Part shown: positions 1 through 64,000 of the stretch, one piece after another
Layout of the letters: every line of letters begins with the position of its first letter
How positions within the stretch are numbered: position 1 is the stretch's first letter
IMG/VR virus record: IMGVR_UViG_3300014732_000001
Span: 1 to 64,000 of that record
Reading direction: 5' to 3' (one strand)
DNA length: 64,000 bases
Source of the DNA: a virus
Taxonomy: Duplodnaviria > Caudoviricetes
Program-made: the position numbers and the translations under genes
Notes under the pieces: generated by a model
What the model was told of the DNA's origin: nothing
What the model saw: the letters and a program-made list of their open reading frames with translations, nothing else
The model's database searches: none

Positions 1-223
1 CTTCGTCTACAAACAATACTATAAATGTAGTGTTCCCGACACCATTCCAAAATGCTGCCGTTTCTATATCCCACATGGAGGTTGGGGTTGCTGGTAACAA
101 GTCTTTGTTCTCTTTTGAGAACCTAACAACCACAGGCGTTACTGTACATTCTATTAGGCAATTTGGTTCCACAACATCCGGTTGTAGAATACAAGTTATC
201 GGCTATTAATTCGGAGAATTATT

Positions 224-2521
224 ATGGTACAGAAGATTAGTCCATTCCTTGAGGGGAAATATGGGTGGGAGTATGGGGAAAATGGTTGGAACTCCGGGAT
301 GGATGAGAACCTACTTAAGTTTTCTTTCATGTTTGACCGAAACGTTGACAGCATAGTTAGTACACTCCCCACAGCAGTAGACGGCCAAGCTCACTATAAC
401 ACAACAGATAACCGCCTCTATTTTGCAGTGGGTACAACGTACTACTCTACTCCAGTGCCAAAATGGTTTGTAATCACTGTACGCAATACAGGGGCCATGT
501 GGCAGTTTAATGGCACATCTTTGGTGCAACTTGAGGGAACACAAAATCTCAATACCCGTCTTGACTCTGTTGAACTTACAGTATCGACACTGGGAACTGC
601 GGCTTATGAAGATGTGGAGTTTTTTGCCACGCAATCAGAACTAGATGTTGCCGCAGCACAAGCCAGTTCTTACACAGATAATGTTATTGGTAAGAAGGGT
701 ATTGTCAGTGTAAGAGACTATATTACTACGCCCGTGGATGGAACAACCAGTAACCAAGCGGGGATTGTTGCGGCAGTCGCGTACTGCTACGCCAATGGCT
801 GCGAGCTTCATTGGCCTGCGGGAACTTATGTTTCTACGGGGAGCATCCCAAACTTCCATTCCGTTGCCCATACCGGCAATGGCGTAATTAAACGAGGCGG
901 GTCTACCTTCAAGCTGGCTCAGGGCGCAGACCGTGTTAACGAACTGTTTGTGTCCACAAGCAGCGGATCAGATGACAATGACGGCCTAAGCGCAGACTTT
1001 GCAGTCAAGACTGTCAGTCGAGCCACGGCATTGCTGGCAAGTGAAGCGGTTCTTCCGAGGCTGGCAGACGGCGTTTGGCGGGTGAGAATAGCAGCAGGAA
1101 CCTATGCAGAATCAGCAGTCTTTGATCTTCCAGTTGCGAACAAGAAGTACCTCGAAATCGTTGGCGAAGTCGGAGCGGGTGGTGTCCCTACGGTCGTATT
1201 CGACGGGACTGGATTGACAAGCACCGCAGGACTCTATTTCACAGGCCCCAAGCGAGTGAAGGTGAAAGACGTAAAGGCCATAAATTATCGAGGGAATTCC
1301 GTAGCAAGCGGTCTTGTATTCGCTAATCGTGGAGTGGACGTAGTTTTAACGGAAAACGTCCATACGTATAACAACTTGTGGACGGGTATCAACGCAGACA
1401 ATATCGGCCAGATTTACATCGGAGGCGGGATACATGACGCAAATACGAACTACAACCTTCGGGTTCGTGGGAACGTCGGCATCTCGATTGGCTACCAGGG
1501 GAACCTCCCCGGAAACCGAGTTACGCTGAAGAACGGTACGGTTGGGATTCAGCTTCGGGACTGTTCTGCAGGGCACTTCGACTACGTAGACATTCTCGAC
1601 TGCGATACAGGAGTGTGGGTCACGAACGTGTCTCGAATCACGCTAAACAACTGCTCGCTTACTCGGATCAATGTCGGGGTGGTTGCAGGGCAGAGTTCGA
1701 CGTTTTCGTACGATCCGTCAACTACGTTCACAGACGTACCAACGAAGTACAGGCACGTTGCGGGCGGCTGCAACGATACTGACCCAGCCGGCGAGATGCT
1801 TACCTATGACTCTTTCTTCAATAGATTCGGCGTCGGCGTTTCGCAGTGGACCACAACAAAGCAACCGGCATCCAATGTCGCGCACGCATGGGGCACCAAC
1901 AAGACCGGGACGGCTTCGTTTTCGTATCTTGTCCCTGACGCAACCTCTGCTCAGATGTTGTGGGGAAATGTTACAACCCCGTCCAAGATGTCCATGCTTG
2001 CGGAATTAGGAGCTAACAGATTCCGGTTCACAGCAGATGGCGTTGCCGTGATGTACATCGACGCGACATCAGCCAACTCTGGGCGGGACAATCTTTCCTC
2101 ACTTGGCACTGCCAGCGCTCGCTGGTCAACAGTCTATGCTGGAACAGGCACGATCAACACGTCGGACGAGCGCTCAAAGCAGCAGATCAAGCCGGTAGAC
2201 GATGCCGTATTGCGTGCATGGTCGCGCGTTGAATATGTACAGTACAAGTTCAATGACGCAGTGGAACAGAAGGGCGATGGAGCCCGCTGGCACTTCGGAC
2301 TTATCGCCCAGCGCGTCAAGGAAGCATTCGAGTTAGAGGGTTTGGACGCATTCGATTATGGGCTTTTGTGTTATGACGAGTGGGGTGAGCAGTCGGAGGT
2401 CCTAGATGCGGACGGCGCTGTGACACAGGAGTACCGACCAGCCGGGAATCGCTATGGCATTCGCTACGAAGAGGCGCTTGCTCTTGAATGTGCATACTTG
2501 CGCAGCTTGATGGGTAAGTAG
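224..2521 (+). CDS. Tail spike/fibre with beta-helix domain and C-terminal intramolecular chaperone (Peptidase S74-like)
   Basis: 765 aa; 'VSTSSGSDDNDGLS' beta-helix cap, repetitive beta-helix body, 'GTINTSDERSK...HFGLIAQ...GIRYEE' chaperone signature; directly upstream of lysis genes. Confidence 0.88.
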   Translation: MVQKISPFLEGKYGWEYGENGWNSGMDENLLKFSFMFDRNVDSIVSTLPTAVDGQAHYNTTDNRLYFAVGTTYYSTPVPKWFVITVRNTGAMWQFNGTSLVQLEGTQNLNTRLDSVELTVSTLGTAAYEDVEFFATQSELDVAAAQASSYTDNVIGKKGIVSVRDYITTPVDGTTSNQAGIVAAVAYCYANGCELHWPAGTYVSTGSIPNFHSVAHTGNGVIKRGGSTFKLAQGADRVNELFVSTSSGSDDNDGLSADFAVKTVSRATALLASEAVLPRLADGVWRVRIAAGTYAESAVFDLPVANKKYLEIVGEVGAGGVPTVVFDGTGLTSTAGLYFTGPKRVKVKDVKAINYRGNSVASGLVFANRGVDVVLTENVHTYNNLWTGINADNIGQIYIGGGIHDANTNYNLRVRGNVGISIGYQGNLPGNRVTLKNGTVGIQLRDCSAGHFDYVDILDCDTGVWVTNVSRITLNNCSLTRINVGVVAGQSSTFSYDPSTTFTDVPTKYRHVAGGCNDTDPAGEMLTYDSFFNRFGVGVSQWTTTKQPASNVAHAWGTNKTGTASFSYLVPDATSAQMLWGNVTTPSKMSMLAELGANRFRFTADGVAVMYIDATSANSGRDNLSSLGTASARWSTVYAGTGTINTSDERSKQQIKPVDDAVLRAWSRVEYVQYKFNDAVEQKGDGARWHFGLIAQRVKEAFELEGLDAFDYGLLCYDEWGEQSEVLDADGAVTQEYRPAGNRYGIRYEEALALECAYLRSLMGK

Positions 2522-3166
2522 ATGAATATCTCCGACTTAGCTAAAGCTGTCGGAATTAGTGAAGACTTGGCGGCCCTTTGGTGGTCGCCAATCACTAATG
2601 CTATGCAGCGATATAATATTAACACCCCCCTACGTAAAGCTCATTTTCTTGCTCAGATTGGACATGAATCTAACAGCTTCAAATCTGTAAGTGAGAGCTT
2701 GAATTATAGCGTAGACGGACTTCTTAAAACATTCTCTCGTACCCGTATCTCTGAGATGGATGCTCGTAAATATGGGCGTACTTCTACACAACCAGCACAC
2801 CAACAAGCAATTGCCAACATTGTATACGGTGGTGATTGGGGAGTAAAGAACCTTGGGAATACTCAGCCGGGAGACGGCTGGAAGTTTCGCGGAAGAGGAC
2901 TTCTGCAAGTCACAGGACGTGCTAACTACACTAAGCTGAATCAATCTCTTAACTTCGATCTTGTTAATCGTCCAGAACGTCTTGTAGAAGATAATCTTAT
3001 CTCTGCATTAGCAGCCGCATGGTTCTGGGATAGCAGAGGATTGAATAGCTTTGCTGACAGGGATGATATTCTGACCATTACAAAACGAATTAATGGCGGG
3101 GCCAACGGATTGGAAGACCGTAAGAAGCGTTTGGAACGAGCTAAGAAAGCTTTGGGAGTAGCATAG
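2522..3166 (+). CDS. Endolysin, glycoside hydrolase family 19 (chitinase-like)
   Basis: 'HFLAQIGHES', 'GDGWKFRGRGLLQVTGRANY', 'ITKRINGG.NGLEDR' GH19 motifs. Confidence 0.93.
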   Translation: MNISDLAKAVGISEDLAALWWSPITNAMQRYNINTPLRKAHFLAQIGHESNSFKSVSESLNYSVDGLLKTFSRTRISEMDARKYGRTSTQPAHQQAIANIVYGGDWGVKNLGNTQPGDGWKFRGRGLLQVTGRANYTKLNQSLNFDLVNRPERLVEDNLISALAAAWFWDSRGLNSFADRDDILTITKRINGGANGLEDRKKRLERAKKALGVA

Positions 3167-3433
3167 ATGCAAAAGGTAAAGGAAGTGGTTGTTAGCACAA
3201 CTAAGGACGTAGTGAAGCCAAAGCTTCTCGATAACTGGCGCGAGCTTCTTAAAAGCTACTCATTCATCTTCCATGCTCTGTCTGCGCTTTTGACACTCGT
3301 AGAAATCATCCTCCCGTATATGTTTCTGATTGAACCTATGTTCACTCCAGTAGCCTATGGTGTGACAATGTTTGTATTGAACGTGTTGGGCGGATTGGGA
3401 CGACTTATCAAACAACGCAATATTCCAGATTAA
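3167..3433 (+). CDS. Putative holin (2 TM segments)
   Basis: Two hydrophobic stretches, basic C-terminus, follows endolysin. Confidence 0.6.
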   Translation: MQKVKEVVVSTTKDVVKPKLLDNWRELLKSYSFIFHALSALLTLVEIILPYMFLIEPMFTPVAYGVTMFVLNVLGGLGRLIKQRNIPD

Positions 3434-3443
3434 GGAGAACAAC

Positions 3444-3848
3444 ATGCTATCAAAACCACTGATGCTTGTAGTGGCTGTTCTCTTTAGCTTGGTGTGCTTG
3501 TTTGGTTATCTATCCTATTCATTTTATAGCGACAAAGCAAAGCTTAAAGCTGATGTGGATCGTTTAGCGAAAGCTAACGCATCGCTTGTTTCTGATGTAG
3601 AAAAGGCTACTAAATCCTGTCTTATCGTTGATGAAATCAATAGAAAGCACAACGAAGAACAGAAAGCCTTGGATGAGAAGAAAGAAGGGATTGTAAAGCA
3701 GATAGATAGCATCCCAAAGAAATCTAATCCAACTACTAAGGAATCCTCGGATGTTGAAGAAACTAACGTTGTGGACATTGATGGTGTGTTGCCTCTTGAT
3801 CTTCAGCGGATGCTCAACGAAGCCCACCGAAGTGCAGTACAGAGATAG
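3444..3848 (+). CDS. Inner-membrane spanin (Rz-like)
   Basis: N-terminal TM anchor plus coiled coil; overlapped by a lipoprotein gene. Confidence 0.75.
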   Translation: MLSKPLMLVVAVLFSLVCLFGYLSYSFYSDKAKLKADVDRLAKANASLVSDVEKATKSCLIVDEINRKHNEEQKALDEKKEGIVKQIDSIPKKSNPTTKESSDVEETNVVDIDGVLPLDLQRMLNEAHRSAVQR

Positions 3849-4041
3849 AGTGCATACAACGCCAGATAGCCTTCTTATCGACCCGTGTGTAGCTAAAGAA
3901 GCTGGGTGGTCTGTTAGAAGCCTTGCAAAAGGTTATGTAGAAAACACTTCCTGTATTGCTAAATACAAATCCTTGCTTGAGAGACAGAGAGAGCACAAGA
4001 AAAAGATAGCGGAGCTTTATAATGCCGAACACAAACAATGA
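3781..4041 (+). CDS. Outer-membrane spanin lipoprotein (Rz1-like)
   Basis: Start refined to ATG 3781; lipobox 'LLIFSG-C'; overlaps 3' end of i-spanin. Confidence 0.75.
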   Translation: MVCCLLIFSGCSTKPTEVQYRDRVHTTPDSLLIDPCVAKEAGWSVRSLAKGYVENTSCIAKYKSLLERQREHKKKIAELYNAEHKQ

Positions 4042-4354
4042 GCAACAAGCAGCAATCATCGTAGACCGAAGAATTAACACACTTTGGGAGAGGCTTGCAA
4101 TTGCAGCTCTTGGTTTAGTGTTGTCTTTCACTGTCTACAGCTTTAAAGAGCAAGCAACAAGGATTGAAAACCTTGAACAAAAAGTGATTGCAATGGACAA
4201 AATCAAGACGGACCGGGGCGACCTTAAGGAAGTTGAAGAGAGGCTAAGCTCCACTCTACAAGCTCTCAAGTCCGACCTCATTGCACGTCAAGATATTGCA
4301 CAGGCCAACATCCTCTCACGGATTGATATGTATATGCAACAAACCAAAAAATAG
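4022..4354 (+). CDS. Single-TM coiled-coil membrane protein in lysis cassette
   Basis: TM 'LAIAALGLVLSFTVY' followed by heptad-rich helix. Confidence 0.6.
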   Translation: MPNTNNEQQAAIIVDRRINTLWERLAIAALGLVLSFTVYSFKEQATRIENLEQKVIAMDKIKTDRGDLKEVEERLSSTLQALKSDLIARQDIAQANILSRIDMYMQQTKK

Positions 4355-4373
4355 ATTAAAGAGGAATGCCACT

Positions 4374-4763
4374 GTGCTCTGGACAATTCTTCAAAACGCA
4401 GTGAACTGTTTATTTCTGGTTCTCTGTGTTGTAGTGCTGACGATTGTATTGAAGCAGAATGCTTCAGATGTGGCAGCTAATAACGTAGTGGAGCAAATTG
4501 ACCTTGTTCGTGAAGAGAATAGGCGCGTGATTGGAAACAACACCACCTACTTAGAAGGAAGGGTGAACGAGCTTGCTAAAAGTCAGAACGATTATCAAGT
4601 GTCCACTTCAAGGAAGATATCTTTGTTGGAAGATAAAGTTGGAAAGCTTTCAGCGGAGGGTGGTAGACAGAGGCTGATAAATAATAACAACAATAGCCTC
4701 ACCATCAATGGAACTGAGGTTGCTGTTAAGCGTTCTTCTGAAACAGAACGAGATGTGCAATAG
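4374..4763 (+). CDS. Single-TM coiled-coil membrane protein
   Basis: GTG start at 4374 after GAGGA; TM 'LFLVLCVVVLTIVL' then coiled coil. Confidence 0.55.
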   Translation: MLWTILQNAVNCLFLVLCVVVLTIVLKQNASDVAANNVVEQIDLVREENRRVIGNNTTYLEGRVNELAKSQNDYQVSTSRKISLLEDKVGKLSAEGGRQRLINNNNNSLTINGTEVAVKRSSETERDVQ

Positions 4764-4819
4764 CTATCACATCTTTTAGAAACGACTATTAAATTAAAAA
4801 TAAGAATAAATATAACTAT

Positions 4820-4852
4820 GCCCAGAGGACCGTAAGGCTCTCTGGGCTTTTT
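4820..4852 (+). terminator. Intrinsic terminator at the convergence of lysis operon and HNH gene
   Basis: GCCCAGAG...CTCTGGGC stem followed by TTTTT. Confidence 0.85.
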
Positions 4853-4867
4853 GTTGTCTAAAATTTA

Positions 4868-5491
4868 TCACTCTTCAATGATATAGTTTTCATAGCGTTC
4901 AATCAGAGCTTTAGCAACACGAGGGTCTGTCTGCTCAGAAGCAAGAATCTTAGCTTGTTCAAGCTTAAAAGCAAGCCAAGCTTTGTGAGCTTCGAGTTCT
5001 GTGTCGAACAGACCGAGGTGTTTCTTTTTCCCAGAACCGTCGTTGCAGTATGCGTGAAATTTATTGAGAGTCTTATCCAAGCTCGCCCCAATGAGATGCT
5101 GTCCACGGGATGCGGTACTCTCAGTCAGGAACACATTGACTCTTTTTTCTACAAACACACAGGTGTCAGGACTATACACTTTGTTCCCAGGAACAAGAAT
5201 ATCCTTATCAAGCTGCTTCCCTCCCCAATCTTGGTTTTGCATCCACTGTCGAAACTTACTAAAGGTTAGCCACTCTTTACAAACGAAACACCCTTTATAG
5301 GTAGGAAATTTCTCTTGATATTTAACAGAATAGCAACGCTGAATCATCAGCCGCCATCTGGAGTAGAATGGGCAAATCCACACAAACTTCTGTTTTTGTT
5401 TACCATTCTCATATCCGATCGTTTCCTTTATCATCACAATATAATCTGCATCGTTTATCCCGACACCACACACCAATTTCTTTTTCTTCAC
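4868..5491 (-). CDS. HNH-type homing endonuclease
   Basis: 'LVCGVGIND...RCYS...YKGC.VCKEW..FS.F..W...LDKDIL' phage HNH pattern; GTG start 5491 behind AGGAGG overlapping upstream stop. Confidence 0.82.
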   Translation of the reverse strand: MKKKKLVCGVGINDADYIVMIKETIGYENGKQKQKFVWICPFYSRWRLMIQRCYSVKYQEKFPTYKGCFVCKEWLTFSKFRQWMQNQDWGGKQLDKDILVPGNKVYSPDTCVFVEKRVNVFLTESTASRGQHLIGASLDKTLNKFHAYCNDGSGKKKHLGLFDTELEAHKAWLAFKLEQAKILASEQTDPRVAKALIERYENYIIEE

Positions 5492-5501
5492 AACACACCT
5501 C

Positions 5502-6002
5502 CTAAAACGGTAATCCTTCTTCATCGTCCCAACTCGGAGCTGGAATGTAATTCTTTTGTGGGACAGGCTTTTTAGCTACTTTCTTATCAAGTTTAGTAGA
5601 ACCAATTATATTTGTCCTGAAAGATTCCACAATCTTACCCTCTTTATCAAGAATGGCAAGATTTAATTCTCTGTCAAAGATGTAGGAATTACTTCGATGG
5701 TTGAATGACATTTTACCTTTCACCGACAAATAGCCGCAGTCAGCAAGAAGCTTAATAGCTTTGCCGACAGTCTTACGCACGACACAACAAGCAGTTGCTA
5801 TGTCTTCTTGGTTATCAAAATAGCCATTACCTTGTCCTTTGAAGAACTTCCATCTATCAAGCATATAATGAAAGACAAGCTTCTGCACATCAGGGAACTT
5901 CTCATATTCTCCTGTGTTTAGGTTTAGAATGTGTGTCGCTTTGGTGACATTATGGTATGTCGGAAAATAACTGTCAACTGTTGTTTGGTCTGTTTTGTTC
6001 AT
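5502..6002 (-). CDS. RepA_N-like winged-HTH protein, cassette copy 1
   Basis: 'KLVFHYMLDR..FF...QEDIA..C...KTVGKAI' matches the two paralogs at 30878 and 60801; ends WDDEEGLPF. Confidence 0.7.
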   Translation of the reverse strand: MNKTDQTTVDSYFPTYHNVTKATHILNLNTGEYEKFPDVQKLVFHYMLDRWKFFKGQGNGYFDNQEDIATACCVVRKTVGKAIKLLADCGYLSVKGKMSFNHRSNSYIFDRELNLAILDKEGKIVESFRTNIIGSTKLDKKVAKKPVPQKNYIPAPSWDDEEGLPF

Positions 6003-6156
6003 CCGTTTGTTTTCCTTCTTTAAGTGAGGGTATGAAAATAGATTTATGAAGACTGCCGATAATGATATTCAGTGTGTGGGCTGTGCTTGTGTGACCATAG
6101 TATTCCATGATTTCAAGCAACTCCTTGCCAGCACGGTCTGAGATATTAGTTCGCAT
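5974..6156 (-). CDS. Small ribbon-helix-helix-like protein, cassette copy 1
   Basis: 60 aa from ATG 6156 with GGAGG RBS; strand-helix-helix pattern 'MRTNISDRAGKELLEIMEYYGHTSTAHTLNIII'. Confidence 0.55.
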   Translation of the reverse strand: MRTNISDRAGKELLEIMEYYGHTSTAHTLNIIIGSLHKSIFIPSLKEGKQTDEQNRPNNS

Positions 6157-6169
6157 TTTATCCTCCCAA

Positions 6170-6450
6170 TGTAACTTTAATTCCAGCCGGAGTAACCCAA
6201 ATACCCCTACCACTGGGAACCATAGTTACAATAGTAAAAATGATGTTATTAAAAATGATAGAAACAAAAATGAATAAAGGGCATTAAAAGCCTGTTTCTT
6301 TTATCTCATTTTCTTATCCTCCATTGTTCGCTACGCTCACACTTAACTCCGTATTGGTGCTAAGCTTTTAGAGGTCAAAGACCGATATACATTTGTTTGT
6401 GCAAAGCGTAGCTTATATGAAAAATAATGGCAATGGGTAAATGGGTTACA
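6170..6450. repeat. Iteron-like 17-bp imperfect repeats and conserved core, cassette copy 1
   Basis: TGGGAACCATAGTTACA (6214-6230), TGGGTAAATGGGTTACA (6434-6450), inverted copies near 6170-6186 and 6191-6208; core 6351-6394 nearly identical to 60494-60537. Confidence 0.7.
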
Positions 6451-6463
6451 CCGGGGTTGTTAG

Positions 6464-6880
6464 TTAGGTAACCTCTTCTTGAAGGGTCGCTTCAAGACGT
6501 TCAACGGTAGCCTTTAGGTACTCATTCTCTTTCTTCAGACTTGTGTTAGTATCTTGCAGCTTCTTCAGTTGTTCCTTAACACTCAGCAACGTCTCCATTG
6601 GGAGCGCTTCATAATTCTTCAGAACATCATCACTTTCACCAGCAGAGATAATAAGGTCTGGTTTAACTTCATTGTAACCATCACTACCTTTAAACTTAAT
6701 ATGCTTACCCACCGTTAGGATACTCTCAAGTTCAACCTCTGTTGCACCGTAGTAGTCACTCTTGACAGCGACGATGTTGTTCTCCACCATCTTGAGCATA
6801 TCCTGAACATACTCCACGTTGTCGGTAGTCAGGTTGATGATCAGATCAGTAGCACCGTTTGTTTTAATTTGCATCAGCAT
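6464..6880 (-). CDS. Hypothetical protein with C-terminal coiled coil
   Basis: 138 aa ORF, GGAGG RBS. Confidence 0.75.
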   Translation of the reverse strand: MLMQIKTNGATDLIINLTTDNVEYVQDMLKMVENNIVAVKSDYYGATEVELESILTVGKHIKFKGSDGYNEVKPDLIISAGESDDVLKNYEALPMETLLSVKEQLKKLQDTNTSLKKENEYLKATVERLEATLQEEVT

Positions 6881-6982
6881 AATACATCTCCTCCAAGATT
6901 TAATTTAGATGCCGGGCACTACTCCGGCTGAGTGCATTTTACGATCAGTGTTGCTTGAAAGGCAAGCCTTCATTGCATTTTA

Positions 6983-7231
6983 TTACTCTCCCAAATACTC
7001 GCGAAGATTATCAAAGCCGCCAATATACCCCATCTCATTTCCATTCACAACGAAGCATTGAGGGAATGTGCGTGGGCGTGGTAGGCCCATACTGTCTGTC
7101 ACTTCAAACAGTTCATCTACCTCGTAATCTTTGCCGAGCTTTTTGTATTCCAAATCAAAACCTTTCATTGCAAGCAGATGACAGGCTTGGAGGCAAGCAC
7201 TACAACCATCTTTACCATAAACAAGGTACAT
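6983..7231 (-). CDS. Glutaredoxin (RNR reductant)
   Basis: 'YGKDGCSAC' CxxC and 'TFPQCF' cis-Pro motif; downstream of nrdA. Confidence 0.88.
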   Translation of the reverse strand: MYLVYGKDGCSACLQACHLLAMKGFDLEYKKLGKDYEVDELFEVTDSMGLPRPRTFPQCFVVNGNEMGYIGGFDNLREYLGE

Positions 7232-7245
7232 ACTTTCTCCTCTTT

Positions 7246-7268
7246 AAAAGGAGGGGCTTTCGCCCCTC
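7246..7268 (-). terminator. Terminator-like hairpin after nrdA
   Basis: GAGGGGC-GAAA-GCCCCTC then CTTTT on the minus strand. Confidence 0.7.
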
Positions 7269-8160
7269 ATTGACAACTCTCACACTCTGCTTTGTCGTTA
7301 GACGCTTGAACACCAGCTTTGCTGTAGATGTAGTATAGACCAAGAATGTCTTCACTCTCAATAGCATATTGATGTACACGGGCGATAACAGCTTCGTCTT
7401 CTCCGGCAGCAAAGAAGAGGTTTAGTGATTGCCACTGATCCAGAAATTTACCACGGGCTTCTGCTTGTTGCAAGATAGCCATCTGATTAATTTCAAAAGC
7501 AGTTTTAAACACCTCTTTCTCCTCTTGTGTCAACCACGACACACCCTGCACGCTACCCATTGCCTCACGAACTTCAGCAATATTAGCTTTGCTATACACA
7601 CCCTTTTCCTTCATAAGGCGGAGTAGGTGCGGGTTTACACGATCCACCTCGCCACCAGCACTTCGCTGTGTGTACACCATCGCTGTATCTGGGTTGATGC
7701 CTTCACTCACACCACCCATAATCAAAGCCGTGCTCTTAGTTGGTGCTACAGCGAGGAGGTGACTATTAGCCCGTCCATAGCCTTTACACCACTCCGGCTC
7801 ACCCCACTGCTCAGCACTCCAAGCTGTTGCTTTCTCTGCTTCTGCCCGAATGTACCTAAACAGCTCAATGTTTAGCAAGTAAGCTTCGACACTTTCAAAA
7901 GCAATCATCTTCCGCTGGTAAAGCGAGGTGAGTCCACAAACACCAAGGCCCAAAGCACGAGATTTACGGGTAAACTCTACAGCCTTCTCCAAACCATGAA
8001 TATTCTTGGCCCGCTCAATAAACTCTTGAGCCACACAATCCAAGTATACTGTAGCTACAAACACGGCGTCTGTGCCCTTCCACTCATCATAAAGGTCGGC
8101 GTTCATAGAAGCCAGAACACAAGTGTAGGTGTAATCTGGTCCGCTGTGCAAGGTAATTTC
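7267..8160 (-). CDS. nrdA: Ribonucleotide reductase class Ia alpha, exon 2
   Basis: Begins GAA (catalytic Glu of NxCxE) right after intron omega-G; 'RALGLGVCGL', 'LLAVAPTKST', 'GLYY', C-terminal CxxC. Confidence 0.93.
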   Translation of the reverse strand, partial: EITLHSGPDYTYTCVLASMNADLYDEWKGTDAVFVATVYLDCVAQEFIERAKNIHGLEKAVEFTRKSRALGLGVCGLTSLYQRKMIAFESVEAYLLNIELFRYIRAEAEKATAWSAEQWGEPEWCKGYGRANSHLLAVAPTKSTALIMGGVSEGINPDTAMVYTQRSAGGEVDRVNPHLLRLMKEKGVYSKANIAEVREAMGSVQGVSWLTQEEKEVFKTAFEINQMAILQQAEARGKFLDQWQSLNLFFAAGEDEAVIARVHQYAIESEDILGLYYIYSKAGVQASNDKAECESCQ

Positions 8161-9359
8161 CAAAAGGTTGTAAACAAATACAACCCTTCCGACTATATCT
8201 TCATTTCAGTTTTGTACCGTAGGCAGTCTGGAAGATTGTCCTTAAACGGTTCAATAAAACACTTATAGAACATAACAGCGGAATCCATTGTACCTATTTT
8301 CAAATAATTATTTGAAACTGTTGTTGAGATTCCGTATGTTTTGAGTTCCTCTACCAAAGAACTCAAAACGAGACCATCTTGTACATACATCTGTACATAA
8401 TTATTACCTCGACCTGAAAGATCAAAGTTCAAATAACCGTCGTCCATGAAATACAAACACATGCCGAAGGGTGTGAGAGCCTTGACCAACTCATCTTTTG
8501 TTGCATTTTTAACCCACTCTGTAATTTTCGTAGGCAGTTTACGAGAGTACCACGTCACATATTCGTGTCCTTGCTTGTGTTTAAAGGTCTTCACACTACC
8601 TGCCGGATTTGTGTGCGGGAACGCTTTATTGAATAGAGCTGCTTTGTAGTAGACATAATCAGACTGACGAATACCATGACTTATAGTCAAAGCTTGCCTA
8701 TCACTACAGTAATGCCCATCGCCAAGAATCTGCGAGACCACCAGAGATTTGTTCTCATCAATTGTCGGATTATATTTAACCTCAAAAGTCTCCATCAGGC
8801 AAATCGCCCTCGCCCTTTCAAACGTAGACACACCAAAATGTTTATCAAACAAGCCAACGCGACGACTTTGACTGAGATTCAGAGTCTCCCACAAGTCTCC
8901 AACGCATTCCGAGAGAATGATTGCCTTGACCAACTCATTACGGGTAGGTTGAAGTATGGTGTTAACTTTCTCACTGACAGTCATGCCGTAGTAGCTCTTA
9001 AACCTTTTACAAAAGGCTACAGTCCCAATACCAAACTCAGCACAGGCCAGCGAGCAAAGACTATTTGACTTTACATCTTTATTTGTCTTAACTTGCGACA
9101 AGAACTCATCGCAAAAACTTTTAAAATCGGTAGATTTTACTTTCATGTTATGTCCTCCTAAGTGTACTAACAACTGAATGCTTCGTACATAGTCTGTGAA
9201 CCTTCCTCTTGGTAAGAGGCTCGGCTGCTGATTGTCCAACACGTTTTCTTTTCAAACCGTCACACTCACCGTTTCCAGTCATGTTGTGGTGAAAACATTT
9301 TAACAGAGTCCCAGCAATTCTCGAAGTTTTTATTTTAAAGTTGTGAAACCAAATTATCA
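8161..9359 (-). mobile_element. Group I intron in nrdA with ORF in loop L8
   Basis: Exon ends in U with P1 (GUUGUG/CACAAC); P AAUUGCUGGGA, Q AAUCAGCAG, R GUUCACAGACUA, S AAGAUAUAGUC, P9 hairpin, terminal G at 8161; splicing restores ...QLCN-EIT... Confidence 0.93.
8193..9146 (-). CDS. Intron-encoded LAGLIDADG homing endonuclease
   Basis: ATG 9146 after AGGAGG; two motifs 'VSQILGDGHY' and 'CLYFMDDGYL'. Confidence 0.85.
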   Translation of the reverse strand: MKVKSTDFKSFCDEFLSQVKTNKDVKSNSLCSLACAEFGIGTVAFCKRFKSYYGMTVSEKVNTILQPTRNELVKAIILSECVGDLWETLNLSQSRRVGLFDKHFGVSTFERARAICLMETFEVKYNPTIDENKSLVVSQILGDGHYCSDRQALTISHGIRQSDYVYYKAALFNKAFPHTNPAGSVKTFKHKQGHEYVTWYSRKLPTKITEWVKNATKDELVKALTPFGMCLYFMDDGYLNFDLSGRGNNYVQMYVQDGLVLSSLVEELKTYGISTTVSNNYLKIGTMDSAVMFYKCFIEPFKDNLPDCLRYKTEMKI

Positions 9360-10163
9360 ATTACACAACTGAGCTGCTTTTACATCAAGGTTGTGGTCCT
9401 TATACCATTGAGGACGCTTGCGATTCGCCTTGTCTGGGAAGAATAGATATCCTTTACCAGTCACCATCTTAGTCTTCAAAGCTTTCTTGAATCGATAATG
9501 AGCTTCTTCATCACCTTCCCGCATTTTCTCTGTGTCGCTATCATGCCAGTTCCACCCGATATTATTACCGTCAGGGTGTTGTTCCAGATACGCACATACT
9601 TCGTGGAAATCTCCATGGCTGATCGGCAGATAGCCCGCCCAAGAACCTCTACGAGCAGTTCCTTGTGCCACATATTCCATGTCTGCTTGCATACCCATAA
9701 TAACAGGCATTACGCCAACAGATTTCCCACCAGCACTAATCTGACTACCACGGGGACGGATATCTCCGAGATAACCTGCTGTACCAAAACCATACTTTGT
9801 TAGGATTGCAGTTTCATGTTTAGCACGATAAATACCATCAATACTATCGGGAAAGTAACTACCGGCACATGACACAGGCAAGCCACGAGTGGTCCCACAA
9901 TTAGCCAGAATTGGTGTGCTAGGACTTAGCCAACCCTTCCACATAATGTCAAAAAACTTATCCTTCCACACGGCAGGATCAGGTGTGTGAGCTGCCAAAG
10001 TGTTAGCAATACGTTGATATTGCTCTTTAGGGTTAGCAGCCTGATACAGATATTTCTCTTTAAAAAGCTGCCAGCTCCCTGTGCTCCAATGGAGAGGCAT
10101 AAGCCCCTCCGCTTGTAGTTTCTTACGCTCTTCGCTGAGCTTATCATAAATACCACTAGACAA
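9360..10163 (-). CDS. nrdA: Ribonucleotide reductase class Ia alpha, exon 1
   Basis: 'LSPSTPILAN.G..RGLPVSC', 'RRGSWAGYL', ends 'AAQLCN' at the splice site. Confidence 0.93.
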
Positions 10164-11159
10164 TTATTTTACCTCCCAACTAAAGCCGTTAATATCCCAG
10201 TCACGGACATATTGATTTCCCTGCGAAGAGAAGAAATCTTGTGCCTGATAACCATTGATGCCCCGATAGAACCAGTCAGCAACTGGGTTATACTCTACCT
10301 TGAACAGATTCTTGTATCCAAGATTACGTAGACAGAGGTTAACACGACTCTGAGCAAAATGCTGAAGCTGAGTATCTGTGATTCCCTCAATCTTCCCCTT
10401 CTCAAAAATCTTAGCAATAATCAGTTTCTCATGCTCGTATACGGTGTTGGCTGCATCATACACATCCTTTTCCAAAGTAGCAAGATACTCATCATCAATC
10501 TTACCAGCATCAACCAACTCTTTTTTCAGTGTTCGGAACAGCCAAGCTGCTGCTTCTGCATGAAGATTTTCATCACGAGCGCTAAAATTAATTCCGCTAA
10601 CAACATTTAACAGCTTATTCTTTCCTTGACTCTGGAAGTGCTTCAGGAAAGCAAAGCTTGAATAAAGAACAGCACCCTCACCGAATGTAAAACACCCTAG
10701 GGCGCGAAGATCATCAGCATCAGAAAGTGTATTCTCCAAGTAATCAATACGTTGCTTCAGTTCTGCATCTTCAATATACGAATCATAAAACTCATCTGTT
10801 GCAATTCCAAGCTCTTCGTTCAAGGTCTTGTAGAAGAACAAGTGGACACCAAGCTCAACCCCACCAAAAGTAGCAGCCATCGGTTGAATATCGGCAGGAC
10901 GTGGAAACTTCTTCATAACGAAGTTAAGCCAAAACTCATCACCAATAATCTGTTCATACTTACTGAAAAGCTTAAGCACCATAATTGTGCCATGACGCTC
11001 TGCTTCCGACATGTTTACAAGAATGTCTTGTTTGTCTTTGGCAACCTTCACCTCAAAATGAGGCCAGAAAACAGATTGCTGTTTATTCATAAAATCTACA
11101 GCTTCTGGGTAGTCTACAGTAAAAGTGGACTTTGGTGTACGAATCCTTACATCTGTCAA
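10164..11159 (-). CDS. nrdB: Ribonucleotide reductase class Ia beta
   Basis: Diiron motifs 'ELGVH..FY', 'EG..LYSSFA', 'DENLH'; adjacent to nrdA. Confidence 0.92.
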   Translation of the reverse strand: MTDVRIRTPKSTFTVDYPEAVDFMNKQQSVFWPHFEVKVAKDKQDILVNMSEAERHGTIMVLKLFSKYEQIIGDEFWLNFVMKKFPRPADIQPMAATFGGVELGVHLFFYKTLNEELGIATDEFYDSYIEDAELKQRIDYLENTLSDADDLRALGCFTFGEGAVLYSSFAFLKHFQSQGKNKLLNVVSGINFSARDENLHAEAAAWLFRTLKKELVDAGKIDDEYLATLEKDVYDAANTVYEHEKLIIAKIFEKGKIEGITDTQLQHFAQSRVNLCLRNLGYKNLFKVEYNPVADWFYRGINGYQAQDFFSSQGNQYVRDWDINGFSWEVK

Positions 11160-11185
11160 TTTATCCTCCTCAAAATTCTTTTCTA

Positions 11186-11536
11186 TCAGTCATCTTCCCA
11201 AGAGCTAATCGCCCCACGGGGGTTGAGCATCGCCAAGTGTACCCGCTTACTCGCATCAGGACAAGCTCCAATGTGCGCCTCAAGGCTTGCATAAGGACTG
11301 TCTAACCAAGCTTTGTCTGTACGTTCAAAGCCCTCAACCCTTACCCCCATCCAAGGTTCTTTAGTTGTCTCTGGACGATGTAGAACAGAGATAAGATCAT
11401 ACCCTTGTGAGATATCAAAGCCAATAGAAAAAAGTAGTTCTTCCATCTTCTTTTTATCTTCATTCACTACAGAACTCTTAAACTCTGCATTTTGCATCAG
11501 ATCATAAAAACTCTTTGCGTAATGTACACCGCTCAT
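11186..11536 (-). CDS. Hypothetical protein
   Basis: 116 aa ORF in operon, overlapping stop/start. Confidence 0.75.
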   Translation of the reverse strand: MSGVHYAKSFYDLMQNAEFKSSVVNEDKKKMEELLFSIGFDISQGYDLISVLHRPETTKEPWMGVRVEGFERTDKAWLDSPYASLEAHIGACPDASKRVHLAMLNPRGAISSWEDD

Positions 11537-11730
11537 TTACTACCTCCCCACAACTTATTCAATGCAGCACGAGGACTCATACCAACTTGATAATAGCCTA
11601 CGAACTCTGTAGCGTTGTCAATGAATCGACGATACGCCTCATTCTTTTTAATACCTTCAACGTGCTTGATTAGAACAGCAAGCTCCTCAATCCAATCCTC
11701 AAGAGGAAACTCTTCTCGAAAGCCAATCAT
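11533..11730 (-). CDS. Hypothetical protein
   Basis: 65 aa, GAGGAG RBS. Confidence 0.7.
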   Translation of the reverse strand: MIGFREEFPLEDWIEELAVLIKHVEGIKKNEAYRRFIDNATEFVGYYQVGMSPRAALNKLWGGSK

Positions 11731-11746
11731 TTTATTTACTCCTCAA

Positions 11747-12433
11747 TCAAACTTTCATATGATCCATCAGAGCAGCCCACGATACAGGGTACAGCGGAGC
11801 TACAACATCGTGAATCTTTTGAGCAAGCTCTTGTGCTTCTTTCTGTGCATGGTTATCAAGACGGAGCTTACACACACGAGCAAAGGCAACGAGAGAACCA
11901 GTCCACACCCAGTTAGTCATCGTAGACTGAGGAAGTACCATCCTAGCCTGTTCAGGAGCAATGCCAGATTCAAGCATGTTATTGTAAAGGTAGAGGCATT
12001 GCTCTGCAACATACTCATAACAATCGTCTGCAAACTGATTCTCTGCATCGTCATTCCACCGCAGAAGGTCGATTACTTCCTCGCCACTCCCCTGCTTCAT
12101 GTTCTTAGGACGACTACGCCATGCTTCTGGTTTATAGAACTCAGGAGTGTCGTCAATATAGCGCCGACTCTCTTCGTTCCATACCAACCCAATCTGATGC
12201 TTTACAAACTGACGTGCCATGAAGATCGGAGCCTTGACACGAATCTGTACCGATGTGTGTGCCAGAGGACTCCAATGGTTGTGCTTTGCAAGATAGTTAA
12301 TCAGTTTAGTATCTTTCTCAAGATCAAACTCTTTTGACTCTTTAGCGAAACTCACCCTTGCCGCATTCACCACATTAACGTCAGAACCCATGTGACAAAC
12401 GTATTGTACTTCCATCTCTGTGAACTTAATCAA
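11747..12433 (-). CDS. thyX: Flavin-dependent thymidylate synthase
   Basis: 'MGSD..VVNAARVSF', 'HWSPLAH', 'RQFVKHQ...NEESRRY', 'EQARMVLP', 'HAQKE'. Confidence 0.94.
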   Translation of the reverse strand: MIKFTEMEVQYVCHMGSDVNVVNAARVSFAKESKEFDLEKDTKLINYLAKHNHWSPLAHTSVQIRVKAPIFMARQFVKHQIGLVWNEESRRYIDDTPEFYKPEAWRSRPKNMKQGSGEEVIDLLRWNDDAENQFADDCYEYVAEQCLYLYNNMLESGIAPEQARMVLPQSTMTNWVWTGSLVAFARVCKLRLDNHAQKEAQELAQKIHDVVAPLYPVSWAALMDHMKV

Positions 12434-12439
12434 TTAAAT

Positions 12440-12877
12440 CTACTCCCCATATTCAAACTTCAAAATAAACTGTGCGTAGTGGATAACCTTGCGGATGTCT
12501 TCTGCGCCGTTCTTGTCCTTGTGGCGTGTCACATATTTGACAATGTTTCCTTGGCAGAAATCAAGATTGTTAGCCGTGATGTACTCAATCGGCTGAATCT
12601 TTTTATCTTTGTAGTGACTGCCGCCGTGCTGAATATCAAGAACTGAGTCTTGCTTCAAGTCTGTATTAATCACATCCAGAAGTTTTTCGTTTGGTGCTGG
12701 GAAATCATCCTCTTTCAGCAACTCAACCTCCACAGCTTGAAGGGGGCCAAGAGTCCATAGTTTTCCGTAGTTCACGAAGTTATATGTTTTCGTACCTTCA
12801 TCCCACAGTGCGTCGTGCTCGCTGCCTTTATACAACCCTTGGTGTTGGTATGTATCCACCAATACACGAATCTTCAT
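12440..12877 (-). CDS. DUF3310/SaV-like protein
   Basis: 'GGSHY...IQPIEYI...DFCQGNIVKYVTR...KNGAEDIRKVIHY'; start refined to 12877. Confidence 0.8.
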   Translation of the reverse strand: MKIRVLVDTYQHQGLYKGSEHDALWDEGTKTYNFVNYGKLWTLGPLQAVEVELLKEDDFPAPNEKLLDVINTDLKQDSVLDIQHGGSHYKDKKIQPIEYITANNLDFCQGNIVKYVTRHKDKNGAEDIRKVIHYAQFILKFEYGE

Positions 12878-12940
12878 CTCCACTCCTCCTTTGTTACGTC
12901 TGCATAACAATCTTACTCAAATGTAATGAGTGTTAGACAT

Positions 12941-13441
12941 TCACTCTGGAATACACTCACTCAAATCAACACTAACGAAGTCTTTTGGTTTTAGCACTTT
13001 GCGTGCTCCGTTACGAACAGTGTAATATGGAATGCCTTTATACACAACCTCTTCAATGTGCAAACCCTCCTGTTTAACTCCTTTCAAACCATGCTCTTCG
13101 TAGTGGTCAAGAGTTTCCTTAGCCTTGGTGTATGTACGGAAAATCTTAGTGTCGTTATTCTTGTTTACAAGGTCCATAGCAAGATCGGTGTCGAAGTCTG
13201 CTTGATAGACAAGTTCAGCCAAGAAACAAAACGTTACCATTATGTCACAAACCCCATCCAACAGCTCAACAGCATCCCCTCGTGAAGCTGCTTCCAATGT
13301 TTCTTTAGCTTCCTCTACAACAAGCTTAGCTTGATTCTCTACAGCTCGCCAGAATTGAATATCGTCGTGGTGATAAAACTGATTTCCGGCTTTTGAATTC
13401 CACTCTACGATTTTCTTGTAATGCTCTTTAATGTCCAGCAA
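12941..13441 (-). CDS. MazG-like NTP pyrophosphohydrolase
   Basis: 'LVVEEAKE...ELLDGVCDIMV' ExxE...DxxxD pattern; TTG start after GAGGAG. Confidence 0.7.
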   Translation of the reverse strand: MLDIKEHYKKIVEWNSKAGNQFYHHDDIQFWRAVENQAKLVVEEAKETLEAASRGDAVELLDGVCDIMVTFCFLAELVYQADFDTDLAMDLVNKNNDTKIFRTYTKAKETLDHYEEHGLKGVKQEGLHIEEVVYKGIPYYTVRNGARKVLKPKDFVSVDLSECIPE

Positions 13442-13564
13442 CTTCTTTCTCCTCTTACATGTATTCATGTGCCTATTTGGGAATCCTTTCCCCTCCTATT
13501 TGCTTCTGCTAAGAAGCTCTCCATGCTGCGTATTGTTTCATCTTTTCTTTTGTCTGTCAAGCAG

Positions 13565-14464
13565 TTAACGTTCGATCCAGCGTCCGTTTGAGTCGAGTAG
13601 CATTGGTTCGAGAACTGGCTGACTGTCAATAATCAACCCGGTCCCAATTACAGGCCGCTTAATATTAACGTTGTTGTAACTAAAAGCCAAGGCGTCATCG
13701 TCAATCAGACAACCACACTGCATAGCCCAGAACAAGCCGTTAGGATTTCCCCAATAGTCAACCTTAAATGACTCATGATAGTGGCCTTGGATCGCACACA
13801 TCCCCATCTGTTGACTGAGCTTGATTACATCACTCGCTTTACCGTGGTGGATATAGCACTTTTGACCATTCGGCAATGTGATTGTCAAATCAAATGACCA
13901 TTTCCAGCCACCATCTACGCCTAAAACGTCATTATAACTCTTGATGTAATGTTTTGGAATACCAAAAGTCTTAGCTTTACGCCACACTAGGCTCCCGTGA
14001 TTCGATTCAATAATGTCCATCTTTGGGAAGAGCTTGAACAGTTCAGCGACTACCGGCAAACTTTTACGAAGCTCGTCTCCCGCGCTTGGTAGGTCAGGAT
14101 CACTATCGTGGTAGCTCAGTGCGTGTTTATCAAGTTCGTCCCCCAAACAGATTACTCGTGTAGGTTCGTGCTTTTCTTTTAGGTGTCTAAGAAAAGCAAT
14201 CAAGTCCGGGTGATGATATGGAATATGCATGTCACTAATCAACAGAACCCGGCTGTTGTCTTCACCCTTGTCCTCTTTCCGTACAGAGAAAACCTCTGAT
14301 GATTTCTTGTTGTTTACAAGCTCTTTAGAAAAAATCTTTCGAAGGTGGTCACTCACGGTCGAGCGCGGCTTATCAAGATGCTTGGCGATCTGACGCCAAG
14401 AGATTCCCTCACGAGCCAGAACCTCGGCCTGCTCTTGCCAGCTATTTGTTCGCACTGTATTCAA
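13565..14464 (-). CDS. Calcineurin-like metallophosphoesterase with N-terminal HTH
   Basis: 'ISDMHIPY', 'LGDELD', 'SNH', 'HHG', 'GHYH'; N-terminal 'ISWRQIAKHLDKPRSTVSDHLR'. Confidence 0.85.
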   Translation of the reverse strand: MNTVRTNSWQEQAEVLAREGISWRQIAKHLDKPRSTVSDHLRKIFSKELVNNKKSSEVFSVRKEDKGEDNSRVLLISDMHIPYHHPDLIAFLRHLKEKHEPTRVICLGDELDKHALSYHDSDPDLPSAGDELRKSLPVVAELFKLFPKMDIIESNHGSLVWRKAKTFGIPKHYIKSYNDVLGVDGGWKWSFDLTITLPNGQKCYIHHGKASDVIKLSQQMGMCAIQGHYHESFKVDYWGNPNGLFWAMQCGCLIDDDALAFSYNNVNIKRPVIGTGLIIDSQPVLEPMLLDSNGRWIER

Positions 14465-14661
14465 ACTACACTCTCCTCTTTCAGATTATCAAAATCCAGA
14501 AACCGACTAAAATCCTCAGCACCAATTTTCTTATTACCCCGCTCAGAAGCAGAACGAGAAAGAAGAATCTTTTCAAGACGTTCAATCTTCTCTTCAAGCT
14601 TCTCAAGCTTTAGTATTAGATTTGTGTAATACGTATTCGCAGAATACATGTCTTCTTTCAT
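14461..14661 (-). CDS. Hypothetical protein
   Basis: 66 aa, overlapping stop/start. Confidence 0.6.
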   Translation of the reverse strand: MKEDMYSANTYYTNLILKLEKLEEKIERLEKILLSRSASERGNKKIGAEDFSRFLDFDNLKEESVV

Positions 14662-14819
14662 TCCTCATCTCCCATATTCTTAAGCTCATGTTTAAGCCAA
14701 TCTCGAAGAGCTTTCAACCCTTGTTCTTCTCCAAGCTCATTGATTAGCTCTTTTGTGTTTGAAAGACACTCAATAAGAGCATCTTCATACCCAAGCTTAT
14801 ACCCTGCTTGATACTCCAT
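14658..14819 (-). CDS. Small hypothetical protein (below ORF-track cutoff)
   Basis: 53 aa MEYQAGYKLGYEDA..., stop/start overlaps on both sides. Confidence 0.55.
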   Translation of the reverse strand: MEYQAGYKLGYEDALIECLSNTKELINELGEEQGLKALRDWLKHELKNMGDEE

Positions 14820-14968
14820 TAGACATCCTCTTCTTCTTGTTCAATTTGCTCTATCAGGATGTCGTAAGCGGCGTTCAAATGGTCTAGTGTCTCTCGCCAA
14901 ACACCTTCCCGATGCAGGTCTGCCATTAAGTCAGTAAGTTGGTGTGAAAGCTCAATAAGGTCATTCAT
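14819..14968 (-). CDS. Small acidic hypothetical protein
   Basis: 49 aa MNDLIELSHQ..., fills gap in operon. Confidence 0.5.
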   Translation of the reverse strand: MNDLIELSHQLTDLMADLHREGVWRETLDHLNAAYDILIEQIEQEEEDV

Positions 14969-15091
14969 TTTACAGAACCCCCACTTGACTCATAAACACA
15001 TTAGCAAACACACCAAACTGAACAATCTCTGCAAAGAACCAACAAGCAAAGAAATTGTCTTTGTCTAGCTCAAGCATCTCTTCATATTTAT

Positions 15092-15694
15092 TCATTTTCT
15101 TTCTCCTTTCAATACTTCCCGTATTTGATCGCGTCGTTTATCAATCGTACTTGCTGGGACAACACCATGTTTCTTCAAGAAAGCTTTCTGTTTCTCCGTG
15201 CCAGAGTTCATTATCGCAATCACTTCTTTCTCTGCCCAAGCATCTTCAATAGAAATTCCATATCTCTGAGAGTATGTCTTAGCAGAGTGGCATGGTATGC
15301 AAAGTAAACTCAAATCATCCCAACATACATTAAGGATGCTATTCGTAAATCCAACCATGTCATCATAAGTTTTCAAGGAGTTTTCACCCTTCTTGTGGTC
15401 ACACTCTATTTTACTCTGGATGAAATACTCATGGCACATTTCACACTCATACAACCACTTACTAACTTTTGACAACTTAGGGGGCAGTTTGTCTTCTGGA
15501 ACGTCAGAGACATGTACAGCCCTCATCATTAGGAGGGAGAGTTTCGTGGGTGAGCGAGACCATGCCTTCCTTACAGCTCCTCGCACCACAGCAACAATAT
15601 CTTTCTCCCTTGGTCTGCCCGTCTCATTGCAAATGTTTTTTAGTTGCTTAGCTAGCTGCTCCTGTTTCTTTTTGATATCGGCTTGCTTAGTCAT
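15092..15694 (-). CDS. HNH/EndoVII-like endonuclease
   Basis: 'ECEMC...IECDH...LLCIPCHSAKT' zinc/HNH pattern; start refined to MTKQ. Confidence 0.72.
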   Translation of the reverse strand: MTKQADIKKKQEQLAKQLKNICNETGRPREKDIVAVVRGAVRKAWSRSPTKLSLLMMRAVHVSDVPEDKLPPKLSKVSKWLYECEMCHEYFIQSKIECDHKKGENSLKTYDDMVGFTNSILNVCWDDLSLLCIPCHSAKTYSQRYGISIEDAWAEKEVIAIMNSGTEKQKAFLKKHGVVPASTIDKRRDQIREVLKGERK

Positions 15695-16409
15695 GTAGCA
15701 GCCCCAGCTCTCTGAGCTTATCTTCCAGTGCTTCCTGAGCCAAATACAGTGTATCAAACCTGCCAACCCTGTGTACCTGCTTATTGTGACTAAAGAAGCA
15801 ATCGTACTTGCCAGACCGAAAGTAGATATTCGGACTCTCTAGGTTGGTTCTCCTATTCCTACCTTGTTGGTGATGTGTTGCCCAGCAACAGTTTTCAGGG
15901 CAATAGTCTCCGTTAACGTCTAACCTCTCTAGGGTAAGTCCAGCAGGTTTTTCCCCCATATCCTCTAGGAAGTTTTCAAACGAACCTCCCTTATCAGTAT
16001 CCCACCGAGAACAAACACTTATACCCCTTCCTCCATAATTTTCATAGCTTTTGGATGTAGGGACATTGCACCTATGTCTCATTGTACACCAAGTATCGTA
16101 CAATGGGTGGTAGCTTAGCCCATGCTTTTTAGCTGAAAACTTTAAGACCGTATTTGCCCACTCAGAGCTTCTCTCTCTTTGGAGGCATCCGCAAGATTTG
16201 GTTGACCCTTTCTTGAGGGCTTGTCCCAACACTGGTCCTGTGGTATTTCCACAATCGCATTCACAAATCCACATAGGGTACTTGTAGGTGGTATCGTATT
16301 TTTTGTTATATTTTACATAATCTTCCGCAGGCTCTTTCACCACCAATCTGTGGAACTTTTTCCCCGTCAAGTCTTCCCTTTTTCTAGCCAAGACTAACCC
16401 CCTTTTCAA
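15687..16409 (-). CDS. Free-standing HNH homing endonuclease
   Basis: 'DLTGKKFHRL..CECDCG..STKSCGC..RC..YGGRGI.VC.RW..F..DMG..TLER.DVNGDY.PENC.WAT'. Confidence 0.87.
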   Translation of the reverse strand: MKRGLVLARKREDLTGKKFHRLVVKEPAEDYVKYNKKYDTTYKYPMWICECDCGNTTGPVLGQALKKGSTKSCGCLQRERSSEWANTVLKFSAKKHGLSYHPLYDTWCTMRHRCNVPTSKSYENYGGRGISVCSRWDTDKGGSFENFLEDMGEKPAGLTLERLDVNGDYCPENCCWATHHQQGRNRRTNLESPNIYFRSGKYDCFFSHNKQVHRVGRFDTLYLAQEALEDKLRELGLLHD

Positions 16410-16485
16410 ACTCTCCTACTTCTGAAACATATTCGAGTAGTTGTTCTTCAGTAATTTTATTCATGTTGTTATCTCCTGTACATCT

Positions 16486-16692
16486 TTAAGTGAGTTCTGA
16501 GTATCTATAGAGTGCCACGCCTGTCGGGGAGTGCTCATCAGTAATCTTTATAAAGTAATCCTCATAACCTTCGTTACTACGGAACACAGAGTTCATGTAG
16601 CTTTCAAAGGTGTAGCCTTCGTACTTAACTACGTGAGGCATTTGAGAATAGACATATTTGCAGAAGTTAATTGCCTCATCTTCGCTCTTCAT
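16486..16692 (-). CDS. Hypothetical protein
   Basis: 68 aa, overlaps exonuclease stop. Confidence 0.65.
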   Translation of the reverse strand: MKSEDEAINFCKYVYSQMPHVVKYEGYTFESYMNSVFRSNEGYEDYFIKITDEHSPTGVALYRYSELT

Positions 16693-17768
16693 ACTTCAAT
16701 TCCCATTTTAGCAAGAAAGTCTTTTACATGCCCAACATCTTTCTTCACATCCGTTCTCATACGCAAGAGACGGAACATTTCATTTAGATGGTCAAGCCAA
16801 TTTCTATCTGTAAAAACACCTGTGTGACTTACAAACTGCATACGAACATCTCCGTAGTACAGCTTATAGGCTTCTACAACACGCTCAAACACTTCTTTAG
16901 GAGTTGATGCTGATGCCACCACACCCCTCGCTGTTTTCTCCCCTAAACCTTGTGTTTTACGAAGCTTATAGCGTTCCAACAACTCATCTGGAAGTTTCGG
17001 TAGCCCCGGAATTGAGTCAATTGTATCGCCCATTAGCAACTGCGTCCCTAAGTTCTTAGCTGCTGTAAGTGGGTCAATCTCAATCAAGCCAAGCTCAGGC
17101 TTGTCAAAGTTATATTGCAGGCAAGGGAATTGCGCCAAATCTTTGTCAATAAAGACTGCAACAGTGTCAAGATTCTGGTGTTGGCGTCTAGCCCTCATCC
17201 AAGCCTTGTGCATTTCTTGCCCCATTAGGTCGTCACTCTCCACCCCTTCTTCTGTCAGCATGTGGTCTTTATACTTCCAAAGCATGTAGTCCCTCACCAC
17301 ATCAAACAGAATAGGTTTAGCTGGGCGGCTATTCTTGTAAGGGACGGTTTCAGCAATATCATACCGGAAGTTCTTACCAACACCATAACAGATTTTGAAG
17401 TCTTTACACCAAGATTGGTTGGTGATGGCTTCAATCTTACTCTTGAATCGACCTTTGACAATAGTCTCTGGTGTGATTACAGAACCATCATCCGAGATTG
17501 TGTCTGAGATAAGTCGAACCAATGGTTCAATTGTAAACTCATCTGCTGATACAGGCTCAAGACCCTTCTCAAATTTCTTGGCATTAACTTCAGCCAACCA
17601 CCCACCATCTTTCTTTTGCCAACTACCAAAGAATTCTGTCTGATTGGGAAACTCTTTAGTCCAACCCGTCTTATTGTGCTTCACAATTACAGAGCTTTGT
17701 TGTCCAGCAAGAGCAGAGTGTACGATCAGTGTGTCGATATCAATGAGAGCCGTATATTTCTTTGTCAT
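16689..17768 (-). CDS. 5'-3' exonuclease (T7 gp6/RNase H-like)
   Basis: 'IDIDTL', 'NFRYDI..YKNSR', 'ESDD', 'DKDL', 'GDTIDSIPG'. Confidence 0.88.
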   Translation of the reverse strand: MTKKYTALIDIDTLIVHSALAGQQSSVIVKHNKTGWTKEFPNQTEFFGSWQKKDGGWLAEVNAKKFEKGLEPVSADEFTIEPLVRLISDTISDDGSVITPETIVKGRFKSKIEAITNQSWCKDFKICYGVGKNFRYDIAETVPYKNSRPAKPILFDVVRDYMLWKYKDHMLTEEGVESDDLMGQEMHKAWMRARRQHQNLDTVAVFIDKDLAQFPCLQYNFDKPELGLIEIDPLTAAKNLGTQLLMGDTIDSIPGLPKLPDELLERYKLRKTQGLGEKTARGVVASASTPKEVFERVVEAYKLYYGDVRMQFVSHTGVFTDRNWLDHLNEMFRLLRMRTDVKKDVGHVKDFLAKMGIEV

Positions 17769-18013
17769 CTTCCCTCCTTAAAATATAACCCTTCTTTCTC
17801 TAGAAGACTTACTGTAAAACCGCCGTCAAGAAAAGCACCTATCAATTTACGAGCAACGTTGTGGCAATCTGCCTCGCTCCCTCGGTAAAGCTCTTGTTCT
17901 CCATCACCTGCATATACAGCATATTTGTGATATCCACCGCTCTTTGTCAGCTTAACCTGATAACGCAAAGTAGCCAGCTCGTCCATAACCTCGTGTGGAT
18001 AACTACCACACAT
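17765..18013 (-). CDS. Hypothetical protein
   Basis: 82 aa ORF in operon. Confidence 0.65.
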   Translation of the reverse strand: MCGSYPHEVMDELATLRYQVKLTKSGGYHKYAVYAGDGEQELYRGSEADCHNVARKLIGAFLDGGFTVSLLEKEGLYFKEGR

Positions 18014-18329
18014 GGGAGCCTCCTCGAATGCGGGGTTTTACACCTGTTAAAAGCTCAAATTGATGTGCTGTCTCCTTGACTACCTCATACCAATCATCCG
18101 TAACTTCTTGGTAATTTGGAATTTTAAATCCGATAAACCAATCTTCAGGACATGAGTCATAATAGGGACTTGCGTATTCAAAGTAACACTCAATTACGTC
18201 CCCAGCATCATCAAGAGCTTCGTGCTCAGAAGTTTCACCTTCTTCAATGATTTTCTCAAAGAACTCTTCAAGCTCTCCATAGGAGCATCCCACCATCAGT
18301 TTGCTATCAACATCAATTCCCATAAACAC
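18003..18329 (-). CDS. Hypothetical acidic protein
   Basis: 108 aa, AGGAGG RBS. Confidence 0.7.
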   Translation of the reverse strand: MFMGIDVDSKLMVGCSYGELEEFFEKIIEEGETSEHEALDDAGDVIECYFEYASPYYDSCPEDWFIGFKIPNYQEVTDDWYEVVKETAHQFELLTGVKPRIRGGSHVW

Positions 18330-18334
18330 CTCCT

Positions 18335-18358
18335 AAAAGAAGGGCTGTGAATCAGCCC
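18335..18358 (-). terminator. Terminator-like hairpin
   Basis: GGGCTG-ATTCA-CAGCCC then TTCTTTT on the minus strand. Confidence 0.6.
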
Positions 18359-18371
18359 CGTTGTGTTTTAC

Positions 18372-18629
18372 TCAAGAGTACTTGTCTTGAATCTCAGCAA
18401 TCTCGTTAAGCTCATCTGCTTTGTCACGAAGATTGTCTTGAGCGGCTTGGGCTTTCGCTGCTTTCTGAATCTTCTTAACAAGCTTTTTGTCCAAACCACC
18501 CGGATTGAACTCCTTGTGTGCAACGAACTCAACACGCAGTTCTTTAAGGTCTTCCTTCAGCGTAATAAGCTCTTGCTCTAGTTGGTAGGTGCGGTTGTAC
18601 AGCTCTTTTGGGTCTTTGAGTTGAGTCAT
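18372..18629 (-). CDS. Small helical DNA-binding protein, T4 DsbA/GapR-like
   Basis: 'QLEQELITLKEDLKEL..E...GLDKKLVKKI' resembles that family by eye. Confidence 0.45.
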   Translation of the reverse strand: MTQLKDPKELYNRTYQLEQELITLKEDLKELRVEFVAHKEFNPGGLDKKLVKKIQKAAKAQAAQDNLRDKADELNEIAEIQDKYS

Positions 18630-18641
18630 TAGTTATTCTCC

Positions 18642-18818
18642 TCAGTTGAAAATATTGTTTTGCTTATACGACTCTACAGCCTGTAGCATATCTTGCTCAT
18701 CAATAGCTGTGACTTGCAGAATTGTTGTAAGCTCTGGAATGAATACAGCGTTCCAATAAGTTGCACCATTTTCCCCGGCTTCGATAGAGGCTTGCGTCTC
18801 TAGTTTAATTTCATTCAT
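18642..18818 (-). CDS. Small hypothetical protein
   Basis: 58 aa, GAGGAG RBS, not in track. Confidence 0.55.
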   Translation of the reverse strand: MNEIKLETQASIEAGENGATYWNAVFIPELTTILQVTAIDEQDMLQAVESYKQNNIFN

Positions 18819-18839
18819 TCCCTACTCCTCCCTATTAAC

Positions 18840-19049
18840 TCAATTAAATTCAATAGTAGTTTCTACAACTTGGCTTTTCTGTATATCAACTTGAACACTA
18901 ACGCGATCATAATCTCCACGGTCCAACTCTCGACCCATCAGAGAATCAAGCTTATCCAACAACGCACGTATTTTTGGTGAGTAACGAACATGCCCCATGA
19001 CACAAGCAAGAATGTAAGCCTCTTCATCTGTCAGACTAATGGTTTTCAT
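18840..19049 (-). CDS. Hypothetical protein
   Basis: 69 aa, AGGAG RBS. Confidence 0.65.
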   Translation of the reverse strand: MKTISLTDEEAYILACVMGHVRYSPKIRALLDKLDSLMGRELDRGDYDRVSVQVDIQKSQVVETTIEFN

Positions 19050-19167
19050 CTCATTTCTCCTAAGATGCCCGCCGTATTTCAGACGGGCTTTGTTTCAAGT
19101 AAATTTATTTGAAATTAAATCATGTGAAGGAACAGCTTACCTTCCTGAAGACCAATCGGGGCTAAAG

Positions 19168-19575
19168 TCAAGTAGCATTTGCTGCCTCTCCGTTAATAGT
19201 ATGCCAGCCTACGTGACAAGCCTGACACATCCACCTAACCTCAAGGGGTTTCAGATAATCGTCGTGGTGTCCCACTAGGTTTTCCTCTGAACCACAACAC
19301 TCGCAAGAATTACCCTTCACAAGCCTTCCATCGCGGATTGCATTGTTAACTTTACAATGAGCTTTATACTTATTGGGGTATTTTGATCTGTACTCTTGCA
19401 AATCCTCTAAGGTTTGTCGGGAACCCCGCTTTCTGTCATATTCTCTATAATATCCTAACTTCTCTTTTCTATTATTCCTAACCCTAGACTTAACGCACCC
19501 CTTGCAAGTCCTCTCATTACTTTGGTAGAAAAGAGAAGGGTCTTTTTCAAGACCGCAACTCTTACACTCTCTCAT
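19168..19575 (-). CDS. HNH-type endonuclease
   Basis: 'CKSC...CKGC...CECCG...GHHDDY.KPLEVRWMCQACH'. Confidence 0.78.
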   Translation of the reverse strand: MRECKSCGLEKDPSLFYQSNERTCKGCVKSRVRNNRKEKLGYYREYDRKRGSRQTLEDLQEYRSKYPNKYKAHCKVNNAIRDGRLVKGNSCECCGSEENLVGHHDDYLKPLEVRWMCQACHVGWHTINGEAANAT

Positions 19576-19578
19576 AGG

Positions 19579-20286
19579 CTAGAACGGAATCGAGTCGTCG
19601 AAGCTATCAAAGTCTGGAGCAGGTTCAGCTTCCTTCTTAGCCTCCGGAACCGCTTTGGGCTTCTCTTCTTGTTGCACTTCTTCTTGCTTGCTCTCCACTT
19701 TCTTCACTTTGTAGCTAACACCAAGCACATCATCATCTACACTATCAGCGGCTGCTTTCTGCTCATAAGCTACATGTTCCAGCACTTGAACAGTGTCAAG
19801 AGTGACAACAACCTGACCTTCTTGGTTGCGGTAACCAAACAGTTTCAGTGTGCAGACAGAACCGTTACCAACATTCTCAGTGAAAGGCTTACCGTCTTTG
19901 TCAATTACGTTGACAGTCATAGGATTACCTTTCTTGCTGAACTCAGGCTTAGCTACAGTGAAGCCATACATACCCTCAACAGCGTCATAATTTACCTTAC
20001 CTTCTTCGGTTTGAGAAGATAGTGGGTATTTGATTCGACGTGGCGGCTTAGAAGTCTTATCCTTGCCAACAAGAGCAAAAGTCTTATTCACCATCACTTC
20101 ATCAAGCAGTTTGTCTTTGGTTTCCTCATCAACAAACACCGTTACACTATATTCCCGATCCTCAGACTGATACTTCTTCTTAGGCTCGTGAAGCACCGGA
20201 TAGAAGACAGTTGCGTCTTTGATGTACAGGTTTACAGTTTCCAGAGAACCAGTTTTAGGCAGGTCACGGAGTACGATACTAGTCAT
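19579..20286 (-). CDS. Single-stranded DNA-binding protein
   Basis: T7 gp2.5-like OB pattern ('VGNGS.C.LK'), acidic tail ending FDDSIPF, own promoter. Confidence 0.8.
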   Translation of the reverse strand: MTSIVLRDLPKTGSLETVNLYIKDATVFYPVLHEPKKKYQSEDREYSVTVFVDEETKDKLLDEVMVNKTFALVGKDKTSKPPRRIKYPLSSQTEEGKVNYDAVEGMYGFTVAKPEFSKKGNPMTVNVIDKDGKPFTENVGNGSVCTLKLFGYRNQEGQVVVTLDTVQVLEHVAYEQKAAADSVDDDVLGVSYKVKKVESKQEEVQQEEKPKAVPEAKKEAEPAPDFDSFDDSIPF

Positions 20287-20373
20287 ATTAATTTCCTCTT
20301 TCAGTTGTGTATGATTTTGTCACTATGGTTTGAGGCGTTTTGGAACGGACACCACACTCCGTTGAAGCTGTGT

Positions 20374-20402
20374 ATTGTTTCAAACTTTTCTCTCTTCGTC
20401 AA
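20374..20402 (-). promoter_or_regulatory. Promoter upstream of SSB
   Basis: TTGACG-N17-AACAAT with TG extension. Confidence 0.6.
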
Positions 20403-20405
20403 GCT

Positions 20406-20720
20406 TTATTTGACAGGAAGATACTCAATCTTAACAACCTCTGTTGGAGCAACCTCTACAAACTCAATCATCTCACCGTCGTATTCGTATGGTTGCTCAT
20501 CTTGGCATTCAGTAGCGCCTGAACTGTAGTTTGTGGCGTAGAACTTTCCAGTGTTTAGGTCTTTATAGACTCGTTCGTAGATGTGGCTCCACCGGGAAGT
20601 ATCCACAAGCTCTTCTTGAATCAGTTCAAATTTAAGGTCAAAACCTTCCCAGTCTTCCGTACTATCTCCTTTGTTATATAGGTCAAGGAGTTCTACAGCT
20701 TGCTCATTTGTTACGTACAT
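20406..20720 (-). CDS. Hypothetical acidic protein
   Basis: 104 aa, GGAGG RBS. Confidence 0.72.
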   Translation of the reverse strand: MYVTNEQAVELLDLYNKGDSTEDWEGFDLKFELIQEELVDTSRWSHIYERVYKDLNTGKFYATNYSSGATECQDEQPYEYDGEMIEFVEVAPTEVVKIEYLPVK

Positions 20721-20729
20721 AAACCCTCC

Positions 20730-20897
20730 TTATCGAGCTTTAAACATCATAACTACAAACATGAACAAGAACACTACAGCAACAATCACCACTGGTGCCC
20801 ACAAAGGAGCAGTGACAACAGCCCAGCTAATCGTAGCAATTCCTGCAAGCTTTAGTCCAAACATAATCAGGAACATCATTCCCAAAATAAACCACAT
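20730..20897 (-). CDS. Small membrane protein
   Basis: 55 aa, 'LKLAGIATISWAVVTAPLW' pattern common in phage membrane proteins. Confidence 0.6.
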   Translation of the reverse strand: MWFILGMMFLIMFGLKLAGIATISWAVVTAPLWAPVVIVAVVFLFMFVVMMFKAR

Positions 20898-20911
20898 CTG
20901 ACACATCCTCC

Positions 20912-21079
20912 TTATCGTTGAAAACTGTCAAATGAAAGCTTAACAAGCTTAAATTTAGTGTGTCCATGACACTTTGCATAACGAAGCTGAGAACGCGCTT
21001 GCTCTCGTGTCTCACACAAAGCAATTACATTTCCTTTATCATCTGTTGTAGCCCACGCTTTAATCTTTTCAATGTTCAT
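20912..21079 (-). CDS. Small hypothetical protein
   Basis: 55 aa MNIEKIKAWATTDD..., GGAGG RBS. Confidence 0.55.
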   Translation of the reverse strand: MNIEKIKAWATTDDKGNVIALCETREQARSQLRYAKCHGHTKFKLVKLSFDSFQR

Positions 21080-21406
21080 TTAGATTTCCTCCACTTCTTC
21101 TGGTTTAAGCCAACTACCATTACCAAGAGCATCTTCCACACGATACGGAAGATGGCTGTCCGCTTCATCATATTCCTTGACCGTTACAATGTCTCCGATA
21201 TCTTGACAGTGGTCTGAGATATCTTTTACAACCCGATACTGCTTTCCTACTACAAGCTCTTTCAACACTGACTGATTGTCTTGTTGACCTTTCTCATTAA
21301 CAACACGCTCATATTCCATGAAATCTTCAAAGGAAGCGAAATACAGGGATGTTGTTTTCTGAATTTCTCCGATATTCTCAGTGATTGTTTTAGTTACAGA
21401 TGCCAT
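21080..21406 (-). CDS. Hypothetical protein
   Basis: 108 aa after promoter at 21452-21480. Confidence 0.7.
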   Translation of the reverse strand: MASVTKTITENIGEIQKTTSLYFASFEDFMEYERVVNEKGQQDNQSVLKELVVGKQYRVVKDISDHCQDIGDIVTVKEYDEADSHLPYRVEDALGNGSWLKPEEVEEI

Positions 21407-21451
21407 CTCTTCTCTCCTAAGCCCTCAAGGCTTTCTTGTTAATGTGTGTAC

Positions 21452-21480
21452 ATTGTGAAGCATGTTTTAGGGGTTGTCAA
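21452..21480 (-). promoter_or_regulatory. Sigma70-like promoter
   Basis: TTGACA-N17-CACAAT. Confidence 0.6.
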
Positions 21481-21495
21481 GGGAATTTTTAGAGA

Positions 21496-24400
21496 TTAGT
21501 GAATTTCAGCAGCATTTGCACCAACCTTATACTCTCCATCCAATTCTACCTGCATGTTCAGTACTTCTCCAGCTTTTTTAATGTAATCAACGATGAGTTG
21601 ACCAATCTCTTCAGCCACTTCCGGCTCTGCCTCAAAATCTCCTTGGTCATGGAAGGCCGCTAATCGCTTAACGACATGTCCCTTGTAATTGTAATAGGGA
21701 CGCCCCATTTCATCAATCTGTAGCCAGCCAAGCTTGTTGTCCATAAAGCAAAGAGCATATGTAATCACTGTAGCACCAAGACTCTGGCCACAAAGGTTTA
21801 CAAGCAAATGCTTAGACCGCACAGACAAAACACGGCCATCTTTGCCAACAATGTACTTCTTCTGACCAACACCTTCCCACTGCTTCTCCATCTCTTCCTT
21901 GAATTTCTTTAGGCCCTCGTTAGCATTCCAGTAATTTTCATATGCCACTTTACCGGCTTGCTCTGTCAAATCAAGGGACTTTGTAAACTTCTTAACCGAG
22001 GCTCCATAGGCCAGCGAATAAGCCCCGGTCTTAGCCTTGTTCCGCCAAGGCTTGAATTTAGGGTCATCTTTATCAAAATCTGGTGACTCGATATCAAACA
22101 TTGCCGTCTCTTTCGGAAAGAAGATTGTTGCATTGTATGAGTTACCGCTAACAAGAATCTTGCCTGCCCTTCGTACCACAATAAAAGTGCTTGGAACAGA
22201 AACACACCCAATCTTTCCTCTATAATGCTCTTTTTTCGCAACCGGGACGTTGACACCTTGCGTTTCTTTTGAAATGTAGCTCCTGTGTAATGTGCTCAGT
22301 CCAAACGGTGTTACTCGGTCTTTATATGTATTGTCCGTCACCTTAAACCCTGCAAGGATTGCTACTGTGCTTACAATGTCTCGGCTCTCTTTGCAAGTCG
22401 TATCGAACACAATAGCCCCGTGTCTGTTTACAGTTCCGTCCCACCTTGAAACCTCCTCTATGAAAACACGAGCCTCGTCAACACTCATGCTACAAAGGTT
22501 GCTTGTGAACTTCTTTTCAGAAGACAAATAGTTTTCCACAAACTTTACTTTATCTTTGTGGACAAAAAATCGAGAAGTCGTTCCACCCTTGCCGTTAGTC
22601 TCGTTCACGCAAATACCTAGTTGTTTGCAAAGTTCTCGGAACGCAACAATTTTCCTCTCCTTTGAAAACTCAAAACTGTAGCTTTTCCCGTTGAACCAGG
22701 AGTCTGCTTGAGCTGCAACAATAAACCCAATCTCTGCACAAGATAGACCAAGGCCCTCGGAGACAACTGTTCCGCTGTTGTGAAACCGGAGGCTGTTGTT
22801 AAATTTACCAACAAAATCTTTTGCGTACTTGACCCTCATCTTTTCCGGGCGGCGTGCATCAAAAAACATCATTCGGTGGTTGGGGGTTACGAGTAAGTCC
22901 ACGCTCTGATTTTTAAATGAGATCATCTCTCCTTCGTAGTCTTGCCAAACAATGTTCGTTGGTTCAACAAACTCGATTTTTCCGTTATTCCACTGACCAA
23001 CGAACTCCCCCACTTTCAACTCCCCGAAAGTTTTCCAGCCCGTAGGCGTAATAATTTCAGTGTCCTCGGAATAGCAGTGGCTATCTCCATTCAGCACCAG
23101 ATCAGCGAATTTACCATTATCATGCTTGAACGTGTAGTCAGCAACAGTTCTGTTCTCTAGCGCGGCGGCATCTGCTGATACATATTTCATACCTTTATCA
23201 ACAATGAACAAACTCCTCATCTCATAACCCTTCACAACTTCTGGTGACGCCTTGGGCAAGTTCGTAATACAAGAATGCTTCACTCGAAATGTTGGCGTGT
23301 ACCCAGAAATTTCAGCAGACAACCTCCCGTCAAACTCAAGTCTCCAGTTGTTCAACCACCCAGTGACCACACTTTTGCGGTTACGAAGCGAGAGGAAACG
23401 GACAATTCTCTTAGGTAACTCTCCATCGAGTTTCAAAAGGTTAGGGCAAATTTTACCACCTTCCTGAATCTTAGGACTTGTTGTAATCACCTCTCCTTTG
23501 GCATCCCGCATTGGCTTACCACGTTCGTCTCGCTTGAAGTTCCACATGCTTGGCTTCCATGAGCGCTGCATAAACCACTCTTTAATATCATCGCCATCCT
23601 TAATCTCCATAGGAAGCTGGATATCCAAAAGCTGACCACCAATTATGTCGTAGTCTTTCCCATAGAACTCCCATTTTCCGTTTTCTTTCTGAACCCCTTC
23701 GTGCTTTTCAATCCACTTTTCCATGATAGCAGACAGAGTACCATCCTTACGGTACGGCTTTTGCGGCATACTGTAGAGCTTTTTTTCGCCCTCTTTTAGT
23801 TTTCGTGGCGGAAGCTGAGGCAGCACTTCACGCTCAATCTCCTCCATCTCCACATCAATCTCTGCAATAAGCTTCTCTGCTGCTTTCTTATCGAACAAAA
23901 TGCCCGTGTAAGCTTGCGCAGAATACAAATAGTAATCTTTGTGCAGAGCCTTTGAGGCAGAGGCGAACGAGGCTCCAATCTTCGACATTTGGCCATACAT
24001 CTGCCCAGCCACTTTACGAAGGTGGTTGTATACATCAATTGTCAAAGCAACGTCTTGTTCACAATAAATCCGCATTTCTTCAGAGTACTTTGAAAAGTCG
24101 TGGAAATCAATTTTACTGTTATGTAGCTCCTCTCCCCAAGAGGCCAAGCTGTGTCGGGGACGATCAGGCGATAGAAATTGAGACAAAACATACAAATCTA
24201 CAATCTTGCATTTGTGCTTAAAATCTAGCCAATCGTTACCGCCTTTTCCAATATGAAAAGCAATATCCAAATGCTTCCACAACATCCAATGGTCGTATCC
24301 AATACCGTTATAGGACACAACTGTTGGGCAGTCGCCAAACGAGTTGTGCCAATCCATAAACAAACGCTTGCACTCTTCTTTACCTTGTCGAAACGGATAA

Positions 24401-24516
24401 AGACTCAGTTCTCGTTGTTTGTCTAGACTTTTGAAATGAATAATCCAAACTTTTTCCGACTGGAGGTAGAAATTATCTGCCTCCATGTCAAACGCATACC
24501 CACTAACTTCAGCCAT
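21496..24516 (-). CDS. polA: Family A DNA polymerase containing an intein
   Basis: Exo 'FDMEAD', 'YCEQDV'; motif A 'SADAAALENR'; motif B 'RNKAKTGAYSLAYG' (Tyr at the Klenow-762 position); motif C 'FHDQ'. Confidence 0.93.
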   Translation of the reverse strand: MAEVSGYAFDMEADNFYLQSEKVWIIHFKSLDKQRELSLYPFRQGKEECKRLFMDWHNSFGDCPTVVSYNGIGYDHWMLWKHLDIAFHIGKGGNDWLDFKHKCKIVDLYVLSQFLSPDRPRHSLASWGEELHNSKIDFHDFSKYSEEMRIYCEQDVALTIDVYNHLRKVAGQMYGQMSKIGASFASASKALHKDYYLYSAQAYTGILFDKKAAEKLIAEIDVEMEEIEREVLPQLPPRKLKEGEKKLYSMPQKPYRKDGTLSAIMEKWIEKHEGVQKENGKWEFYGKDYDIIGGQLLDIQLPMEIKDGDDIKEWFMQRSWKPSMWNFKRDERGKPMRDAKGEVITTSPKIQEGGKICPNLLKLDGELPKRIVRFLSLRNRKSVVTGWLNNWRLEFDGRLSAEISGYTPTFRVKHSCITNLPKASPEVVKGYEMRSLFIVDKGMKYVSADAAALENRTVADYTFKHDNGKFADLVLNGDSHCYSEDTEIITPTGWKTFGELKVGEFVGQWNNGKIEFVEPTNIVWQDYEGEMISFKNQSVDLLVTPNHRMMFFDARRPEKMRVKYAKDFVGKFNNSLRFHNSGTVVSEGLGLSCAEIGFIVAAQADSWFNGKSYSFEFSKERKIVAFRELCKQLGICVNETNGKGGTTSRFFVHKDKVKFVENYLSSEKKFTSNLCSMSVDEARVFIEEVSRWDGTVNRHGAIVFDTTCKESRDIVSTVAILAGFKVTDNTYKDRVTPFGLSTLHRSYISKETQGVNVPVAKKEHYRGKIGCVSVPSTFIVVRRAGKILVSGNSYNATIFFPKETAMFDIESPDFDKDDPKFKPWRNKAKTGAYSLAYGASVKKFTKSLDLTEQAGKVAYENYWNANEGLKKFKEEMEKQWEGVGQKKYIVGKDGRVLSVRSKHLLVNLCGQSLGATVITYALCFMDNKLGWLQIDEMGRPYYNYKGHVVKRLAAFHDQGDFEAEPEVAEEIGQLIVDYIKKAGEVLNMQVELDGEYKVGANAAEIH
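22141..23076 (-). mobile_element. Intein (312 aa) with LAGLIDADG domain in DNA polymerase
   Basis: DSH|CYSEDTEIITPTGW...LLVTPNHRM...VSVPSTFIVVRRAGKILVSGN|SYN; blocks 'AAQADS' and 'SRWDG'. Confidence 0.92.
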
Positions 24517-24541
24517 ACTTCCTCCTGTTTAAATCTTGTCC

Positions 24542-24570
24542 ATTGTTTCAGAAAAAGCAGGAGGCGTCAA
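24542..24570 (-). promoter_or_regulatory. Promoter upstream of DNA polymerase
   Basis: TTGACG-N17-AACAAT with TG extension. Confidence 0.62.
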
Positions 24571-24576
24571 GCCCCC

Positions 24577-26256
24577 TTAAAAGTTCATAGCTTTTGATTC
24601 TGGATAGTAAATCCACCCTTCGTCATCAGGAACAACGTGAAGCCTCCCATCTTCAAGCTGAAGCATCGTGTCACAAACCCCTAGCTCTCCCCATTCTCTG
24701 TCCTTGAGGATTTTGGTTCGAACGCGGCCACGGGTTTCATCTGGTAACACCTCGTTCTCAAGAGCAACAATACAGCTGCTCATTTGTTCAATCCCGGATG
24801 AGCCGCGAAGAAATTCCTTCCGTACTTGTCTCCAGTAGGCTTTAGGCTCTTCACCTTCTTTAAGTCTAGGCCCGTTATCTTCAACACGCTTAAGGTGACA
24901 AACGGCATGAATAGTTACTTCATTGTTTGTCATAAAAGCTGCCAGCTCTTCATAAAGCATGTCGATATCTTTACGTTCGTTGTTGCTCTCCAAGCCCGCC
25001 ACTACCATTGAAATGTGGTCAATAAAGATGTGTTCACACCCGCAAATAAAGTGCAAATACTTAATCTGCTGCATAAGCTTGTCTACTTTCATAGAACCAA
25101 AGTGGTCCAAGAAGTAGGTTTTACCGTTTGAGATAACCTTATCCTTGGCTTCAAGGATTTGTTCTCGTGTAGCAACAGACAAGGGATTTTTTCGGAAATC
25201 TGGTAGACGAACACCAAGCTCCAAAGCAACCAAGGACTGTTGTGTCTTCTTAGTTGGCTCTTCTAGGAAGATAAAACCCACCTTGTATCCAGCAGCAACC
25301 AACTCCCATGCAATTTCACGATTTAGCGTCGATTTACCCACTCCACTAAATGCAGTGTAGGTGATTAGTTCGTTACCTGTTCGAATTCCGTGAAGCTTTT
25401 CCATAAGCTTAGGGTATCGCTCAATATAATGCCCTTCACGCAACGGTTCAAGCAAAGAATCAATATCGACATCATCACCGCAAATAATCTTCTCTGGGCT
25501 ATATTTCTCCAGCCCGAAAGCTAGAATCTTGCCAAGTTCTGAAGCATAGCCTTGCAATACACAATCACGGGCATCCTTTAGGTTATGCGGGTGTGTGATT
25601 GTGTAAATATTATCGGACAATAGAAGACTTGCTACTTCTTCTTTTGCTTCCTTCCCCTTAAGGATATTCTTCTTAAGCTCCTTGAGTGTTGCAGAATCTG
25701 AGTCAAATGCAAGAACAATGTCAGAAAAGGATTGAACAAATTCAAGGTTATGCGCCACTGACTCTGCTGCATTTGCTGTCCCCATTGAAATAGACACAAC
25801 GCTTGGTTCAATCTTTCCTTCATACTTAGTTCCACGAAGGCTTTCAAGGATTGCTCGGCGGGTTGCCGGAACCTCTTCCTCTCCTTCAACAATAATCAGC
25901 TTACGACCACCCTTCGGGGTTTGTGGCTGGCCAAACATCTGGGCATTAATCTTCACTGTACCAACCACAGTAAAATGAAAATCGTGGTCTTTTGGAACCG
26001 TCCAATCTCGCTTTTTAAATCCAGTCAATTCTCCCGACTTGCTGTAGTACGGGAAATAGGTGGCTTCAATTGTCTTACCGTCTTTGGTGCTGACACAAGA
26101 TCGAATCTCATAAAATTCTGCATCTTCTTTAGTCAGCCCACGTTCAGGTACTGGTAGGCACTTGTACTTAAGAACATCTTCCAAGCTCTCTTTAGCAAAA
26201 ACACTCTCACTTTCTCGCATCTTATCTCCTCGTTTGTATTTTCGTTGATATGTCAC
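24577..26256 (-). CDS. T7 gp4-like primase/helicase without an N-terminal Zn-binding domain
   Basis: TOPRIM 'IVEGE', 'AFDSD', 'KDARD'; Walker A 'AFSGVGKST'; 'FIDHIS'; 'LRGSSGIEQ'. Confidence 0.9.
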   Translation of the reverse strand: MTYQRKYKRGDKMRESESVFAKESLEDVLKYKCLPVPERGLTKEDAEFYEIRSCVSTKDGKTIEATYFPYYSKSGELTGFKKRDWTVPKDHDFHFTVVGTVKINAQMFGQPQTPKGGRKLIIVEGEEEVPATRRAILESLRGTKYEGKIEPSVVSISMGTANAAESVAHNLEFVQSFSDIVLAFDSDSATLKELKKNILKGKEAKEEVASLLLSDNIYTITHPHNLKDARDCVLQGYASELGKILAFGLEKYSPEKIICGDDVDIDSLLEPLREGHYIERYPKLMEKLHGIRTGNELITYTAFSGVGKSTLNREIAWELVAAGYKVGFIFLEEPTKKTQQSLVALELGVRLPDFRKNPLSVATREQILEAKDKVISNGKTYFLDHFGSMKVDKLMQQIKYLHFICGCEHIFIDHISMVVAGLESNNERKDIDMLYEELAAFMTNNEVTIHAVCHLKRVEDNGPRLKEGEEPKAYWRQVRKEFLRGSSGIEQMSSCIVALENEVLPDETRGRVRTKILKDREWGELGVCDTMLQLEDGRLHVVPDDEGWIYYPESKAMNF

Positions 26257-26271
26257 AACCCTCTCCCCATA

Positions 26272-26514
26272 TCAATCCTCTCCACGACCATCAAGCTCCG
26301 CCACAAAATAACCCTCTTGATACCCCATCTCATACCCTTCTTTATTAGCCTTCTCAGCAATACGCTCAGCTTCTTCCTGAGGAAGAAGCCCTTCACAGAA
26401 GTATTCTAGAAAGCTACTCAAATCTGCCCCATTACACTCAAGCAACTCCTTATAAGCAAACTCTTGAAGCTCTTTACTGCTGTATTGGCGATAATTCTTA
26501 ACATCAATCATCAT
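26272..26514 (-). CDS. Hypothetical protein
   Basis: ORF with refined start. Confidence 0.6.
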   Translation of the reverse strand: MMIDVKNYRQYSSKELQEFAYKELLECNGADLSSFLEYFCEGLLPQEEAERIAEKANKEGYEMGYQEGYFVAELDGRGED

Positions 26515-26794
26515 TCTGTGTGCCCTCCAGTGTTGCAACGCTGCTGGCTACGATCCTCTGCACTTTATTCATCTCTTTGATCAAGAATTCATTCAGAGGT
26601 TCTTGCTCCTCCTCTCCAATCCAATCTCGATAATCGTTTTCAGAATCCCACAAGTAACAGCCCATATACTTGACATAATCGCCGATGGGAGTTTCTACTA
26701 ATTCAAGGTATTGAAAGTAATCATGTTCATAAGCATCACTTCCAAACAACTTATCATTGAGGTTCTTTACGATTTCACGGATATTCTCACTCAT
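26504..26794 (-). CDS. Hypothetical protein
   Basis: Start refined to MSENIRE. Confidence 0.65.
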   Translation of the reverse strand: MSENIREIVKNLNDKLFGSDAYEHDYFQYLELVETPIGDYVKYMGCYLWDSENDYRDWIGEEEQEPLNEFLIKEMNKVQRIVASSVATLEGTQNDD

Positions 26795-27006
26795 CAATAA
26801 ATCTCCAATCGTGCATTCACTTCCGTAAACACATCGCCACAATGATCTTCTTTACAAGACAAGTCACCACTAACTAAACAGACGTTGTAGAGATCGACTG
26901 TCCGCATCATATACTTCAGCATACGACTGCTGATGTAAACCTTCCCTGCTTCAAGATCATCAAATTTAAGCTCTTTGCTCACAAATCGTAGGTCATTGAC
27001 TTCCAT
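26794..27006 (-). CDS. Hypothetical protein
   Basis: 70 aa, GGAGG RBS. Confidence 0.65.
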   Translation of the reverse strand: MEVNDLRFVSKELKFDDLEAGKVYISSRMLKYMMRTVDLYNVCLVSGDLSCKEDHCGDVFTEVNARLEIY

Positions 27007-27008
27007 AA

Positions 27009-27371
27009 TTATTCCTCCAAATCCAATGCAGTAAGAATATACTCTTCCGACTTTCCAACCTCGTAAAAGGTCGGTGAAGGAAGTTCCTTAGACCACTTAT
27101 CTAGCAATTCTTTAAGAGATTTACTGTGGTGCTCTACAACGTCGCCCATCCAATCCTCGGACCATTCACCTCCGATATCGTAAGCTCGCTCTGCCATCTG
27201 TTCAATAATATCGTCTACATCGATCATTGCACTAATCTTTGGTCGCTTAGTTGTGGCTTTCCAGACTATATCGCCCGGCTTAAGATCAGGATTATCATTG
27301 ATTAGATCGGAAAGCTCAACACAATTAAAGTCTTCATCGTTGGCAGACCAAGCAATTTCATATACTTCCAT
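27009..27371 (-). CDS. Hypothetical acidic protein
   Basis: Start refined to MEVYEI, GAGG RBS. Confidence 0.7.
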   Translation of the reverse strand: MEVYEIAWSANDEDFNCVELSDLINDNPDLKPGDIVWKATTKRPKISAMIDVDDIIEQMAERAYDIGGEWSEDWMGDVVEHHSKSLKELLDKWSKELPSPTFYEVGKSEEYILTALDLEE

Positions 27372-27373
27372 AA

Positions 27374-27646
27374 TTATTCCTCCCATTCTCCACGTTGTAC
27401 ACAGAATTTAGCTGGCTGCATCATCTTCGTAGCAACATTGTACATCATTTGTGTTTGCCATTCAATGCATGGACCCTGTTTAGATTCTTCCATTCCAGCG
27501 TAGAGCAGAAAGAATACACCCACTGCACACCAGAACACAAAGCCAACCATTGCAATCTTGTTATCATACAGTGATTGCGACAGCAAGAAAAAGAACACCA
27601 CAAAATAGCCAACAACAATCAACGTAATCAAGAGGGCTTCAAACAT
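27374..27646 (-). CDS. Membrane protein (2 TM)
   Basis: Two hydrophobic helices. Confidence 0.68.
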   Translation of the reverse strand: MFEALLITLIVVGYFVVFFFLLSQSLYDNKIAMVGFVFWCAVGVFFLLYAGMEESKQGPCIEWQTQMMYNVATKMMQPAKFCVQRGEWEE

Positions 27647-27830
27647 AGCCTTCGTCCTCTAGATCGATTTGTTCCACCATCTTAACAACAAATGGACGAG
27701 AAAACAAATAACCTGCAACTCCTTTCTCATCCTCTGAAATACACACAGCAATCTGTGTCCCTCCGTTCTTCAAATAAATATCAATCTCACGAAGAAGAGA
27801 GGATTTTGATTTATGGAATGTCTGTTGCAC
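27639..27830 (-). CDS. Hypothetical protein
   Basis: 63 aa. Confidence 0.6.
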   Translation of the reverse strand: MQQTFHKSKSSLLREIDIYLKNGGTQIAVCISEDEKGVAGYLFSRPFVVKMVEQIDLEDEGYV

Positions 27831-27842
27831 TATTTGTTCTCC

Positions 27843-28241
27843 TTAATAGGAACGATATGCTTGCTTTAGCTCTTCTACAAGACGTTGATTCTGCTCCTCA
27901 AGCTCTTTGATTCGTTCCTTAAGGATTGTCTCTCCCATGCTAGGAAGCAGAGCAACAGCCAGTTGCTTCATATCCATTCGCCAACCTTGTACACTAATCA
28001 GATGCTCTGCGCCATATGTATCACTTACAGTGAACGATTGCTCACTCACTCGTGTAATTTTCCCTTGCAAGATGTTTTCAATGCAACCAGCAACACGATA
28101 GGAAATATTGCATTCTGTGTCTGTCTCTACATATGGAAGATAATCAGTGTAAAGACGAGACATAATGTCTTCAAGCACATCACCAGCTTTTTGCTTAAGC
28201 TCCTCAAGAGCGTCTTGTAGAATCTTTTCTTTTGTGTTCAC
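27843..28241 (-). CDS. Hypothetical protein with C-terminal coiled coil
   Basis: 132 aa, GGAGG RBS. Confidence 0.7.
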   Translation of the reverse strand: MNTKEKILQDALEELKQKAGDVLEDIMSRLYTDYLPYVETDTECNISYRVAGCIENILQGKITRVSEQSFTVSDTYGAEHLISVQGWRMDMKQLAVALLPSMGETILKERIKELEEQNQRLVEELKQAYRSY

Positions 28242-28471
28242 TTCACCACCTCCAATTTCACCTTCTTTTCTTTAGTGCAGGCATTATAATCCCCATTTCC
28301 ACTACAGGTCAACGAATTTTCGGCATTTTGTTGCTCATCTCCGTTGTAGAAGGATGCTTGTCGCATTGCAATCTCAGCTTCAATAATATCTTTGAATGTA
28401 TACAGGCCAGACAAAGAAATATTCTTTAGATGCTCTGCTACAGGAAGCCAGATGGATATATCATCATTCAT
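28238..28471 (-). CDS. Hypothetical protein
   Basis: 77 aa. Confidence 0.62.
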   Translation of the reverse strand: MNDDISIWLPVAEHLKNISLSGLYTFKDIIEAEIAMRQASFYNGDEQQNAENSLTCSGNGDYNACTKEKKVKLEVVK

Positions 28472-28472
28472 T

Positions 28473-29093
28473 CTACTTCTCTCCTACAGCACTTAAAGCT
28501 TTTCTAAGGATGATTGAGTTTACTTGGTCCTCACTACTAGCGCAACCAAATTTACCCTCAAATCGTTGTTTCATTTTCTGGGGGTGAGGATCGCTCCATT
28601 GATAACCTTCACTTAGAAACATACTTTTAGAGGCAAGAGTCTTCTTGAATGCCTCTGTGAGTCGAATATTCATATTAGCATCTACCCAAATTTTACAGAC
28701 AGAAACATCCATATACCCTAGCACTTTAAACTGGTCGCCCGGCTGTGCAAGCTGGATAAACTGAACACTCATTCCGGCAATATTACACTGCCAGACGCGC
28801 ACCAGAGCAGGCATTTTTCTGTAGAGATTGCTCATCTCTCGCACACCATTCGAACTACTCTCATGAATTTCTGAGAGGGTCTTGATTTCTACACCTCTGA
28901 AGGCTTTCTGTAATTGATTCCTACATGCGTCGATTGTCCTTGCTGTGGACACATAATAAAAATCCAGATCATTACATTCATTGCCAAAGTACCAGTCACG
29001 GGGTGCCCCGCCTGCCAGAATACAGTGGGGGTCAATAACCTTTAGCTTCTCGTATACGGTCTGTGCTATAGCTTTCTGCTGTTCAATTGTCAT
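28473..29093 (-). CDS. Nucleotidyltransferase (CCA/poly(A) polymerase head-like), paralog 1
   Basis: 'ILAGGAPRDW.FG...NDLDFY' GGxxRD...DxD motif. Confidence 0.8.
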   Translation of the reverse strand: MTIEQQKAIAQTVYEKLKVIDPHCILAGGAPRDWYFGNECNDLDFYYVSTARTIDACRNQLQKAFRGVEIKTLSEIHESSSNGVREMSNLYRKMPALVRVWQCNIAGMSVQFIQLAQPGDQFKVLGYMDVSVCKIWVDANMNIRLTEAFKKTLASKSMFLSEGYQWSDPHPQKMKQRFEGKFGCASSEDQVNSIILRKALSAVGEK

Positions 29094-29794
29094 TCCACTC
29101 CCTCCTCCACAAAACGAAGACCTGACTCATAAAGGTGTGCAGCCACATCAGTATAGCTGGACATACGTTCGGTTTCAATCAACACGTCTGAGATAGCGTC
29201 AATAACCTTCTTTCGCTCTTGTGCTGCAATCTGCTCAGGTGTTTGGATTGGACGAATCTTAGTATGTTTATCCAACACCAAAAGCTGTTCAAATCCTAGA
29301 TGCGGACAAGCAATAACAACCTCATCCTCATCACCATCTGGAATATCCAGCACGTATTTCACCGTAGCCTCAAACCAAGGACCAGCACCAAGCTTATATT
29401 CGATATTAGCTCCGACAGGAGGAAGATCCCCATTTTCATACCACGAATTGTCTTGAGCTTTTGGCTCATTGTCAGAAGTGTTTACAGCAGAAGACACAAC
29501 GTCGTTTTCTACACTGATTTTCTGCACTAAATAGCCACTTTCGTTTGATGTTTGAAGACCTTCTACAAGTTGCAAAGCCTCCCCACCAATAAAACCATCC
29601 TCACCCGGCACATATTCAAAGCGATTTAAGAGGCTTGGTTTAAGAAGATAACCGTCTTCGCCAAAGTAGCCGTCTGGTAGGTAGCTAATAATTTCAAAGA
29701 CCTCCCCACTCAAAGACTCTACGTCGCTGTAAGAAATACCCCATCCGCCCTCAACAACATGCACACGATCACCCACTTTGTATTTAAGACTCAT
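29090..29794 (-). CDS. Hypothetical multi-domain protein
   Basis: Start MSLKYKVGDRV; SH3-like segments. Confidence 0.65.
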   Translation of the reverse strand: MSLKYKVGDRVHVVEGGWGISYSDVESLSGEVFEIISYLPDGYFGEDGYLLKPSLLNRFEYVPGEDGFIGGEALQLVEGLQTSNESGYLVQKISVENDVVSSAVNTSDNEPKAQDNSWYENGDLPPVGANIEYKLGAGPWFEATVKYVLDIPDGDEDEVVIACPHLGFEQLLVLDKHTKIRPIQTPEQIAAQERKKVIDAISDVLIETERMSSYTDVAAHLYESGLRFVEEGVE

Positions 29795-29931
29795 TCTTCT
29801 TCCTCCCAATATTTACCTTGCTTACCACCATTCTTACGGCTTTCCTTCTTCTTGTCAAGCTCAATTTTAGGCTTGTTGAAGGAGAATGTGTGTTTCTTGA
29901 CAATGTTACGTTGCTTAGGCTTCTTTTTCAT
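29791..29931 (-). CDS. Small basic protein
   Basis: 46 aa MKKKPKQRNIVKKHTFSFNKPK..., stop/start overlaps on both sides. Confidence 0.55.
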   Translation of the reverse strand: MKKKPKQRNIVKKHTFSFNKPKIELDKKKESRKNGGKQGKYWEEEE

Positions 29932-30251
29932 TTGCAAGCCTCCTGATAAATTGCATGGATTACGCTACCCGATGGTATATCATCTGTTGGGGGTGTGTCA
30001 AATCCATACGTATCGTCACTACAATCAAAGTATACCTCTACTGAGAGGGCTGTACGCCCAATTGGGTCTGTGATGATCCAGTGTGTTCCTTTATATTTGT
30101 AACCATCGGCTTTCGTCCCGTAGCTGTAGAATTTCTTCTCAATCTGATGCGTATTCCCCAGAGCGTCTGTTCCAAAGAAACGCATCTCCAGGATTTCTGC
30201 TTGCACTGACATAGAGGCTAGGGTCATTGATGCTACGATTAGAGCTTTCAT
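29928..30251 (-). CDS. Signal-peptide-bearing (periplasmic) protein
   Basis: 'MKALIVASMTLASMSVQA' Sec signal with AxA-like cleavage site. Confidence 0.65.
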   Translation of the reverse strand: MKALIVASMTLASMSVQAEILEMRFFGTDALGNTHQIEKKFYSYGTKADGYKYKGTHWIITDPIGRTALSVEVYFDCSDDTYGFDTPPTDDIPSGSVIHAIYQEACK

Positions 30252-30370
30252 TTCTTGTCCCTCGTTTTGTTTGTGTTGGGTATATTCTACATCAACATCT
30301 CAGAAAGCATAATTGTAAATTTCTATCGAGAGAGCAGAAGATGATAGAGGAAATTGTAGAGGGTGGTGTG

Positions 30371-30399
30371 TTGACATTTAGAGGAGGAGGGTGGAGAAT
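30371..30399 (+). promoter_or_regulatory. Promoter heading cassette copy 2
   Basis: TTGACA-N17 (G-rich)-GAGAAT. Confidence 0.5.
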
Positions 30400-30419
30400 T
30401 GGTGGTAGGGAAGAAAAGG

Positions 30420-30671
30420 TATGGGACTGAAAATCTCCCTATATAGGATCAAAAATCCTACACGTATGGGATCAGAAGTCTCTTTATCAAGATAGAGTAA
30501 TAAGATAGAAAGAACAAAAACGAATAAATAATGAAAGCATCGTGCAAGCACGACAGGTCGTAGACCAAATGAAAGCTTGTGTATCTGGCTTTTATCTTTT
30601 ATTATTTTTGTGTGCAAAGAGCGTAAGCGAAGAAAAGAAATACGAAAGGTATAGGATCGTAAGTCCCATAC
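30420..30671 (+). repeat. Iteron-like 21-bp repeats and hairpin core, cassette copy 2
   Basis: TATGGGACTGAAAATCTCC (30420), TATAGGATCAAAAATCCTA (30442), TATGGGATCAGAAGTCTCT (30465), TATAGGATCGTAAGTCCCA (30650); GGTC-GTA-GACC at 30556. Confidence 0.78.
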
Positions 30672-30696
30672 TGTAACCCCAAAGGAGATAGCTTTT

Positions 30697-30822
30697 ATGA
30701 CAAACCTAATTGTACCCCGTGACCTTCTGCGTTGGATCGATGAAAATCGTGGAAGCCTGAGTCGTCAGAGCTATATTATAAAATGCCTGTTCAAACTCAA
30801 GGAGGTTAGCGAGATGAAGTAG
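30697..30822 (+). CDS. Small ribbon-helix-helix (CopG/Arc-like) protein, cassette copy 2
   Basis: 41 aa MTNLIVPRDLLRWIDENRGSLSRQSYIIKCLF..., AGGAG RBS; paralog of 60630-60752; absent from track. Confidence 0.7.
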   Translation: MTNLIVPRDLLRWIDENRGSLSRQSYIIKCLFKLKEVSEMK

Positions 30823-30877
30823 ATTTCTATCAGAAACTCGAAAGCAATAAATTACTTAAATAACTGAGGACTTAACT

Positions 30878-31354
30878 ATGAAAGAGGAAACATTTTACAA
30901 AATACCAAAATCTCTGATGAAAGCAACTGGATACTACAGCTTAGAGAACGGGAATCCTGTTATCCTTACGATAGCAGCGAAGCTTGTCTACACCTATATG
31001 CTGGACAGGCTTGTGTTTTTCGTAGATAAGCAGAAAGGGCAACATTTTGAGTCACAGCAAACAATTGCTGATGCTTGTGGTTTGGAATATAAGGTGGTAG
31101 GTAAAATCCTGCGTCAATTTATGGATAATGGGGTTGTTTTTGGTAAGAAGCTGCGTCCGAATGGCAGAGGTCAGTGGCGTTGGCATTACACTAAAATCGA
31201 AACAGGTCTTGACTTCTGGCAAGGTTCTTCAGAAAATCCTGTCAGGGTTGGGAAAGATTTTGTTGAACACAAAGCTACTATTCCAGTACAAACAAAGAAA
31301 AATCTTGACAGCCCACCATCTTGGGTGGATGATGAAGAAGGATTACCATTTTAG
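30878..31354 (+). CDS. RepA_N-like winged-HTH protein, cassette copy 2
   Basis: 'FYKIPKSLM...LTIAAKLVYTYMLDR' parallels RepA_N 'FY.LPK.L..LS..AK..Y..L.DR'; ends DDEEGLPF. Confidence 0.72.
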   Translation: MKEETFYKIPKSLMKATGYYSLENGNPVILTIAAKLVYTYMLDRLVFFVDKQKGQHFESQQTIADACGLEYKVVGKILRQFMDNGVVFGKKLRPNGRGQWRWHYTKIETGLDFWQGSSENPVRVGKDFVEHKATIPVQTKKNLDSPPSWVDDEEGLPF

Positions 31355-31367
31355 GAGGATTTTACCT

Positions 31368-32129
31368 ATGAACTTGAAAGAATATATGCAAATGAAGTAC
31401 CCAAATAGCAAGAAAAAGCACCTGAACTCTATTGAATTCGATATATTCGGTATCTTAGATCACAGTAAGGGTTGGTTCAAACGCAACGAGGGGTTGGAAC
31501 TTACACAAGAGCAAATTAATAAAGTCTATTTCCGTACAAGCAGTTTACGAGGAAGTAAGAAAAGCAAAACTCTCGCCCGAATTGCAAACGCCGTAAAAGA
31601 TTATGAAGTTACAGACAATAAATACGTTTACCTAATGAAAAACGCTAACGAGATGCTTAAAATTGGGATTTCCGTGGACCCAATCAGACGAGCCAGGAAC
31701 ATTTCAACATCCTCTGGTGTTCCTACGCATCTTGTGGCGTTCTGGAAAGTTGATCGTAGAGCGGTAGAGGTTGAATCAAAGCTTCTGAAACATTTCAAGC
31801 GGCGTTCAACCCTTGGTGAATGGTTCAGTCCAAATTCGTTCTCAATACAAGAAATCGAGGCTCAGATTGGGTGCAATTTTGAAAGAAAGTTTTTATTGGA
31901 GGATGTATATAAAAAGGTTGAGCGGAGCACAGAAAAACACAGCTATGAGCGGGTGAAATTTCAAACAACTAAGGCAAAGCTTTTTGTAATCCAAGGAATT
32001 GATGTATGGGTTCCAAAAGCTGTGATCGAGGTTGAGAAAGACGGTGAACTTGAAACTTCTGGAACATTCTTGTCCGAGAAGATTTCAGGCTTACTGAAAT
32101 GTCAAGATTATTTTAGTCAGGGTGTGTAG
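31368..32129 (+). CDS. GIY-YIG-related (T5orf172/MUG113-like) endonuclease
   Basis: 'YVYLMKN..LKIGIS.DP.RR...VESKL.KHF...GEWF'; start after AGGAGG overlapping upstream stop. Confidence 0.82.
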   Translation: MNLKEYMQMKYPNSKKKHLNSIEFDIFGILDHSKGWFKRNEGLELTQEQINKVYFRTSSLRGSKKSKTLARIANAVKDYEVTDNKYVYLMKNANEMLKIGISVDPIRRARNISTSSGVPTHLVAFWKVDRRAVEVESKLLKHFKRRSTLGEWFSPNSFSIQEIEAQIGCNFERKFLLEDVYKKVERSTEKHSYERVKFQTTKAKLFVIQGIDVWVPKAVIEVEKDGELETSGTFLSEKISGLLKCQDYFSQGV

Positions 32130-32200
32130 CAAGTATCCTTGACGACGATAAGAATCGTATTGTAAAGTATGCCAAACAACTGATGCTCTTGGAGGAATAA

Positions 32201-32479
32201 ATGAAAGTCACATTTTATAAAGCGCCAAATGGCCACAAAGAAATTCTTAATATTACGAAGATCAATAAAGAAGATGAGGAGTTCTTTATTGCTAACGGTG
32301 TTAAAATCAGCATGGAAGAGATTGGAGGTGATTTTGTTGTCTATGCTGACACAGGCTTAGAAAATGAAGATGGAAACCCGGAAGAGTTTATTGAGATTGC
32401 ACAAGGTCGGAGCTGCGAGGATGTGCTGAAAGCCCTGCGTATTTGCTGTGAAGAATTCTTGAAAAGCTTGGAGAAATAG
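32201..32479 (+). CDS. Hypothetical early protein
   Basis: 92 aa, GGAGG RBS. Confidence 0.72.
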   Translation: MKVTFYKAPNGHKEILNITKINKEDEEFFIANGVKISMEEIGGDFVVYADTGLENEDGNPEEFIEIAQGRSCEDVLKALRICCEEFLKSLEK

Positions 32480-32480
32480 A

Positions 32481-33011
32481 ATGAAAGATGGTGATGTGTT
32501 CCACTGGTACTACAAGAACGACATTGAATACCGAGCAAAACATGCTGGCTCTGGCACGGCATACTGGTGTTTAGACAATCAGTGTGTATACTGGGAGGGT
32601 GTTGGTCTTGTAGACACCTATTGGTCTGGTCTTACTGGTCAATACCTGTCATCCCATGCAAAAATTCTAGACGAAGAAGAAATTGACCTTGAGTTTGTTT
32701 GCAATCTTGACGATGTTGAATTTATTCACAAATCAGATGCAGACGAGTACGACAAAGTATACGATTTGAGCCACCAGCACCGCTGTTACCCGCATTTTGC
32801 TGTAGATAAGGGCGTATGTAAAAGTAAGAAAGCCATTCTCACAAAGAAAGAACGGGAACTCGCAGACGTAAAAAGTGAACTTGAATACTTACAACGTAAG
32901 GAGGTGTGGCTCACAGAAGAAATTGCTGAACTATTGATAGAAAGAGACCTTTCATCCACAAGGATTCTGTGTAAAATAGGGACAAATCAAAGCAATTCCG
33001 CAACAACGTGA
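32481..33011 (+). CDS. Hypothetical early protein
   Basis: 176 aa. Confidence 0.72.
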   Translation: MKDGDVFHWYYKNDIEYRAKHAGSGTAYWCLDNQCVYWEGVGLVDTYWSGLTGQYLSSHAKILDEEEIDLEFVCNLDDVEFIHKSDADEYDKVYDLSHQHRCYPHFAVDKGVCKSKKAILTKKERELADVKSELEYLQRKEVWLTEEIAELLIERDLSSTRILCKIGTNQSNSATT

Positions 33012-33021
33012 GGATTTAAAG

Positions 33022-33363
33022 ATGAAAGTTCTAGAAGACAAAGGCTATAAATGCTGGAAGACAGACAACGAAAGCTATGGTGTAATTAAGCATTACCAAA
33101 GGCGCTTACAAGAGGATGAAATCCTAAAATTCTCCATCCCACTTTGTCAATGCAATGACAAGACCCTGTTGAATGTCGTGCATTCAGATTTACTGATTCA
33201 TGGATATAAGAGCGAATCATTTGAAGTGAGTTTGTGCCATGAGAACAAAGACGGTGAGTGGTGCGACCTTAAAATCTACTGCCTGACACGAAAACAGGTT
33301 GAGGATTCTCTTGACAGGTTGGAGCAAAAGGTGTTGAATATGTGGAAAGCATTCAACGACTGA
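33022..33363 (+). CDS. Hypothetical early protein
   Basis: 113 aa, GAGG RBS. Confidence 0.7.
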   Translation: MKVLEDKGYKCWKTDNESYGVIKHYQRRLQEDEILKFSIPLCQCNDKTLLNVVHSDLLIHGYKSESFEVSLCHENKDGEWCDLKIYCLTRKQVEDSLDRLEQKVLNMWKAFND

Positions 33364-33374
33364 GGAGAATAGAA

Positions 33375-33566
33375 ATGACCATTAAATACCGTGTAAATTA
33401 TTACGAGTCTGAGTGTGGATGGGGTAGTGATTCTTGGAATACTGACTACGACACAGAGCAAGAAGCCCGAGCCGCATACCAAGAGTGCTTTGATCATTAT
33501 ATGCGTCAAAACAGCACACCAAGTTATTACATCCATCCTACCTATATTGGCGAAGTAAAAGTTTAA
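33375..33566 (+). CDS. Hypothetical early protein
   Basis: 63 aa MTIKYRVNYYESECGWG, GAGGAG RBS. Confidence 0.68.
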   Translation: MTIKYRVNYYESECGWGSDSWNTDYDTEQEARAAYQECFDHYMRQNSTPSYYIHPTYIGEVKV

Positions 33567-33655
33567 TGAACACATATTCATCTAAGCTATACAATATTCT
33601 TATTGAAGCAGGGTTTTCCATAGAAAAGATTGATAGGCTCTGGACAATCTTTAGC

Positions 33656-33684
33656 TTGACATCTGATAAGAAAGAGCCTATTCT
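33656..33684 (+). promoter_or_regulatory. Sigma70 early promoter
   Basis: TTGACA-N17-TATTCT. Confidence 0.7.
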
Positions 33685-33743
33685 TTGGTCGGCTTCATTG
33701 GGAAGCCTTCTAAAACAAGCTGAAATTGAATTAGGAATGTGAT

Positions 33744-33941
33744 ATGAACACATCTACAGAATATAACGAAGGTTATCGCCTGGGAGCCGAGGATTGTGAA
33801 TATGCAATAAAGCTTGGGTATAGTGTTCTTGTGCAGCATTTAAAGCACTGGGAAAGCTATACAGCGCAAGATGATGAGGATAAGGGATATCTCCAAGCCC
33901 TTAAAGATTTCGAAGATAAATTGTTTACAGTGGGAGAATAG
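33744..33941 (+). CDS. Hypothetical early protein
   Basis: 65 aa. Confidence 0.65.
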   Translation: MNTSTEYNEGYRLGAEDCEYAIKLGYSVLVQHLKHWESYTAQDDEDKGYLQALKDFEDKLFTVGE

Positions 33942-33943
33942 CT

Positions 33944-34195
33944 ATGCTAGGTTACAACCAACACTTATCAGCAGCTTGGAACGTATACAAAAATCTACAA
34001 TACGTTTCTAAAGCCATCAACGCTTATGACCTTGGCTATTGGCGAGCATGGGCTACAGCTCAGCTTTCTTATGACGCCAGAGACATGTTCAAAGATGAAG
34101 AAAAAGCTAAGAAAGCTGTTGACAAGGGCTTAATCCTGATTCAGAATATCTCAACTGCCCGAGAAAAGCAGCTTAAACAGACGAAAATGTGTTGA
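33944..34195 (+). CDS. Hypothetical early protein
   Basis: 83 aa, GGGAG RBS. Confidence 0.62.
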   Translation: MLGYNQHLSAAWNVYKNLQYVSKAINAYDLGYWRAWATAQLSYDARDMFKDEEKAKKAVDKGLILIQNISTAREKQLKQTKMC

Positions 34196-34206
34196 GGAGA
34201 AACAAG

Positions 34207-34431
34207 ATGAAAATTGAAAAGAAAGAAGCAGCTTTTGAACCTGTAACAATCACGCTGCAATCACAAGACGAACTCGACTTGTTTTATCAAGTATTTCGTC
34301 AACTGGGTGGTGGCATCCCGGCAAGTTTGTGGGGCACTGCATCTCACGCAGCCGCTAAGCTTCGTGAGCAAGGTGCAGAGGTTCGGGACGATTGGGATTT
34401 GACTGGCGACATCTACATTCGAGAACTGTAA
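34207..34431 (+). CDS. Hypothetical early protein
   Basis: MKIEKKE start, GAGGAG RBS; promoter TTGACA-N17-CAGAAT at 34119-34147. Confidence 0.68.
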   Translation: MKIEKKEAAFEPVTITLQSQDELDLFYQVFRQLGGGIPASLWGTASHAAAKLREQGAEVRDDWDLTGDIYIREL

Positions 34432-34470
34432 GCACAACACACAACAAAGAGCTTTTAAGGAATTATAGAA

Positions 34471-34596
34471 ATGAAAATCCGTATGAATGCACAAGAGCAA
34501 CACAACGAATACAGCAAGCAAAAAGAGCGCAAAGCCCATAAAGAGCTGCGTAATCTGCGCAAGAATCGTAATAACCGCTGGCAATCGGCCGATTAG
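34471..34596 (+). CDS. Small basic protein
   Basis: 41 aa, AAGGA RBS, not in track. Confidence 0.5.
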   Translation: MKIRMNAQEQHNEYSKQKERKAHKELRNLRKNRNNRWQSAD

Positions 34597-34611
34597 TTAG
34601 GGAGAAGGATA

Positions 34612-34866
34612 ATGCGTTCAATTGACGTGCGTAGCACTAAAGAAGAAGTGGTAACTATAATCAAGTTTGCAGATGGTGAAGACTATGAGTCCGTGGTGGA
34701 GCTACAGCTCATCCCTGAAAACGAGTGTGTTTACCTAAACTCCTCTGGGGAGGCCCGTCAACGTGACGGGGATTGCACGAACGTTATCTTGGATTCTAAA
34801 GAGGATGCACAAAACCTAATCAAAGCCCTGCAGAAAGCTATTGAGCTTGGTTGGTGGGATCGTTGA
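34612..34866 (+). CDS. Hypothetical early protein
   Basis: 84 aa. Confidence 0.68.
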   Translation: MRSIDVRSTKEEVVTIIKFADGEDYESVVELQLIPENECVYLNSSGEARQRDGDCTNVILDSKEDAQNLIKALQKAIELGWWDR

Positions 34867-34902
34867 TCGGGCAGTATTCTAAATAATTAAGGGGAAATAA
34901 AT

Positions 34903-35316
34903 ATGTCTTTGGCTCTTATCGTATATCTGGTGTTCACTGCCCTACCTGCAATTTCTAAACTAACGTTTATTGCATTTCTGGCTTGGCTGGTTATTACACT
35001 GATTGCACTTTTCATTGGCGGCATGATGCGTGATGTTTACAGTAACCGAGAGACTTGGGATTGGGCTGTAAATGTAGCAGTGAAAAAGTGGGCTAAGGTG
35101 GCTATTGCTTGTTTGGTAGTGGCAAGTTTTGTACCAACAAAAGAAGTGACAGCCTATATGCTCGGGGCTTATGGTGTTCAAACGATTGCAGAGAATGAGA
35201 AAGTGCAAGAGCTTGGAGCGGAAGGCTTGGATATTCTGCAAAGCCTGATGAAGAAAGCTAAAGCTGAGATTGAGGAAGTCGATCCATCAGCAACACCGAC
35301 AGAAAAAGCTAATTAA
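34903..35316 (+). CDS. Membrane protein (2-3 TM)
   Basis: Hydrophobic N-terminal half. Confidence 0.72.
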   Translation: MSLALIVYLVFTALPAISKLTFIAFLAWLVITLIALFIGGMMRDVYSNRETWDWAVNVAVKKWAKVAIACLVVASFVPTKEVTAYMLGAYGVQTIAENEKVQELGAEGLDILQSLMKKAKAEIEEVDPSATPTEKAN

Positions 35317-35344
35317 AAACACAGCACCAATAGATTCTTTTCAT

Positions 35345-35384
35345 AAGCTCCTTGGTTGACTCCTAGGGGCTTTTCTTTTATTCT
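35345..35384 (+). promoter_or_regulatory. Overlapping terminator and sigma70 promoter
   Basis: AAGCTCCT/AGGGGCTT stem plus T tract; TTGACT (35356)-N17-TATTCT. Confidence 0.68.
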
Positions 35385-35423
35385 TCTCTTAACAAATCAA
35401 TTTAGCTGTAAGAGGAAAAGAAA

Positions 35424-36170
35424 ATGATCAGCATCCCAAGGGGTTACGGGTTCAGGTCTGGCGTTGGTGCTACGTGTGAAGATGGGACACAAGAAGATTG
35501 GACGGGCATCTCACCTAACGGGAGACAGTATCGTTCTGCTATCACTGGTCAGATAAATGACTTACAAGGGTCAGACTATTGGGCTATGCGTAAAGAATTG
35601 CCGAACAAGCTTTCTGTAGCAGGTGAGCTTCCTACCGATAACGTCTGGACAGCAGATGGTAAAGCTAATATTAAAGCTTTTAGTGATGAAGCTTTGGGTC
35701 TTACTCAAAAGAAAACGCCAGCTAAGAAAACAACTCCTATTGCACATCAAATTGTTCCACAAGAGAAAACATTGGATCGTCTGGACAAACAAGAGGCTGA
35801 GCTTTACAAAGCTTTTGAGAATGAAGAGATAAGCGAGGAAGAATTTAAACAACTCATCTTTGCTTTGGAGCAAAAGAGGTATAGAGCGTGGAAATCTCGT
35901 TGTAAAGCTCTCGGGGTTGATCCTGACGCAGAAGAAGAAGACGAAGAAATGCTGCCAGAGTGGCAAGACAGGGCAGAGATAGTAGGGAAAAACAGAGAAG
36001 AAAAGCGCGAATGGTGGGAATGTGGAAACGTTTTCATCCTTACACACAAGAAGCTAAAAGACGCAGTAAAATCAGCACTAAATAAGAAATTGTCTGTTGA
36101 CAAAGAAAAGCTTAGCCCCTACATTGGGGGCGTTGTCCTAAGCTTTATAACGTTTGTAATTTTGTTTTGA
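35424..36170 (+). CDS. Hypothetical protein with C-terminal TM anchor
   Basis: 248 aa, acidic helical middle, hydrophobic C-terminus. Confidence 0.72.
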   Translation: MISIPRGYGFRSGVGATCEDGTQEDWTGISPNGRQYRSAITGQINDLQGSDYWAMRKELPNKLSVAGELPTDNVWTADGKANIKAFSDEALGLTQKKTPAKKTTPIAHQIVPQEKTLDRLDKQEAELYKAFENEEISEEEFKQLIFALEQKRYRAWKSRCKALGVDPDAEEEDEEMLPEWQDRAEIVGKNREEKREWWECGNVFILTHKKLKDAVKSALNKKLSVDKEKLSPYIGGVVLSFITFVILF

Positions 36171-36182
36171 GGAGAGTACATA

Positions 36183-36398
36183 ATGAAGTCTACATGGCAC
36201 ATCCTGCATATCCTGATGATCTTCCTAACGGGTGGATTGTGGATCATCATCTACATTTGGCGCCTATTGGCTAATGCTCATAGCAATAGGCAGCTTGAAT
36301 ATGCACAACAGCAACGCCAGCTAGAAGCTATGGAGCGCTTAGTGGCACATACAGAGGCTGCCGATAAGCTTAAGCTATTGAAGGGCCAAGACCAATAG
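36183..36398 (+). CDS. Small membrane protein
   Basis: 'HILHILMIFLTGGLWIIIYIW' hairpin TM motif. Confidence 0.7.
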   Translation: MKSTWHILHILMIFLTGGLWIIIYIWRLLANAHSNRQLEYAQQQRQLEAMERLVAHTEAADKLKLLKGQDQ

Positions 36399-36430
36399 AA
36401 TCTTTTGTCTAATTTCCTTGAAGAAACATC

Positions 36431-36459
36431 TTGACGACATAGGTGTATTGGGTCAGAAT
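36431..36459 (+). promoter_or_regulatory. Sigma70-like promoter
   Basis: TTGACG-N17-CAGAAT. Confidence 0.6.
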
Positions 36460-36497
36460 AGCTCCAACAGAAACGAAAACCTATAAAGGAAACACAC

Positions 36498-36749
36498 ATG
36501 AAATTCGCCGGAACTGAAATCACACAAGAAAGCATTCTGAAAGCCCGTGAGTGGTTCGCTGATAACTGTGATGCCTGCATTGCGGAAGCTGCTAGTGGTG
36601 CTGTTTTTGTAAACGACCTCCAGTCTTATATCATATGGCGAGAAAAAGAGAAATCGGAAGTGCTGGCAGGAAAGCATGACCACACGTTCACCTTCATGCA
36701 AAAGGCCCACTACATTCAAACAGGCGAGTCTGTTGCACTACTTCCATAA
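36498..36749 (+). CDS. Hypothetical early protein
   Basis: 83 aa, AAGGA RBS. Confidence 0.72.
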   Translation: MKFAGTEITQESILKAREWFADNCDACIAEAASGAVFVNDLQSYIIWREKEKSEVLAGKHDHTFTFMQKAHYIQTGESVALLP

Positions 36750-37090
36750 TTATGGAATATTAGATCATGAAAAAGCCACTATCTTTCCGCCAACGTCTAA
36801 TGCTTTCTGTAAACAAAGCGGCTACAATGGAAACACAGACAAGCTTTCCTTATGGGATGGCAGCATATGTAAAGGCTGCTGCAATTACACAAAACAAGCG
36901 CCTTTCTTACGATTGGCGGTAGTCAGGTAAACTGACCGGTAAACTGACAAAGGAGAATTAACATGGGCTTTCTAATGCTTGGGTGGGCTGTTATGCAACA
37001 TCCTGTATTGGCTTTGGTTCCTTTGCTTCTTGTAGCTTGGAGCCTTGCTGTAATCGAAACACAAAACGAAGAATATGGGATTGTTTGATA

Positions 37091-37279
37091 ATGATTCTCT
37101 ATGCTCTTGTGGTGAGTGTATGCCTGTCTAATGGGCAATGCCACGAACTCAGTCCCGAGATTTATGAAGATATGACAGCTTGCATTATTGAAGCTTCACA
37201 CCAACGAGCACAAGGAATGCACAGTTATTGCGATGAAATGAAAGAGGAATCATTAGAAGAAGCTATCGCAAAGCATTGA
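37091..37279 (+). CDS. YebW/DUF1482-like small Cys-containing protein
   Basis: 'MILYALVVSVCLSNGQC...IYEDMTAC' resembles 'ALV..VC...G.C...Y.....C'. Confidence 0.5.
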   Translation: MILYALVVSVCLSNGQCHELSPEIYEDMTACIIEASHQRAQGMHSYCDEMKEESLEEAIAKH

Positions 37280-37517
37280 AGCTATAGGAACAATCAATTT
37301 GTAAAGGTTTTAGATTTCAGTATACTGAGCACAACAGAAACAAACACGGAGCAACACGAAATGACCTATCAAGAAGCTTGCAAAGCAGCTAAAGCAAATA
37401 AAGGCATCTTTTACACATACGATGCAGGAAATGACAAGATTGGCGGAGTCTACTGGTGCAATCAACGTGCTCGACTCATCAAACAATGGTCTAATGATGG
37501 CAAGGTGTGGTACTGAT

Positions 37518-37712
37518 ATGGACAGGACGCTTTGCCATCACTGGAACCCCGTAGAATCTTGTGCTAAGTGTGAACAGGAGCCGACGATTTTTGAAGACTT
37601 GTTAGAACTTCTAGAGCAATATGGGTGGACCAGCTACGAACAGACGTCAAAAGAGCTAATCGGTGAGCTGGAGCAAAGAATCTTAGACAGAAACAAGAAT
37701 CGAGGCGGGTAG
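37518..37712 (+). CDS. Hypothetical early protein
   Basis: Start refined to MDRTLCHH. Confidence 0.55.
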   Translation: MDRTLCHHWNPVESCAKCEQEPTIFEDLLELLEQYGWTSYEQTSKELIGELEQRILDRNKNRGG

Positions 37713-37930
37713 TTATGAAAGAGTCTAGGTGGTATAAGATCGAAAACGGTCAAGCATTCATTTTTGATAGTGGTTATGAGAACATGAGTGAAACTGTGAG
37801 CATTGTTCACGTTAGTGATTTGTCATACTACAGACAAAATTTTAAACTCCGTAAGTCATGGGGAATTTATCAGAAAGGGTGAGACGATTAAACGATATTA
37901 AAAGTGTATCAATAAATCAGAAAACTTGTC

Positions 37931-37966
37931 AAAACTACCCAGCACAATCTGGGTAGTTTTGTTTTT
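37931..37966 (+). terminator. Intrinsic terminator upstream of HNH gene
   Basis: AAAACTACCCAG-N6-CTGGGTAGTTTT plus T tract. Confidence 0.75.
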
Positions 37967-37995
37967 ATTGATTGAAATTATATAAGGAGAGTATT

Positions 37996-38556
37996 ATGGA
38001 GATAATATCAAGAAAAGAAGCAAAATCTAGAGGTCTTTCTCTTTATTATACGGGAGAGACTTGTAAGCACGGTCACATAGATCAGAGAAGAGTCGATAGC
38101 TGCGCATGCTTAACGTGCCTCAAGTTGAAGAGGGAGGAATACTTTCCTCAGTACTATGAGGACAACAAAGAAAAGTTACAACAAGCGAACCGAGACCGCT
38201 ACAGAGAAAATTCAGAATACCATCATAATTATAGGAAAGACAACATGGAGAGGTATAAAGAGTATCGGAGAGCATACGCTAAAGAAAACCCGGACATTTT
38301 TCGGGCGGCAAATCATAAAAGAAGAGCACTGATAAAACAGGCCGAAGGGAGTTTCACGAAAGCGGACATAGATAGAATGAAAGAAATACAAAACAACCTT
38401 TGTAATATGTGTTCAATTGATTTATTGACAACAGGGTATCATATAGACCACATCGTACCACTAAGTCGTTGCGGTAATAACTGGCCCGAGAATTTGCAAT
38501 TATTGTGCCCTACTTGCAATTTACGTAAAGGTACAAAGCTACCAGAAGAGCTATAG
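37996..38556 (+). CDS. HNH endonuclease
   Basis: 'SRKEAK..GL..Y.TG..CKHGH' N-terminus; 'CNMC...YHIDHIVPLS.CG.N...NLQLLCPTCN..KG'. Confidence 0.88.
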   Translation: MEIISRKEAKSRGLSLYYTGETCKHGHIDQRRVDSCACLTCLKLKREEYFPQYYEDNKEKLQQANRDRYRENSEYHHNYRKDNMERYKEYRRAYAKENPDIFRAANHKRRALIKQAEGSFTKADIDRMKEIQNNLCNMCSIDLLTTGYHIDHIVPLSRCGNNWPENLQLLCPTCNLRKGTKLPEEL

Positions 38557-38661
38557 ATAAAATCTATTAAAATTGGGTTTAAAAAAGAAACAATCAATTA
38601 GCCATCAAAGCTGTATGTTGTAGAATGAACACAACAAACAGCAAAAACCGAGGGTTTAAAC

Positions 38662-38856
38662 ATGCTTACTTCAGAACAAATGCTCAGCGTGAATAAGTGG
38701 TGGTTACTTGAATACCGAGACTTCGCAGGGGTGTGGGTTGTCTTTGACAGGGAAGGGGATGTTCTCCGGCTTGTTGAGGCAAACTCAGAATATCCTGACA
38801 ACACGTGGGCTTATGTAGATGATGAAAAACTGTCCGTTTATCAAATAAAAGCTTGA
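38662..38856 (+). CDS. Hypothetical early protein
   Basis: 64 aa. Confidence 0.65.
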   Translation: MLTSEQMLSVNKWWLLEYRDFAGVWVVFDREGDVLRLVEANSEYPDNTWAYVDDEKLSVYQIKA

Positions 38857-38880
38857 CTACCTAATTCGATCTGATAGAAT
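38853..38880 (+). promoter_or_regulatory. Sigma70 early promoter
   Basis: TTGACT-N16-TAGAAT. Confidence 0.68.
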
Positions 38881-38932
38881 GAACACAACAGAGAAGGCAT
38901 AGGGTCTTCTAGCTAGAACAGGAATCGCAGAC

Positions 38933-39172
38933 ATGACCACTAAATCCTACAACGGCCACAAGAACCACGCTCAATGGAATCAATCGCTTTGGCTTAACAA
39001 CGATTACGGCCTGTATCAGATGATGCTGGAGCATGTAAATAATTGCTCCGGCACAAAGGACAAAGCCGCCCAGAATGTTCTTGACGAGTTGCACAGCATG
39101 GATATCACTCACACGCCCGATGGCGTGAAGTGGTCCAAGGCCGGAATCCGTGCTGCAATGGTTGGGCTGTGA
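38933..39172 (+). CDS. Conserved-type phage early protein
   Basis: 'SYNGHKN..QWN.SLWLNND.GLY'. Confidence 0.72.
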   Translation: MTTKSYNGHKNHAQWNQSLWLNNDYGLYQMMLEHVNNCSGTKDKAAQNVLDELHSMDITHTPDGVKWSKAGIRAAMVGL

Positions 39173-39173
39173 T

Positions 39174-39407
39174 ATGAACAATTTTACGAAATTCTATGAC
39201 CCAGAAAACCAAACACACGAAGAAAACACGAACAGGCTTTACTCTACTTATTTAGAACTCTACCCTTGGCACGGGACAGAGGAGGCTAAGTCTTATGATT
39301 ACCCGAGCTTTCACGATGCTGTTTCAGAGTGGGCTGACGATGACTTCTACATTCAGCACTTAACAGCAAAAGTTTTTCTAGATATGGAGCGGTGGGTGAA
39401 TGACTAA
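39174..39407 (+). CDS. Hypothetical early protein
   Basis: Start refined to MNNFTK. Confidence 0.65.
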   Translation: MNNFTKFYDPENQTHEENTNRLYSTYLELYPWHGTEEAKSYDYPSFHDAVSEWADDDFYIQHLTAKVFLDMERWVND

Positions 39408-39555
39408 CTGGACCCCCAACAGCACACAAATGGCAGCTATGGAAGCTTTCGCAAGCTGTCTAGGCTTCCTGATGGGGCTTGCTGGTGGACTCACAGCCCT
39501 TACAGTCTTCTGCATGATCCTTGGAAAAATAAGTGAAATTCTTTTGAAATAGGGG

Positions 39556-39584
39556 TTGACGTGCTGGTCTAGCGGGTCTAAGAT
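39556..39584 (+). promoter_or_regulatory. Sigma70 early promoter
   Basis: TTGACG-N17-TAAGAT. Confidence 0.72.
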
Positions 39585-39631
39585 TACACACAACAGCAAA
39601 TGAAAAGCCCCTTGGGGCTAAGGAAGACACC

Positions 39632-39844
39632 ATGAAAGCCATGTTCGATAGCGTCCAAGACCTCGCCAAGTTCTACAATGCCCGCGCTGGTGTAGAGTGG
39701 ACCTCCGATCCCTATGAATGGATTGGAAGCATCTGTGTAGACTTCAAGCTAGACATCCTCACAGCCGAAGAAGTAGAAGAAAAGATTCGCAAAGCAGGCG
39801 GCGTGATGGTGTTCGACTATGACGAGCACGGAAATCAGATTTAA
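39632..39844 (+). CDS. Hypothetical early protein
   Basis: 70 aa, followed by terminator at 39856-39884. Confidence 0.7.
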   Translation: MKAMFDSVQDLAKFYNARAGVEWTSDPYEWIGSICVDFKLDILTAEEVEEKIRKAGGVMVFDYDEHGNQI

Positions 39845-40040
39845 CAAATAACAAAAAGCCCTGCTGGTTGGTGGGGCTTTCTTATTGGGTGGATTATAAG
39901 ATGGTCGTTTATCTTCTATTTGTTCGCGGTACGCTTTACGGGGTGTTTAAGACAGCCGATGCTGCATACGAATATGTTGGCAACATGGAAGACGAAGAAG
40001 ACAAGCGAGATGCATGGATCGTACCCGAGGGTGTCAGGGG

Positions 40041-40247
40041 ATGACATGGCAGAAAACAAACCTCCACACATGGACACACGGTCGAGGTTGGAAGATTAGC
40101 AGACACTGGACGTTGACAAAGCCGAAGATTGTCTACTTCCTTACCTACGCCTCACAGGACGACTACTGGCAAGGAATCAACATGGGCAGCTTTAGCAGCC
40201 TAAAGGAAGCTAAAAATTCTTTTGAAAATCTTCTAGAAAAGGCTTGA
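40041..40247 (+). CDS. Hypothetical early protein
   Basis: Start refined to MTWQKT. Confidence 0.6.
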   Translation: MTWQKTNLHTWTHGRGWKISRHWTLTKPKIVYFLTYASQDDYWQGINMGSFSSLKEAKNSFENLLEKA

Positions 40248-40369
40248 CTACAGGCCGCCAAACCCATACACTGACCACAAGCCAGCACAGGATGCAAGCT
40301 TTTTCTTTCTAAAATTTCTCAATTTATTTTCACTTTCCCTGTTGACTCCCTTTCTCAAAATGCTAATAT
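40244..40369 (+). promoter_or_regulatory. Tandem sigma70 promoters
   Basis: TTGACT-N17-TACACT (40244) and TTGACT-N16-TAATAT (40342). Confidence 0.65.
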
Positions 40370-40423
40370 ATCTCCAACGAAGCGAAACAAGCTTCCAACC
40401 AAAGACAGACAGGAATCAGAGCC

Positions 40424-40783
40424 ATGAAAACTACCAGTCAATTCACCATCAACGGCTCCACTCAAATCGTTAAGCTGACTGAGAAAGCTAAAGGGATTAA
40501 AGCTTTCAGCATCAAGGGTAATCGTTGGTTCCAGAAGTCCTATGGTAACACCTATCACGTCGCCTACATCGGTGCAATGATTAACGGCAAGTGGGTGGAG
40601 CTAGGAGCTACTGATATGCAATACGGCTACGGCGACCACTTCCTTGTAAGCGCTGGAGCTTGGCTCATCGAGAACGGCTTTGTAGAGTGTGAAAACGAGT
40701 ATTTCCTTTCCGACTACAACGTCCGGGAAGACTTTGCAATCGAGTATTATTCTCAGGATGTCACCCGCAAGCGTGACCTGTAA
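40424..40783 (+). CDS. Hypothetical early protein
   Basis: 119 aa. Confidence 0.72.
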   Translation: MKTTSQFTINGSTQIVKLTEKAKGIKAFSIKGNRWFQKSYGNTYHVAYIGAMINGKWVELGATDMQYGYGDHFLVSAGAWLIENGFVECENEYFLSDYNVREDFAIEYYSQDVTRKRDL

Positions 40784-40800
40784 CAGCAAATAATCTCCTA

Positions 40801-40836
40801 AAAGCCCTTGACAGCATACGTTGAGGGCTTTATTAT
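40801..40836 (+). promoter_or_regulatory. Overlapping terminator and sigma70 promoter
   Basis: AAAGCCC/GGGCTTT stem enclosing TTGACA (40808), then N17-TATTAT. Confidence 0.7.
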
Positions 40837-40866
40837 TTGCACATCAACCAAGCAACGGATCACATC

Positions 40867-41106
40867 ATGTACACAACAGAACACTACGTCGCCCTGGTGA
40901 CCAATCTTTCTAACGAACGTCAGCGCCTTGAGCAGTCAGCATCAGAATCCGAATATGCTTTGCGTTCTGTATGGGTGAAGCAACTGGAAAGAGAAGTAGA
41001 AGCCGAAGTGGAGTTTCTGTCTAGCAAAGGTGTGAACGTCTACGCTGAAACGACTGAAGTAGACAGCATGTCGGACGATGACCTTCTAAACGAACTGATG
41101 AGCTAA
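40867..41106 (+). CDS. Hypothetical early protein
   Basis: Start refined to MYTTEH. Confidence 0.68.
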   Translation: MYTTEHYVALVTNLSNERQRLEQSASESEYALRSVWVKQLEREVEAEVEFLSSKGVNVYAETTEVDSMSDDDLLNELMS

Positions 41107-41460
41107 GAGCATGAACGTTAACGAACTGGCAGTGAACAAGCGTACAGCTCTTCGCATGTTCTGGGATGCTGGACACACAACAGAGCAGCAATTGATTGCA
41201 GCCAGTAATAAGCTGGAGAGCATGAAACAACCATCTAAAGGCTATTGGTATGCGTCTGACGTTTCTAGAGCTATCGGAAAAGTATAAGGAACGCTATCAG
41301 GCAATTAGACGTAATAGAAACAATACATCACACACAAGAAAGGATAAGGAAACACAATGTCCATCGAATCCCTGGCTATGCAAGCATTAGCCATCGTCGC
41401 AAGCATTCTCCTGGCTTGCTCAGTCATCGAAAATAAATTCAAAAAGAATGCAAAAGATGG

Positions 41461-41489
41461 TTGACGTGCCAGGAAGAAACCACTAATCT
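41461..41489 (+). promoter_or_regulatory. Sigma70 early promoter
   Basis: TTGACG-N17-TAATCT. Confidence 0.68.
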
Positions 41490-41553
41490 ACACACATCGG
41501 AGGCAATCAAGCCCCACCTGAGCAGACCAGGGCACAGTCTGAAGGAGCTTCAC

Positions 41554-41772
41554 ATGAAACAATTCAACCTCACTTCTGTTTCCGATGCTGCTATCCGTGC
41601 TGCCGTGGCACAGGCTAAAGCCCATCACAAAGCCACGGCAGCACGTCCAGGTGATGAAGGCAGGTCTGTGCTACTTCGTACAGAAAGAGAATCGCTTGCA
41701 TGGCATGTCTCTCGGAGACGCCATAAAGGCCACCTTCGCATAAGAGCGAAGGAAACAACAAAGCCCCAATGA
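41554..41772 (+). CDS. Small basic early protein
   Basis: MKQFNL start, AAGGAG RBS. Confidence 0.65.
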   Translation: MKQFNLTSVSDAAIRAAVAQAKAHHKATAARPGDEGRSVLLRTERESLAWHVSRRRHKGHLRIRAKETTKPQ

Positions 41773-41809
41773 AGGGGCTTTTCTTTGCCCAGGTTTTGAC
41801 AAAAGTTGC

Positions 41810-41838
41810 TTGACGTGATGTTGGGATGCGCTTAGAAT
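41810..41838 (+). promoter_or_regulatory. Sigma70 early promoter
   Basis: TTGACG-N17-TAGAAT, just after terminator 41760-41786. Confidence 0.75.
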
Positions 41839-41881
41839 GAACCCATCAAGAGCAGAAACACCAACCAAAGGAAACACAGTA

Positions 41882-42088
41882 ATGAAAAAGCTTTTCGTAT
41901 CTATCGTCGGAACACGTGACTGGCAGACCAAGCACAAGTCTTTTGACACAATCTCTGACTTCGAAGACTATTGCGAATTGTACAACCCCAACAAGAAAGC
42001 TTTGATTGAGAACTATGGAACGCTTAAAGAGCTTTGCGAAGGTATGTCGGACGGCCTTGTGACTTTTCACTATGCTTGGCAAAAGTAA
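41882..42088 (+). CDS. Hypothetical early protein
   Basis: MKKLFV start, AAGGA RBS. Confidence 0.65.
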   Translation: MKKLFVSIVGTRDWQTKHKSFDTISDFEDYCELYNPNKKALIENYGTLKELCEGMSDGLVTFHYAWQK

Positions 42089-42095
42089 TATTAAT

Positions 42096-42120
42096 AAGCC
42101 CCCTTCACAAGGGGCTTTCT
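42096..42120 (+). terminator. Terminator ending the plus-strand early block
   Basis: AAGCCCC/GGGGCTT stem followed by T-rich tail. Confidence 0.78.
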
Positions 42121-43003
42121 CTTATCTATCACATAAACATCTAAAAACCTTCATACACTCGCCTCTAAACCCCAATACACTCTCCTTAATCCATCCTCTA
42201 ACCCCTTCCTACCATCACCAGGTACCACCTACTACTATCCCCTACACTGACCATTCATGCGATAGCATGAGAAAACACACAAGCCAGCGCCTACGCTGTC
42301 TGTAAGCACCTCTCTAACACACTTCCCCCTTCAAAATATCATTCTAAATATCCCCTCTAATACACTTGGAGTGAATGCGAGACATCGAATGATGTTAAGC
42401 ATGAACGATTCCAAATAGCCACCTCTAGCACGTCAGTGCCCCTATATCCATCCCTTAACGTCAGTTAAAAACTGTCTCCTACTCGATAGCGTCAGCTATC
42501 CCTGGTAAATATCATTCCAATTGGAACAATTGAATTATTAATATTCCCTATGGTGAGTTGAGAAAGTCATTTAACAAAAATCGGATTATGCGAAGTCACC
42601 TTTACATACACCATTTTCAATAGTTCTAAACTATGGATGTTCTTTAGTAAAGAGTATGTCAATGTGAGGCTATACAGCGGTATAGTGAGAGTCTATTAGA
42701 TATTTCTGGAATATAGATTTAGTTTATGGTAGGGTGGGTAGCAGTGTTAAACCCCTCAGACATAGAGCTGGGATTTATTGAAAAGGTTTGACTTGATGTG
42801 GGGATATTTTCTACAGACAAAGAAAAGGGACTGCCCTAAAAAGAGCAGTCCCAAAAATAGAGGGGGTTGGTGTTCTCAGATATGTTTCCAATTATCTTCT
42901 GCTTCATTCACCTTAAATACTTACTATATTATGTAGGCCCATCTGCTCTACACCGAAATACAAGGGATACAGAGCATCGGATGGACATTTGATGTCCCAT
43001 CAG
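42121..43003. other. Non-coding convergence zone with strand-skew flip and mini-hairpins
   Basis: No credible ORF; C/A-rich left part, G-rich right part; three c(GTCA)g hairpins at 42428-42500. Confidence 0.65.
42821..42857 (-). terminator. Bidirectional-looking terminator
   Basis: GGGACTGC-N10-GCAGTCCC flanked by A tracts. Confidence 0.7.
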
Positions 43004-43621
43004 CTATGTAAACAAGTCTGGACCATATTCGTAGCTGTTAGCAATAGCAGCCATGAATGCACTATATCTACCTTTCCAGAACAACTTGGGATGAACCTTT
43101 ATCAAGTGAGACCAACCGTCTTCATCCTCAAACTTTGTAGTTAGCTCAATCATCAACCCTTTACTCAATAAAGACAGGTACACCCTTCGTGTTTGCTTGT
43201 CCCCTGTATTCATTCCTTTCTTTATCTGTAGCCAAGATATCACACTGTAATTCCACACCACCACATTGTCGCATACAAGCTTTAACATCTTACTTTCTGT
43301 TATGGTGCAAGAGTCCAGCAGCATGAAGTCTAGGAGGTATCCGTTGTCTCCTCTGCCGGTTCGTGAGCTGTCCGAACACAGAGACTTAAGTTCCTTTATG
43401 TTTGTAGCTGTGTCCGGTGTAGGCTTTGGGAAAAACAGCCCCTTCTCGTAGTATTTTCTGACCACTTCGTTAGTCCGATATTCGTTTAGCCAGAAGTCAC
43501 AATAGTCTAAGACTGACAGGGATTGTAATATTTCCCCTGTATGCTTGTTAACGACAAAAACCCGCTCACCATCTCTGATGAACAGGTTGTCATATTTCGG
43601 TATGTCATCTACTCTATACAT
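43004..43621 (-). CDS. RepL-like HTH protein (putative replication protein)
   Basis: Start refined to MYRVDD; HTH followed by 'HLIKVHPKLFWKG', like the RepL Y.VNP..F.KG tail. Confidence 0.5.
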   Translation of the reverse strand: MYRVDDIPKYDNLFIRDGERVFVVNKHTGEILQSLSVLDYCDFWLNEYRTNEVVRKYYEKGLFFPKPTPDTATNIKELKSLCSDSSRTGRGDNGYLLDFMLLDSCTITESKMLKLVCDNVVVWNYSVISWLQIKKGMNTGDKQTRRVYLSLLSKGLMIELTTKFEDEDGWSHLIKVHPKLFWKGRYSAFMAAIANSYEYGPDLFT

Positions 43622-43622
43622 G

Positions 43623-43802
43623 TCAACTTTCCATGCTCCTAATAAGCTCTTGTATTCGCTTCCACTCCTTACCTGACTCCTCGTATTCCTTATATCGTCG
43701 CTGGTGTCCAGAATCACATCTGGAACAGCTTACATAGTAATTTCCATTTACCTCGTAGCTAACAGGCTTCCCGCCACAGCTACCACAATCGTCTAATTTC
43801 AT
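43623..43802 (-). CDS. Lar-like (restriction alleviation) Zn-finger protein
   Basis: 59 aa MKLDDCGSCGGKP...YYVSCSRCD...KEWKR: CxxC/CxxC and W spacing of the Lar family; not in track. Confidence 0.55.
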   Translation of the reverse strand: MKLDDCGSCGGKPVSYEVNGNYYVSCSRCDSGHQRRYKEYEESGKEWKRIQELIRSMES

Positions 43803-43993
43803 CTACACCCTCCTTCTCGATATTTCTGTGGAAACAAACACTTCTTCCCATACGCCTTACAACAGTCACAAATGTAGGAGTCTTCCACTCCTAGTTGCTC
43901 GTAGAAATAGAATGTTCCTCGTGCTAACTCTTGCCCCATCCACTCTTCTGCATATTCAGGGTCAGTCAAGAGCTTACATTCGTCGTCTTTCAT
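43799..43993 (-). CDS. Hypothetical Cys-containing protein
   Basis: 64 aa. Confidence 0.6.
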   Translation of the reverse strand: MKDDECKLLTDPEYAEEWMGQELARGTFYFYEQLGVEDSYICDCCKAYGKKCLFPQKYREGGCR

Positions 43994-44183
43994 TTTCTCA
44001 TCTCCTTGAATTGTCGGAACGCTTCAGAGAACACCCCTTGTAGTTGATATTCTGGGTCACTATCTAGTTGCTGCATCTGATATTTCACCCACTGTCTGGA
44101 GTGCTCTAAGACTTGCTTATGTGTTTTTTCTAGTTGGTTTATGTATTCATTATCTCCCAAACTCTATCCTCCTCCAATAAAAG

Positions 44184-44203
44184 AAGCCCCTTAATTGGGG
44201 CTT
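44184..44203. terminator. Terminator after nucleotidyltransferase
   Basis: AAGCCCC-TTAATT-GGGGCTT. Confidence 0.7.
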
Positions 44204-44207
44204 TGTT

Positions 44208-44825
44208 TCAGTCAACGTACAAGGTATCGTTCTCAGGATCATATGATCCACCCATCTGTGCAATGCGTGCTACAATCTCTTTAATCACATGTCCTGTGTA
44301 ATATCCCTTGTTACGATATTTGTAGATGCGATTTAGTGTGCTGGATGGATATTCCAGATTCACCAAAGATAGTTGTTTCTTACGGACATCCTTGATGGCT
44401 CGATGATCTGTGTACACTTCAAACTGGGTTTCATCGTCATTCCAAAGCATAGCAAAATATGTAGCTGAGAAATCAAAGCTATTAATCAAATCTGCGACAT
44501 CTGAATAACGGCGTTTACAAATGATTTGCACTTTCACACATTCTTCTGGTTTCTTGAAATCTTCTCCTTTCATGTATGTGAATAGGTGCCCAAGAGGACA
44601 AGCAAAGACAAGACCAAATCCTTGACCTACAAAGTGTTCAGAGATAGATGTAAGGTCAGCCTTGTGTGTCAGGAAAAGATCGTAATCAGAAATCTCTGTA
44701 CCAAACAGACTGTCTCGTACAGCCCCGCCAGCCAAGATAAGACCATCAAAGGAAAGCAGAGCATCCTCCACGTCAGAATCAATAGCAGAGAATCGAGAGT
44801 CTTTCAGGTTTGTCAGTTTAAGCAT
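44208..44825 (-). CDS. Nucleotidyltransferase (CCA/poly(A) polymerase head-like), paralog 2
   Basis: 'ILAGGAVRDSLFG..ISDYDLF', 'SFDFS'; own promoter TTGACA-N17-TATCAT at 44855-44883. Confidence 0.82.
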   Translation of the reverse strand: MLKLTNLKDSRFSAIDSDVEDALLSFDGLILAGGAVRDSLFGTEISDYDLFLTHKADLTSISEHFVGQGFGLVFACPLGHLFTYMKGEDFKKPEECVKVQIICKRRYSDVADLINSFDFSATYFAMLWNDDETQFEVYTDHRAIKDVRKKQLSLVNLEYPSSTLNRIYKYRNKGYYTGHVIKEIVARIAQMGGSYDPENDTLYVD

Positions 44826-44879
44826 TTGTGTTCCTCCTTGTTTGTGATGTGTCGATGATAGGCTCCTTCGAACCCTGTG

Positions 44880-45071
44880 TCAACTACTTTTGTCTTTAGT
44901 CATCAAATGAAACAACACCAAGCAAGATGACACCACTGTCCCAAGGATAATCACTGCTGGGTGCATTATCAGGAATACAACAGCTATCAGCATTCCAAAT
45001 CCTGCAAGGCACACAAACAGAGTAAACCCCATCAGTAGCAAAACTGCAATACCAATAAGCCTTTTAATCAC
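44880..45071 (-). CDS. Small membrane protein
   Basis: Two hydrophobic helices. Confidence 0.62.
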   Translation of the reverse strand: MIKRLIGIAVLLLMGFTLFVCLAGFGMLIAVVFLIMHPAVIILGTVVSSCLVLFHLMTKDKSS

Positions 45072-45283
45072 ATGAAATCCCTCAACTCAAAGTACGCATC
45101 CCTAAGCTCTTCTTCTGTGTAAGGCTCCCACCACTTATCCCTCCACGCCCAAAAAGTCACTAGCCCATATTCCTCACACCACCTCCCATTCTTCCGATAC
45201 AGTGGATGCTCGTCCGTATTCCAAGGTTCACCAAGACCCTGAACCATGTTTGCTAAATCAACTTTAGTAATTTCTAGTTTCAC
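45068..45283 (-). CDS. Hypothetical protein
   Basis: 71 aa. Confidence 0.65.
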   Translation of the reverse strand: MKLEITKVDLANMVQGLGEPWNTDEHPLYRKNGRWCEEYGLVTFWAWRDKWWEPYTEEELRDAYFELRDFM

Positions 45284-46010
45284 TGGTACTTACCTCCATC
45301 TTCTTCAGTTGCTCTTGGAGAGTGTTCATCTGCTTTTCAAGATACCCTTTCACCCTATCAACAGCTTCTTGCTTATTTAAATGAACCTTGTGGTATGTAA
45401 ATCCAGTGTAAAGCTCCCCTTGATTATTGATACGAAGATTGAGGTCTTCAGCTCCATCTATTTCCAAATCAGCCTGATAATACAAAGTATTTTTATCATC
45501 GTATGAAAGGAAATACTCCAGATTTTTAACCTTTCCTGCGTACACACCAACTTCTAAGTGGTTGTTTTGTGTCACTGAAACGTAAACAGTTTGTCCCTCA
45601 TCAAGCTTCGGTGCTGCCAGTTTGTAGTCATCTCGGCTCAATGCTTGTGGTTTAAGTTGATAGAGGCGTTCTGTTTCTGCATTCAGCCGAGTAGCTGCCT
45701 TTGCATGTGTTTGTTTTATAATAGAGTTGAGTTCCCACCCGTTCTTGAACACAAAATACCAAGCTTTAGTGTACCAAGGTCTTTCTGAAAGGGTTCTAAC
45801 AATCCCGTCTACTCGTTTAACCTCCTTTCGATAATCTTCTTGGGCTTTTTCTAGGAGTGCGTGCAGGGCTTGCTTAGGTGTTTCATAGTATGTGGCGTCA
45901 ATGTGGTAACGGTTATCTGCTCCAACGAATACTTCAGTTATTCCTGTGTAGCTGGCCACCCAACCCACTCCAAACATTTCTTTCATCTCTTCAAATGTAT
46001 ATGCTTTCAC
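45264..46010 (-). CDS. Hypothetical protein
   Basis: 248 aa. Confidence 0.75.
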   Translation of the reverse strand: MKAYTFEEMKEMFGVGWVASYTGITEVFVGADNRYHIDATYYETPKQALHALLEKAQEDYRKEVKRVDGIVRTLSERPWYTKAWYFVFKNGWELNSIIKQTHAKAATRLNAETERLYQLKPQALSRDDYKLAAPKLDEGQTVYVSVTQNNHLEVGVYAGKVKNLEYFLSYDDKNTLYYQADLEIDGAEDLNLRINNQGELYTGFTYHKVHLNKQEAVDRVKGYLEKQMNTLQEQLKKMEVSTSETRNY

Positions 46011-46238
46011 TTATCCCTCCTGCATCTGTGCAATCAAAAACTTGTTCTCCTGTTCAAGCATTCCTTTCTCTTGTGTAAGCGTTATCACCTCACGTTGGAG
46101 ATTGGATATTTGATTGTAATAGTCTTTAATCAGCTCTGCAACATCTGGACCCTCTTTCGGATGTATTGGTTTACGCACCATAATCCCATAAAGGCGTAAT
46201 AGCAGCTCTGCGGGATATGGATTAGTTTTCAAATTCAT
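46011..46238 (-). CDS. Hypothetical coiled-coil protein
   Basis: Start refined to MNLKTN. Confidence 0.6.
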   Translation of the reverse strand: MNLKTNPYPAELLLRLYGIMVRKPIHPKEGPDVAELIKDYYNQISNLQREVITLTQEKGMLEQENKFLIAQMQEG

Positions 46239-46422
46239 CTTTCCTCTCCTCCCCAATGAGAGACTCTTTTCGTAGTTCAAATATTTTATCAAGCTCTCGT
46301 GAGCATTTGTACAAGTAGTGCTCCGCCGTGTTTACATCTTTGCGGTACAAAGCAACACGAACCAAACCAAGATAGCTCTCTGTAATATGGTGGTGTGCTT
46401 CCATATACTCATCTCTTGTCAT
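46222..46422 (-). CDS. Hypothetical protein
   Basis: 66 aa. Confidence 0.6.
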   Translation of the reverse strand: MTRDEYMEAHHHITESYLGLVRVALYRKDVNTAEHYLYKCSRELDKIFELRKESLIGEERKDEFEN

Positions 46423-46595
46423 CAGACTTGCAGTCCTTTTTCATAAAATCTTCAATATTTGTTGTAGGAAACTGAGAAAACCACTTATCTAATTCCTCAC
46501 GACGTTTCTTTAGTTTCTCCTTTTCTTCTTGGCTACCAAAAACTTGAATATACTCTTCGTAGATATTTTTTGAACAGGACACTGTTTAAATCCCC

Positions 46596-46808
46596 TTAAT
46601 AGCTGTCTCGATCATAATCATTATCTCCGTGCTGAGTAGAATATGGACTTCCACCCTTGAAGCTAGCACCACTACACAGGAAATATTCTTGTTTGGATGT
46701 TGCAGTATAATTATTACCTATTACGGTATTAGCCACTTCCTTTTCAAAGCTGTTGCCATACAGCATGCACAGATTACAAAGACGTTTTATCTTTTCCGTT
46801 GACTTCAT
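46596..46808 (-). CDS. Hypothetical protein
   Basis: 70 aa. Confidence 0.55.
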   Translation of the reverse strand: MKSTEKIKRLCNLCMLYGNSFEKEVANTVIGNNYTATSKQEYFLCSGASFKGGSPYSTQHGDNDYDRDSY

Positions 46809-46811
46809 CTT

Positions 46812-47132
46812 CTACTCCTCGTAAAGATCATCTAAATTATTCAACAATGTCCGTTCGTATTCAGCGCCAATCTCTTTTTGTTGTAGAAGCTGATTAATCT
46901 TCATCCAAACTACATACTCATTCTGAGGGTCAACACGCTCTTGAAGATATAGAAGCAGCTCCCTTGGAATAGAAACTGCATCCTCTTCTTCCAAACGTAA
47001 CTCATTGAAAGTTTCAACATAATCCGCGTATGTTTTGTGCTGTCTAACCTTCTCACCACCATAATAGCGCACTTCAAGGAACTGGTCACTTCCCTTGTAC
47101 AGATTAAACTCTTCTTCAGTCCACATTCTCAT
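46812..47132 (-). CDS. Hypothetical protein
   Basis: 106 aa. Confidence 0.68.
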   Translation of the reverse strand: MRMWTEEEFNLYKGSDQFLEVRYYGGEKVRQHKTYADYVETFNELRLEEEDAVSIPRELLLYLQERVDPQNEYVVWMKINQLLQQKEIGAEYERTLLNNLDDLYEE

Positions 47133-47338
47133 TCAAACAACTCCTTCTCTGTGATATACATTCTCAATTCATCATAGCTATTTGGTTGAACGTAGCGGCA
47201 AAGCTCCCAATTCTTGTATTGACATGCCATAATGTATTTCAAAGCCCCTTTACGTGTCAAATGATAACTGCTTTCCCATGAATCATAGCCATCACAAGAC
47301 ACTGTGTTTACTATGTAGAGCTTAGCTGGGAAATTCAT
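47129..47338 (-). CDS. Hypothetical protein
   Basis: 69 aa. Confidence 0.65.
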   Translation of the reverse strand: MNFPAKLYIVNTVSCDGYDSWESSYHLTRKGALKYIMACQYKNWELCRYVQPNSYDELRMYITEKELFE

Positions 47339-47573
47339 TCAACACATCCTCCATATTCTTCTGCATTCTTTCTATTGTGCAAGCAAGCACACTCTTCGAT
47401 CAGACATTGTGTTGTCCGAACAAGGGCTTTATTTTGTCTGTGCATCAAATAACAAGCTACGCATAAGTAAATCACTAATACCCAAACAAGAGCTATCATT
47501 CTTCAATCATCTCCCTAATGTATTCTCTCATAAACAAAAATAGCCCAACATCTTTCAATGTCAGGCCATGTTA

Positions 47574-47837
47574 TCACCTCTTTTTCTTTGGTGCAAGCTT
47601 TTTGAAGGTGTAGTCAATGATGCTTTCCAACACCCAAATTCCCCACCATACAGGGAATATAATGACTACAGCAATGTGGAAATACACATACACTTCCTTT
47701 ACAGAAAGCTTTGTATTGCGATATTCCTCACGATAGAGCTGATACACTCCTTGCTCCCCAAGAAACTTCCATGTTGCTAACAGAAGCAGGGTAGAGAGGA
47801 TGAGGCCGATAACGTAGTATGTAATTAGGAATGTCAT
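47574..47837 (-). CDS. Membrane protein (2 TM)
   Basis: 87 aa, two hydrophobic helices, basic tail. Confidence 0.68.
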   Translation of the reverse strand: MTFLITYYVIGLILSTLLLLATWKFLGEQGVYQLYREEYRNTKLSVKEVYVYFHIAVVIIFPVWWGIWVLESIIDYTFKKLAPKKKR

Positions 47838-47848
47838 TTAGATTTCTC

Positions 47849-48100
47849 CTAGTAGATAATAACCAAGCCTTGCAGGGCACAAGCAACATCGTTTACGTCT
47901 TCACCCAATTGTTCAGCCATCTCATCAATGTTGTCGTAACTGCTTAGAAAGTGAAATTCATCGTCTTCAAACTCCAGGCGGAAGTCTTCATCCGCTCCTC
48001 GGATACTACGATAGAAGTTACCCTCATCGTCACCTTGAAGAACAACTTCAGCGTCTTCTTCATAATTTTTCAACAGCTCGATCAAGTCTTTAACTTTCAT
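47849..48100 (-). CDS. Hypothetical acidic protein
   Basis: MKVKDLIELL start. Confidence 0.68.
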   Translation of the reverse strand: MKVKDLIELLKNYEEDAEVVLQGDDEGNFYRSIRGADEDFRLEFEDDEFHFLSSYDNIDEMAEQLGEDVNDVACALQGLVIIY

Positions 48101-48111
48101 CCTATCTCTCC

Positions 48112-48450
48112 TCAATGAATCGTTGCTTTTGAATATGGAACATCAAAGAGCGAAGCTCTTTCCTCTTGGAACACTTCTTCTCCCTCTTGTTCTTCCTGAT
48201 AGCCTACAGACATCATCTCCTCATAATACAAATCAACACAGGAGATGAGGACATCCAATTGTGTAAAGGGATGGGTAATCTCTCCCCCTGTCAAGCGAGA
48301 ATAAGCTGTCTGGACACTCTTGAATAGAATTGCGTAGTCATGTAGTTCTCGGCGTACAGAGTCAACATCGAGAGAGCCATCAGGATTCTCCAGAATATCT
48401 TTCCAGATGCTATTCCACACACTGTCAATCTTCTCTTTTGGGGACATCAT
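48112..48450 (-). CDS. Hypothetical protein
   Basis: 112 aa. Confidence 0.68.
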   Translation of the reverse strand: MMSPKEKIDSVWNSIWKDILENPDGSLDVDSVRRELHDYAILFKSVQTAYSRLTGGEITHPFTQLDVLISCVDLYYEEMMSVGYQEEQEGEEVFQEERASLFDVPYSKATIH

Positions 48451-48743
48451 TCCACCTCCACTGTCTCAATAAATAGCGTATGTGTATATTCTAGCAGATC
48501 ATCTTCTGTAATGCCAAGCTCTTTTAGTTTATCTTCTCGCCATTTCTCGTAAAAGCCTGTGTCTGTCCACACATTCTGTAGGCGTTCATCCATAAGAGCA
48601 TCGAACATCTCTTTATCAGCAAATTCAAACTGGGCACAACGCCCCACTTTGTTATTGTGTTCACTGACAAGCTCAAGAGCATCCACCCAATTGTGAAATG
48701 CTCTCACCCCTTTCCCCTTGTTTACGACAACATAGATTTCCAT
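48447..48743 (-). CDS. Hypothetical protein
   Basis: 98 aa. Confidence 0.68.
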   Translation of the reverse strand: MEIYVVVNKGKGVRAFHNWVDALELVSEHNNKVGRCAQFEFADKEMFDALMDERLQNVWTDTGFYEKWREDKLKELGITEDDLLEYTHTLFIETVEVE

Positions 48744-48747
48744 GATC

Positions 48748-48990
48748 CTAGCTCACCAAATATACAGACAAGCTATAACGATTGATGGCTTGCTCTAGTG
48801 TGCAATGAATGTTCTTCCCATTGATAGGGGCTTGAGTGTAGAACGTCCCGTCTCGTTTTACAACAGTGAAAGCTGGGGCATCATCAGCTACGCTGTATTT
48901 GACGAAACGGATGTTATCGAGAATTACGCCTGTGTCAAGGTAGAAGGTAGGCTTCCCATTTGGAACACGTACACGAATTTTATTGCTCAT
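48748..48990 (-). CDS. Hypothetical protein
   Basis: Start refined to MSNKIRV. Confidence 0.62.
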   Translation of the reverse strand: MSNKIRVRVPNGKPTFYLDTGVILDNIRFVKYSVADDAPAFTVVKRDGTFYTQAPINGKNIHCTLEQAINRYSLSVYLVS

Positions 48991-49300
48991 CTTCTTTCTC
49001 CATTTCAATTTGTTCAATAAGCCATGCTTCAAGATAATCTGTATCAACATTGAAGCGTTCTTCACAATATTCTTTTGAGGGATTGAACACAACCTCATCC
49101 AGCTCGTCGGTATTATCATCGAAAATATCAGCTCGTGCAACATTCCATTCAATTTGTGTGTATCCGTAGAAATCATCAGGATTATCAGCAGAGAAATCAG
49201 CCTCTTGTTTATGATAATACACCACATCAAGCACAAGCCCCGCATAAAGCTCTTTTGTATTCTCTTGAAATGCTACAACATAACAAAATTCTTTAGACAT
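48980..49300 (-). CDS. Hypothetical acidic protein
   Basis: 106 aa. Confidence 0.68.
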   Translation of the reverse strand: MSKEFCYVVAFQENTKELYAGLVLDVVYYHKQEADFSADNPDDFYGYTQIEWNVARADIFDDNTDELDEVVFNPSKEYCEERFNVDTDYLEAWLIEQIEMEKEDEQ

Positions 49301-49558
49301 TTAGCACTCCTTTGGTTTTTCTTTCTGTAGATTAGCCTCATCAGACCACTCTACGTTCGCTCTTCCGGTGAAGCAGTCTACAAAGGCCACCTTGTACCGA
49401 GGATTGCAAAATGACTCAAAATAATCTCGCTCCGTTAGGAAATTCAAATATGGGTAACTGAACTCTACTCCGACAATCTTACCTTTATTATAGCGACCGT
49501 CTATTTTCTTGCTGTTAAGCAGCCAAACCATTTGATTAATTCTAAACTTCGCCTTCAT
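49301..49558 (-). CDS. Hypothetical protein
   Basis: 85 aa. Confidence 0.65.
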   Translation of the reverse strand: MKAKFRINQMVWLLNSKKIDGRYNKGKIVGVEFSYPYLNFLTERDYFESFCNPRYKVAFVDCFTGRANVEWSDEANLQKEKPKEC

Positions 49559-49873
49559 CTAATCTTCCTCATATCCACGATCTTGCATCTCAGCCCAAAT
49601 ATTAAAGCTCAGACGTTCCAGTGCATCATCTGTGCATTCCTCAATATTTTCAATAATCAGGAATACAGCATCTTGGATTTCTTTCTGTGTAATCAACTCT
49701 CTTCCTCCATTTGTCGAAGCATAAGCTCCCCTTTCATTGAATACATGATGTCTACGAGCATTTGCTCTGTAAGCTCATCACTACGGAACATAATAACATC
49801 TGCTGCTGTCTTTGTGTCACACATATTCAAAAGAAACTTGTAATTCTCTGTAATTTCTAAGCAGTCAGTCATC

Positions 49874-50071
49874 TTATTTCTCCCATATAGCAGACAAAAT
49901 TTTATCTTTCTGCTCTACACTGAGGTATTCAGCAGCGAGGATAATCCTGTTCATCCGACGATTGTTTGTAGCCCAGGCGGCATCAAGACTTTGTTTAAGC
50001 GCCGCTATCTCATCCATCAAAGCTCTACGCTCTGAATTCAAGAGAATGTTTTCTTGTTTTTGTTCTGGCAT
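49874..50071 (-). CDS. Hypothetical protein
   Basis: Start refined to MPEQKQ. Confidence 0.58.
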   Translation of the reverse strand: MPEQKQENILLNSERRALMDEIAALKQSLDAAWATNNRRMNRIILAAEYLSVEQKDKILSAIWEK

Positions 50072-50082
50072 TTTATATTCTC

Positions 50083-50328
50083 CTATTGTTCGTTGTGAAT
50101 CCCAAGACAAGCATTTCCTTCAAACAATGCTTCAAATTCTGCCTCCATCATAGCAAGCTCTTCAGCCTGTTGCAACAGCTTTTTAGTGAGCTGTATGCTG
50201 ATGAGCAGGTCTTTCTGCCGTACATGCCTTACACACCCTTCAGATTCTTTAGCTGAAGATTCTACGAGAGTGTTAAGAACGTAGCTCAGAGCTTCCACTT
50301 GAGAAGCTGCATTGTAGTGTGTGTTCAT
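50083..50328 (-). CDS. Hypothetical protein
   Basis: Start refined to MNTHYN. Confidence 0.6.
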   Translation of the reverse strand: MNTHYNAASQVEALSYVLNTLVESSAKESEGCVRHVRQKDLLISIQLTKKLLQQAEELAMMEAEFEALFEGNACLGIHNEQ

Positions 50329-50332
50329 CTCT

Positions 50333-50533
50333 TTATCCTCGATTTTGTGTATGATAGACAATTTGCCAGACAGCCTTACCATCCTCATCTGCACCAGATT
50401 GTGCAGTGAAAGCAGCAGGACGTGCATATTTTGCAAAGTCAAGCAGTGCGTCTAGGTTGGTGAACAGTCGTGCAATTTGAGAAGGAGTTTGCACTTGCCC
50501 TTCTATAATATTTTCTTCAATTTGTTCTGTCAT
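50333..50533 (-). CDS. Hypothetical protein
   Basis: 66 aa. Confidence 0.62.
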   Translation of the reverse strand: MTEQIEENIIEGQVQTPSQIARLFTNLDALLDFAKYARPAAFTAQSGADEDGKAVWQIVYHTQNRG

Positions 50534-50534
50534 A

Positions 50535-50753
50535 TTACTCTCCTTTTAGCTCTGTAATGGCTACTCGGCGCGTGTCAATTAGCTGCTTAAGTTCTTTATC
50601 GTGAGCCTGCCACTCAATAGCTATCTCATCTTTCTCGACAGCAATACCAAAAGAACCTTTCCCTCGCTGACGTTCACAATTTTTCATCCACCGCAACAAC
50701 TCGTGCTCTCGTTCCACATTCATCAACACTTCCAATAACTCTTGTGTTTTCAT
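50535..50753 (-). CDS. Hypothetical protein
   Basis: 72 aa. Confidence 0.62.
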   Translation of the reverse strand: MKTQELLEVLMNVEREHELLRWMKNCERQRGKGSFGIAVEKDEIAIEWQAHDKELKQLIDTRRVAITELKGE

Positions 50754-51103
50754 TTTAGTTGATTCTCTCCATTCAGGTTGTTCCAGATTTCTAAATCTCT
50801 TGCAAGACCTTCAGCACTCACCTTCACCCTCAGCGGATAATCATCTTCCTTGATATGGAAGGCTGTTCCCGCCTTTAATGCGTCTTTGTCGATTAGATTA
50901 TGATTTGGGTGCTCAAGCTTGTCAATATTTTCAAGCAACCACATCGACAAACGGTCATATGTGTTGTCAGATAGGATTGAGATGTCTCTGTGGTAATATA
51001 GGTAGCTGGCCGCAAGGTAAAAGCTTATCGCTGAGGCAGGATTAATCTTGAAAGCTTTCCTCGCGGCCTCATCATAATTCCCACCAACAATTTCAAGCTT
51101 CAC
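50750..51103 (-). CDS. Stand-alone domain resembling the N-terminus of NAD-dependent DNA ligase
   Basis: 'ASYLYYHRDISILSDNTYDRL' like LigA domain Ia 'YY..D.P.ISD..YD.L'. Confidence 0.6.
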   Translation of the reverse strand: MKLEIVGGNYDEAARKAFKINPASAISFYLAASYLYYHRDISILSDNTYDRLSMWLLENIDKLEHPNHNLIDKDALKAGTAFHIKEDDYPLRVKVSAEGLARDLEIWNNLNGENQLK

Positions 51104-51244
51104 TTCTTCACATCCATTTGAACAGGAATCTGTTTTGTGCTAGATGCTGTATTCTCTTCATACAGCCTTGTCAGCCAAATGTCCAAGAAGAACAGAAGTC
51201 CTCCGAGGACGATGGAGAGGCAGATGAAGTCAATTGTTGATAGA

Positions 51245-51430
51245 TTATTTTTCATTGTCGTCATTCCACACAACATCGTAGCTACCGATCACTTCGTGAA
51301 GAGGTCTAATGTTGGTGTAAAAATCAAATTGCACCAAGAAGAACAACCCCTCACTGTTCATAACAATCATACCGCCTTTGGCGGGTTTGTATTTGCCTGC
51401 ACTCGTGTAGATTTTGAATTTCTTTCTCAT
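51245..51430 (-). CDS. Hypothetical protein
   Basis: MRKKFKIY start, GGAGG RBS. Confidence 0.62.
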   Translation of the reverse strand: MRKKFKIYTSAGKYKPAKGGMIVMNSEGLFFLVQFDFYTNIRPLHEVIGSYDVVWNDDNEK

Positions 51431-51475
51431 ATTTTCATCCTCCATAAACAAGAAAAGGTGTTCTTCAGAATGAAG

Positions 51476-51533
51476 AAAAGCCACTAACCGACCTCTATGT
51501 AAAGAGAATAAGCTAGTGGCTTCTGTGTGTCAA
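51476..51533 (-). promoter_or_regulatory. Overlapping hairpin/terminator and promoter
   Basis: AAGCCACTA/TAGTGGCTT stem; TTGACA (51533)-N17-TATTCT. Confidence 0.62.
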
Positions 51534-51943
51534 TCATTGTCTTCATTGAATTTGCTAATCTCAACACCGTATTTGATGAGATATTCCAATCCTTGCTTGC
51601 AGCGATATTCCTCTTTGTACACAACACGCTTCACTTTAGCTCGGACAAGCAGCTTTGAACAGTCGATACAGGGTTGCATTGAGACGTAGACTGTTGCTCC
51701 TTTTGCACTAACCCCTTGCTCAAGGAGTTTGCCCAAAGCGTTTAGCTCAGAGTGAGTTACTAGGGGGTTACTTACCTCCCCATCTGTCCATATCTCTTCT
51801 TGTCCTGCTGGAAACCCATTAATTCCTGTGGCCAACAGACCAGATTCAAGGAGGATGCAACACCCCACTTGCTTTCGAGGGCATTTGCTCTCCTTGGCAA
51901 CGCGGAGGGCTATATCCATATACATTTTATCCCATTTGCTCAA
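51530..51943 (-). CDS. dCMP deaminase
   Basis: 'SKCPRKQVG', 'HSELNAL', 'PCIDC'. Confidence 0.9.
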   Translation of the reverse strand: MSKWDKMYMDIALRVAKESKCPRKQVGCCILLESGLLATGINGFPAGQEEIWTDGEVSNPLVTHSELNALGKLLEQGVSAKGATVYVSMQPCIDCSKLLVRAKVKRVVYKEEYRCKQGLEYLIKYGVEISKFNEDND

Positions 51944-52266
51944 AACTTATCTCCATGATAGGGGCATTTCTTATTAATCACCAAATAACCTGTACCAGCC
52001 CGATCTTTGTTGTCTAAGTATGGACAAAGGCATTCGGGAAGACGAAACTGCGTAAGATGCCAATTCTTATCCATTGGAAAGTTCCAGAGCCACTGGAGAG
52101 AATATTCGACTCCTTGAAGCACTTCCAATACTTTCTCTTTGTCATCGAAGAACATATCTGGACGTGAGACAATCTGTTCACGCATCTTATGAAGCACGTC
52201 AATTGCAATACAATCTTCTTCAGACAGCCCTTGTTTCTTTGCCAGTTCTTTACTGTGCGCCATCAC
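51940..52266 (-). CDS. Hypothetical Zn-binding protein
   Basis: 'C.CPYLDN...CPYHG'. Confidence 0.68.
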   Translation of the reverse strand: MMAHSKELAKKQGLSEEDCIAIDVLHKMREQIVSRPDMFFDDKEKVLEVLQGVEYSLQWLWNFPMDKNWHLTQFRLPECLCPYLDNKDRAGTGYLVINKKCPYHGDKF

Positions 52267-52272
52267 CTTCTC

Positions 52273-52554
52273 CTATTCAAAATCATCCTGTTGAATAACA
52301 TCATTCTTCAATACATCCATAAGCTCATGGAATGTCATATAGCTTTCACTGTAATTCTTTTTAAGACTTGAAGAAGGCCACCAGATTCCTCCTGTGTTAA
52401 TAAGAGGCTTTCCTGTAACAGCCCCAACGAGAGAATAATAACGTGTTACTACGCCAGATGGAAGAGATTTTGTCTTACGAGAAGAAACAATGTAAAGACC
52501 ATCAATCCCATCTACACGAACAGTTTCTTGGTAGTCATAAATGTAGTTGCTCAT
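52273..52554 (-). CDS. Hypothetical protein
   Basis: 93 aa. Confidence 0.65.
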   Translation of the reverse strand: MSNYIYDYQETVRVDGIDGLYIVSSRKTKSLPSGVVTRYYSLVGAVTGKPLINTGGIWWPSSSLKKNYSESYMTFHELMDVLKNDVIQQDDFE

Positions 52555-52865
52555 TATTTAAGCCCTTTCAATCGTGGTGCGAAACCTCTGCGCGTGTTGC
52601 TTCCTCGTACACTAACCTCTCCACTCTCTGTTCTATACTTCGTCTTAGAATCCTTTACTGTTCGAATAGTGTATTTACTGTCATAGTCCTCATTGGCCTC
52701 CTTCTGTGCAATAGCTCGATCACGGGTTAGGTAGAAGACTTTCTCACCGAGAGCATTGATTATGTAGAAGTTTGATGGAGAGTTAATCACGAACTTCTGT
52801 TCGTCTTCCGACCAAATCTCGTACTCGTTTTCACTAACAACTACCCGCTGAATTTCTTTATTCAT
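52554..52865 (-). CDS. Hypothetical basic protein (possible target gene of adjacent HNH)
   Basis: 103 aa, AAGGAG RBS; N-terminus resembles the 53529-53648 fragment. Confidence 0.7.
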   Translation of the reverse strand: MNKEIQRVVVSENEYEIWSEDEQKFVINSPSNFYIINALGEKVFYLTRDRAIAQKEANEDYDSKYTIRTVKDSKTKYRTESGEVSVRGSNTRRGFAPRLKGLK

Positions 52866-52871
52866 TGATGG

Positions 52872-53528
52872 CTACTCCTTAATAAAACCGTAGTGGGTTA
52901 GTTCAGCTTCTTCTCTTATAAAACATGCCAACTCAAAATCACTTGTTCTGAAAATCCTCTTACCTTTAATGTGTACGTCAAAAACCCCCGGTTTGACTTC
53001 ATATACACCAGTCCTGCCTGATTTGTTCGTAGAGCGTATTGTCTGATTAAAGGTTTGAAGGCTCCAATCATCTGTCCATATGCAATTATCTTTACAATAA
53101 TCCCCGTTAACATCTACACGTTCAAGGGTGTGTTCATTACTCGGCTTTGGGCCCATATCTGAATAGAAGTTTTCAAAACTATCTATCCAATCTTGACACA
53201 CTTTGATACCTCTCCCTCCATAGTTATTATAGTGAGCACTCTTTGGATTGTTGCAACGTGTTTTACAAGCCATCCACGACCTATATTCTGGGGAGCCACA
53301 CATTCCATGCGTGGTTGGGATTGTTTTAGACATTTCTATTTTAAGACACCCACAACTTTTGGTACAACCATTCCTAAGGTTACCTCTATGTACTAAAACA
53401 GTGTTTCCGCAATCGCAAAGACATTCCCAGAACACTCTAACTGTTCCATTAGACTGTGGTAAACTCTTTGACTCAATGCAGGTCAACCTTCCAAATCTGA
53501 CACCAGTTAAATTAAGCTTAGCTACCAT
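52872..53528 (-). CDS. HNH homing endonuclease
   Basis: Own start MVAKLNLTG with GGGAG RBS; same family as 15687-16409; in frame with a 40-codon upstream remnant from 53648. Confidence 0.86.
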   Translation of the reverse strand: MVAKLNLTGVRFGRLTCIESKSLPQSNGTVRVFWECLCDCGNTVLVHRGNLRNGCTKSCGCLKIEMSKTIPTTHGMCGSPEYRSWMACKTRCNNPKSAHYNNYGGRGIKVCQDWIDSFENFYSDMGPKPSNEHTLERVDVNGDYCKDNCIWTDDWSLQTFNQTIRSTNKSGRTGVYEVKPGVFDVHIKGKRIFRTSDFELACFIREEAELTHYGFIKE

Positions 53529-53662
53529 TAAAATCTCCCATAGTTCTGTAGGCAGTCCATAATATAGAAGGTCGCTGGGGGGATTAAACTCGTAGTCGCT
53601 GAAATCCTCAAAGGATACTACCGTGACCTTAACTTCTTTTTTAGTCATACTTCGACTCCTTA

Positions 53663-53956
53663 TTACAGAACAGTGTTGTCTTCAACAAAGCAAGTGAAGA
53701 GATTGTCATAGCCCGTAGACCTATCTACACGAATGCAAACAGTCTTAAGGCGATTCTCTGGCTGCTTCTTACATTTAATCTTCATGTAAAGAAATGGACA
53801 GATGTAGAAAGCTTCAAGAGCCACTTCTGATTTATATTGGAACACTCCCTTTGGTGTATAGTGTGCCACACCCACTACAGCATCGTCACGTTCTTTAAGA
53901 CGACTGAATTTGTGAGGGCTTAGGTTGCAGATAAGTCCTTTCTTAATGCTTGTCAT
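53663..53956 (-). CDS. Hypothetical protein
   Basis: Start refined to MTSIKK. Confidence 0.58.
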   Translation of the reverse strand: MTSIKKGLICNLSPHKFSRLKERDDAVVGVAHYTPKGVFQYKSEVALEAFYICPFLYMKIKCKKQPENRLKTVCIRVDRSTGYDNLFTCFVEDNTVL

Positions 53957-53970
53957 TTTATATCCCCCAT

Positions 53971-54240
53971 TCACCACTTAACTAGAGTGTACATGTTTAC
54001 AAACTGACGCTCCTCATAGAAAAATTCTACATCAAACCCTAAATCCGTTAGCTTCTTACAAGCAAGCTTCCATGCTTCCGTACGGCTGTATCCTCCTCTT
54101 GTCCAGAAATCAGAATGTAGCGCTGCCGTATGTTGCTTCTTCTCTGCTTGTTCTTTGATTACCTTCAAAGCTTCTTCAACATGATCGTCTACAGATAGGC
54201 CTGCTAATTTTCGAGCATCTTCGGCTGTGAATTTATTCAT
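53971..54240 (-). CDS. Hypothetical protein
   Basis: 89 aa, GAGGAGG RBS. Confidence 0.72.
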   Translation of the reverse strand: MNKFTAEDARKLAGLSVDDHVEEALKVIKEQAEKKQHTAALHSDFWTRGGYSRTEAWKLACKKLTDLGFDVEFFYEERQFVNMYTLVKW

Positions 54241-54256
54241 TTAATCCTCCTCCTAT

Positions 54257-54904
54257 CTAGTCCCACCAACTCTGTGATTTACGGGCAAACATCTTACCAA
54301 TCAATTCTAAGTCATTCTTCTTATTGGATGCAATAATTTTATAAAAACTTTTACTTTTGTAAGCTGGCAGGGTGTTTGGTTTTTGTTCAAAACCGTATCC
54401 ACCAAACAATCCACGTTCGCTGGTCTTCTTAAGCTCAATCTTGTCATCCGTATAATTGTCTTCGTTGACACGATGCAAGAGTTCAGCAAAAACTTTAAGC
54501 TCTTTTGCAGTTTCCTCTGAACGCATAAGGTGTCCATACTCTTTGTGACAACGCGACATATCCCTTGCACAAGTTTCCATGAACTGAAACATTCCATGAT
54601 AGTCCCAAGAACGATATCCCCACAGGGCTTTTCGGAAAAGCCACAGGTTACGCAGAAACTTCCAGATGGTTGCTGTTTTAAAAGACCACCACAGATCGCT
54701 CGGAAAGAGAATGATATTCTGAAATTTATCAAATCCGGTATCCGTTAGCCAATGGATGATTGGTGCTTTCTGCTTACAAATTTCTTCGTGGTCGTCCCAC
54801 CCTTCCCAAGTAAGTGCTCGTGGATTGGTCAATCCGAAATATTCACGAATTTTTAGTGACAGCTTGCTGCTACTCCAATAGTTTGCTCTGGTACGCCGAA
54901 TCAT
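54257..54904 (-). CDS. Hypothetical protein
   Basis: 215 aa, Trp-rich, own promoter. Confidence 0.75.
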   Translation of the reverse strand: MIRRTRANYWSSSKLSLKIREYFGLTNPRALTWEGWDDHEEICKQKAPIIHWLTDTGFDKFQNIILFPSDLWWSFKTATIWKFLRNLWLFRKALWGYRSWDYHGMFQFMETCARDMSRCHKEYGHLMRSEETAKELKVFAELLHRVNEDNYTDDKIELKKTSERGLFGGYGFEQKPNTLPAYKSKSFYKIIASNKKNDLELIGKMFARKSQSWWD

Positions 54905-54930
54905 TATTTAGTCTCCTTGTTTGTGTTGAT

Positions 54931-54965
54931 GGGGCTAGAATAAATCAGGCTAGCCCCTGTGTCAA
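54931..54965 (-). promoter_or_regulatory. Overlapping terminator hairpin and promoter
   Basis: GGGGCTAG/CTAGCCCC stem; TTGACA (54965)-N17-TATTCT. Confidence 0.65.
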
Positions 54966-54972
54966 CAATATT

Positions 54973-55725
54973 TTACCCAACATCTTCCGGTTTTTGATTG
55001 GAAGGTGTGTCCTTTGGTTTACGTTCAGCAGCTTTCCGAGCCTTAGCTTCTTTCTTAGCTTTCTCTGCTTCGTGAGCAGCGAGAGCTTTTTTGGCAGCTT
55101 CGAACATCATGTTTTCAATGGATGGTGGTGGCTCGTAACCTTCCATTTCTTCGTTCTCACGCTCGGTACGCACCTTGTCAAAGTTTTCCAACCGCTCCAT
55201 CACCTCGTCTGAATCAAGATAGATGTCGGTCCCGGTCAGAATAGCTTCGATTTCTTCTGGGTGCAAGAAGTTTGCATACTCTTCCCTGATACGTTTATGA
55301 GTTTGCTTACGAAGAAACTGAGCAGCCTCATACGTCTCGCATTCTTTTCCGTAGTTTCCCCCAGAAACTGTGTGGCTAAACCACTCAGCGTACTTACTCA
55401 CACCCCAAGTGTCGCACGCCAGAAATACGAACGTTGCCATACTCCCGCAATCATGTTCAATAAACCCAACCACACACGCTTCGCTTTCTTGAATAGCGTT
55501 GATGATTTGGTTGCCGCTTCTCACTTGACCGCCGCCCGAATTAATACGAATAACGAAGTGATCTTCCTGACGAGCAGCACGGAGTGCATGACACAACTCA
55601 ATATATTCATCGGGGTTGCCTATAGAACCAACAAGATAGTATTCGTACAGAACATGGTCACCACAATCTGTTGAGATTAGTTTGTTGGGTTGCATCAACG
55701 GAAACATCTTGATTTCATCTTCCAT
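54973..55725 (-). CDS. ClpP-like serine protease
   Basis: 'IRINSGGGQV', 'CGSMAT..FLACD', 'FSH'. Confidence 0.82.
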   Translation of the reverse strand: MEDEIKMFPLMQPNKLISTDCGDHVLYEYYLVGSIGNPDEYIELCHALRAARQEDHFVIRINSGGGQVRSGNQIINAIQESEACVVGFIEHDCGSMATFVFLACDTWGVSKYAEWFSHTVSGGNYGKECETYEAAQFLRKQTHKRIREEYANFLHPEEIEAILTGTDIYLDSDEVMERLENFDKVRTERENEEMEGYEPPPSIENMMFEAAKKALAAHEAEKAKKEAKARKAAERKPKDTPSNQKPEDVG

Positions 55726-55728
55726 TCT

Positions 55729-56538
55729 TTACTCCTTAATGTGTGAGCGGTATTTTTGCTCTGCGTCTTCTCTTGCCTTAACTGCATCGTCGAAATTCTC
55801 AAACAGACCGAGGTATATAGCAGTATTATCCACATATATAGTAGATACCCATTTTTGGTGCTTACTGTTGAAGCTTACACCAGCTCTCCCGGATGTATTG
55901 TTTGAGAACAATCCCTTGTTTATCGCTTGTAACGGAGGGCTTGCCCACCTACAATTCTCCTTGCAGTAGTCTCCATCTGGGTCTGTTCGATCAATGGAAT
56001 AACCCTCTGGACACGGACCCATATCTTCGTAGAACTTTACAAATGAAGACCTCCACTCGGAACTTACATCAATCCCTTTGTCATAATACCACTTCCTGGT
56101 GCTCTCATATGGACTAGACGTTCTGGCAATAATTCCCGCCCATACCTTGTACTCCTTAGAATTACTAAGTCCGTGATCTTCCCTGCGACTTCCCCTCTTG
56201 TTTTCCAAAGAGCAACCACAACTTTTCGTACTCCCGTTTCGGAGATGGCCTGCTTCTACATCTTTTATCTCTCCGCAAGAACATCTTACTGTATAAAAAG
56301 CAGATTTACCCCTACTGGGAGCTTTATCTATCACAGTTAACTTACCAAACACATCACCATTAGATAATGGCTTACCAAGAGGTTTCTTCGTGCATGAACA
56401 AGTAACTTTTGCTATATAGTCCGACCTAACTTTTTCCAGAAAGTCTCCACAAACTTTACACTCAGCAGAGAAAAACTTCCTACCTTTCTCTGTGAAAGTG
56501 CTTTGTATTTCCCACTTACCTATCTGCTTGATAGTCAT
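55729..56538 (-). CDS. HNH homing endonuclease with AP2-like C-terminus
   Basis: 'FGKLTVI..C.CG..STKSCGC..SIDRTDPDGDYCKENCRWA..NNTSG..GV..YLG.F'. Confidence 0.86.
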   Translation of the reverse strand: MTIKQIGKWEIQSTFTEKGRKFFSAECKVCGDFLEKVRSDYIAKVTCSCTKKPLGKPLSNGDVFGKLTVIDKAPSRGKSAFYTVRCSCGEIKDVEAGHLRNGSTKSCGCSLENKRGSRREDHGLSNSKEYKVWAGIIARTSSPYESTRKWYYDKGIDVSSEWRSSFVKFYEDMGPCPEGYSIDRTDPDGDYCKENCRWASPPLQAINKGLFSNNTSGRAGVSFNSKHQKWVSTIYVDNTAIYLGLFENFDDAVKAREDAEQKYRSHIKE

Positions 56539-56540
56539 TA

Positions 56541-57314
56541 TCACCAAGTACCTTGTTGTTCAAACACGTTCGCCAAGTGCCCCGCAATACCACTTCGGCA
56601 GTTATCTTTCGGAGTAAATCTAATAATTTCTGCATCCTCGTGTGGGTAAGCAGAGAGAACGTTTTCCAACACCTGCAAACCATTCTCGCCTTTCAGTGGG
56701 CTCTGGGTTTTGTCTCCTGCACATATCAGCAAAGCGCCCTCCTCAGCCCTCGTAACAAGAGCTTTGACTTGAGCAGGAGTACACCCCTGTACTTCATCAG
56801 CCAGAATAATTGTTCGGTCGTCGAAAGACAACCCCTGTATCTTCTCCACCGGGACAATACTAATTCCACTTACTTCATTGAAGAGGCTTTCCATAATCTC
56901 CATACGGAAGTTATTTTTAAGGATACCGGAACCTAAATACTTCTTAAACTTCATCATCATACTCATGCAGAAGGGCAGAAGCTTCAACGTGTCATTCCCA
57001 GTGACCGCACCATAGTCGTTACCGAGGTGTTGGTGTGGGCGAGTGATTACGATGTTGTCAATCTTACCTTCAAGCCAAAGTTTGCTAGCATACCAGCACA
57101 TGATTTCTGACTTCCCGGCACCTGCACTGCCACTAAGAACCACCAGTTGCTTCTCTTCAAAAGCTTTTAGTGCCCTCCGCTGAGCATCATTTTTTGCAAC
57201 GAGCGGGATAATCCGCCGTGACTCTTCAAACTTCCCCTCAATGACACGACCAGTCTCTTCTTTCTTAGTGTTCCGTGCCTCTCGCACTGCCGCTTGATTT
57301 CGCTTCGCCATCAC
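56541..57314 (-). CDS. phoH: PhoH-like ATPase
   Basis: 'GSAGAGKS', 'TRP', 'IQGLSFD', 'ADEVQ', 'GDKTQS', 'RSG'. Confidence 0.88.
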   Translation of the reverse strand: MMAKRNQAAVREARNTKKEETGRVIEGKFEESRRIIPLVAKNDAQRRALKAFEEKQLVVLSGSAGAGKSEIMCWYASKLWLEGKIDNIVITRPHQHLGNDYGAVTGNDTLKLLPFCMSMMMKFKKYLGSGILKNNFRMEIMESLFNEVSGISIVPVEKIQGLSFDDRTIILADEVQGCTPAQVKALVTRAEEGALLICAGDKTQSPLKGENGLQVLENVLSAYPHEDAEIIRFTPKDNCRSGIAGHLANVFEQQGTW

Positions 57315-57505
57315 ATTTCCCCTTCTGTATGAAAAACAGCATCAAATGTTTCTTCTACGGACAAGCCAGAAATGAATGTCTGTAAGACATCACTACGCAT
57401 ACGTGACACATCAGAGAAATCTAGTCCTTGAAGATATGCATAATTTTCCACTTCTTTGTAGAAGTCAACAAAATGTGATTCTTTATAAATATTTTTATTG
57501 CTCAA
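57311..57505 (-). CDS. Hypothetical protein
   Basis: 64 aa. Confidence 0.65.
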   Translation of the reverse strand: MSNKNIYKESHFVDFYKEVENYAYLQGLDFSDVSRMRSDVLQTFISGLSVEETFDAVFHTEGEM

Positions 57506-57653
57506 TTCTTTTTCTCCTTACACAAAACTAATACTAATATGACTAAACACCCAAATCAAACTTTCAATGACTCCCCAACCAACGATGGCTGAAATGATGC
57601 AAGCCACGATAATAAAAGCTCCCGCAGCATCTGCTATGCCTTTTCCCCACATA

Positions 57654-57887
57654 TTAGTTCTCCTCCAAAATCAAATGATACAAATTCCTATCTTTGAGAA
57701 TCTTACTAAGCTTCATATTCTCTTCGATTAGCATTTTACGCTCTCCAATCGTAACTTGCAACAAAAACTCCAAGGTTTTTGTGTAGTTGCACATATTTAA
57801 ATCATCACGTAGAAGGATGCTCTGAATCGTACCAGACTGAGAGTGTGGGTCAAGCTGTTTGATGAAGTCAATCTGCTGCGTGTTCAA
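57654..57887 (-). CDS. Hypothetical protein
   Basis: 77 aa. Confidence 0.6.
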   Translation of the reverse strand: MNTQQIDFIKQLDPHSQSGTIQSILLRDDLNMCNYTKTLEFLLQVTIGERKMLIEENMKLSKILKDRNLYHLILEEN

Positions 57888-58105
57888 GAGTCTTTTCCTC
57901 GCCTGTATTCAAATTTAGCACCGTTGTTACAATAGGCAATTGCTTCCCCAGTAATATCAAAAGAATACCGCTTCATTCCGCCATTATATTTGCACTTTTC
58001 AACAGCAATCACCAGTTCTTTTTCATCTATATCTGCATTCAGATTAAGTGCCATCATCAGACCGATGACAGGTCCAATAACCAACCCTGCGAAAAAGTCA
58101 CTCAT
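57884..58105 (-). CDS. Membrane-anchored small protein
   Basis: MSDFFAGLVIG TM, then Cys pair. Confidence 0.62.
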   Translation of the reverse strand: MSDFFAGLVIGPVIGLMMALNLNADIDEKELVIAVEKCKYNGGMKRYSFDITGEAIAYCNNGAKFEYRRGKDS

Positions 58106-58234
58106 CCTTCTCATCTCCTCTCTTAATTTCATAAAGAAGCTTTATAAGCTCATCATCACGCCTTGTTCGTATTTCAATATGTCCATATAGCTTTAAGACA
58201 GCTTCAACTACAATTGCAAGCTTTTCCTCTTGTG

Positions 58235-58591
58235 TCAATTTACAAATTCTCCTGTTTTAATGGCTAACCACTTCGGTGTTGCACTAAACTCTAGTGCTTT
58301 TACAGTGAATAGGTGTTCAACAAAGCAAAAATCATCTGAGTAGTGAGCTTTAACATCTTCTGCTGACTTAAAGAACCCATCGAGCATCTTCACTACTTGA
58401 CAGTAGCACGTTTCCTGATTATTAATCAACACCCAACGATAGTATAGCGTGTTGTTCTCATGCAACCAACCAACGCCATCGCACAAACTGCAACGAATAG
58501 GCCCGATTGCATCATATCCGTGCTCTGCAAAGCCGTGATTGTAGAACCCCTCAATACCAGTACCAGAGCATTTGTAACACTCAATGTTCAT
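58235..58591 (-). CDS. DnaJ-type Zn-finger protein
   Basis: 'CYKCSGTG' and 'CSLCDGVG'. Confidence 0.65.
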   Translation of the reverse strand: MNIECYKCSGTGIEGFYNHGFAEHGYDAIGPIRCSLCDGVGWLHENNTLYYRWVLINNQETCYCQVVKMLDGFFKSAEDVKAHYSDDFCFVEHLFTVKALEFSATPKWLAIKTGEFVN

Positions 58592-58947
58592 TTCTTCTCC
58601 TTGTAATGTTCCAAGAACAACCCTACTTCTTCGACAGCACTCATCTGTGGGTTCATATTAGCAAGTTGTTTCAGTGTTGTGCAACCACAATCTGCAAGAT
58701 ATTCCTTGATATCCACTCCAAGATGCTTAGCAGCTCGCTTCAAATATTTAGTATCAGTGTTAGGAATATAACTGGCGGGCATACGCAGGCCATATTCTTT
58801 TGCCAATGAGCGATGGTAATTCTCATCTGCATAATTCTGACGAAGAGATTCACCAGCTTTCTTTTTCTCTTCACGTTTAGCTTTGGCCTTCTCAAGCATC
58901 AAAGCTCTGTCTTCTTGACTTATGTTTTTAAGGTAGTCTTTGTTCAT
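58588..58947 (-). CDS. Hypothetical protein
   Basis: Start refined to MNKDYL, GGAGGAG RBS. Confidence 0.72.
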   Translation of the reverse strand: MNKDYLKNISQEDRALMLEKAKAKREEKKKAGESLRQNYADENYHRSLAKEYGLRMPASYIPNTDTKYLKRAAKHLGVDIKEYLADCGCTTLKQLANMNPQMSAVEEVGLFLEHYKEKK

Positions 58948-59038
58948 ATTCTCCTCCGTTCGCAAGTGTTTCGGGGTGAAACCGTAGCGTTGATTTACAC
59001 CCCTATTTTTAACGCTAAAGATGGCCTTTCAGGTTATC

Positions 59039-59476
59039 TCAGACCCAATCTACAGACGTAATTGTATCGGCTACAGCAGGAACAATATCTTTTGTCTCTA
59101 CATCTCCAGAAACAGGGTCTGTTACAGTGACACGGAAGAAATCTGCACCACCGTAGCTGCTTCCGTATCCTGTCCCATCTAGACGCTCCAGCACAGCAGA
59201 GTATTTATCAAAGACAGCCTTAAGTTCATTCAGAAACAAGCGCATCGCATTTAGCTCTGGTTCCTCCGTTCCATCTGTAATAGCTTGCAGAGCTTGCTCG
59301 ACCCAACTGAGGACAGTACCCAGATTAACAAGAATTGCATCCATGGCGACATCCACATCGTCTGGAATTACAACACCCTCATCTTCTACCAAGCTGACTT
59401 TATCCATCATATCAAGCAGACCAGTACGCAGTGCTGTAGCATCAGCTTTAATTGAATTCAGTGTTTCAATTGTCAT
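59039..59476 (-). CDS. Hypothetical acidic protein
   Basis: 145 aa. Confidence 0.72.
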   Translation of the reverse strand: MTIETLNSIKADATALRTGLLDMMDKVSLVEDEGVVIPDDVDVAMDAILVNLGTVLSWVEQALQAITDGTEEPELNAMRLFLNELKAVFDKYSAVLERLDGTGYGSSYGGADFFRVTVTDPVSGDVETKDIVPAVADTITSVDWV

Positions 59477-59684
59477 TCGTTTTCTCCTTTACTCGTTCTT
59501 CTATCATAGACCAAACCTTTTCATATTCTGGCCAATCATTCTCGACTACTACACAGTCTATAGTCGGTAATGCGTAACCATCTGGTCCGCTCACGTTCAG
59601 CAGCTCATTAAGCCTGCTCAATTGTTTGTCGTCCAGCTTCGATATCTTAAATACTACATACCGCATTTCTCGTTTAAAACTCAT
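59466..59684 (-). CDS. Hypothetical protein
   Basis: 72 aa. Confidence 0.68.
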   Translation of the reverse strand: MSFKREMRYVVFKISKLDDKQLSRLNELLNVSGPDGYALPTIDCVVVENDWPEYEKVWSMIEERVKEKTNDN

Positions 59685-59836
59685 TTCAATTCCTCCAATG
59701 TCTTTTCAACAGGTGTTCCAACGATGTAGAGCCTCATTATGTCTGAGTATTCTTTCTGCGTCAAGGGGCGTTCAAGCTTTTCTTTTAGCTGCCTCAGATA
59801 CCACTCCCACCCGCCTTCTGTGAGATGTTCTTTCAT
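59681..59836 (-). CDS. Hypothetical protein
   Basis: Start refined to MKEHLT. Confidence 0.58.
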   Translation of the reverse strand: MKEHLTEGGWEWYLRQLKEKLERPLTQKEYSDIMRLYIVGTPVEKTLEELK

Positions 59837-60015
59837 TGGATAAACACCTCGTAAACACATTGATCCGTGTAAGGGTCCCACCGAATAATGTCTTGTTCTA
59901 CACTGGAACAGACACTCCACTTATCACCAAAATACGGATCATAACCATCGTAACAATTCACAACAGCTTCTTGATCCATCTCTTGCAGCTTTTCAATCAG
60001 TTCTTTCACTTTCAT
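59833..60015 (-). CDS. Hypothetical protein
   Basis: MKVKELIEKL, similar start to 47849-48100. Confidence 0.65.
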   Translation of the reverse strand: MKVKELIEKLQEMDQEAVVNCYDGYDPYFGDKWSVCSSVEQDIIRWDPYTDQCVYEVFIQ

Positions 60016-60197
60016 TTCAACCCACTCCTCTCCAGAAGGACTGCAATTGTCTCTTTCGTAAATTCACTGTCTGAATGGTGTCCAAACCATTCACAAGCGT
60101 TTACAACACCGAACTCACGAATCATATTCTCAAACACATCAGCAAAGCACTTAACCTCTACAGGAGGAATTGCTTTGGGTAGTCCGTAATCTTTCAT
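60012..60197 (-). CDS. Hypothetical protein
   Basis: MKDYGL start, AGGAG RBS. Confidence 0.62.
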   Translation of the reverse strand: MKDYGLPKAIPPVEVKCFADVFENMIREFGVVNACEWFGHHSDSEFTKETIAVLLERSGLK

Positions 60198-60230
60198 TTC
60201 AACTCTCCTCTTTATTGAACAGCTAGGAGA

Positions 60231-60325
60231 AGAATACATCCCCTTACTCCTGCACGTCAAGCAATTTCTTTAAGAAAATTTATTTGTTTTGTGTGTTGAC
60301 AGGAGGGGAGAGGTGGGGTTACTAT
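60231..60325. promoter_or_regulatory. Back-to-back sigma70 promoters at head of cassette copy 3
   Basis: Minus: TTGACG (60260)-N18-TATTCT; plus: TTGACA (60296)-N18-TACTAT. Confidence 0.62.
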
Positions 60326-60341
60326 TGGTCATCACTAGGTG

Positions 60342-60620
60342 ATGTGAAAATCTTTCCTACACCATGTGAACAACGTTCCTACATTTATAGGAACAAATGA
60401 CACAGTAGTAAGATAGAAAGAGAAAGATAGATTTAAGAAAGAGCTTTACTTATAGGAACAAAATTCCTATTCTTTTCTTTCTTGTATTTGGTTGTATCGG
60501 TGCTAGGCTTTTAGAGGTCGAAGACCGATATACATTTTGTTGGTGCAAGAAGCGAGAGCGAATTAGAAGAAAGATTGTTGTAGGAACAATTTTCCTATAT
60601 TGTGTGAACAATGATCATAC
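60342..60620 (+). repeat. Iteron-like 19-bp imperfect palindromes and conserved core, cassette copy 3
   Basis: Six copies at 60342, 60364, 60387, 60452 (perfect ATAGGAA-N5-TTCCTAT), 60580, 60602; core 60494-60560. Confidence 0.82.
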
Positions 60621-60629
60621 GGAGGTGTT

Positions 60630-60752
60630 ATGAACCTAAAGCTACCATTCTTGGTACTACAGTGGATTGATGACAATAGAGGGGGTAAGACACGCAAAGC
60701 ATTTATCGTAGATTGTTTAGTGATGTTGGTAAAAGAAAACAGGAAGCCTTAA
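60630..60752 (+). CDS. Small ribbon-helix-helix (CopG/Arc-like) protein, cassette copy 3
   Basis: 40 aa MNLKLPFLVLQWIDDNRGGKTRKAFIVDCLV..., GGAGG RBS; shares WID.NRG..R...I..CL with 30697-30822; absent from track. Confidence 0.7.
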   Translation: MNLKLPFLVLQWIDDNRGGKTRKAFIVDCLVMLVKENRKP

Positions 60753-60800
60753 AACTTTAATACTCAGGCTTACCGTAGAAAATCTAGTATGGAGGTAAGT

Positions 60801-61295
60801 ATGCAAGAAATAGATGAACAGTTTTACAAATTCCCTAAAATGCTGATGATGGCAGATGCTTATGTGAGCAGGAAAACGGGAGAGATTGTTAGGTTGACAG
60901 ACGCAGATAAGAATGTGTATGTTGTGATGAAAGCTCGTAACGAGTTCTTTGACAACCATTACGACAAGCAATCGGACATTGCAGAGATGTGTAACCTTAC
61001 AGTCAGGAAGGCCGGAGGGGCCATCCGTGAATTTACAAAACACGGTATCATTGAGAGCAGTAAGGTTTATTCAGGCGGAGAGCACAAGAATCTCAAGTAC
61101 ACCAAGATTCATTGCTTGGAGCTTCTAAGGGGCGAGGGTGAAGGAGGTAAACGGAAACACATACCAATAGGCGTTCTCCCAGAGACAATCTGGCAGAAGG
61201 TTGAGAAGAGGGCTGTTATGCCTAAGGTAGTACAACAGAAGAGTATTTATACACCAGCACCAAACTGGGACGACGAAGAAGGATTACCATTTTAG
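60801..61295 (+). CDS. RepA_N-like winged-HTH protein, cassette copy 3
   Basis: 'FYKFPKMLM..AYVS..G..V.LTDADKNVY'; ends WDDEEGLPF; start at 60801 after GGAGG. Confidence 0.72.
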   Translation: MQEIDEQFYKFPKMLMMADAYVSRKTGEIVRLTDADKNVYVVMKARNEFFDNHYDKQSDIAEMCNLTVRKAGGAIREFTKHGIIESSKVYSGGEHKNLKYTKIHCLELLRGEGEGGKRKHIPIGVLPETIWQKVEKRAVMPKVVQQKSIYTPAPNWDDEEGLPF

Positions 61296-61303
61296 GAGGA
61301 TTT

Positions 61304-61600
61304 ATGAGTTTTGATGTAGGAGATACAGTTTATGCCCTTAGGGTATTGGGTAGGTCTGCTTGCTGTGAGGCCCCGTCTATGCTTTTTGCCATGCGTGGGG
61401 ATGAGCTAGAAATTTTGAAAGTGCATGAACCAAAACCTTATGATAAAACCACATGGTATGAAGTTAGATTGAAGCGAGGGTCTGGTGAATTCTCTGTCAC
61501 ATTTGGCGACATCACAAAGATGAGGCATTTTGAATTTAACTACAGCGAGTTTCAAAAAGAACTTGACAAAGAAAGGGCAAGAGACTATGGAGGCTGGTAA
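61304..61600 (+). CDS. Hypothetical SH3-like protein
   Basis: 98 aa, AGGAGG RBS overlapping upstream stop. Confidence 0.68.
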   Translation: MSFDVGDTVYALRVLGRSACCEAPSMLFAMRGDELEILKVHEPKPYDKTTWYEVRLKRGSGEFSVTFGDITKMRHFEFNYSEFQKELDKERARDYGGW

Positions 61601-61738
61601 AATAATGTGTTTCAGGAAGCGTTTTAATTGGCAAGGAGTTGTTCCCGTTGGTTTGAAATATTTTAATTGTGGAGAGCTTGTCAAAGAGAAGATTTGTGTG
61701 TAGGATGTAGTCATCAAATTGTTCTGGAGGTTTTTAGC

Positions 61739-62272
61739 GTGAAACAGAAGATTTACTTGATGAAGAATGACTTTGGTTTGCATAAAATCGGTATCAGTTT
61801 GAATCCGAAAAAGCGTGCTATGGAGAGGAAGATTAGGAAGAGCTACAAACCACTTCGCAATCTTGCAAAGCTAGCAGTATTGATTGCTATGAACAGTCCC
61901 GACTATCCAAACGCAATGTCAGCTTTGACAAACAAGATTAATGAGGACCGCAAGCGGCCAGAGAAGCAGCAGAAGTTTTATGGGATTGATGGTGTTGTCC
62001 CCGTTGGTAAGGTGTTCGAGGCATTACAGAACCACAACGACTTGATCCGTGAAGTTTTCTTTTCAGACAAAGGTGTTGTGTTGCAAAAGTACGATAGTGA
62101 TATTATGATGCGTGTAATCGAGATTGTTCTTCAGACAGGGAACAGTATTTTGTGCTACCATGACTCAGCCTTGGTGAAAGAATCAGCCAAAGAGATTCTG
62201 AGGGACGCTATGCGAGTGGCATGGAAAGAGATTCTTGGGGATGATACATTTTGCAGAATTGAGGAGAAGTAA
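61739..62272 (+). pseudogene. Chimeric remnant: GIY-YIG/T5orf172 N-terminus fused to C-terminus of a polymerase-fold (HDS motif) protein
   Basis: 'IYLMKNDFGLHKIGISLNPKKRA' then 'RNLAKLAVLIAMN...LQKYDSDIM...LCYHDSALV'; GTG start after GGAGG. Confidence 0.5.
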
Positions 62273-62497
62273 ATGAAACCAATTTCAGAAATGACAGACA
62301 ACGAGTTTGATAAATATTTGAAGACGATCAAACCAACACTGCCTCCGTGGTGCAAGGATGGTGCAAAATGCTCACATTACTCTTCTGAGGGATTTGTTGA
62401 TCGTAATGGAAATCGAGCTGTTGTGACAATTGCCCATTGGGTGGATAAGAAGGGGGAGAAGAAAGAGTCTGTTTCAACAGTAAAATGGGAGAAATAA
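62273..62497 (+). CDS. Hypothetical protein
   Basis: 74 aa, GAGGAG RBS. Confidence 0.68.
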   Translation: MKPISEMTDNEFDKYLKTIKPTLPPWCKDGAKCSHYSSEGFVDRNGNRAVVTIAHWVDKKGEKKESVSTVKWEK

Positions 62498-62498
62498 A

Positions 62499-62702
62499 AT
62501 GATTTTCAAAAAGAAATATAAGCGGACTGAGTGGATGAATGGGCTTTTGGAAGCTGAGGAACTAATAAAAGAAAAGCCAACATTCGTTGGAGGGGTTTCA
62601 CATATACTCAGAGGCTGCACTGAATATGAGGATGGTGTGTACGATTATCTTGAGCATTACGAAGAAAATAAAGAAATTCTATCAAATGGGCTTGACAAAT
62701 AG
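62499..62702 (+). CDS. Hypothetical protein
   Basis: 67 aa. Confidence 0.65.
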   Translation: MIFKKKYKRTEWMNGLLEAEELIKEKPTFVGGVSHILRGCTEYEDGVYDYLEHYEENKEILSNGLDK

Positions 62703-62751
62703 AATTTTCATGCTACTATCTCCCACATAACCAACAAAGAAGGAGGTCGCC

Positions 62752-62931
62752 ATGAGCGATGATGTATGCCACGTTTGTGGCGATTTAAAAGACGAAGAAG
62801 GAAATTGCTACACTTGCTCTGATGAGCATATTGATTTGCGTAAAGATTTTGTGTGGGAATACGGACACGAGTCGATAACTCAAAAAGATACACAATTTAG
62901 GAAAATATTGCCATTTTATGAAGATTTTTAA
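62752..62931 (+). CDS. Small Zn-finger protein
   Basis: 59 aa 'CHVCGD...CYTC', AGGAGG RBS, promoter near 62693; not in track. Confidence 0.62.
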   Translation: MSDDVCHVCGDLKDEEGNCYTCSDEHIDLRKDFVWEYGHESITQKDTQFRKILPFYEDF

Positions 62932-62950
62932 CATTTAAGTTAAATAATGC

Positions 62951-62980
62951 TTGACAATGAGCAATAATGTGATCTATAAT
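62951..62980 (+). promoter_or_regulatory. Strong sigma70 promoter
   Basis: TTGACA-N18-TATAAT. Confidence 0.75.
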
Positions 62981-62986
62981 GAACCC

Positions 62987-63132
62987 GAGTAAGACAGAAA
63001 ACTTTCTGTACTTATCACGGCTGCGCAACAGCCGATAAAAACACGCAATAGAGACTCTTATAGCAAGTTACCTTTTAGCAGGGCTTGCGTGTCCCTGTTG
63101 CGGCTAACTGGTGACTTGACTATAGGAGTTTT
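62987..63132 (+). ncRNA. Structured RNA / leader with two predicted pseudoknots that sequesters the HNH RBS
   Basis: Two 5' hairpins, a 19-bp stem 63054-63072/63110-63129 containing AGGAG, and two long-range complements (63041-48/63085-92; 63024-31/63095-102); folded by eye only. Confidence 0.55.
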
Positions 63133-63136
63133 AAAA

Positions 63137-63832
63137 TTGCTAGCTTATACATCTACAGGATTACCCAAAATTATCGGAACAGGCGGTGAAGCGGAAGCTA
63201 TTCTTCTCCACAGCGTGGAGAATTCTATGGGTTGTTGGTTATGGACGGGCCGCCGACACAACTGTGGCTACGGTCAGATAAAAGTAGATTTGAGAGATAA
63301 GATGGTTCATAGGGTTTCTTATGAAGCTTTTATTGGACCAATCCCAGAAGGTCTCTTGATTCGACATCGTTGTCACGAAAAGCTTTGCTGTAACCCTCTT
63401 CACCTCGAACCGGGCACAGACCGCGATAATTGGTTGGACATGCTCGTAGATGGCCACACAAGACTTATTGAACAAAATGGTTCTGATAATCTTATGGCTA
63501 AGCTTACAGAAGAGCAAGTTTACGAGATCAGGGAAAGATTTAAGACTGGTAAAATATTAAGCAAAGAGCTTGCAGAGGAATACGGTGTAGCACGTCGAGC
63601 TATAGAACGGACAATATGCGGAACAGCATATTCTTGTTACACCAAAATTCCTCCTTACGATTGGCGAGATTTGGATGTTGAAATGTTCCATGATCGGCTT
63701 ACAAGGAAAGGCAAAGCCGTTATTGAGAAAATGCTTCTTGATGGACTCTCCAGAAAAGAGATTCTGAACAAGACAAATTTCACACCTAAAATGATTTACA
63801 AAGTTGCTAATCAAGATTATAAGGATTTATAA
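63137..63832 (+). CDS. HNH (His-Me finger) homing endonuclease with C-terminal HTH domains
   Basis: 'GCWLWTG...GYG..HRVSY..FIGPIPEGL.IRHRC...CCNP.HL..GT..DN..DM'; 'KLTEEQV.EIR'; TTG start after AGGAG. Confidence 0.87.
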   Translation: MLAYTSTGLPKIIGTGGEAEAILLHSVENSMGCWLWTGRRHNCGYGQIKVDLRDKMVHRVSYEAFIGPIPEGLLIRHRCHEKLCCNPLHLEPGTDRDNWLDMLVDGHTRLIEQNGSDNLMAKLTEEQVYEIRERFKTGKILSKELAEEYGVARRAIERTICGTAYSCYTKIPPYDWRDLDVEMFHDRLTRKGKAVIEKMLLDGLSRKEILNKTNFTPKMIYKVANQDYKDL

Positions 63833-64000
63833 TGACTAATGAAGTAAACTCTAGAGATATCCCAGATAAGTTGGGCAGGACCGGAGCAGCGAAAGGTGGG
63901 AGAAAACCTGGGACAAAATCGAGCCGTACACCACGCCAGCGCAAGCTCGCAGAGGTGTTGAATAAACTCTCTCCTGTAGTAGCTAAAGCCCTTGCCAAAG
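63832..64000 (+). CDS. Partial gene, possible terminase small subunit
   Basis: ATG overlaps HNH stop; 'KGGRKPGTK' basic motif; runs off window edge. Confidence 0.4.
   Translation, partial: MTNEVNSRDIPDKLGRTGAAKGGRKPGTKSSRTPRQRKLAEVLNKLSPVVAKALAK

Follow-up and report, generated by a model that had tools for sequence, protein, structure and literature searches.

Three diverged cassettes of repeats, a small regulator-like gene and a wHTH protein gene as candidate replicon modules in a lytic phage

In large lytic phages that use a T7-like replisome, both origins and initiators are, to our knowledge, mostly unknown. The stretch of phage DNA analyzed here (64,000 nucleotides in full, referred to as the window) raises the question of what three diverged copies of one cassette, each consisting of repeat-rich non-coding DNA, a tiny putative regulator gene and the gene of a predicted DNA-binding protein, are doing in a single genome. 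The original prediction had placed three copies of one cassette, here c1 to c3, at about 5.5-6.45 kb (-), 30.37-31.35 kb (+) and 60.3-61.3 kb (+); all three are confirmed there as paralogous cassettes, with c1 spanning 5.5-6.46 kb. The wHTH paralogs of about 160 aa that it described as ending in DDEEGLPF were likewise all found, with lengths of 158-168 aa: w1 (5502-6002, - strand, 166 aa, ending WDDEEGLPF), w2 (30878-31354, + strand, 158 aa, ending WVDDEEGLPF) and w3 (60789-61295, + strand, 168 aa, ending WDDEEGLPF). The pairwise identity among the three proteins is only 28-36%. The layout had been taken to be the same three times; its parts do occur in every cassette, but the non-coding module of c1 is inverted with respect to its own genes, lying in the + strand orientation found for those of c2 and c3. 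The same cassette layout is present in the cultured phages Barba (Rheinheimera) and phiPMW (Pseudomonas). It is noted that the phage carrying the three cassettes is of the lytic type, with a genome of 90 kb.

The non-coding modules extend over positions 6157-6463 in c1, 30419-30671 in c2 and 60343-60620 in c3, and the boxes follow a 17-bp consensus, TAGGNN-CAAAA-NNCCTA. Module c2 has boxes at 30419-30442, 30444-30460 (a perfect TAGGAT-CAAAA-ATCCTA), 30464-30487 and 30650-30671. Those of c3 are at 60343-60359, 60365-60381, 60388-60404, 60453-60469 and 60581-60597, the last two being perfect TAGGAA-N5-TTCCTA, and c1 has flanking boxes at 6187-6206 and 6435-6454. The predicted palindrome arrays are borne out by counting: the c3 half-site TAGGAA/TTCCTA occurs seven times in 300 bp against an expectation of 0.13 (P about 1e-10), with three TAGGAT/ATCCTA half-sites in c2 (0.07 expected) and two GTAACCC/GGGTTAC half-sites in c1 (0.03 expected). 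The perfect 17-mers are confined to their cognate cassettes, with none elsewhere in the window. The iterons of RepA_N replicons are tandem and semi-palindromic, with inverted sub-repeats converging on an A-tract (PMC7145576). The same geometry is found here in TAGGAT-CAAAA-ATCCTA and TAGGAA-CAAAA-TTCCTA, with three boxes phased 22-25 bp and additional flanking copies.

Between the boxes lies a conserved, AT-rich core of about 150 bp, in which the shared hairpin core of the original prediction was recovered as GATAGA repeats, a hairpin, a T-run and GTGCAA..GCGnAGCG. In c1 these elements are an A-rich GATAGA stretch (about 6232-6275), the hairpin core (6351-6390) and GTGCAAAGCGTAGC (6399-6412). 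The corresponding elements of c2 are GATAGA repeats at 30491 and 30504, hairpins at 30539-30566 and the T-run with GTGCAAAGAGCGTAAGCG at 30587-30629, and those of c3 are GATAGA repeats at 60412 and 60426, the hairpin core at 60494-60533 and GTGCAAGAAGCGAGAGCG at 60543-60560. Over 44 nt, the cores of c1 (6351-6394) and c3 (60494-60537) are 93% identical. Across relatives the core motifs are constant while the half-sites vary, being TAGGAT in c2, TAGGAA in c3 and L008, TAGGAC in L007 and L010, TAGGTC in L009 and L012, and GGACA in phiPMW, and the boxes change together with the protein. In the very close relatives G1 and G2 the c1 non-coding blocks are about 100% conserved, whereas the flanking genes are 77-84% identical and the RHH protein beside the blocks only 36% identical.

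A small ORF stands upstream of each w gene, as had been claimed, but the RHH fold proposed for its product was backed by no search. The r proteins gave no Pfam or NCBIfam match and no PDB sequence match, and the assignment comes from a strand-helix-G-x-S/T-R-helix pattern and phrog_31326 only. The gene of r1, a putative RHH-like regulator of 60 aa by this sequence pattern, overlaps the w1 start (5974-6156, - strand), and its ortholog in G1 and G2 starts MQKVRVTLSEE. The RHH-like proteins r2 (30697-30822, + strand, 41 aa) and r3 (60630-60752, + strand, 40 aa) are clear homologs of each other and both match phrog_31326; hhalign did not link the r1-type to the r2/r3-type proteins. Since c3 and L007 have the same RHH beta-strand and different boxes, the wHTH protein is favored over the RHH-like protein as the reader of the boxes.

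The wHTH domain of the w family is homologous to the N-terminal domain of PLE RepA (PDB 4RO3), with an E value of 5.3e-11 for the family profile. PLE RepA is an iteron-binding protein that drives ori-dependent replication when the phage ICP1, whose replisome is T7-like, infects the cell (PMC7145576), and the kinship to initiators that had been predicted is thus upheld by a best match to a validated initiator domain. An AF2 model (pLDDT 82) has 4ro3 as its top Foldseek match (E 4e-5), and in the VIA fold search 4ro3 is the sole match with Z of at least 8 (Z 9.7 over 105 residues). The RepA_N initiators 4pta, 4pql and 5kbj, together with DnaB/DnaD-type N-terminal domains, rank below it (Z about 6.7-7.1). 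Generic wHTH regulators, many of which lie at Z 6-8, score as well as 4pta (Z 6.7 over 100 residues) and as well as 4pql, 4pt7 and 5kbj do in Foldseek (E 0.012-0.05). The significant family matches of the wHTH ORFs are to DUF6945, HTH_36 and phrog_8102; PHROG 8102 and others, labeled 'replication initiation protein', give E values from 1e-12 to 6e-9. For DUF6945 (PF22182), w1 scores 43.4 bits, over the cut-off of 28, while w2 (22.9 bits) and w3 (21.8 bits) are each sub-threshold alone. The RepA_N signature read into these proteins does not survive in Pfam terms: membership of PF06970 takes at least 30 bits (the gathering cut-off), w2 and w3 reach 16.4 and 16.7 bits (E about 0.007-0.009), and w1 has no match. 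The folded, host-specific C-terminal domain of the RepA_N type is absent from the 158-168-aa w proteins. The family as a whole comprises 733 clusters at 50% identity.

In place of such a domain, residues 131-166 are predicted to be disordered (pLDDT about 60), forming a linker that closes with acidic residues and, as the very last ones, (I/L/x)PF. The SSB of E. coli ends in the C-terminal tip DDDIPF, and T7 gp2.5 has an acidic C-terminal tail. The w proteins resemble both in having an acidic run that ends in (I/L)PF-COOH beyond a disordered linker; they differ in that the tip is joined to a putative sequence-specific double-strand DNA-binding domain and not to an OB fold. The same type of tip is found on the phage's own gp2.5-like SSB (19579-20286, - strand, ending DFDSFDDSIPF), the sole ORF ending in PF besides the w proteins in this genome, and in all five complete related genomes this ending is restricted to the w proteins and the gp2.5-like SSB. 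Among 40 w homologs the proline of the tip is invariant and the terminal phenylalanine nearly so, and 60 of 143 further representatives of 50%-identity clusters end in PF. Judged by its sequence, the SSB-type tip suggests a route by which such initiators may call in the replication machinery; alternatively, the acidic tail could, like that of T7 gp2.5, mimic DNA within its own protein instead of acting as a recruiting peptide.

Considering these features together, we propose, with a probability of roughly one half, that the cassettes are origin and initiator modules of a compact theta type, of the RepA_N/PLE-RepA kind, with the SSB-like tip recruiting the replisome. Dimers of w, and not r, would bind their own A-tract-centered 17-bp semi-palindromic boxes, three of which are phased about 22 bp, with further boxes bracketing the core. 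The bracketed core would be the region of unwinding and loading, with its GATAGA repeats (13-14 bp period), hairpin, T-run and GC-GNA-GC mini-hairpins. The linker of roughly 40 residues and the acidic-(L/I/G)PF-COOH tip would replace the C-terminal domain of classical RepA_N initiators, and the tip may dock on readers of SSB tips, either the T7-like helicase-primase or the polymerase, or else SSB-interacting proteins of the host, and so seed replisome assembly at a double-stranded site. Autoregulation of the operon would fall to the small RHH-like protein. Cassette 1 would be the resident module of the clade, and cassettes 2 and 3 extra exchangeable modules, gained at hot spots of recombination where homing endonucleases abound. 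A more tentative extension of this proposal is that RepA_N-like initiators of phages have their missing effector in the acidic-PF tip, in that a site-specific dsDNA protein with an SSB-type tip assembles a T7-like replisome without a helicase loader, and that one phage may stack private origins of differing specificity, which spread as replicon cassettes linked to homing endonucleases.

The closest known counterpart is RepA and its ori in PLE, the Vibrio cholerae satellite of ICP1. The two share a homologous N-terminal winged-helix DNA-binding domain, semi-palindromic repeats with an A-tract and a DNA-binding domain that changes together with its sites while the C-terminal end is constant, and PLE RepA works, as w would, with a T7-like phage replisome. 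In contrast to PLE RepA, w is encoded by the phage itself and not by a satellite, is half the size, with a disordered linker and SSB-like PF tip and no folded C-terminal domain, is preceded by a small RHH-like gene, and occurs in up to three diverged copies. The RepA_N plasmid initiators of Firmicutes (pSK41, pTZ2162; PF06970) are alike in having iterons built as tandem inverted sub-repeats around a poly-A tract and may be alike in the fold class of the N-terminal domain; unlike them, w scores under the Pfam gathering cut-off, lacks the genus-specific C-terminal domain and comes from a Gram-negative-type phage. The copG-repB type of operon, in which an initiator gene comes after that of an RHH repressor and the origin is close by, has the gene order seen here, where repeats precede a small putative RHH gene and then an initiator-like gene, but RepB, a rolling-circle nuclease of the HUH type, has no relation to w, and the RHH protein is only putative here. 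How RepA_N proteins start replication is unknown according to the authors of the PLE study (PMC7145576), and a RepA-like DNA-binding domain with an SSB-type C-terminal peptide would offer a concrete recruitment mechanism, testable by a single mutation. Up to three specificity variants per genome, which take one another's place and that of another gene family at fixed sites, would be a natural system in which to study incompatibility, the modular build of replicons and what homing endonucleases contribute to module exchange, and the cultured phages Barba and phiPMW share the layout, making experiments feasible now.

The original prediction of three independent origins is weakened by the comparison of relatives. 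Five complete genomes of related phages carry 3, 2, 1, 1 and 1 cassettes and never none; G2 has only c1, and G1 lacks c2. As c2 and c3 are missing in near-identical relatives, they are dispensable, whereas the single-copy architecture conserved in 109 Barba genomes and in phiPMW argues that at least one copy serves a core function. The first protein, w1, is 94-95% identical in G1 and G2. From the sequence comparison, c1 is conserved in the clade, and c2 and c3 are accessory, flanked by homing endonucleases and replacing a phrog_4756 gene. An HNH homing endonuclease directly follows w1 (4868-5524, - strand), its likely true start being a GTG just past an AGGAGG that overlaps the w1 stop. After w2 there is a T5orf172/MUG113 (GIY-YIG-type) endonuclease (31332-32129, + strand), with a likely true start at ATG 31368, past an AGGAGG overlapping the w2 stop. 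At 61667-62272 (+ strand) a chimeric remnant, in which a T5orf172-like N-terminal piece is joined to about 145 aa from the end of a phrog_4756 gene, marks the site where cassette 3 displaced that gene, and C-terminal remnants of displaced phrog_4756 genes are found in this genome, G1 and L005. The last 28-34 nt of the three w genes are near-identical, synonymous sites included, and the 44-nt core of c1 matches c3 and not the c1 of G1 and G2, both of which indicate intragenomic conversion.

Such exchange also suits a reading in which the cassettes are selfish modules, kept because they ride along with homing endonucleases and exchanged by recombination where flanks are shared. These flanks would be, on the left, a promoter of the backbone and, on the right, the conserved stretch coding for the tip together with an endonuclease gene. 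Whatever origin or initiator activity the cassettes have would then serve competition between co-infecting phages (private origins, incompatibility) and not normal replication. Besides the displaced phrog_4756 genes and the conversion tracts, this account draws on the HNH or T5orf172 genes adjoining all three cassettes, on the presence or absence of c2 and c3 among phages with 80-97% identical flanks, on a G1 allele at the c3 site that is 38% identical despite a 98% identical flank, and on precedents for nuclease genes at exchange boundaries and modular RepA_N/ori swapping (10.1101/2023.03.23.533998; PMC8263062). We consider it unlikely, as at least one cassette is kept in every complete genome, c1 is stably conserved down to its non-coding blocks, and Barba and phiPMW retain their single copy. 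It should be mentioned that for c2 and c3 this reading overlaps the replicon proposal, and that for these two the selfish origin elements raised in the original prediction are still a live alternative.

An ordinary set of repressors and operators, in which both proteins gate strong promoters heading rightward operons, with the repeats serving as operators and the tail some other purpose, has to be weighed as well. A sigma70-like promoter, TTGACA-17-GAGAAT (30371-30399, + strand), reads into cassette 2. Another, TTGACA-18-TACTAT (60296-60325, + strand), precedes c3 outside the cassette proper, in backbone shared with relatives (97% identity with G2 up to 60329). The operator reading fits too because the boxes come right after these strong predicted promoters, around +20 to +90, and immediately ahead of the ribosome-binding site of the RHH gene; palindromes suit dimeric repressors, and the fold search is rich in wHTH regulators. 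However, the confinement of perfect boxes to the cassettes leaves no regulon in the window, an operator needs no conserved core of about 150 bp between boxes, the c1 module is inverted relative to its genes with no backbone promoter before it, the nearest homolog is an initiator, and there is no explanation for the family-wide tip, which otherwise only the phage SSB has, so that we regard this account as improbable. To return to the replicon proposal, cassettes c2 and c3, as well as gp115 of phiPMW, are located at divergent strand switches and GC-skew minima (PMC5587285), and c1 is away from any strand switch; the minima add little, since they coincide with the switches in gene orientation.

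A weapon or decoy against satellites, in which the RepA-like proteins, alone or with the adjacent T5orf172 or HNH nuclease, target a satellite origin, is very improbable: w is homologous to a satellite initiator domain, a T5orf172 gene directly follows w2 with a remnant after w3, and ICP1 Odn (RepA_N with T5orf172) does cut the PLE ori (PMC8263062), but a nuclease guided to the cognate boxes beside these genes would cut the phage itself, protein and nuclease are separate ORFs, the c1 nuclease is HNH and not T5orf172, and the SSB-like tip is unexplained. An Odn-like single polypeptide was rejected for this phage, where the wHTH and T5orf172 ORFs are in different frames. Odn differs from the present arrangement in this respect and in that the target sites here are in cis in the phage genome. 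It is similar in the association of a RepA-like DNA-binding domain with T5orf172 genes and in the swapping of specificity modules, and a T5orf172-wHTH fusion was found only in a metagenomic relative, P0023.

The three cassettes that the original prediction had claimed are all present as described, at 5.5-6.46 kb (cassette 1, minus strand), 30.37-31.35 kb (cassette 2, plus strand) and 60.3-61.3 kb (cassette 3, plus strand). Each contains a gene for a winged-helix (wHTH) protein, w1 (5502-6002, minus strand), w2 (30878-31354) or w3 (60789-61295), preceded by one small ORF of 40-60 aa, r1 (5974-6156, minus strand), r2 (30697-30822) or r3 (60630-60752), respectively. The w proteins are 28-36% identical to one another and all three have the C-terminus W(V)DDEEGLPF. 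The best-supported reading of the cassettes is that of origin-plus-initiator modules of the RepA_N/PLE type (PLE being the Vibrio cholerae satellite of phage ICP1), in which a short SSB-like tip would take the place of the C-terminal domain. That the modules fire as origins, which protein reads which class of repeat and what the tip would bind are inferences.

The closest solved structure to the w proteins, by every route tried, is 4RO3, the N-terminal domain of PLE RepA (PMC7145576). The Foldseek comparison that the original prediction had asked for, run with a model of w1, returned this replication-initiator domain as its top match (E 4e-5); the profile-to-sequence search gave E 5.3e-11, and 4RO3 was the sole match with a VIA Z of at least 8 (Z 9.7 across 105 residues). 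This kinship to PLE RepA is in line with the proposed RepA_N-like character of the w proteins; the Pfam RepA_N profile stays below threshold (16 bits against a cut-off of 30). Pfam DUF6945 matches w1 with 43 bits (cut-off 28) and w2 and w3 with about 22 bits, a match to HTH_36 is also seen, and the N-terminal parts match several "replication initiation protein" families in PHROGs (best E 1e-12). In the AlphaFold model of w1 (pLDDT 82), for which 40 homologues were used, residues 10-130 form a winged-helix domain and residues 131-166 a low-confidence tail. The iterons bound by PLE RepA are semi-palindromic, and when ICP1, whose replisome is T7-like, infects the cell, RepA plus the PLE ori are enough for replication (PMC7145576). 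The replication set of the present phage is likewise T7-like, with a family-A DNA polymerase (21496-24516, minus strand; 1006 aa, intein-interrupted), a gp4-like primase-helicase (24577-26256), a gp2.5-like SSB (19579-20286, minus strand) and an exonuclease.

The non-coding part of each cassette contains boxes, semi-palindromes of about 17 bp. There are five in cassette 3 (two of them perfect, TAGGAA-N5-TTCCTA), four in cassette 2 (one perfect, TAGGAT-CAAAA-ATCCTA) and two in cassette 1, which are inverted, 20 nt long and 228 bp apart. The half-sites are enriched 30-50-fold in the cassettes (P 1e-10 to 4e-4), the second half-site of cassette 2 being enriched 11-fold (P 0.002), and perfect boxes are confined to the cassettes in a search of the whole window. 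In cassettes 2 and 3, three boxes are in phase, at intervals of 22-25 bp, just 3' of a good sigma70-type promoter, a further box lies in the middle of the module and another directly 5' of the r-gene ribosome-binding site. RepA_N iterons are typically semi-palindromic, with inverted sub-repeats converging on a poly-A tract (PMC7145576), and the boxes have the same geometry. Between these variable boxes lies a common core, defined by aligning the upstream sequences of seven cassettes of the present phage and its IMG/VR relatives. It consists of 2-4 GATAGA repeats that recur with a 13-14 bp period within an A-rich stretch, a hairpin (often GGTC-GNA-GACC), GCTTTT and then a T-run, and GTGCAA(A/G)AGCG-N-AGCG containing GC-GNA-GC mini-hairpins. 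None of the five complete genomes examined has these core motifs outside its cassettes. The non-coding module of cassette 1 is inverted relative to its own r and w genes, so that all three modules have the same, plus-strand orientation; with n=3, this agreement could be due to chance.

The core motifs are constant while the half-sites vary among cassettes: TAGGAT in cassette 2 and L005, TAGGAA in cassette 3 and L008, TAGGAC in L007 and L010, and TAGGTC in L009 and L012 (L numbers denote relatives). Cassette 3 and L007 share an identical RHH N-terminal strand (MNLKLPF) but differ in their boxes and in their wHTH proteins (only 38% identical), which is mild evidence that the boxes are read by the wHTH protein. 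For PLEs, co-variation with the ori has been described for the RepA_N domain, the C-terminal part being constant (PMC8263062). Among distant phages, identity is higher for the RHH proteins (42-61%) than for the wHTH domains (26-35%).

An RHH gene had been predicted for each cassette. The small ORF is indeed there, whereas the fold found no confirmation, as profile searches gave no RHH match and PDB sequence searches with RHH alignments gave none at all; the r proteins are labelled putatively RHH from a strand-helix-G-x-S-R-helix pattern only. r2 and r3 are homologous and both match phrog_31326, a family without known function. r1 has a clearer orthologue in relatives (N-terminus MQKVRVTLSEE), and hhalign of the r1 type against the r2/r3 type found nothing.

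In an alignment of 40 members of the wHTH family, the last P never varies and the terminal F hardly ever does; acidic residues, usually also W, precede this PF. An exhaustive profile search enlarged the family to 733 clusters at 50% identity; 60 of 143 new cluster representatives have the PF ending, and a further 22 carry an acidic stretch and an aromatic or hydrophobic terminus. This search also recovered relatives of 270-320 aa with the PF end, a length at which the ordinary homologue search gave none. Only four ORFs of >50 aa in the present genome end in PF, namely w1, w2, w3 and the gp2.5-like SSB (C-terminus DFDSFDDSIPF), and the ending is limited to the SSB and w proteins in all four other complete genomes too. 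An OB-fold SSB (PF00436) was not found in the genome, its SSB being of the gp2.5 type. The tail motif of the w proteins matches the bacterial SSB tip DDDIPF, which is described as recruiting many partner proteins (PMC5872125, PMC10018359). Given this match and the exclusive PF ending, we propose that the w proteins would bring a tip of the SSB type to a specific double-stranded site. A complex prediction for the w1 tail (residues 125-166, with alignment) and the phage primase-helicase scored 0.09 and points neither way. Other C-terminal peptides also recur in the family (P0050-P0192), such as DD(L/I)PEW... and EYDDEFLxxIxF(G/E), and may be alternative docking motifs for different partners.

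IMG/VR holds collinear relatives with about 80-97% nucleotide identity. By local hmmsearch across six-frame translations, the present phage has three cassette copies, the complete relative G1 two, and G2, G3 and G4 one each; the number is never zero. Cassette 1 is common to the present phage, G1 and G2, with w1 94-95% identical and the non-coding blocks essentially invariant in G1 and G2; the adjoining RHH protein is only 36% identical. Cassette 1 would be the resident module, and cassettes 2 and 3 additional, exchangeable ones. Cassette 2 had no megablast match in the phage collection. At the cassette 3 site, the protein of the G1 cassette shares 38% identity with w3, beside flanks that are 98% identical, and G3 and G4 have their sole cassette there. 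G2 has an intact 453-aa phrog_4756 gene at this site and a 422-aa paralogue at the cassette 2 site (L019:1689-3050 and L020:12851-14119, both minus strand). Because homology to G2 reaches 60329, the promoter at the cassette 3 site is, by alignment, backbone DNA, and cassette 3 starts just past it. In the present phage, the ORF at 61667-62272 is chimeric, joining a T5orf172-like N-terminal piece to the final ~145 residues of phrog_4756; analogous remnants in G1 and L005 are fused to HNH or methyltransferase genes.

phrog_4756 is a family of 420-455 aa without assigned function, common in the 88-92 kb phage group, that fills the cassette 2 and 3 sites where no cassette is present. Its invariant E-x-D-F..H, R-x3-K and H-D-S resemble the A, B and C motifs of family-A polymerases and T7-type RNA polymerases. 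No match was found in Pfam, NCBIfam or PDB sequences, and hhalign indicated no relation to the wHTH family.

The main rival explanation is that cassettes 2 and 3 are selfish modules linked to homing endonucleases. Each cassette is followed by an endonuclease gene: HNH behind w1, T5orf172 behind w2 and, behind w3, what remains of a T5orf172 gene. The w genes are near-identical over their final 28-34 nt, a stretch that takes in synonymous positions, the stop codon and the AGGAGG of the next gene, and the 44-nt hairpin core of cassette 1 (6351-6394) is 93% identical to that of cassette 3 (60494-60537) and unlike the cassette 1 core of G1 and G2. On these two grounds, recent conversion between cassettes within the present genome is suggested. 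Such conversion and the adjoining nucleases fit the published exchanges with nuclease genes at their boundaries and RepA_N-T5orf172 chimeras such as Odn of ICP1 (10.1101/2023.03.23.533998; PMC8263062). A plain repressor-operator set would leave the conserved core, the inversion of cassette 1 and the tip unexplained. An anti-satellite role is hard to square with the cognate sites lying in cis.

The N-terminus MKKDY(H/R)FRR shared by the downstream endonucleases was rejected as probably an ORF-calling artefact, better starts lying 3' of an AGGAGG overlapping the stop codon of the w gene. The ending common to the three w genes is CC(A/G)-TTT-TAG-GAGG (5485-5530, 31340-31370 and 61280-61306). It is purely speculative that a +1 slip at UUU-UAG could lead into the frame of HNH (cassette 1) or T5orf172 (cassette 2), giving an Odn-like fusion. 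In cassette 3, the +1 frame reaches a stop after six codons.

Returning to the origin-plus-initiator modules, related layouts occur in cultured phages. In Pseudomonas phage phiPMW, gp115 (136 aa, 40% identical), annotated as a replication initiation protein, lies at a divergent switch, has three GGACA-AAA-TGTCC boxes and four GATAGA repeats ahead of it, and is about 2 kb from the origin that the authors of that genome placed by GC skew (PMC5587285). Rheinheimera phage Barba (109 genome records, a single copy in each) has the complete layout of box array, GATAGA repeats, box, hairpin, T-run and box, after which come a 36-aa RHH ORF that is unannotated and a 172-aa wHTH protein annotated as "putative replication protein O". 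The deposited annotation of Barba 12-9G (L040:1000-1500) lays two opposite-strand hypothetical genes on the repeat module and misses the 36-aa ORF (1350-1460).

The source record has 90,460 bp and is rated 100% complete by IMG/VR, the window being its first 64 kb. IMG/VR lists the record as linear, yet its final ~70 nt repeat its first bases (window 1-100), which makes it a circular or terminally redundant assembly. Both gene direction and GC skew switch at about 4.8, 30.3, 41 and 60.3 kb. Since switches in gene direction coincide with the GC-skew minima at 30 and 60 kb, these minima were not counted as origin evidence. No tyrosine integrase was found in the phage, which also encodes a ribonucleotide reductase, a thymidylate synthase and many HNH endonucleases. 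A 138-aa coiled-coil-like ORF (6464-6880, minus strand) between cassette 1 and a glutaredoxin-like gene is absent from that place in G1 and G2. The intein-like insertion in the polymerase, of ~330 aa, starts CYSEDTE... after ...NGDSH and ends ...VSGN before SYNATIFF. The large subunit of the ribonucleotide reductase is divided between two ORFs, 9357-10163 and 7267-8163 (minus strand), with an unassigned 349-aa ORF (8193-9242) between them, and the split is probably due to an intron or a homing-endonuclease insertion.

Follow-up and report, generated by a model that had tools for sequence, protein, structure and literature searches.

Mini-hairpins occur at the complementary-strand origins of G4 and St-1/alpha3 and in the ssiA signal of RSF1010, and they bind SSB poorly; precedents of this kind, on which a first, sequence-only reading of the locus described here had drawn, are indeed present in the literature, as are the N4 promoters (PMC13037366). 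The same source defines the mini-hairpin motif as d(GCGNAGC) or d(GCGNNAGC), while the unusual thermal stability of such hairpins and their resistance to nucleases and SSB are known for synthetic oligonucleotides only (PMC13037366). Among plasmids, the RepA_N-type Rep protein of pSK41 binds the DnaG primase, and pAMbeta1 carries an ssiA downstream of its ori (PMC5703833). The iterons of RepA_N initiators are "inverted repeats converging on a poly-A tract," and how these initiators hand over to the replisome is an open question for both the PLE and plasmids (PMC7145576). The choice of start sites in lytic phages with T7-like replisomes is poorly known. In lambdoid phages, according to what Grosschedl and Hobom reportedly found in 1979, the type-specific iterons match the DNA-binding domain of the initiator and adjoin a conserved, AT-rich, strand-asymmetric segment and a small palindrome; this conserved segment is said to serve the shared replication machinery, with which the conserved C-terminus of the initiator makes contact.

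The phage DNA that we analyzed (the window) covers the first 64 kb of a virus record that is 90,460 bp long and has 43% GC. The genome encodes a T7-like primase-helicase, a family-A DNA polymerase, a Gp2.5-like SSB, a ribonucleotide reductase, and tail fibres, and neither tRNA genes nor Rfam matches were found in the searched phage DNA. Judged by the primase-helicase, its nearest named relatives are phages of Aeromonas, Vibrio, and Shewanella (~60-65% identity). Within this 90-kb lytic phage lie three plasmid-like "origin plus initiator" cassettes, named A, B, and C:

From ~6160 leftward, minus strand: RHH gene of cassette A, with the rep-like gene at 5502-6002.
30697-30822, plus strand: RHH gene of cassette B, with the rep-like gene at 30878-31354.
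60630-60752, plus strand: RHH gene of cassette C, with the RepA_N-like initiator gene at 60789-61295 (Pfam and PHROG matches).

As the sequence-only reading had stated, the proteins next to the putative origins are highly diverged: the three RepA_N-like proteins share 28-41% identity in pairwise comparisons, and DDEEGLPF forms the C-terminus of each. The rep-like proteins match RepA_N, HTH_36, and DUF6945 weakly, a PHROG "replication initiation protein" was also matched, and their profile finds the N-terminal domain of V. cholerae PLE RepA (PDB 4RO3) with an E of 3.5e-10. The DDEEGLPF tail resembles the C-terminus of the phage's own Gp2.5-like SSB (19579-20286, minus strand), which is FDDSIPF. 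A T5orf172/MUG113 (GIY-YIG-like) endonuclease gene (31128-32129, plus strand) directly follows the rep-like gene of cassette B, and L025 has a 219-aa ORF (~1470-2130) at the equivalent position; a homing endonuclease beside a rep-like gene could help cassettes move between phages. Sharp minima of the cumulative GC skew fall precisely on cassettes B and C; they are not independent evidence, because they coincide with gene-strand switches and are inseparable from transcription. The maxima of the skew lie near 4 kb and 41 kb, cassette A being just beyond one of them.

Related cassettes were recovered from IMG/VR and metagenomes by protein and pattern searches. They fall into the following types:

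Orthologues of A: L010-L013, L026, and L028, with L025 as a more distant A-like type.
Orthologues of B: L008 and L023.
Orthologues of C: L003 and L021, with L022 as a divergent C-like cassette.
Further types: D (L004, L019), E (L005), and F (L007, L009).

The number of cassettes per genome is one to three: three in this phage, and one or two in related phages with complete genomes of 87-90 kb. Type D is found in the genomic slot of type C, behind identical back-to-back promoters (60200-60335 compared with L004/L019), and whole cassettes have therefore been exchanged. The cassettes thus behave as exchangeable alleles, bounded by the promoter region on one side and by the conserved DDEEGLPF/RBS end on the other. 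In more distant isolates, namely Rheinheimera phage Barba, Pseudaeromonas phage KLEP7, Aeromonas phage PAc, and Pseudomonas phage phiPMW, the overall plan of iterons, AGATAGA purine tract, T/G-rich tract, and rep-like gene is kept but the exact core described below is not; an RHH gene precedes the rep-like gene in Barba, KLEP7, and PAc.

Each cassette contains a single non-coding stretch of ~70 bases, the core, with the features listed here:

60494-60498, plus strand: copy C, GTATC box at the left edge of the core, aligned as GTATY.
60507-60512, plus strand: copy C, GCTTTT box (alignment A4).
60516-60526, plus strand: copy C, mini-hairpin 1, GGTC-GAA-GACC, a covarying stem of 4 bp.
60529-60542, plus strand: copy C, TATAC and the T/G-rich run (TTTTGTTG), a run seen in every type.
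60543-60548, plus strand: copy C, GTGCAA box, whose minus strand reads TCTTGCACC, 7/9 of a DnaA box.
60551-60563, plus strand: copy C, AGCG-AG-AGCGAAT, containing GCGAGAGC (60552-60559), which fits the GCGNNAGC motif.
6351-6414, plus strand: copy A core, with GTATT at 6351, GCTTTT at 6364, and GTGCAA at 6399.
6373-6383, plus strand: copy A, mini-hairpin 1, GGTC-AAA-GACC.
6404-6414, plus strand: copy A, AAGC-GTA-GCTT, containing GCGTAGC (6406-6412).
30541-30628, plus strand: copy B core and hairpin, with the palindrome CGTGCAAGCACG at 30541-30552.
30556-30566, plus strand: copy B, GGTC-GTA-GACC at a non-homologous position.
30581 onward, plus strand: copy B boxes, GTATC at 30581, GCTTTT at 30588, T-rich run at 30594-30611, GTGCAA at 30612, and GCGTAAGC at 30621-30628.

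The initial observation that 60494-60537 and 6351-6394 match at 41 of 44 positions was borne out by blastn-short (93.2% identity; E 1e-12 within the 90-kb genome). When a profile built from 12 aligned cores was run with nhmmer, it found three sites in the 90,460-bp genome, all of them in cassettes, with E values of 1e-17, 9e-16, and, for copy B, 3.5e-9, the next-best match having an E of 0.085. In related complete phages, the same profile matches their one or two cassettes. Likewise, GGTCNNNGACC occurs three times in the window (6373, 30556, and 60516), once per cassette, where 0.42 occurrences are expected; a fourth copy at 74049, beyond the window, is unrelated. Searches of phage and plasmid collections by blastn gave no match, and an IMG/VR pattern scan for the GTGCAA..AGCGA box gave at least 119 matches, mostly due to chance, from which filtering left only the known cassettes. 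The core was rejected as coding sequence: the minus-strand ORFs at 60450-60611 and 30378-30617 are mutually unrelated, start with TTG, and are spurious.

A backbone of boxes is common to all cassette types, and its order is constant: GTATY, then GCTTTT, a T/G-rich run, GTGCAA (replaced by GTGTAA in type E), and finally AGCG-N1-2-AGCGA (GCGNAGC or GCGNNAGC). GTATY is invariant in 12/12 aligned cores, CTTTT is invariant in core alignment A4, and the GTGCAA box is the most conserved island between cassette types. The T/G-rich run is also found in the distant relatives Barba, KLEP7, and PAc. All the elements first described in the three copies (GGTC-loop-GACC, T-rich stretch, GTGCAA, and GC-loop-GC) are therefore present, with the qualification that the hairpin of copy B is not homologously placed: it lies 5' of GTATC/GCTTTT and ~56 nt before GTGCAA, whereas the hairpins of A and C lie between GCTTTT and the T-rich run, ~27 nt before GTGCAA.

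The core diverges much less than its surroundings. Per nucleotide, cassette C and L003 differ by 0.013 in the core, by 0.045-0.078 in the non-coding flanks, and by 0.05-0.07 in genes; for cassette A and L028, the values are 0.054 (core) and 0.21-0.24 (flanks). The core of orthologous cassettes thus diverges 4-5 times less than the flanks. When cassette types are compared, the right half of the core is one conserved non-coding island and the purine tract is another. The core is a real, cassette-specific non-coding DNA element, and this pattern of divergence indicates that it is protected by selection.

Hairpin 1, at its position in A and C, takes four or five stem forms across relatives: GGTC-GAA/AAA-GACC, AGGC-GAA-GCCT in type D, AAGC-GAA-GCTT in A-type cassettes of G003/G004, and GAGTC-GTA-GACTC in L025. 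The stem is 100% paired in seven sequences, with compensatory double changes in three of its four pairs. The C and G that close the loop and the A at the end of the loop are invariant, and this C(NNA)G pattern is the hallmark of DNA mini-hairpins (PMC13037366). The covariation score of the stem was reached by none of 500 shuffles and no slid register was as good, a statistic that is optimistic because the hairpin windows were centered by eye and the sequences are few and related. Consequently, the outcome that the sequence-only reading had named as counting against it, neither conservation nor covariation in relatives, did not materialize, since the core is conserved and hairpin 1 covaries. 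The earlier idea of a core with mini-hairpins common to all cassettes holds for the backbone of boxes but not for hairpin 1, which is missing at the A/C position in types B, E, and F. In L022, CTTGC-GTTA-GCAAG stands at the position of GTGCAA.

The second "hairpin" has an invariant 2-bp stem, and its loop begins with A rather than G in types D and E, where box 2 is GCAGAGC or GCAAAGC and falls outside the GCGNAGC/GCGNNAGC motif. Reading it as a sequence motif, namely AGCGN repeated in tandem, is equally possible. The motif is matched by GCGTAGC in A, GCGTAAGC in B, GCGAGAGC in C, and GCGGAGC in F, while GCGAAGC lies within hairpin 1 of D and A', and GCGTTAGC is found in L022. In the three cores, there are five C(GNA/GNNA)G hairpins with stems of at least 2 bp on the plus strand and one on the minus strand, against 0.34 expected per strand, in regions that were chosen because of these hairpins and whose three copies are homologous. 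The G/A-N-A loops with a C-G closing pair are confined to the plus strand. Stem-loops of the kind seen in ssi signals, strand-specific and evolutionarily maintained, are thus present. The substantial structure of such signals (tens of nucleotides, several hairpins) was not found in the cores, whose stems have only 2-5 bp, and the ssDNA and RNA folding energies of the cores are no better than those of shuffles on either strand (z -0.8 to +0.1; the A-type minus-strand RNA described below is an exception), the nearest-neighbor parameters not modeling the special stability of GNA loops.

Similar hairpins are seen elsewhere in the genome. Across its whole length, 24 plus-strand and 5 minus-strand C(GNA/GNNA)G hairpins have stems of at least 4 bp; of those on the plus strand, seven fall within gene blocks of the minus strand. 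Four are clustered at a convergent gene boundary (42255-42500 in the window), three of which have a C(GTCA)G loop on different stems.

As for the surroundings of the core, the following features were found:

60400-60487, left of the core: copy C, purine tract (AGATAGA repeats), central iteron, and pyrimidine tract, the least stable duplex.
60346-60594: copy C, semi-palindromic iterons of the TAGGAAC-A/T-GTTCCTA type, bracketing the module (repeat search).
30419-30435 and 30655-30671: equivalent iteron arms of B.
6187-6206 and 6435-6454: equivalent iteron arms of A.

The iterons are cassette-specific semi-palindromes converging on an A/T tract, a form that matches the iterons of RepA_N initiators (PMC7145576). 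At 60400-60487, the nearest-neighbor dG per bp is -1.09 to -1.18, the window mean being -1.33 (sd 0.11), and this tract is the likely unwinding element. In each cassette, the least stable duplex (60400-60475 in C, 6220-6260 in A, 30475-30520 in B) lies immediately left of the core, which itself is of average stability. In their anatomy, the cassettes have what iteron-type theta origins have: a neighboring initiator gene, repeats as initiator sites, and an AT-rich element for unwinding. By this anatomy and by homology they are putative origins, and the core, as is typical of an ssi signal, adjoins what would be an initiator-dependent unwinding region. The original proposal of a single-stranded signal used once the iteron region melts therefore has the location in its favor, beside the most easily melted iteron part and next to a RepA_N-type initiator, but finds no signal in folding energies, and the primase, PriA, or helicase loader that it had put forward are candidate readers only.

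Several observations concern the tracts themselves. AGATAGA heptamers are repeated two to four times in the purine tract (60407-60431 and 30490-30512 in the window, and in L004, L005, L157, L155, and L001). They accompany the "LP..LL.WID.NRG..SRQ" class of RHH proteins even in the distant Barba and KLEP7, with L022 as an imperfect exception, and phiPMW also carries them. A-type cassettes have a different RHH and AAAAATGAT repeats instead of AGATAGA (6236-6259). These purine-tract repeats may be RHH operators. L022 (~800-1090) has an insertion of ~130 nt between purine tract and core. This insertion includes a long-range inverted repeat of 7 bp (AGCTGGC/GCCAGCT) and, preceded by a GGAGG, a possible hydrophobic ORF of 22 codons.

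The orientation of the core bears on whether it acts as DNA or RNA. Cassettes B and C each have an upstream TTGACA promoter, and their cores are inside the operon leader. In A, no sigma-70 promoter is predicted and the RHH-rep operon runs leftward on the minus strand from ~6160, so that the A-type module is inverted relative to its operon, an arrangement kept in L010-L013, L026, L028, and G003/G004. The polarity of the module is nevertheless constant in all three cassettes, running from the A-rich tract through the T-rich tract and the core to the right arm, with the operon on either side. Moreover, the three cores are co-oriented within this genome (G000), as are the A-type and D-type cores within G003. 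Core orientation is therefore uncoupled from the operon, which favors DNA over RNA. Since it follows the module and the genome and not the mRNA, the core is unlikely to act as leader of that mRNA or as an antisense RNA to it.

The core thus most likely works as DNA and would supply every replication origin with its shared half, the one for priming or loading. Our preferred reading, to which we give a probability of about 0.4, is that it is a DNA-level cis element and the initiator-independent half of the origin: a plus-strand single-stranded-DNA initiation or loading signal made of mini-hairpins. The cassette-specific RepA_N-like protein would bind its own iterons, and the adjacent purine/pyrimidine tract would melt. 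Melting would expose the plus strand of the core, in which C(GNA)G or GCG(N)NAGC mini-hairpins could form and resist coating by SSB. The hairpins would then mark the site of the first primer or the loading site of a 5'-3' helicase-primase, and the SSB-like acidic tail of the initiator (DDEEGLPF) might bring in the machinery. In this scheme, we infer both the formation of the hairpins and the identity of the factor reading them. One-strand signals in modules that are all co-oriented fit poorly with simple bidirectional initiation, and no transcript-primed (ColE1/pAMbeta1-like) scheme fits all types because transcription of the A-type operon opposes the module.

The candidate readers include the phage primase-helicase (24577-26256, minus strand), which is only 26-41% identical across G001-G004 and G007. 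Since the cassettes are found in phages with helicase-primases this different, a phage primase with sequence specificity is a less likely reader than a host protein or than a generic property of structured DNA free of SSB. Co-evolution of the stem with the primase-helicase found no support, a near-identical B module (GGTC-GTA-GACC) being present in G007, whose primase-helicase is 26% identical to that of this phage. A T7-type primase site (GTC in GGTC/GACC) was also discarded, the AGGC and AAGC stem variants being without GTC. The replication gene block is highly mosaic in this group of phages, and phages with nearly identical cassettes differ in their primase-helicase.

The best-surviving alternative, which we nonetheless consider unlikely, is that a shared protein, in the simplest case the DnaA of the host, binds the core as duplex DNA, and that the hairpins are incidental or a short palindromic operator. 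The boxes would then be read as sequence, like the DnaA and IHF sites beside the iterons of pSC101, P1, F, and RK2. Conservation without covariation in the top boxes (GTATY, GCTTTT, GTGCAA, and AGCG..AGCGA) is what a duplex site would show, and the GGTC/GACC stem recurs in all three modules, including copy B at its non-homologous position. In 8 of the 12 cores, the minus-strand reading of TGTGCAAAG is cTTTGCACA, which agrees with the DnaA box TTWTNCACA at 8/9 positions, with variation at degenerate positions, and the corresponding sequence in phage Barba is TTATACACc. Also in favor of DnaA, the succession of T-rich run and TGTG.A.A on one strand resembles the DUE-R1 arrangement in oriC of E. 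coli. A host factor would in addition suit cassettes that function in phages with very different helicase-primases. However, DnaA-like 9-mers with one mismatch are common (2.2 per kb in the genome versus 4.5 per kb in modules), copy C has two mismatches (7/9), and KLEP7, phiPMW, and L022 are without such a box there. Compensatory stem changes around an invariant C..A-G are unlike a sequence-specific palindrome, and scans for IHF, Fis, and CRP consensus sequences found nothing.

Somewhat less probable is a variant of the single-strand reading in which the host reads the core as a portable signal for priming. The mimic of the SSB tail would recruit a host partner of SSB, for instance DnaG primase or PriA, which would begin synthesis at the mini-hairpins of the plus strand, and each cassette would be a plug-and-play origin able to work in lytic phages with unrelated helicase-primases. 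If true, a host-read signal would explain why relatives have one to three interchangeable cassettes, co-oriented within a genome.

Less credible again is the idea that the core is a functionless relic of a common cassette ancestor, the copies being kept alike by gene conversion and the palindromes made by template-switch mutation. The cores of A and C are indeed far more alike than their flanks, stems are closer within a genome than between orthologues (GGTC three times in G000; AAGC/AGGC, i.e., RGC/GCY in both modules, in G003), and several homing-endonuclease-like genes could drive conversion. Nevertheless, low core divergence also holds between orthologues in different phages, beyond the reach of conversion within a genome, and the same ordered boxes recur in different types and different genomes. 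All variants of the stem pair completely and have an identical closing pair, and conversion of homologous tracts leaves the stem of copy B at another position unexplained.

The lowest probability goes to the core acting as RNA, either as an attenuator or a structured segment within the ~300-nt leader of the RHH-rep operon or as a small or antisense copy-control RNA like the RNAI of pSK41-type RepA_N plasmids or, as a further copy-control RNA, the RNAII of pMV158. In types B, C, D, E, and F, the core does lie within a leader transcribed from a strong TTGACA promoter, the short hairpin followed by a T-rich run is faintly terminator-like, and RepA_N plasmids are known to have rep leaders under antisense control (PMC5703833). 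The minus strand of the A-type folds better as RNA than shuffles (z -3.15), which reflects an A-specific inverted repeat. This A-type repeat, formed over 8 bp by GCTACGCT (6330-6337) and AGCGTAGC (6405-6412), brackets the core. The A-type core is antisense to its operon in at least four relatives, so no orientation to the rep mRNA is fixed and no single RNA sense exists for all types. RNAalifold over the cores gave no consensus fold (-0.72 kcal/mol; 0 compensatory pairs), plus-strand RNA folds were not significant, stems of 2-5 bp with triloops are weak in RNA, a search of the core against Rfam had no match, and neither a promoter nor a terminator of its own is predicted at the core. The small RNA that the sequence-only reading had offered as an alternative is thus disfavored, and the core is probably not an RNA.

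Two promoter-based explanations were rejected. A phage-specific promoter class does not fit a core profile restricted to cassettes, with no consistent -35/-10 on either strand by hand inspection of all types and promoter scans, and the annotated "phage specific promoter" of phiPMW is unrelated to the core. An N4-like hairpin promoter was dismissed as the genome is without a vRNAP gene and without a giant or T7-like RNA polymerase ORF, its largest ORF being a 1006-aa DNA polymerase.

Taking the core to be a single-stranded initiation signal, one of its closest counterparts, alike in overall order, is the oriV of RSF1010 (IncQ), where initiator (RepC) iterons are likewise followed by an AT-rich melted stretch and short hairpin ssDNA signals, ssiA containing a CCGAAGG mini-hairpin (PMC13037366). 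In RSF1010, however, there are two signals of ~40 nt on opposite strands, read by the plasmid's own RepB' primase, whereas the phage core would have hairpins of 2-5 bp on one strand in a cassette without a dedicated primase gene. The G4-type origins (G4, St-1, and alpha3; the G-site of R1/R100; and F ssiA) have GCGAAAGC or GCGTTAGC mini-hairpins at an SSB-free primase start site. The likeness extends to the exact GCGTTAGC in L022, to GCGAAGC in D and A', and to GCGNAGC/GCGNNAGC in A, B, C, and F, but the three hairpins of G4 oric are longer and the start of DnaG is defined there, while no larger structure or conserved CTG start was seen in the cassette cores.

Among the RepA_N-type replicons, the DNA-binding domain of V. 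cholerae PLE RepA is homologous (4RO3), and its iterons are inverted repeats converging on an A tract (PMC7145576). No conserved mini-hairpin core has been described in the PLE and pSK41 replicons, and in pSK41 the ori is inside rep, under antisense RNA control. The pAMbeta1 ssiA is similar in being a one-strand single-strand signal shortly downstream of a melted origin (PMC5703833); that plasmid is transcript-primed and unidirectional, and the A-type orientation rules out one such scheme for all cassettes. Lambda-type origins resemble the cassettes in placing type-specific iterons next to a conserved segment. The ori of lambda is inside the O gene and host DnaB is loaded there through P, in contrast to the phage module, which is intergenic and has a RepA_N-like initiator and a T7-like replisome.

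Set beside these systems, the cassettes have an initiator-specific part (the iterons) and a shared part (the core) that are cleanly separable, and their natural variants, with the hairpin swapped or absent, the module inverted, and one to three cassettes per genome, make up a ready-made mutational series. If the core is an ssi-type signal, the mini-hairpin theme would extend from ssDNA phages and plasmids to large lytic dsDNA phages.
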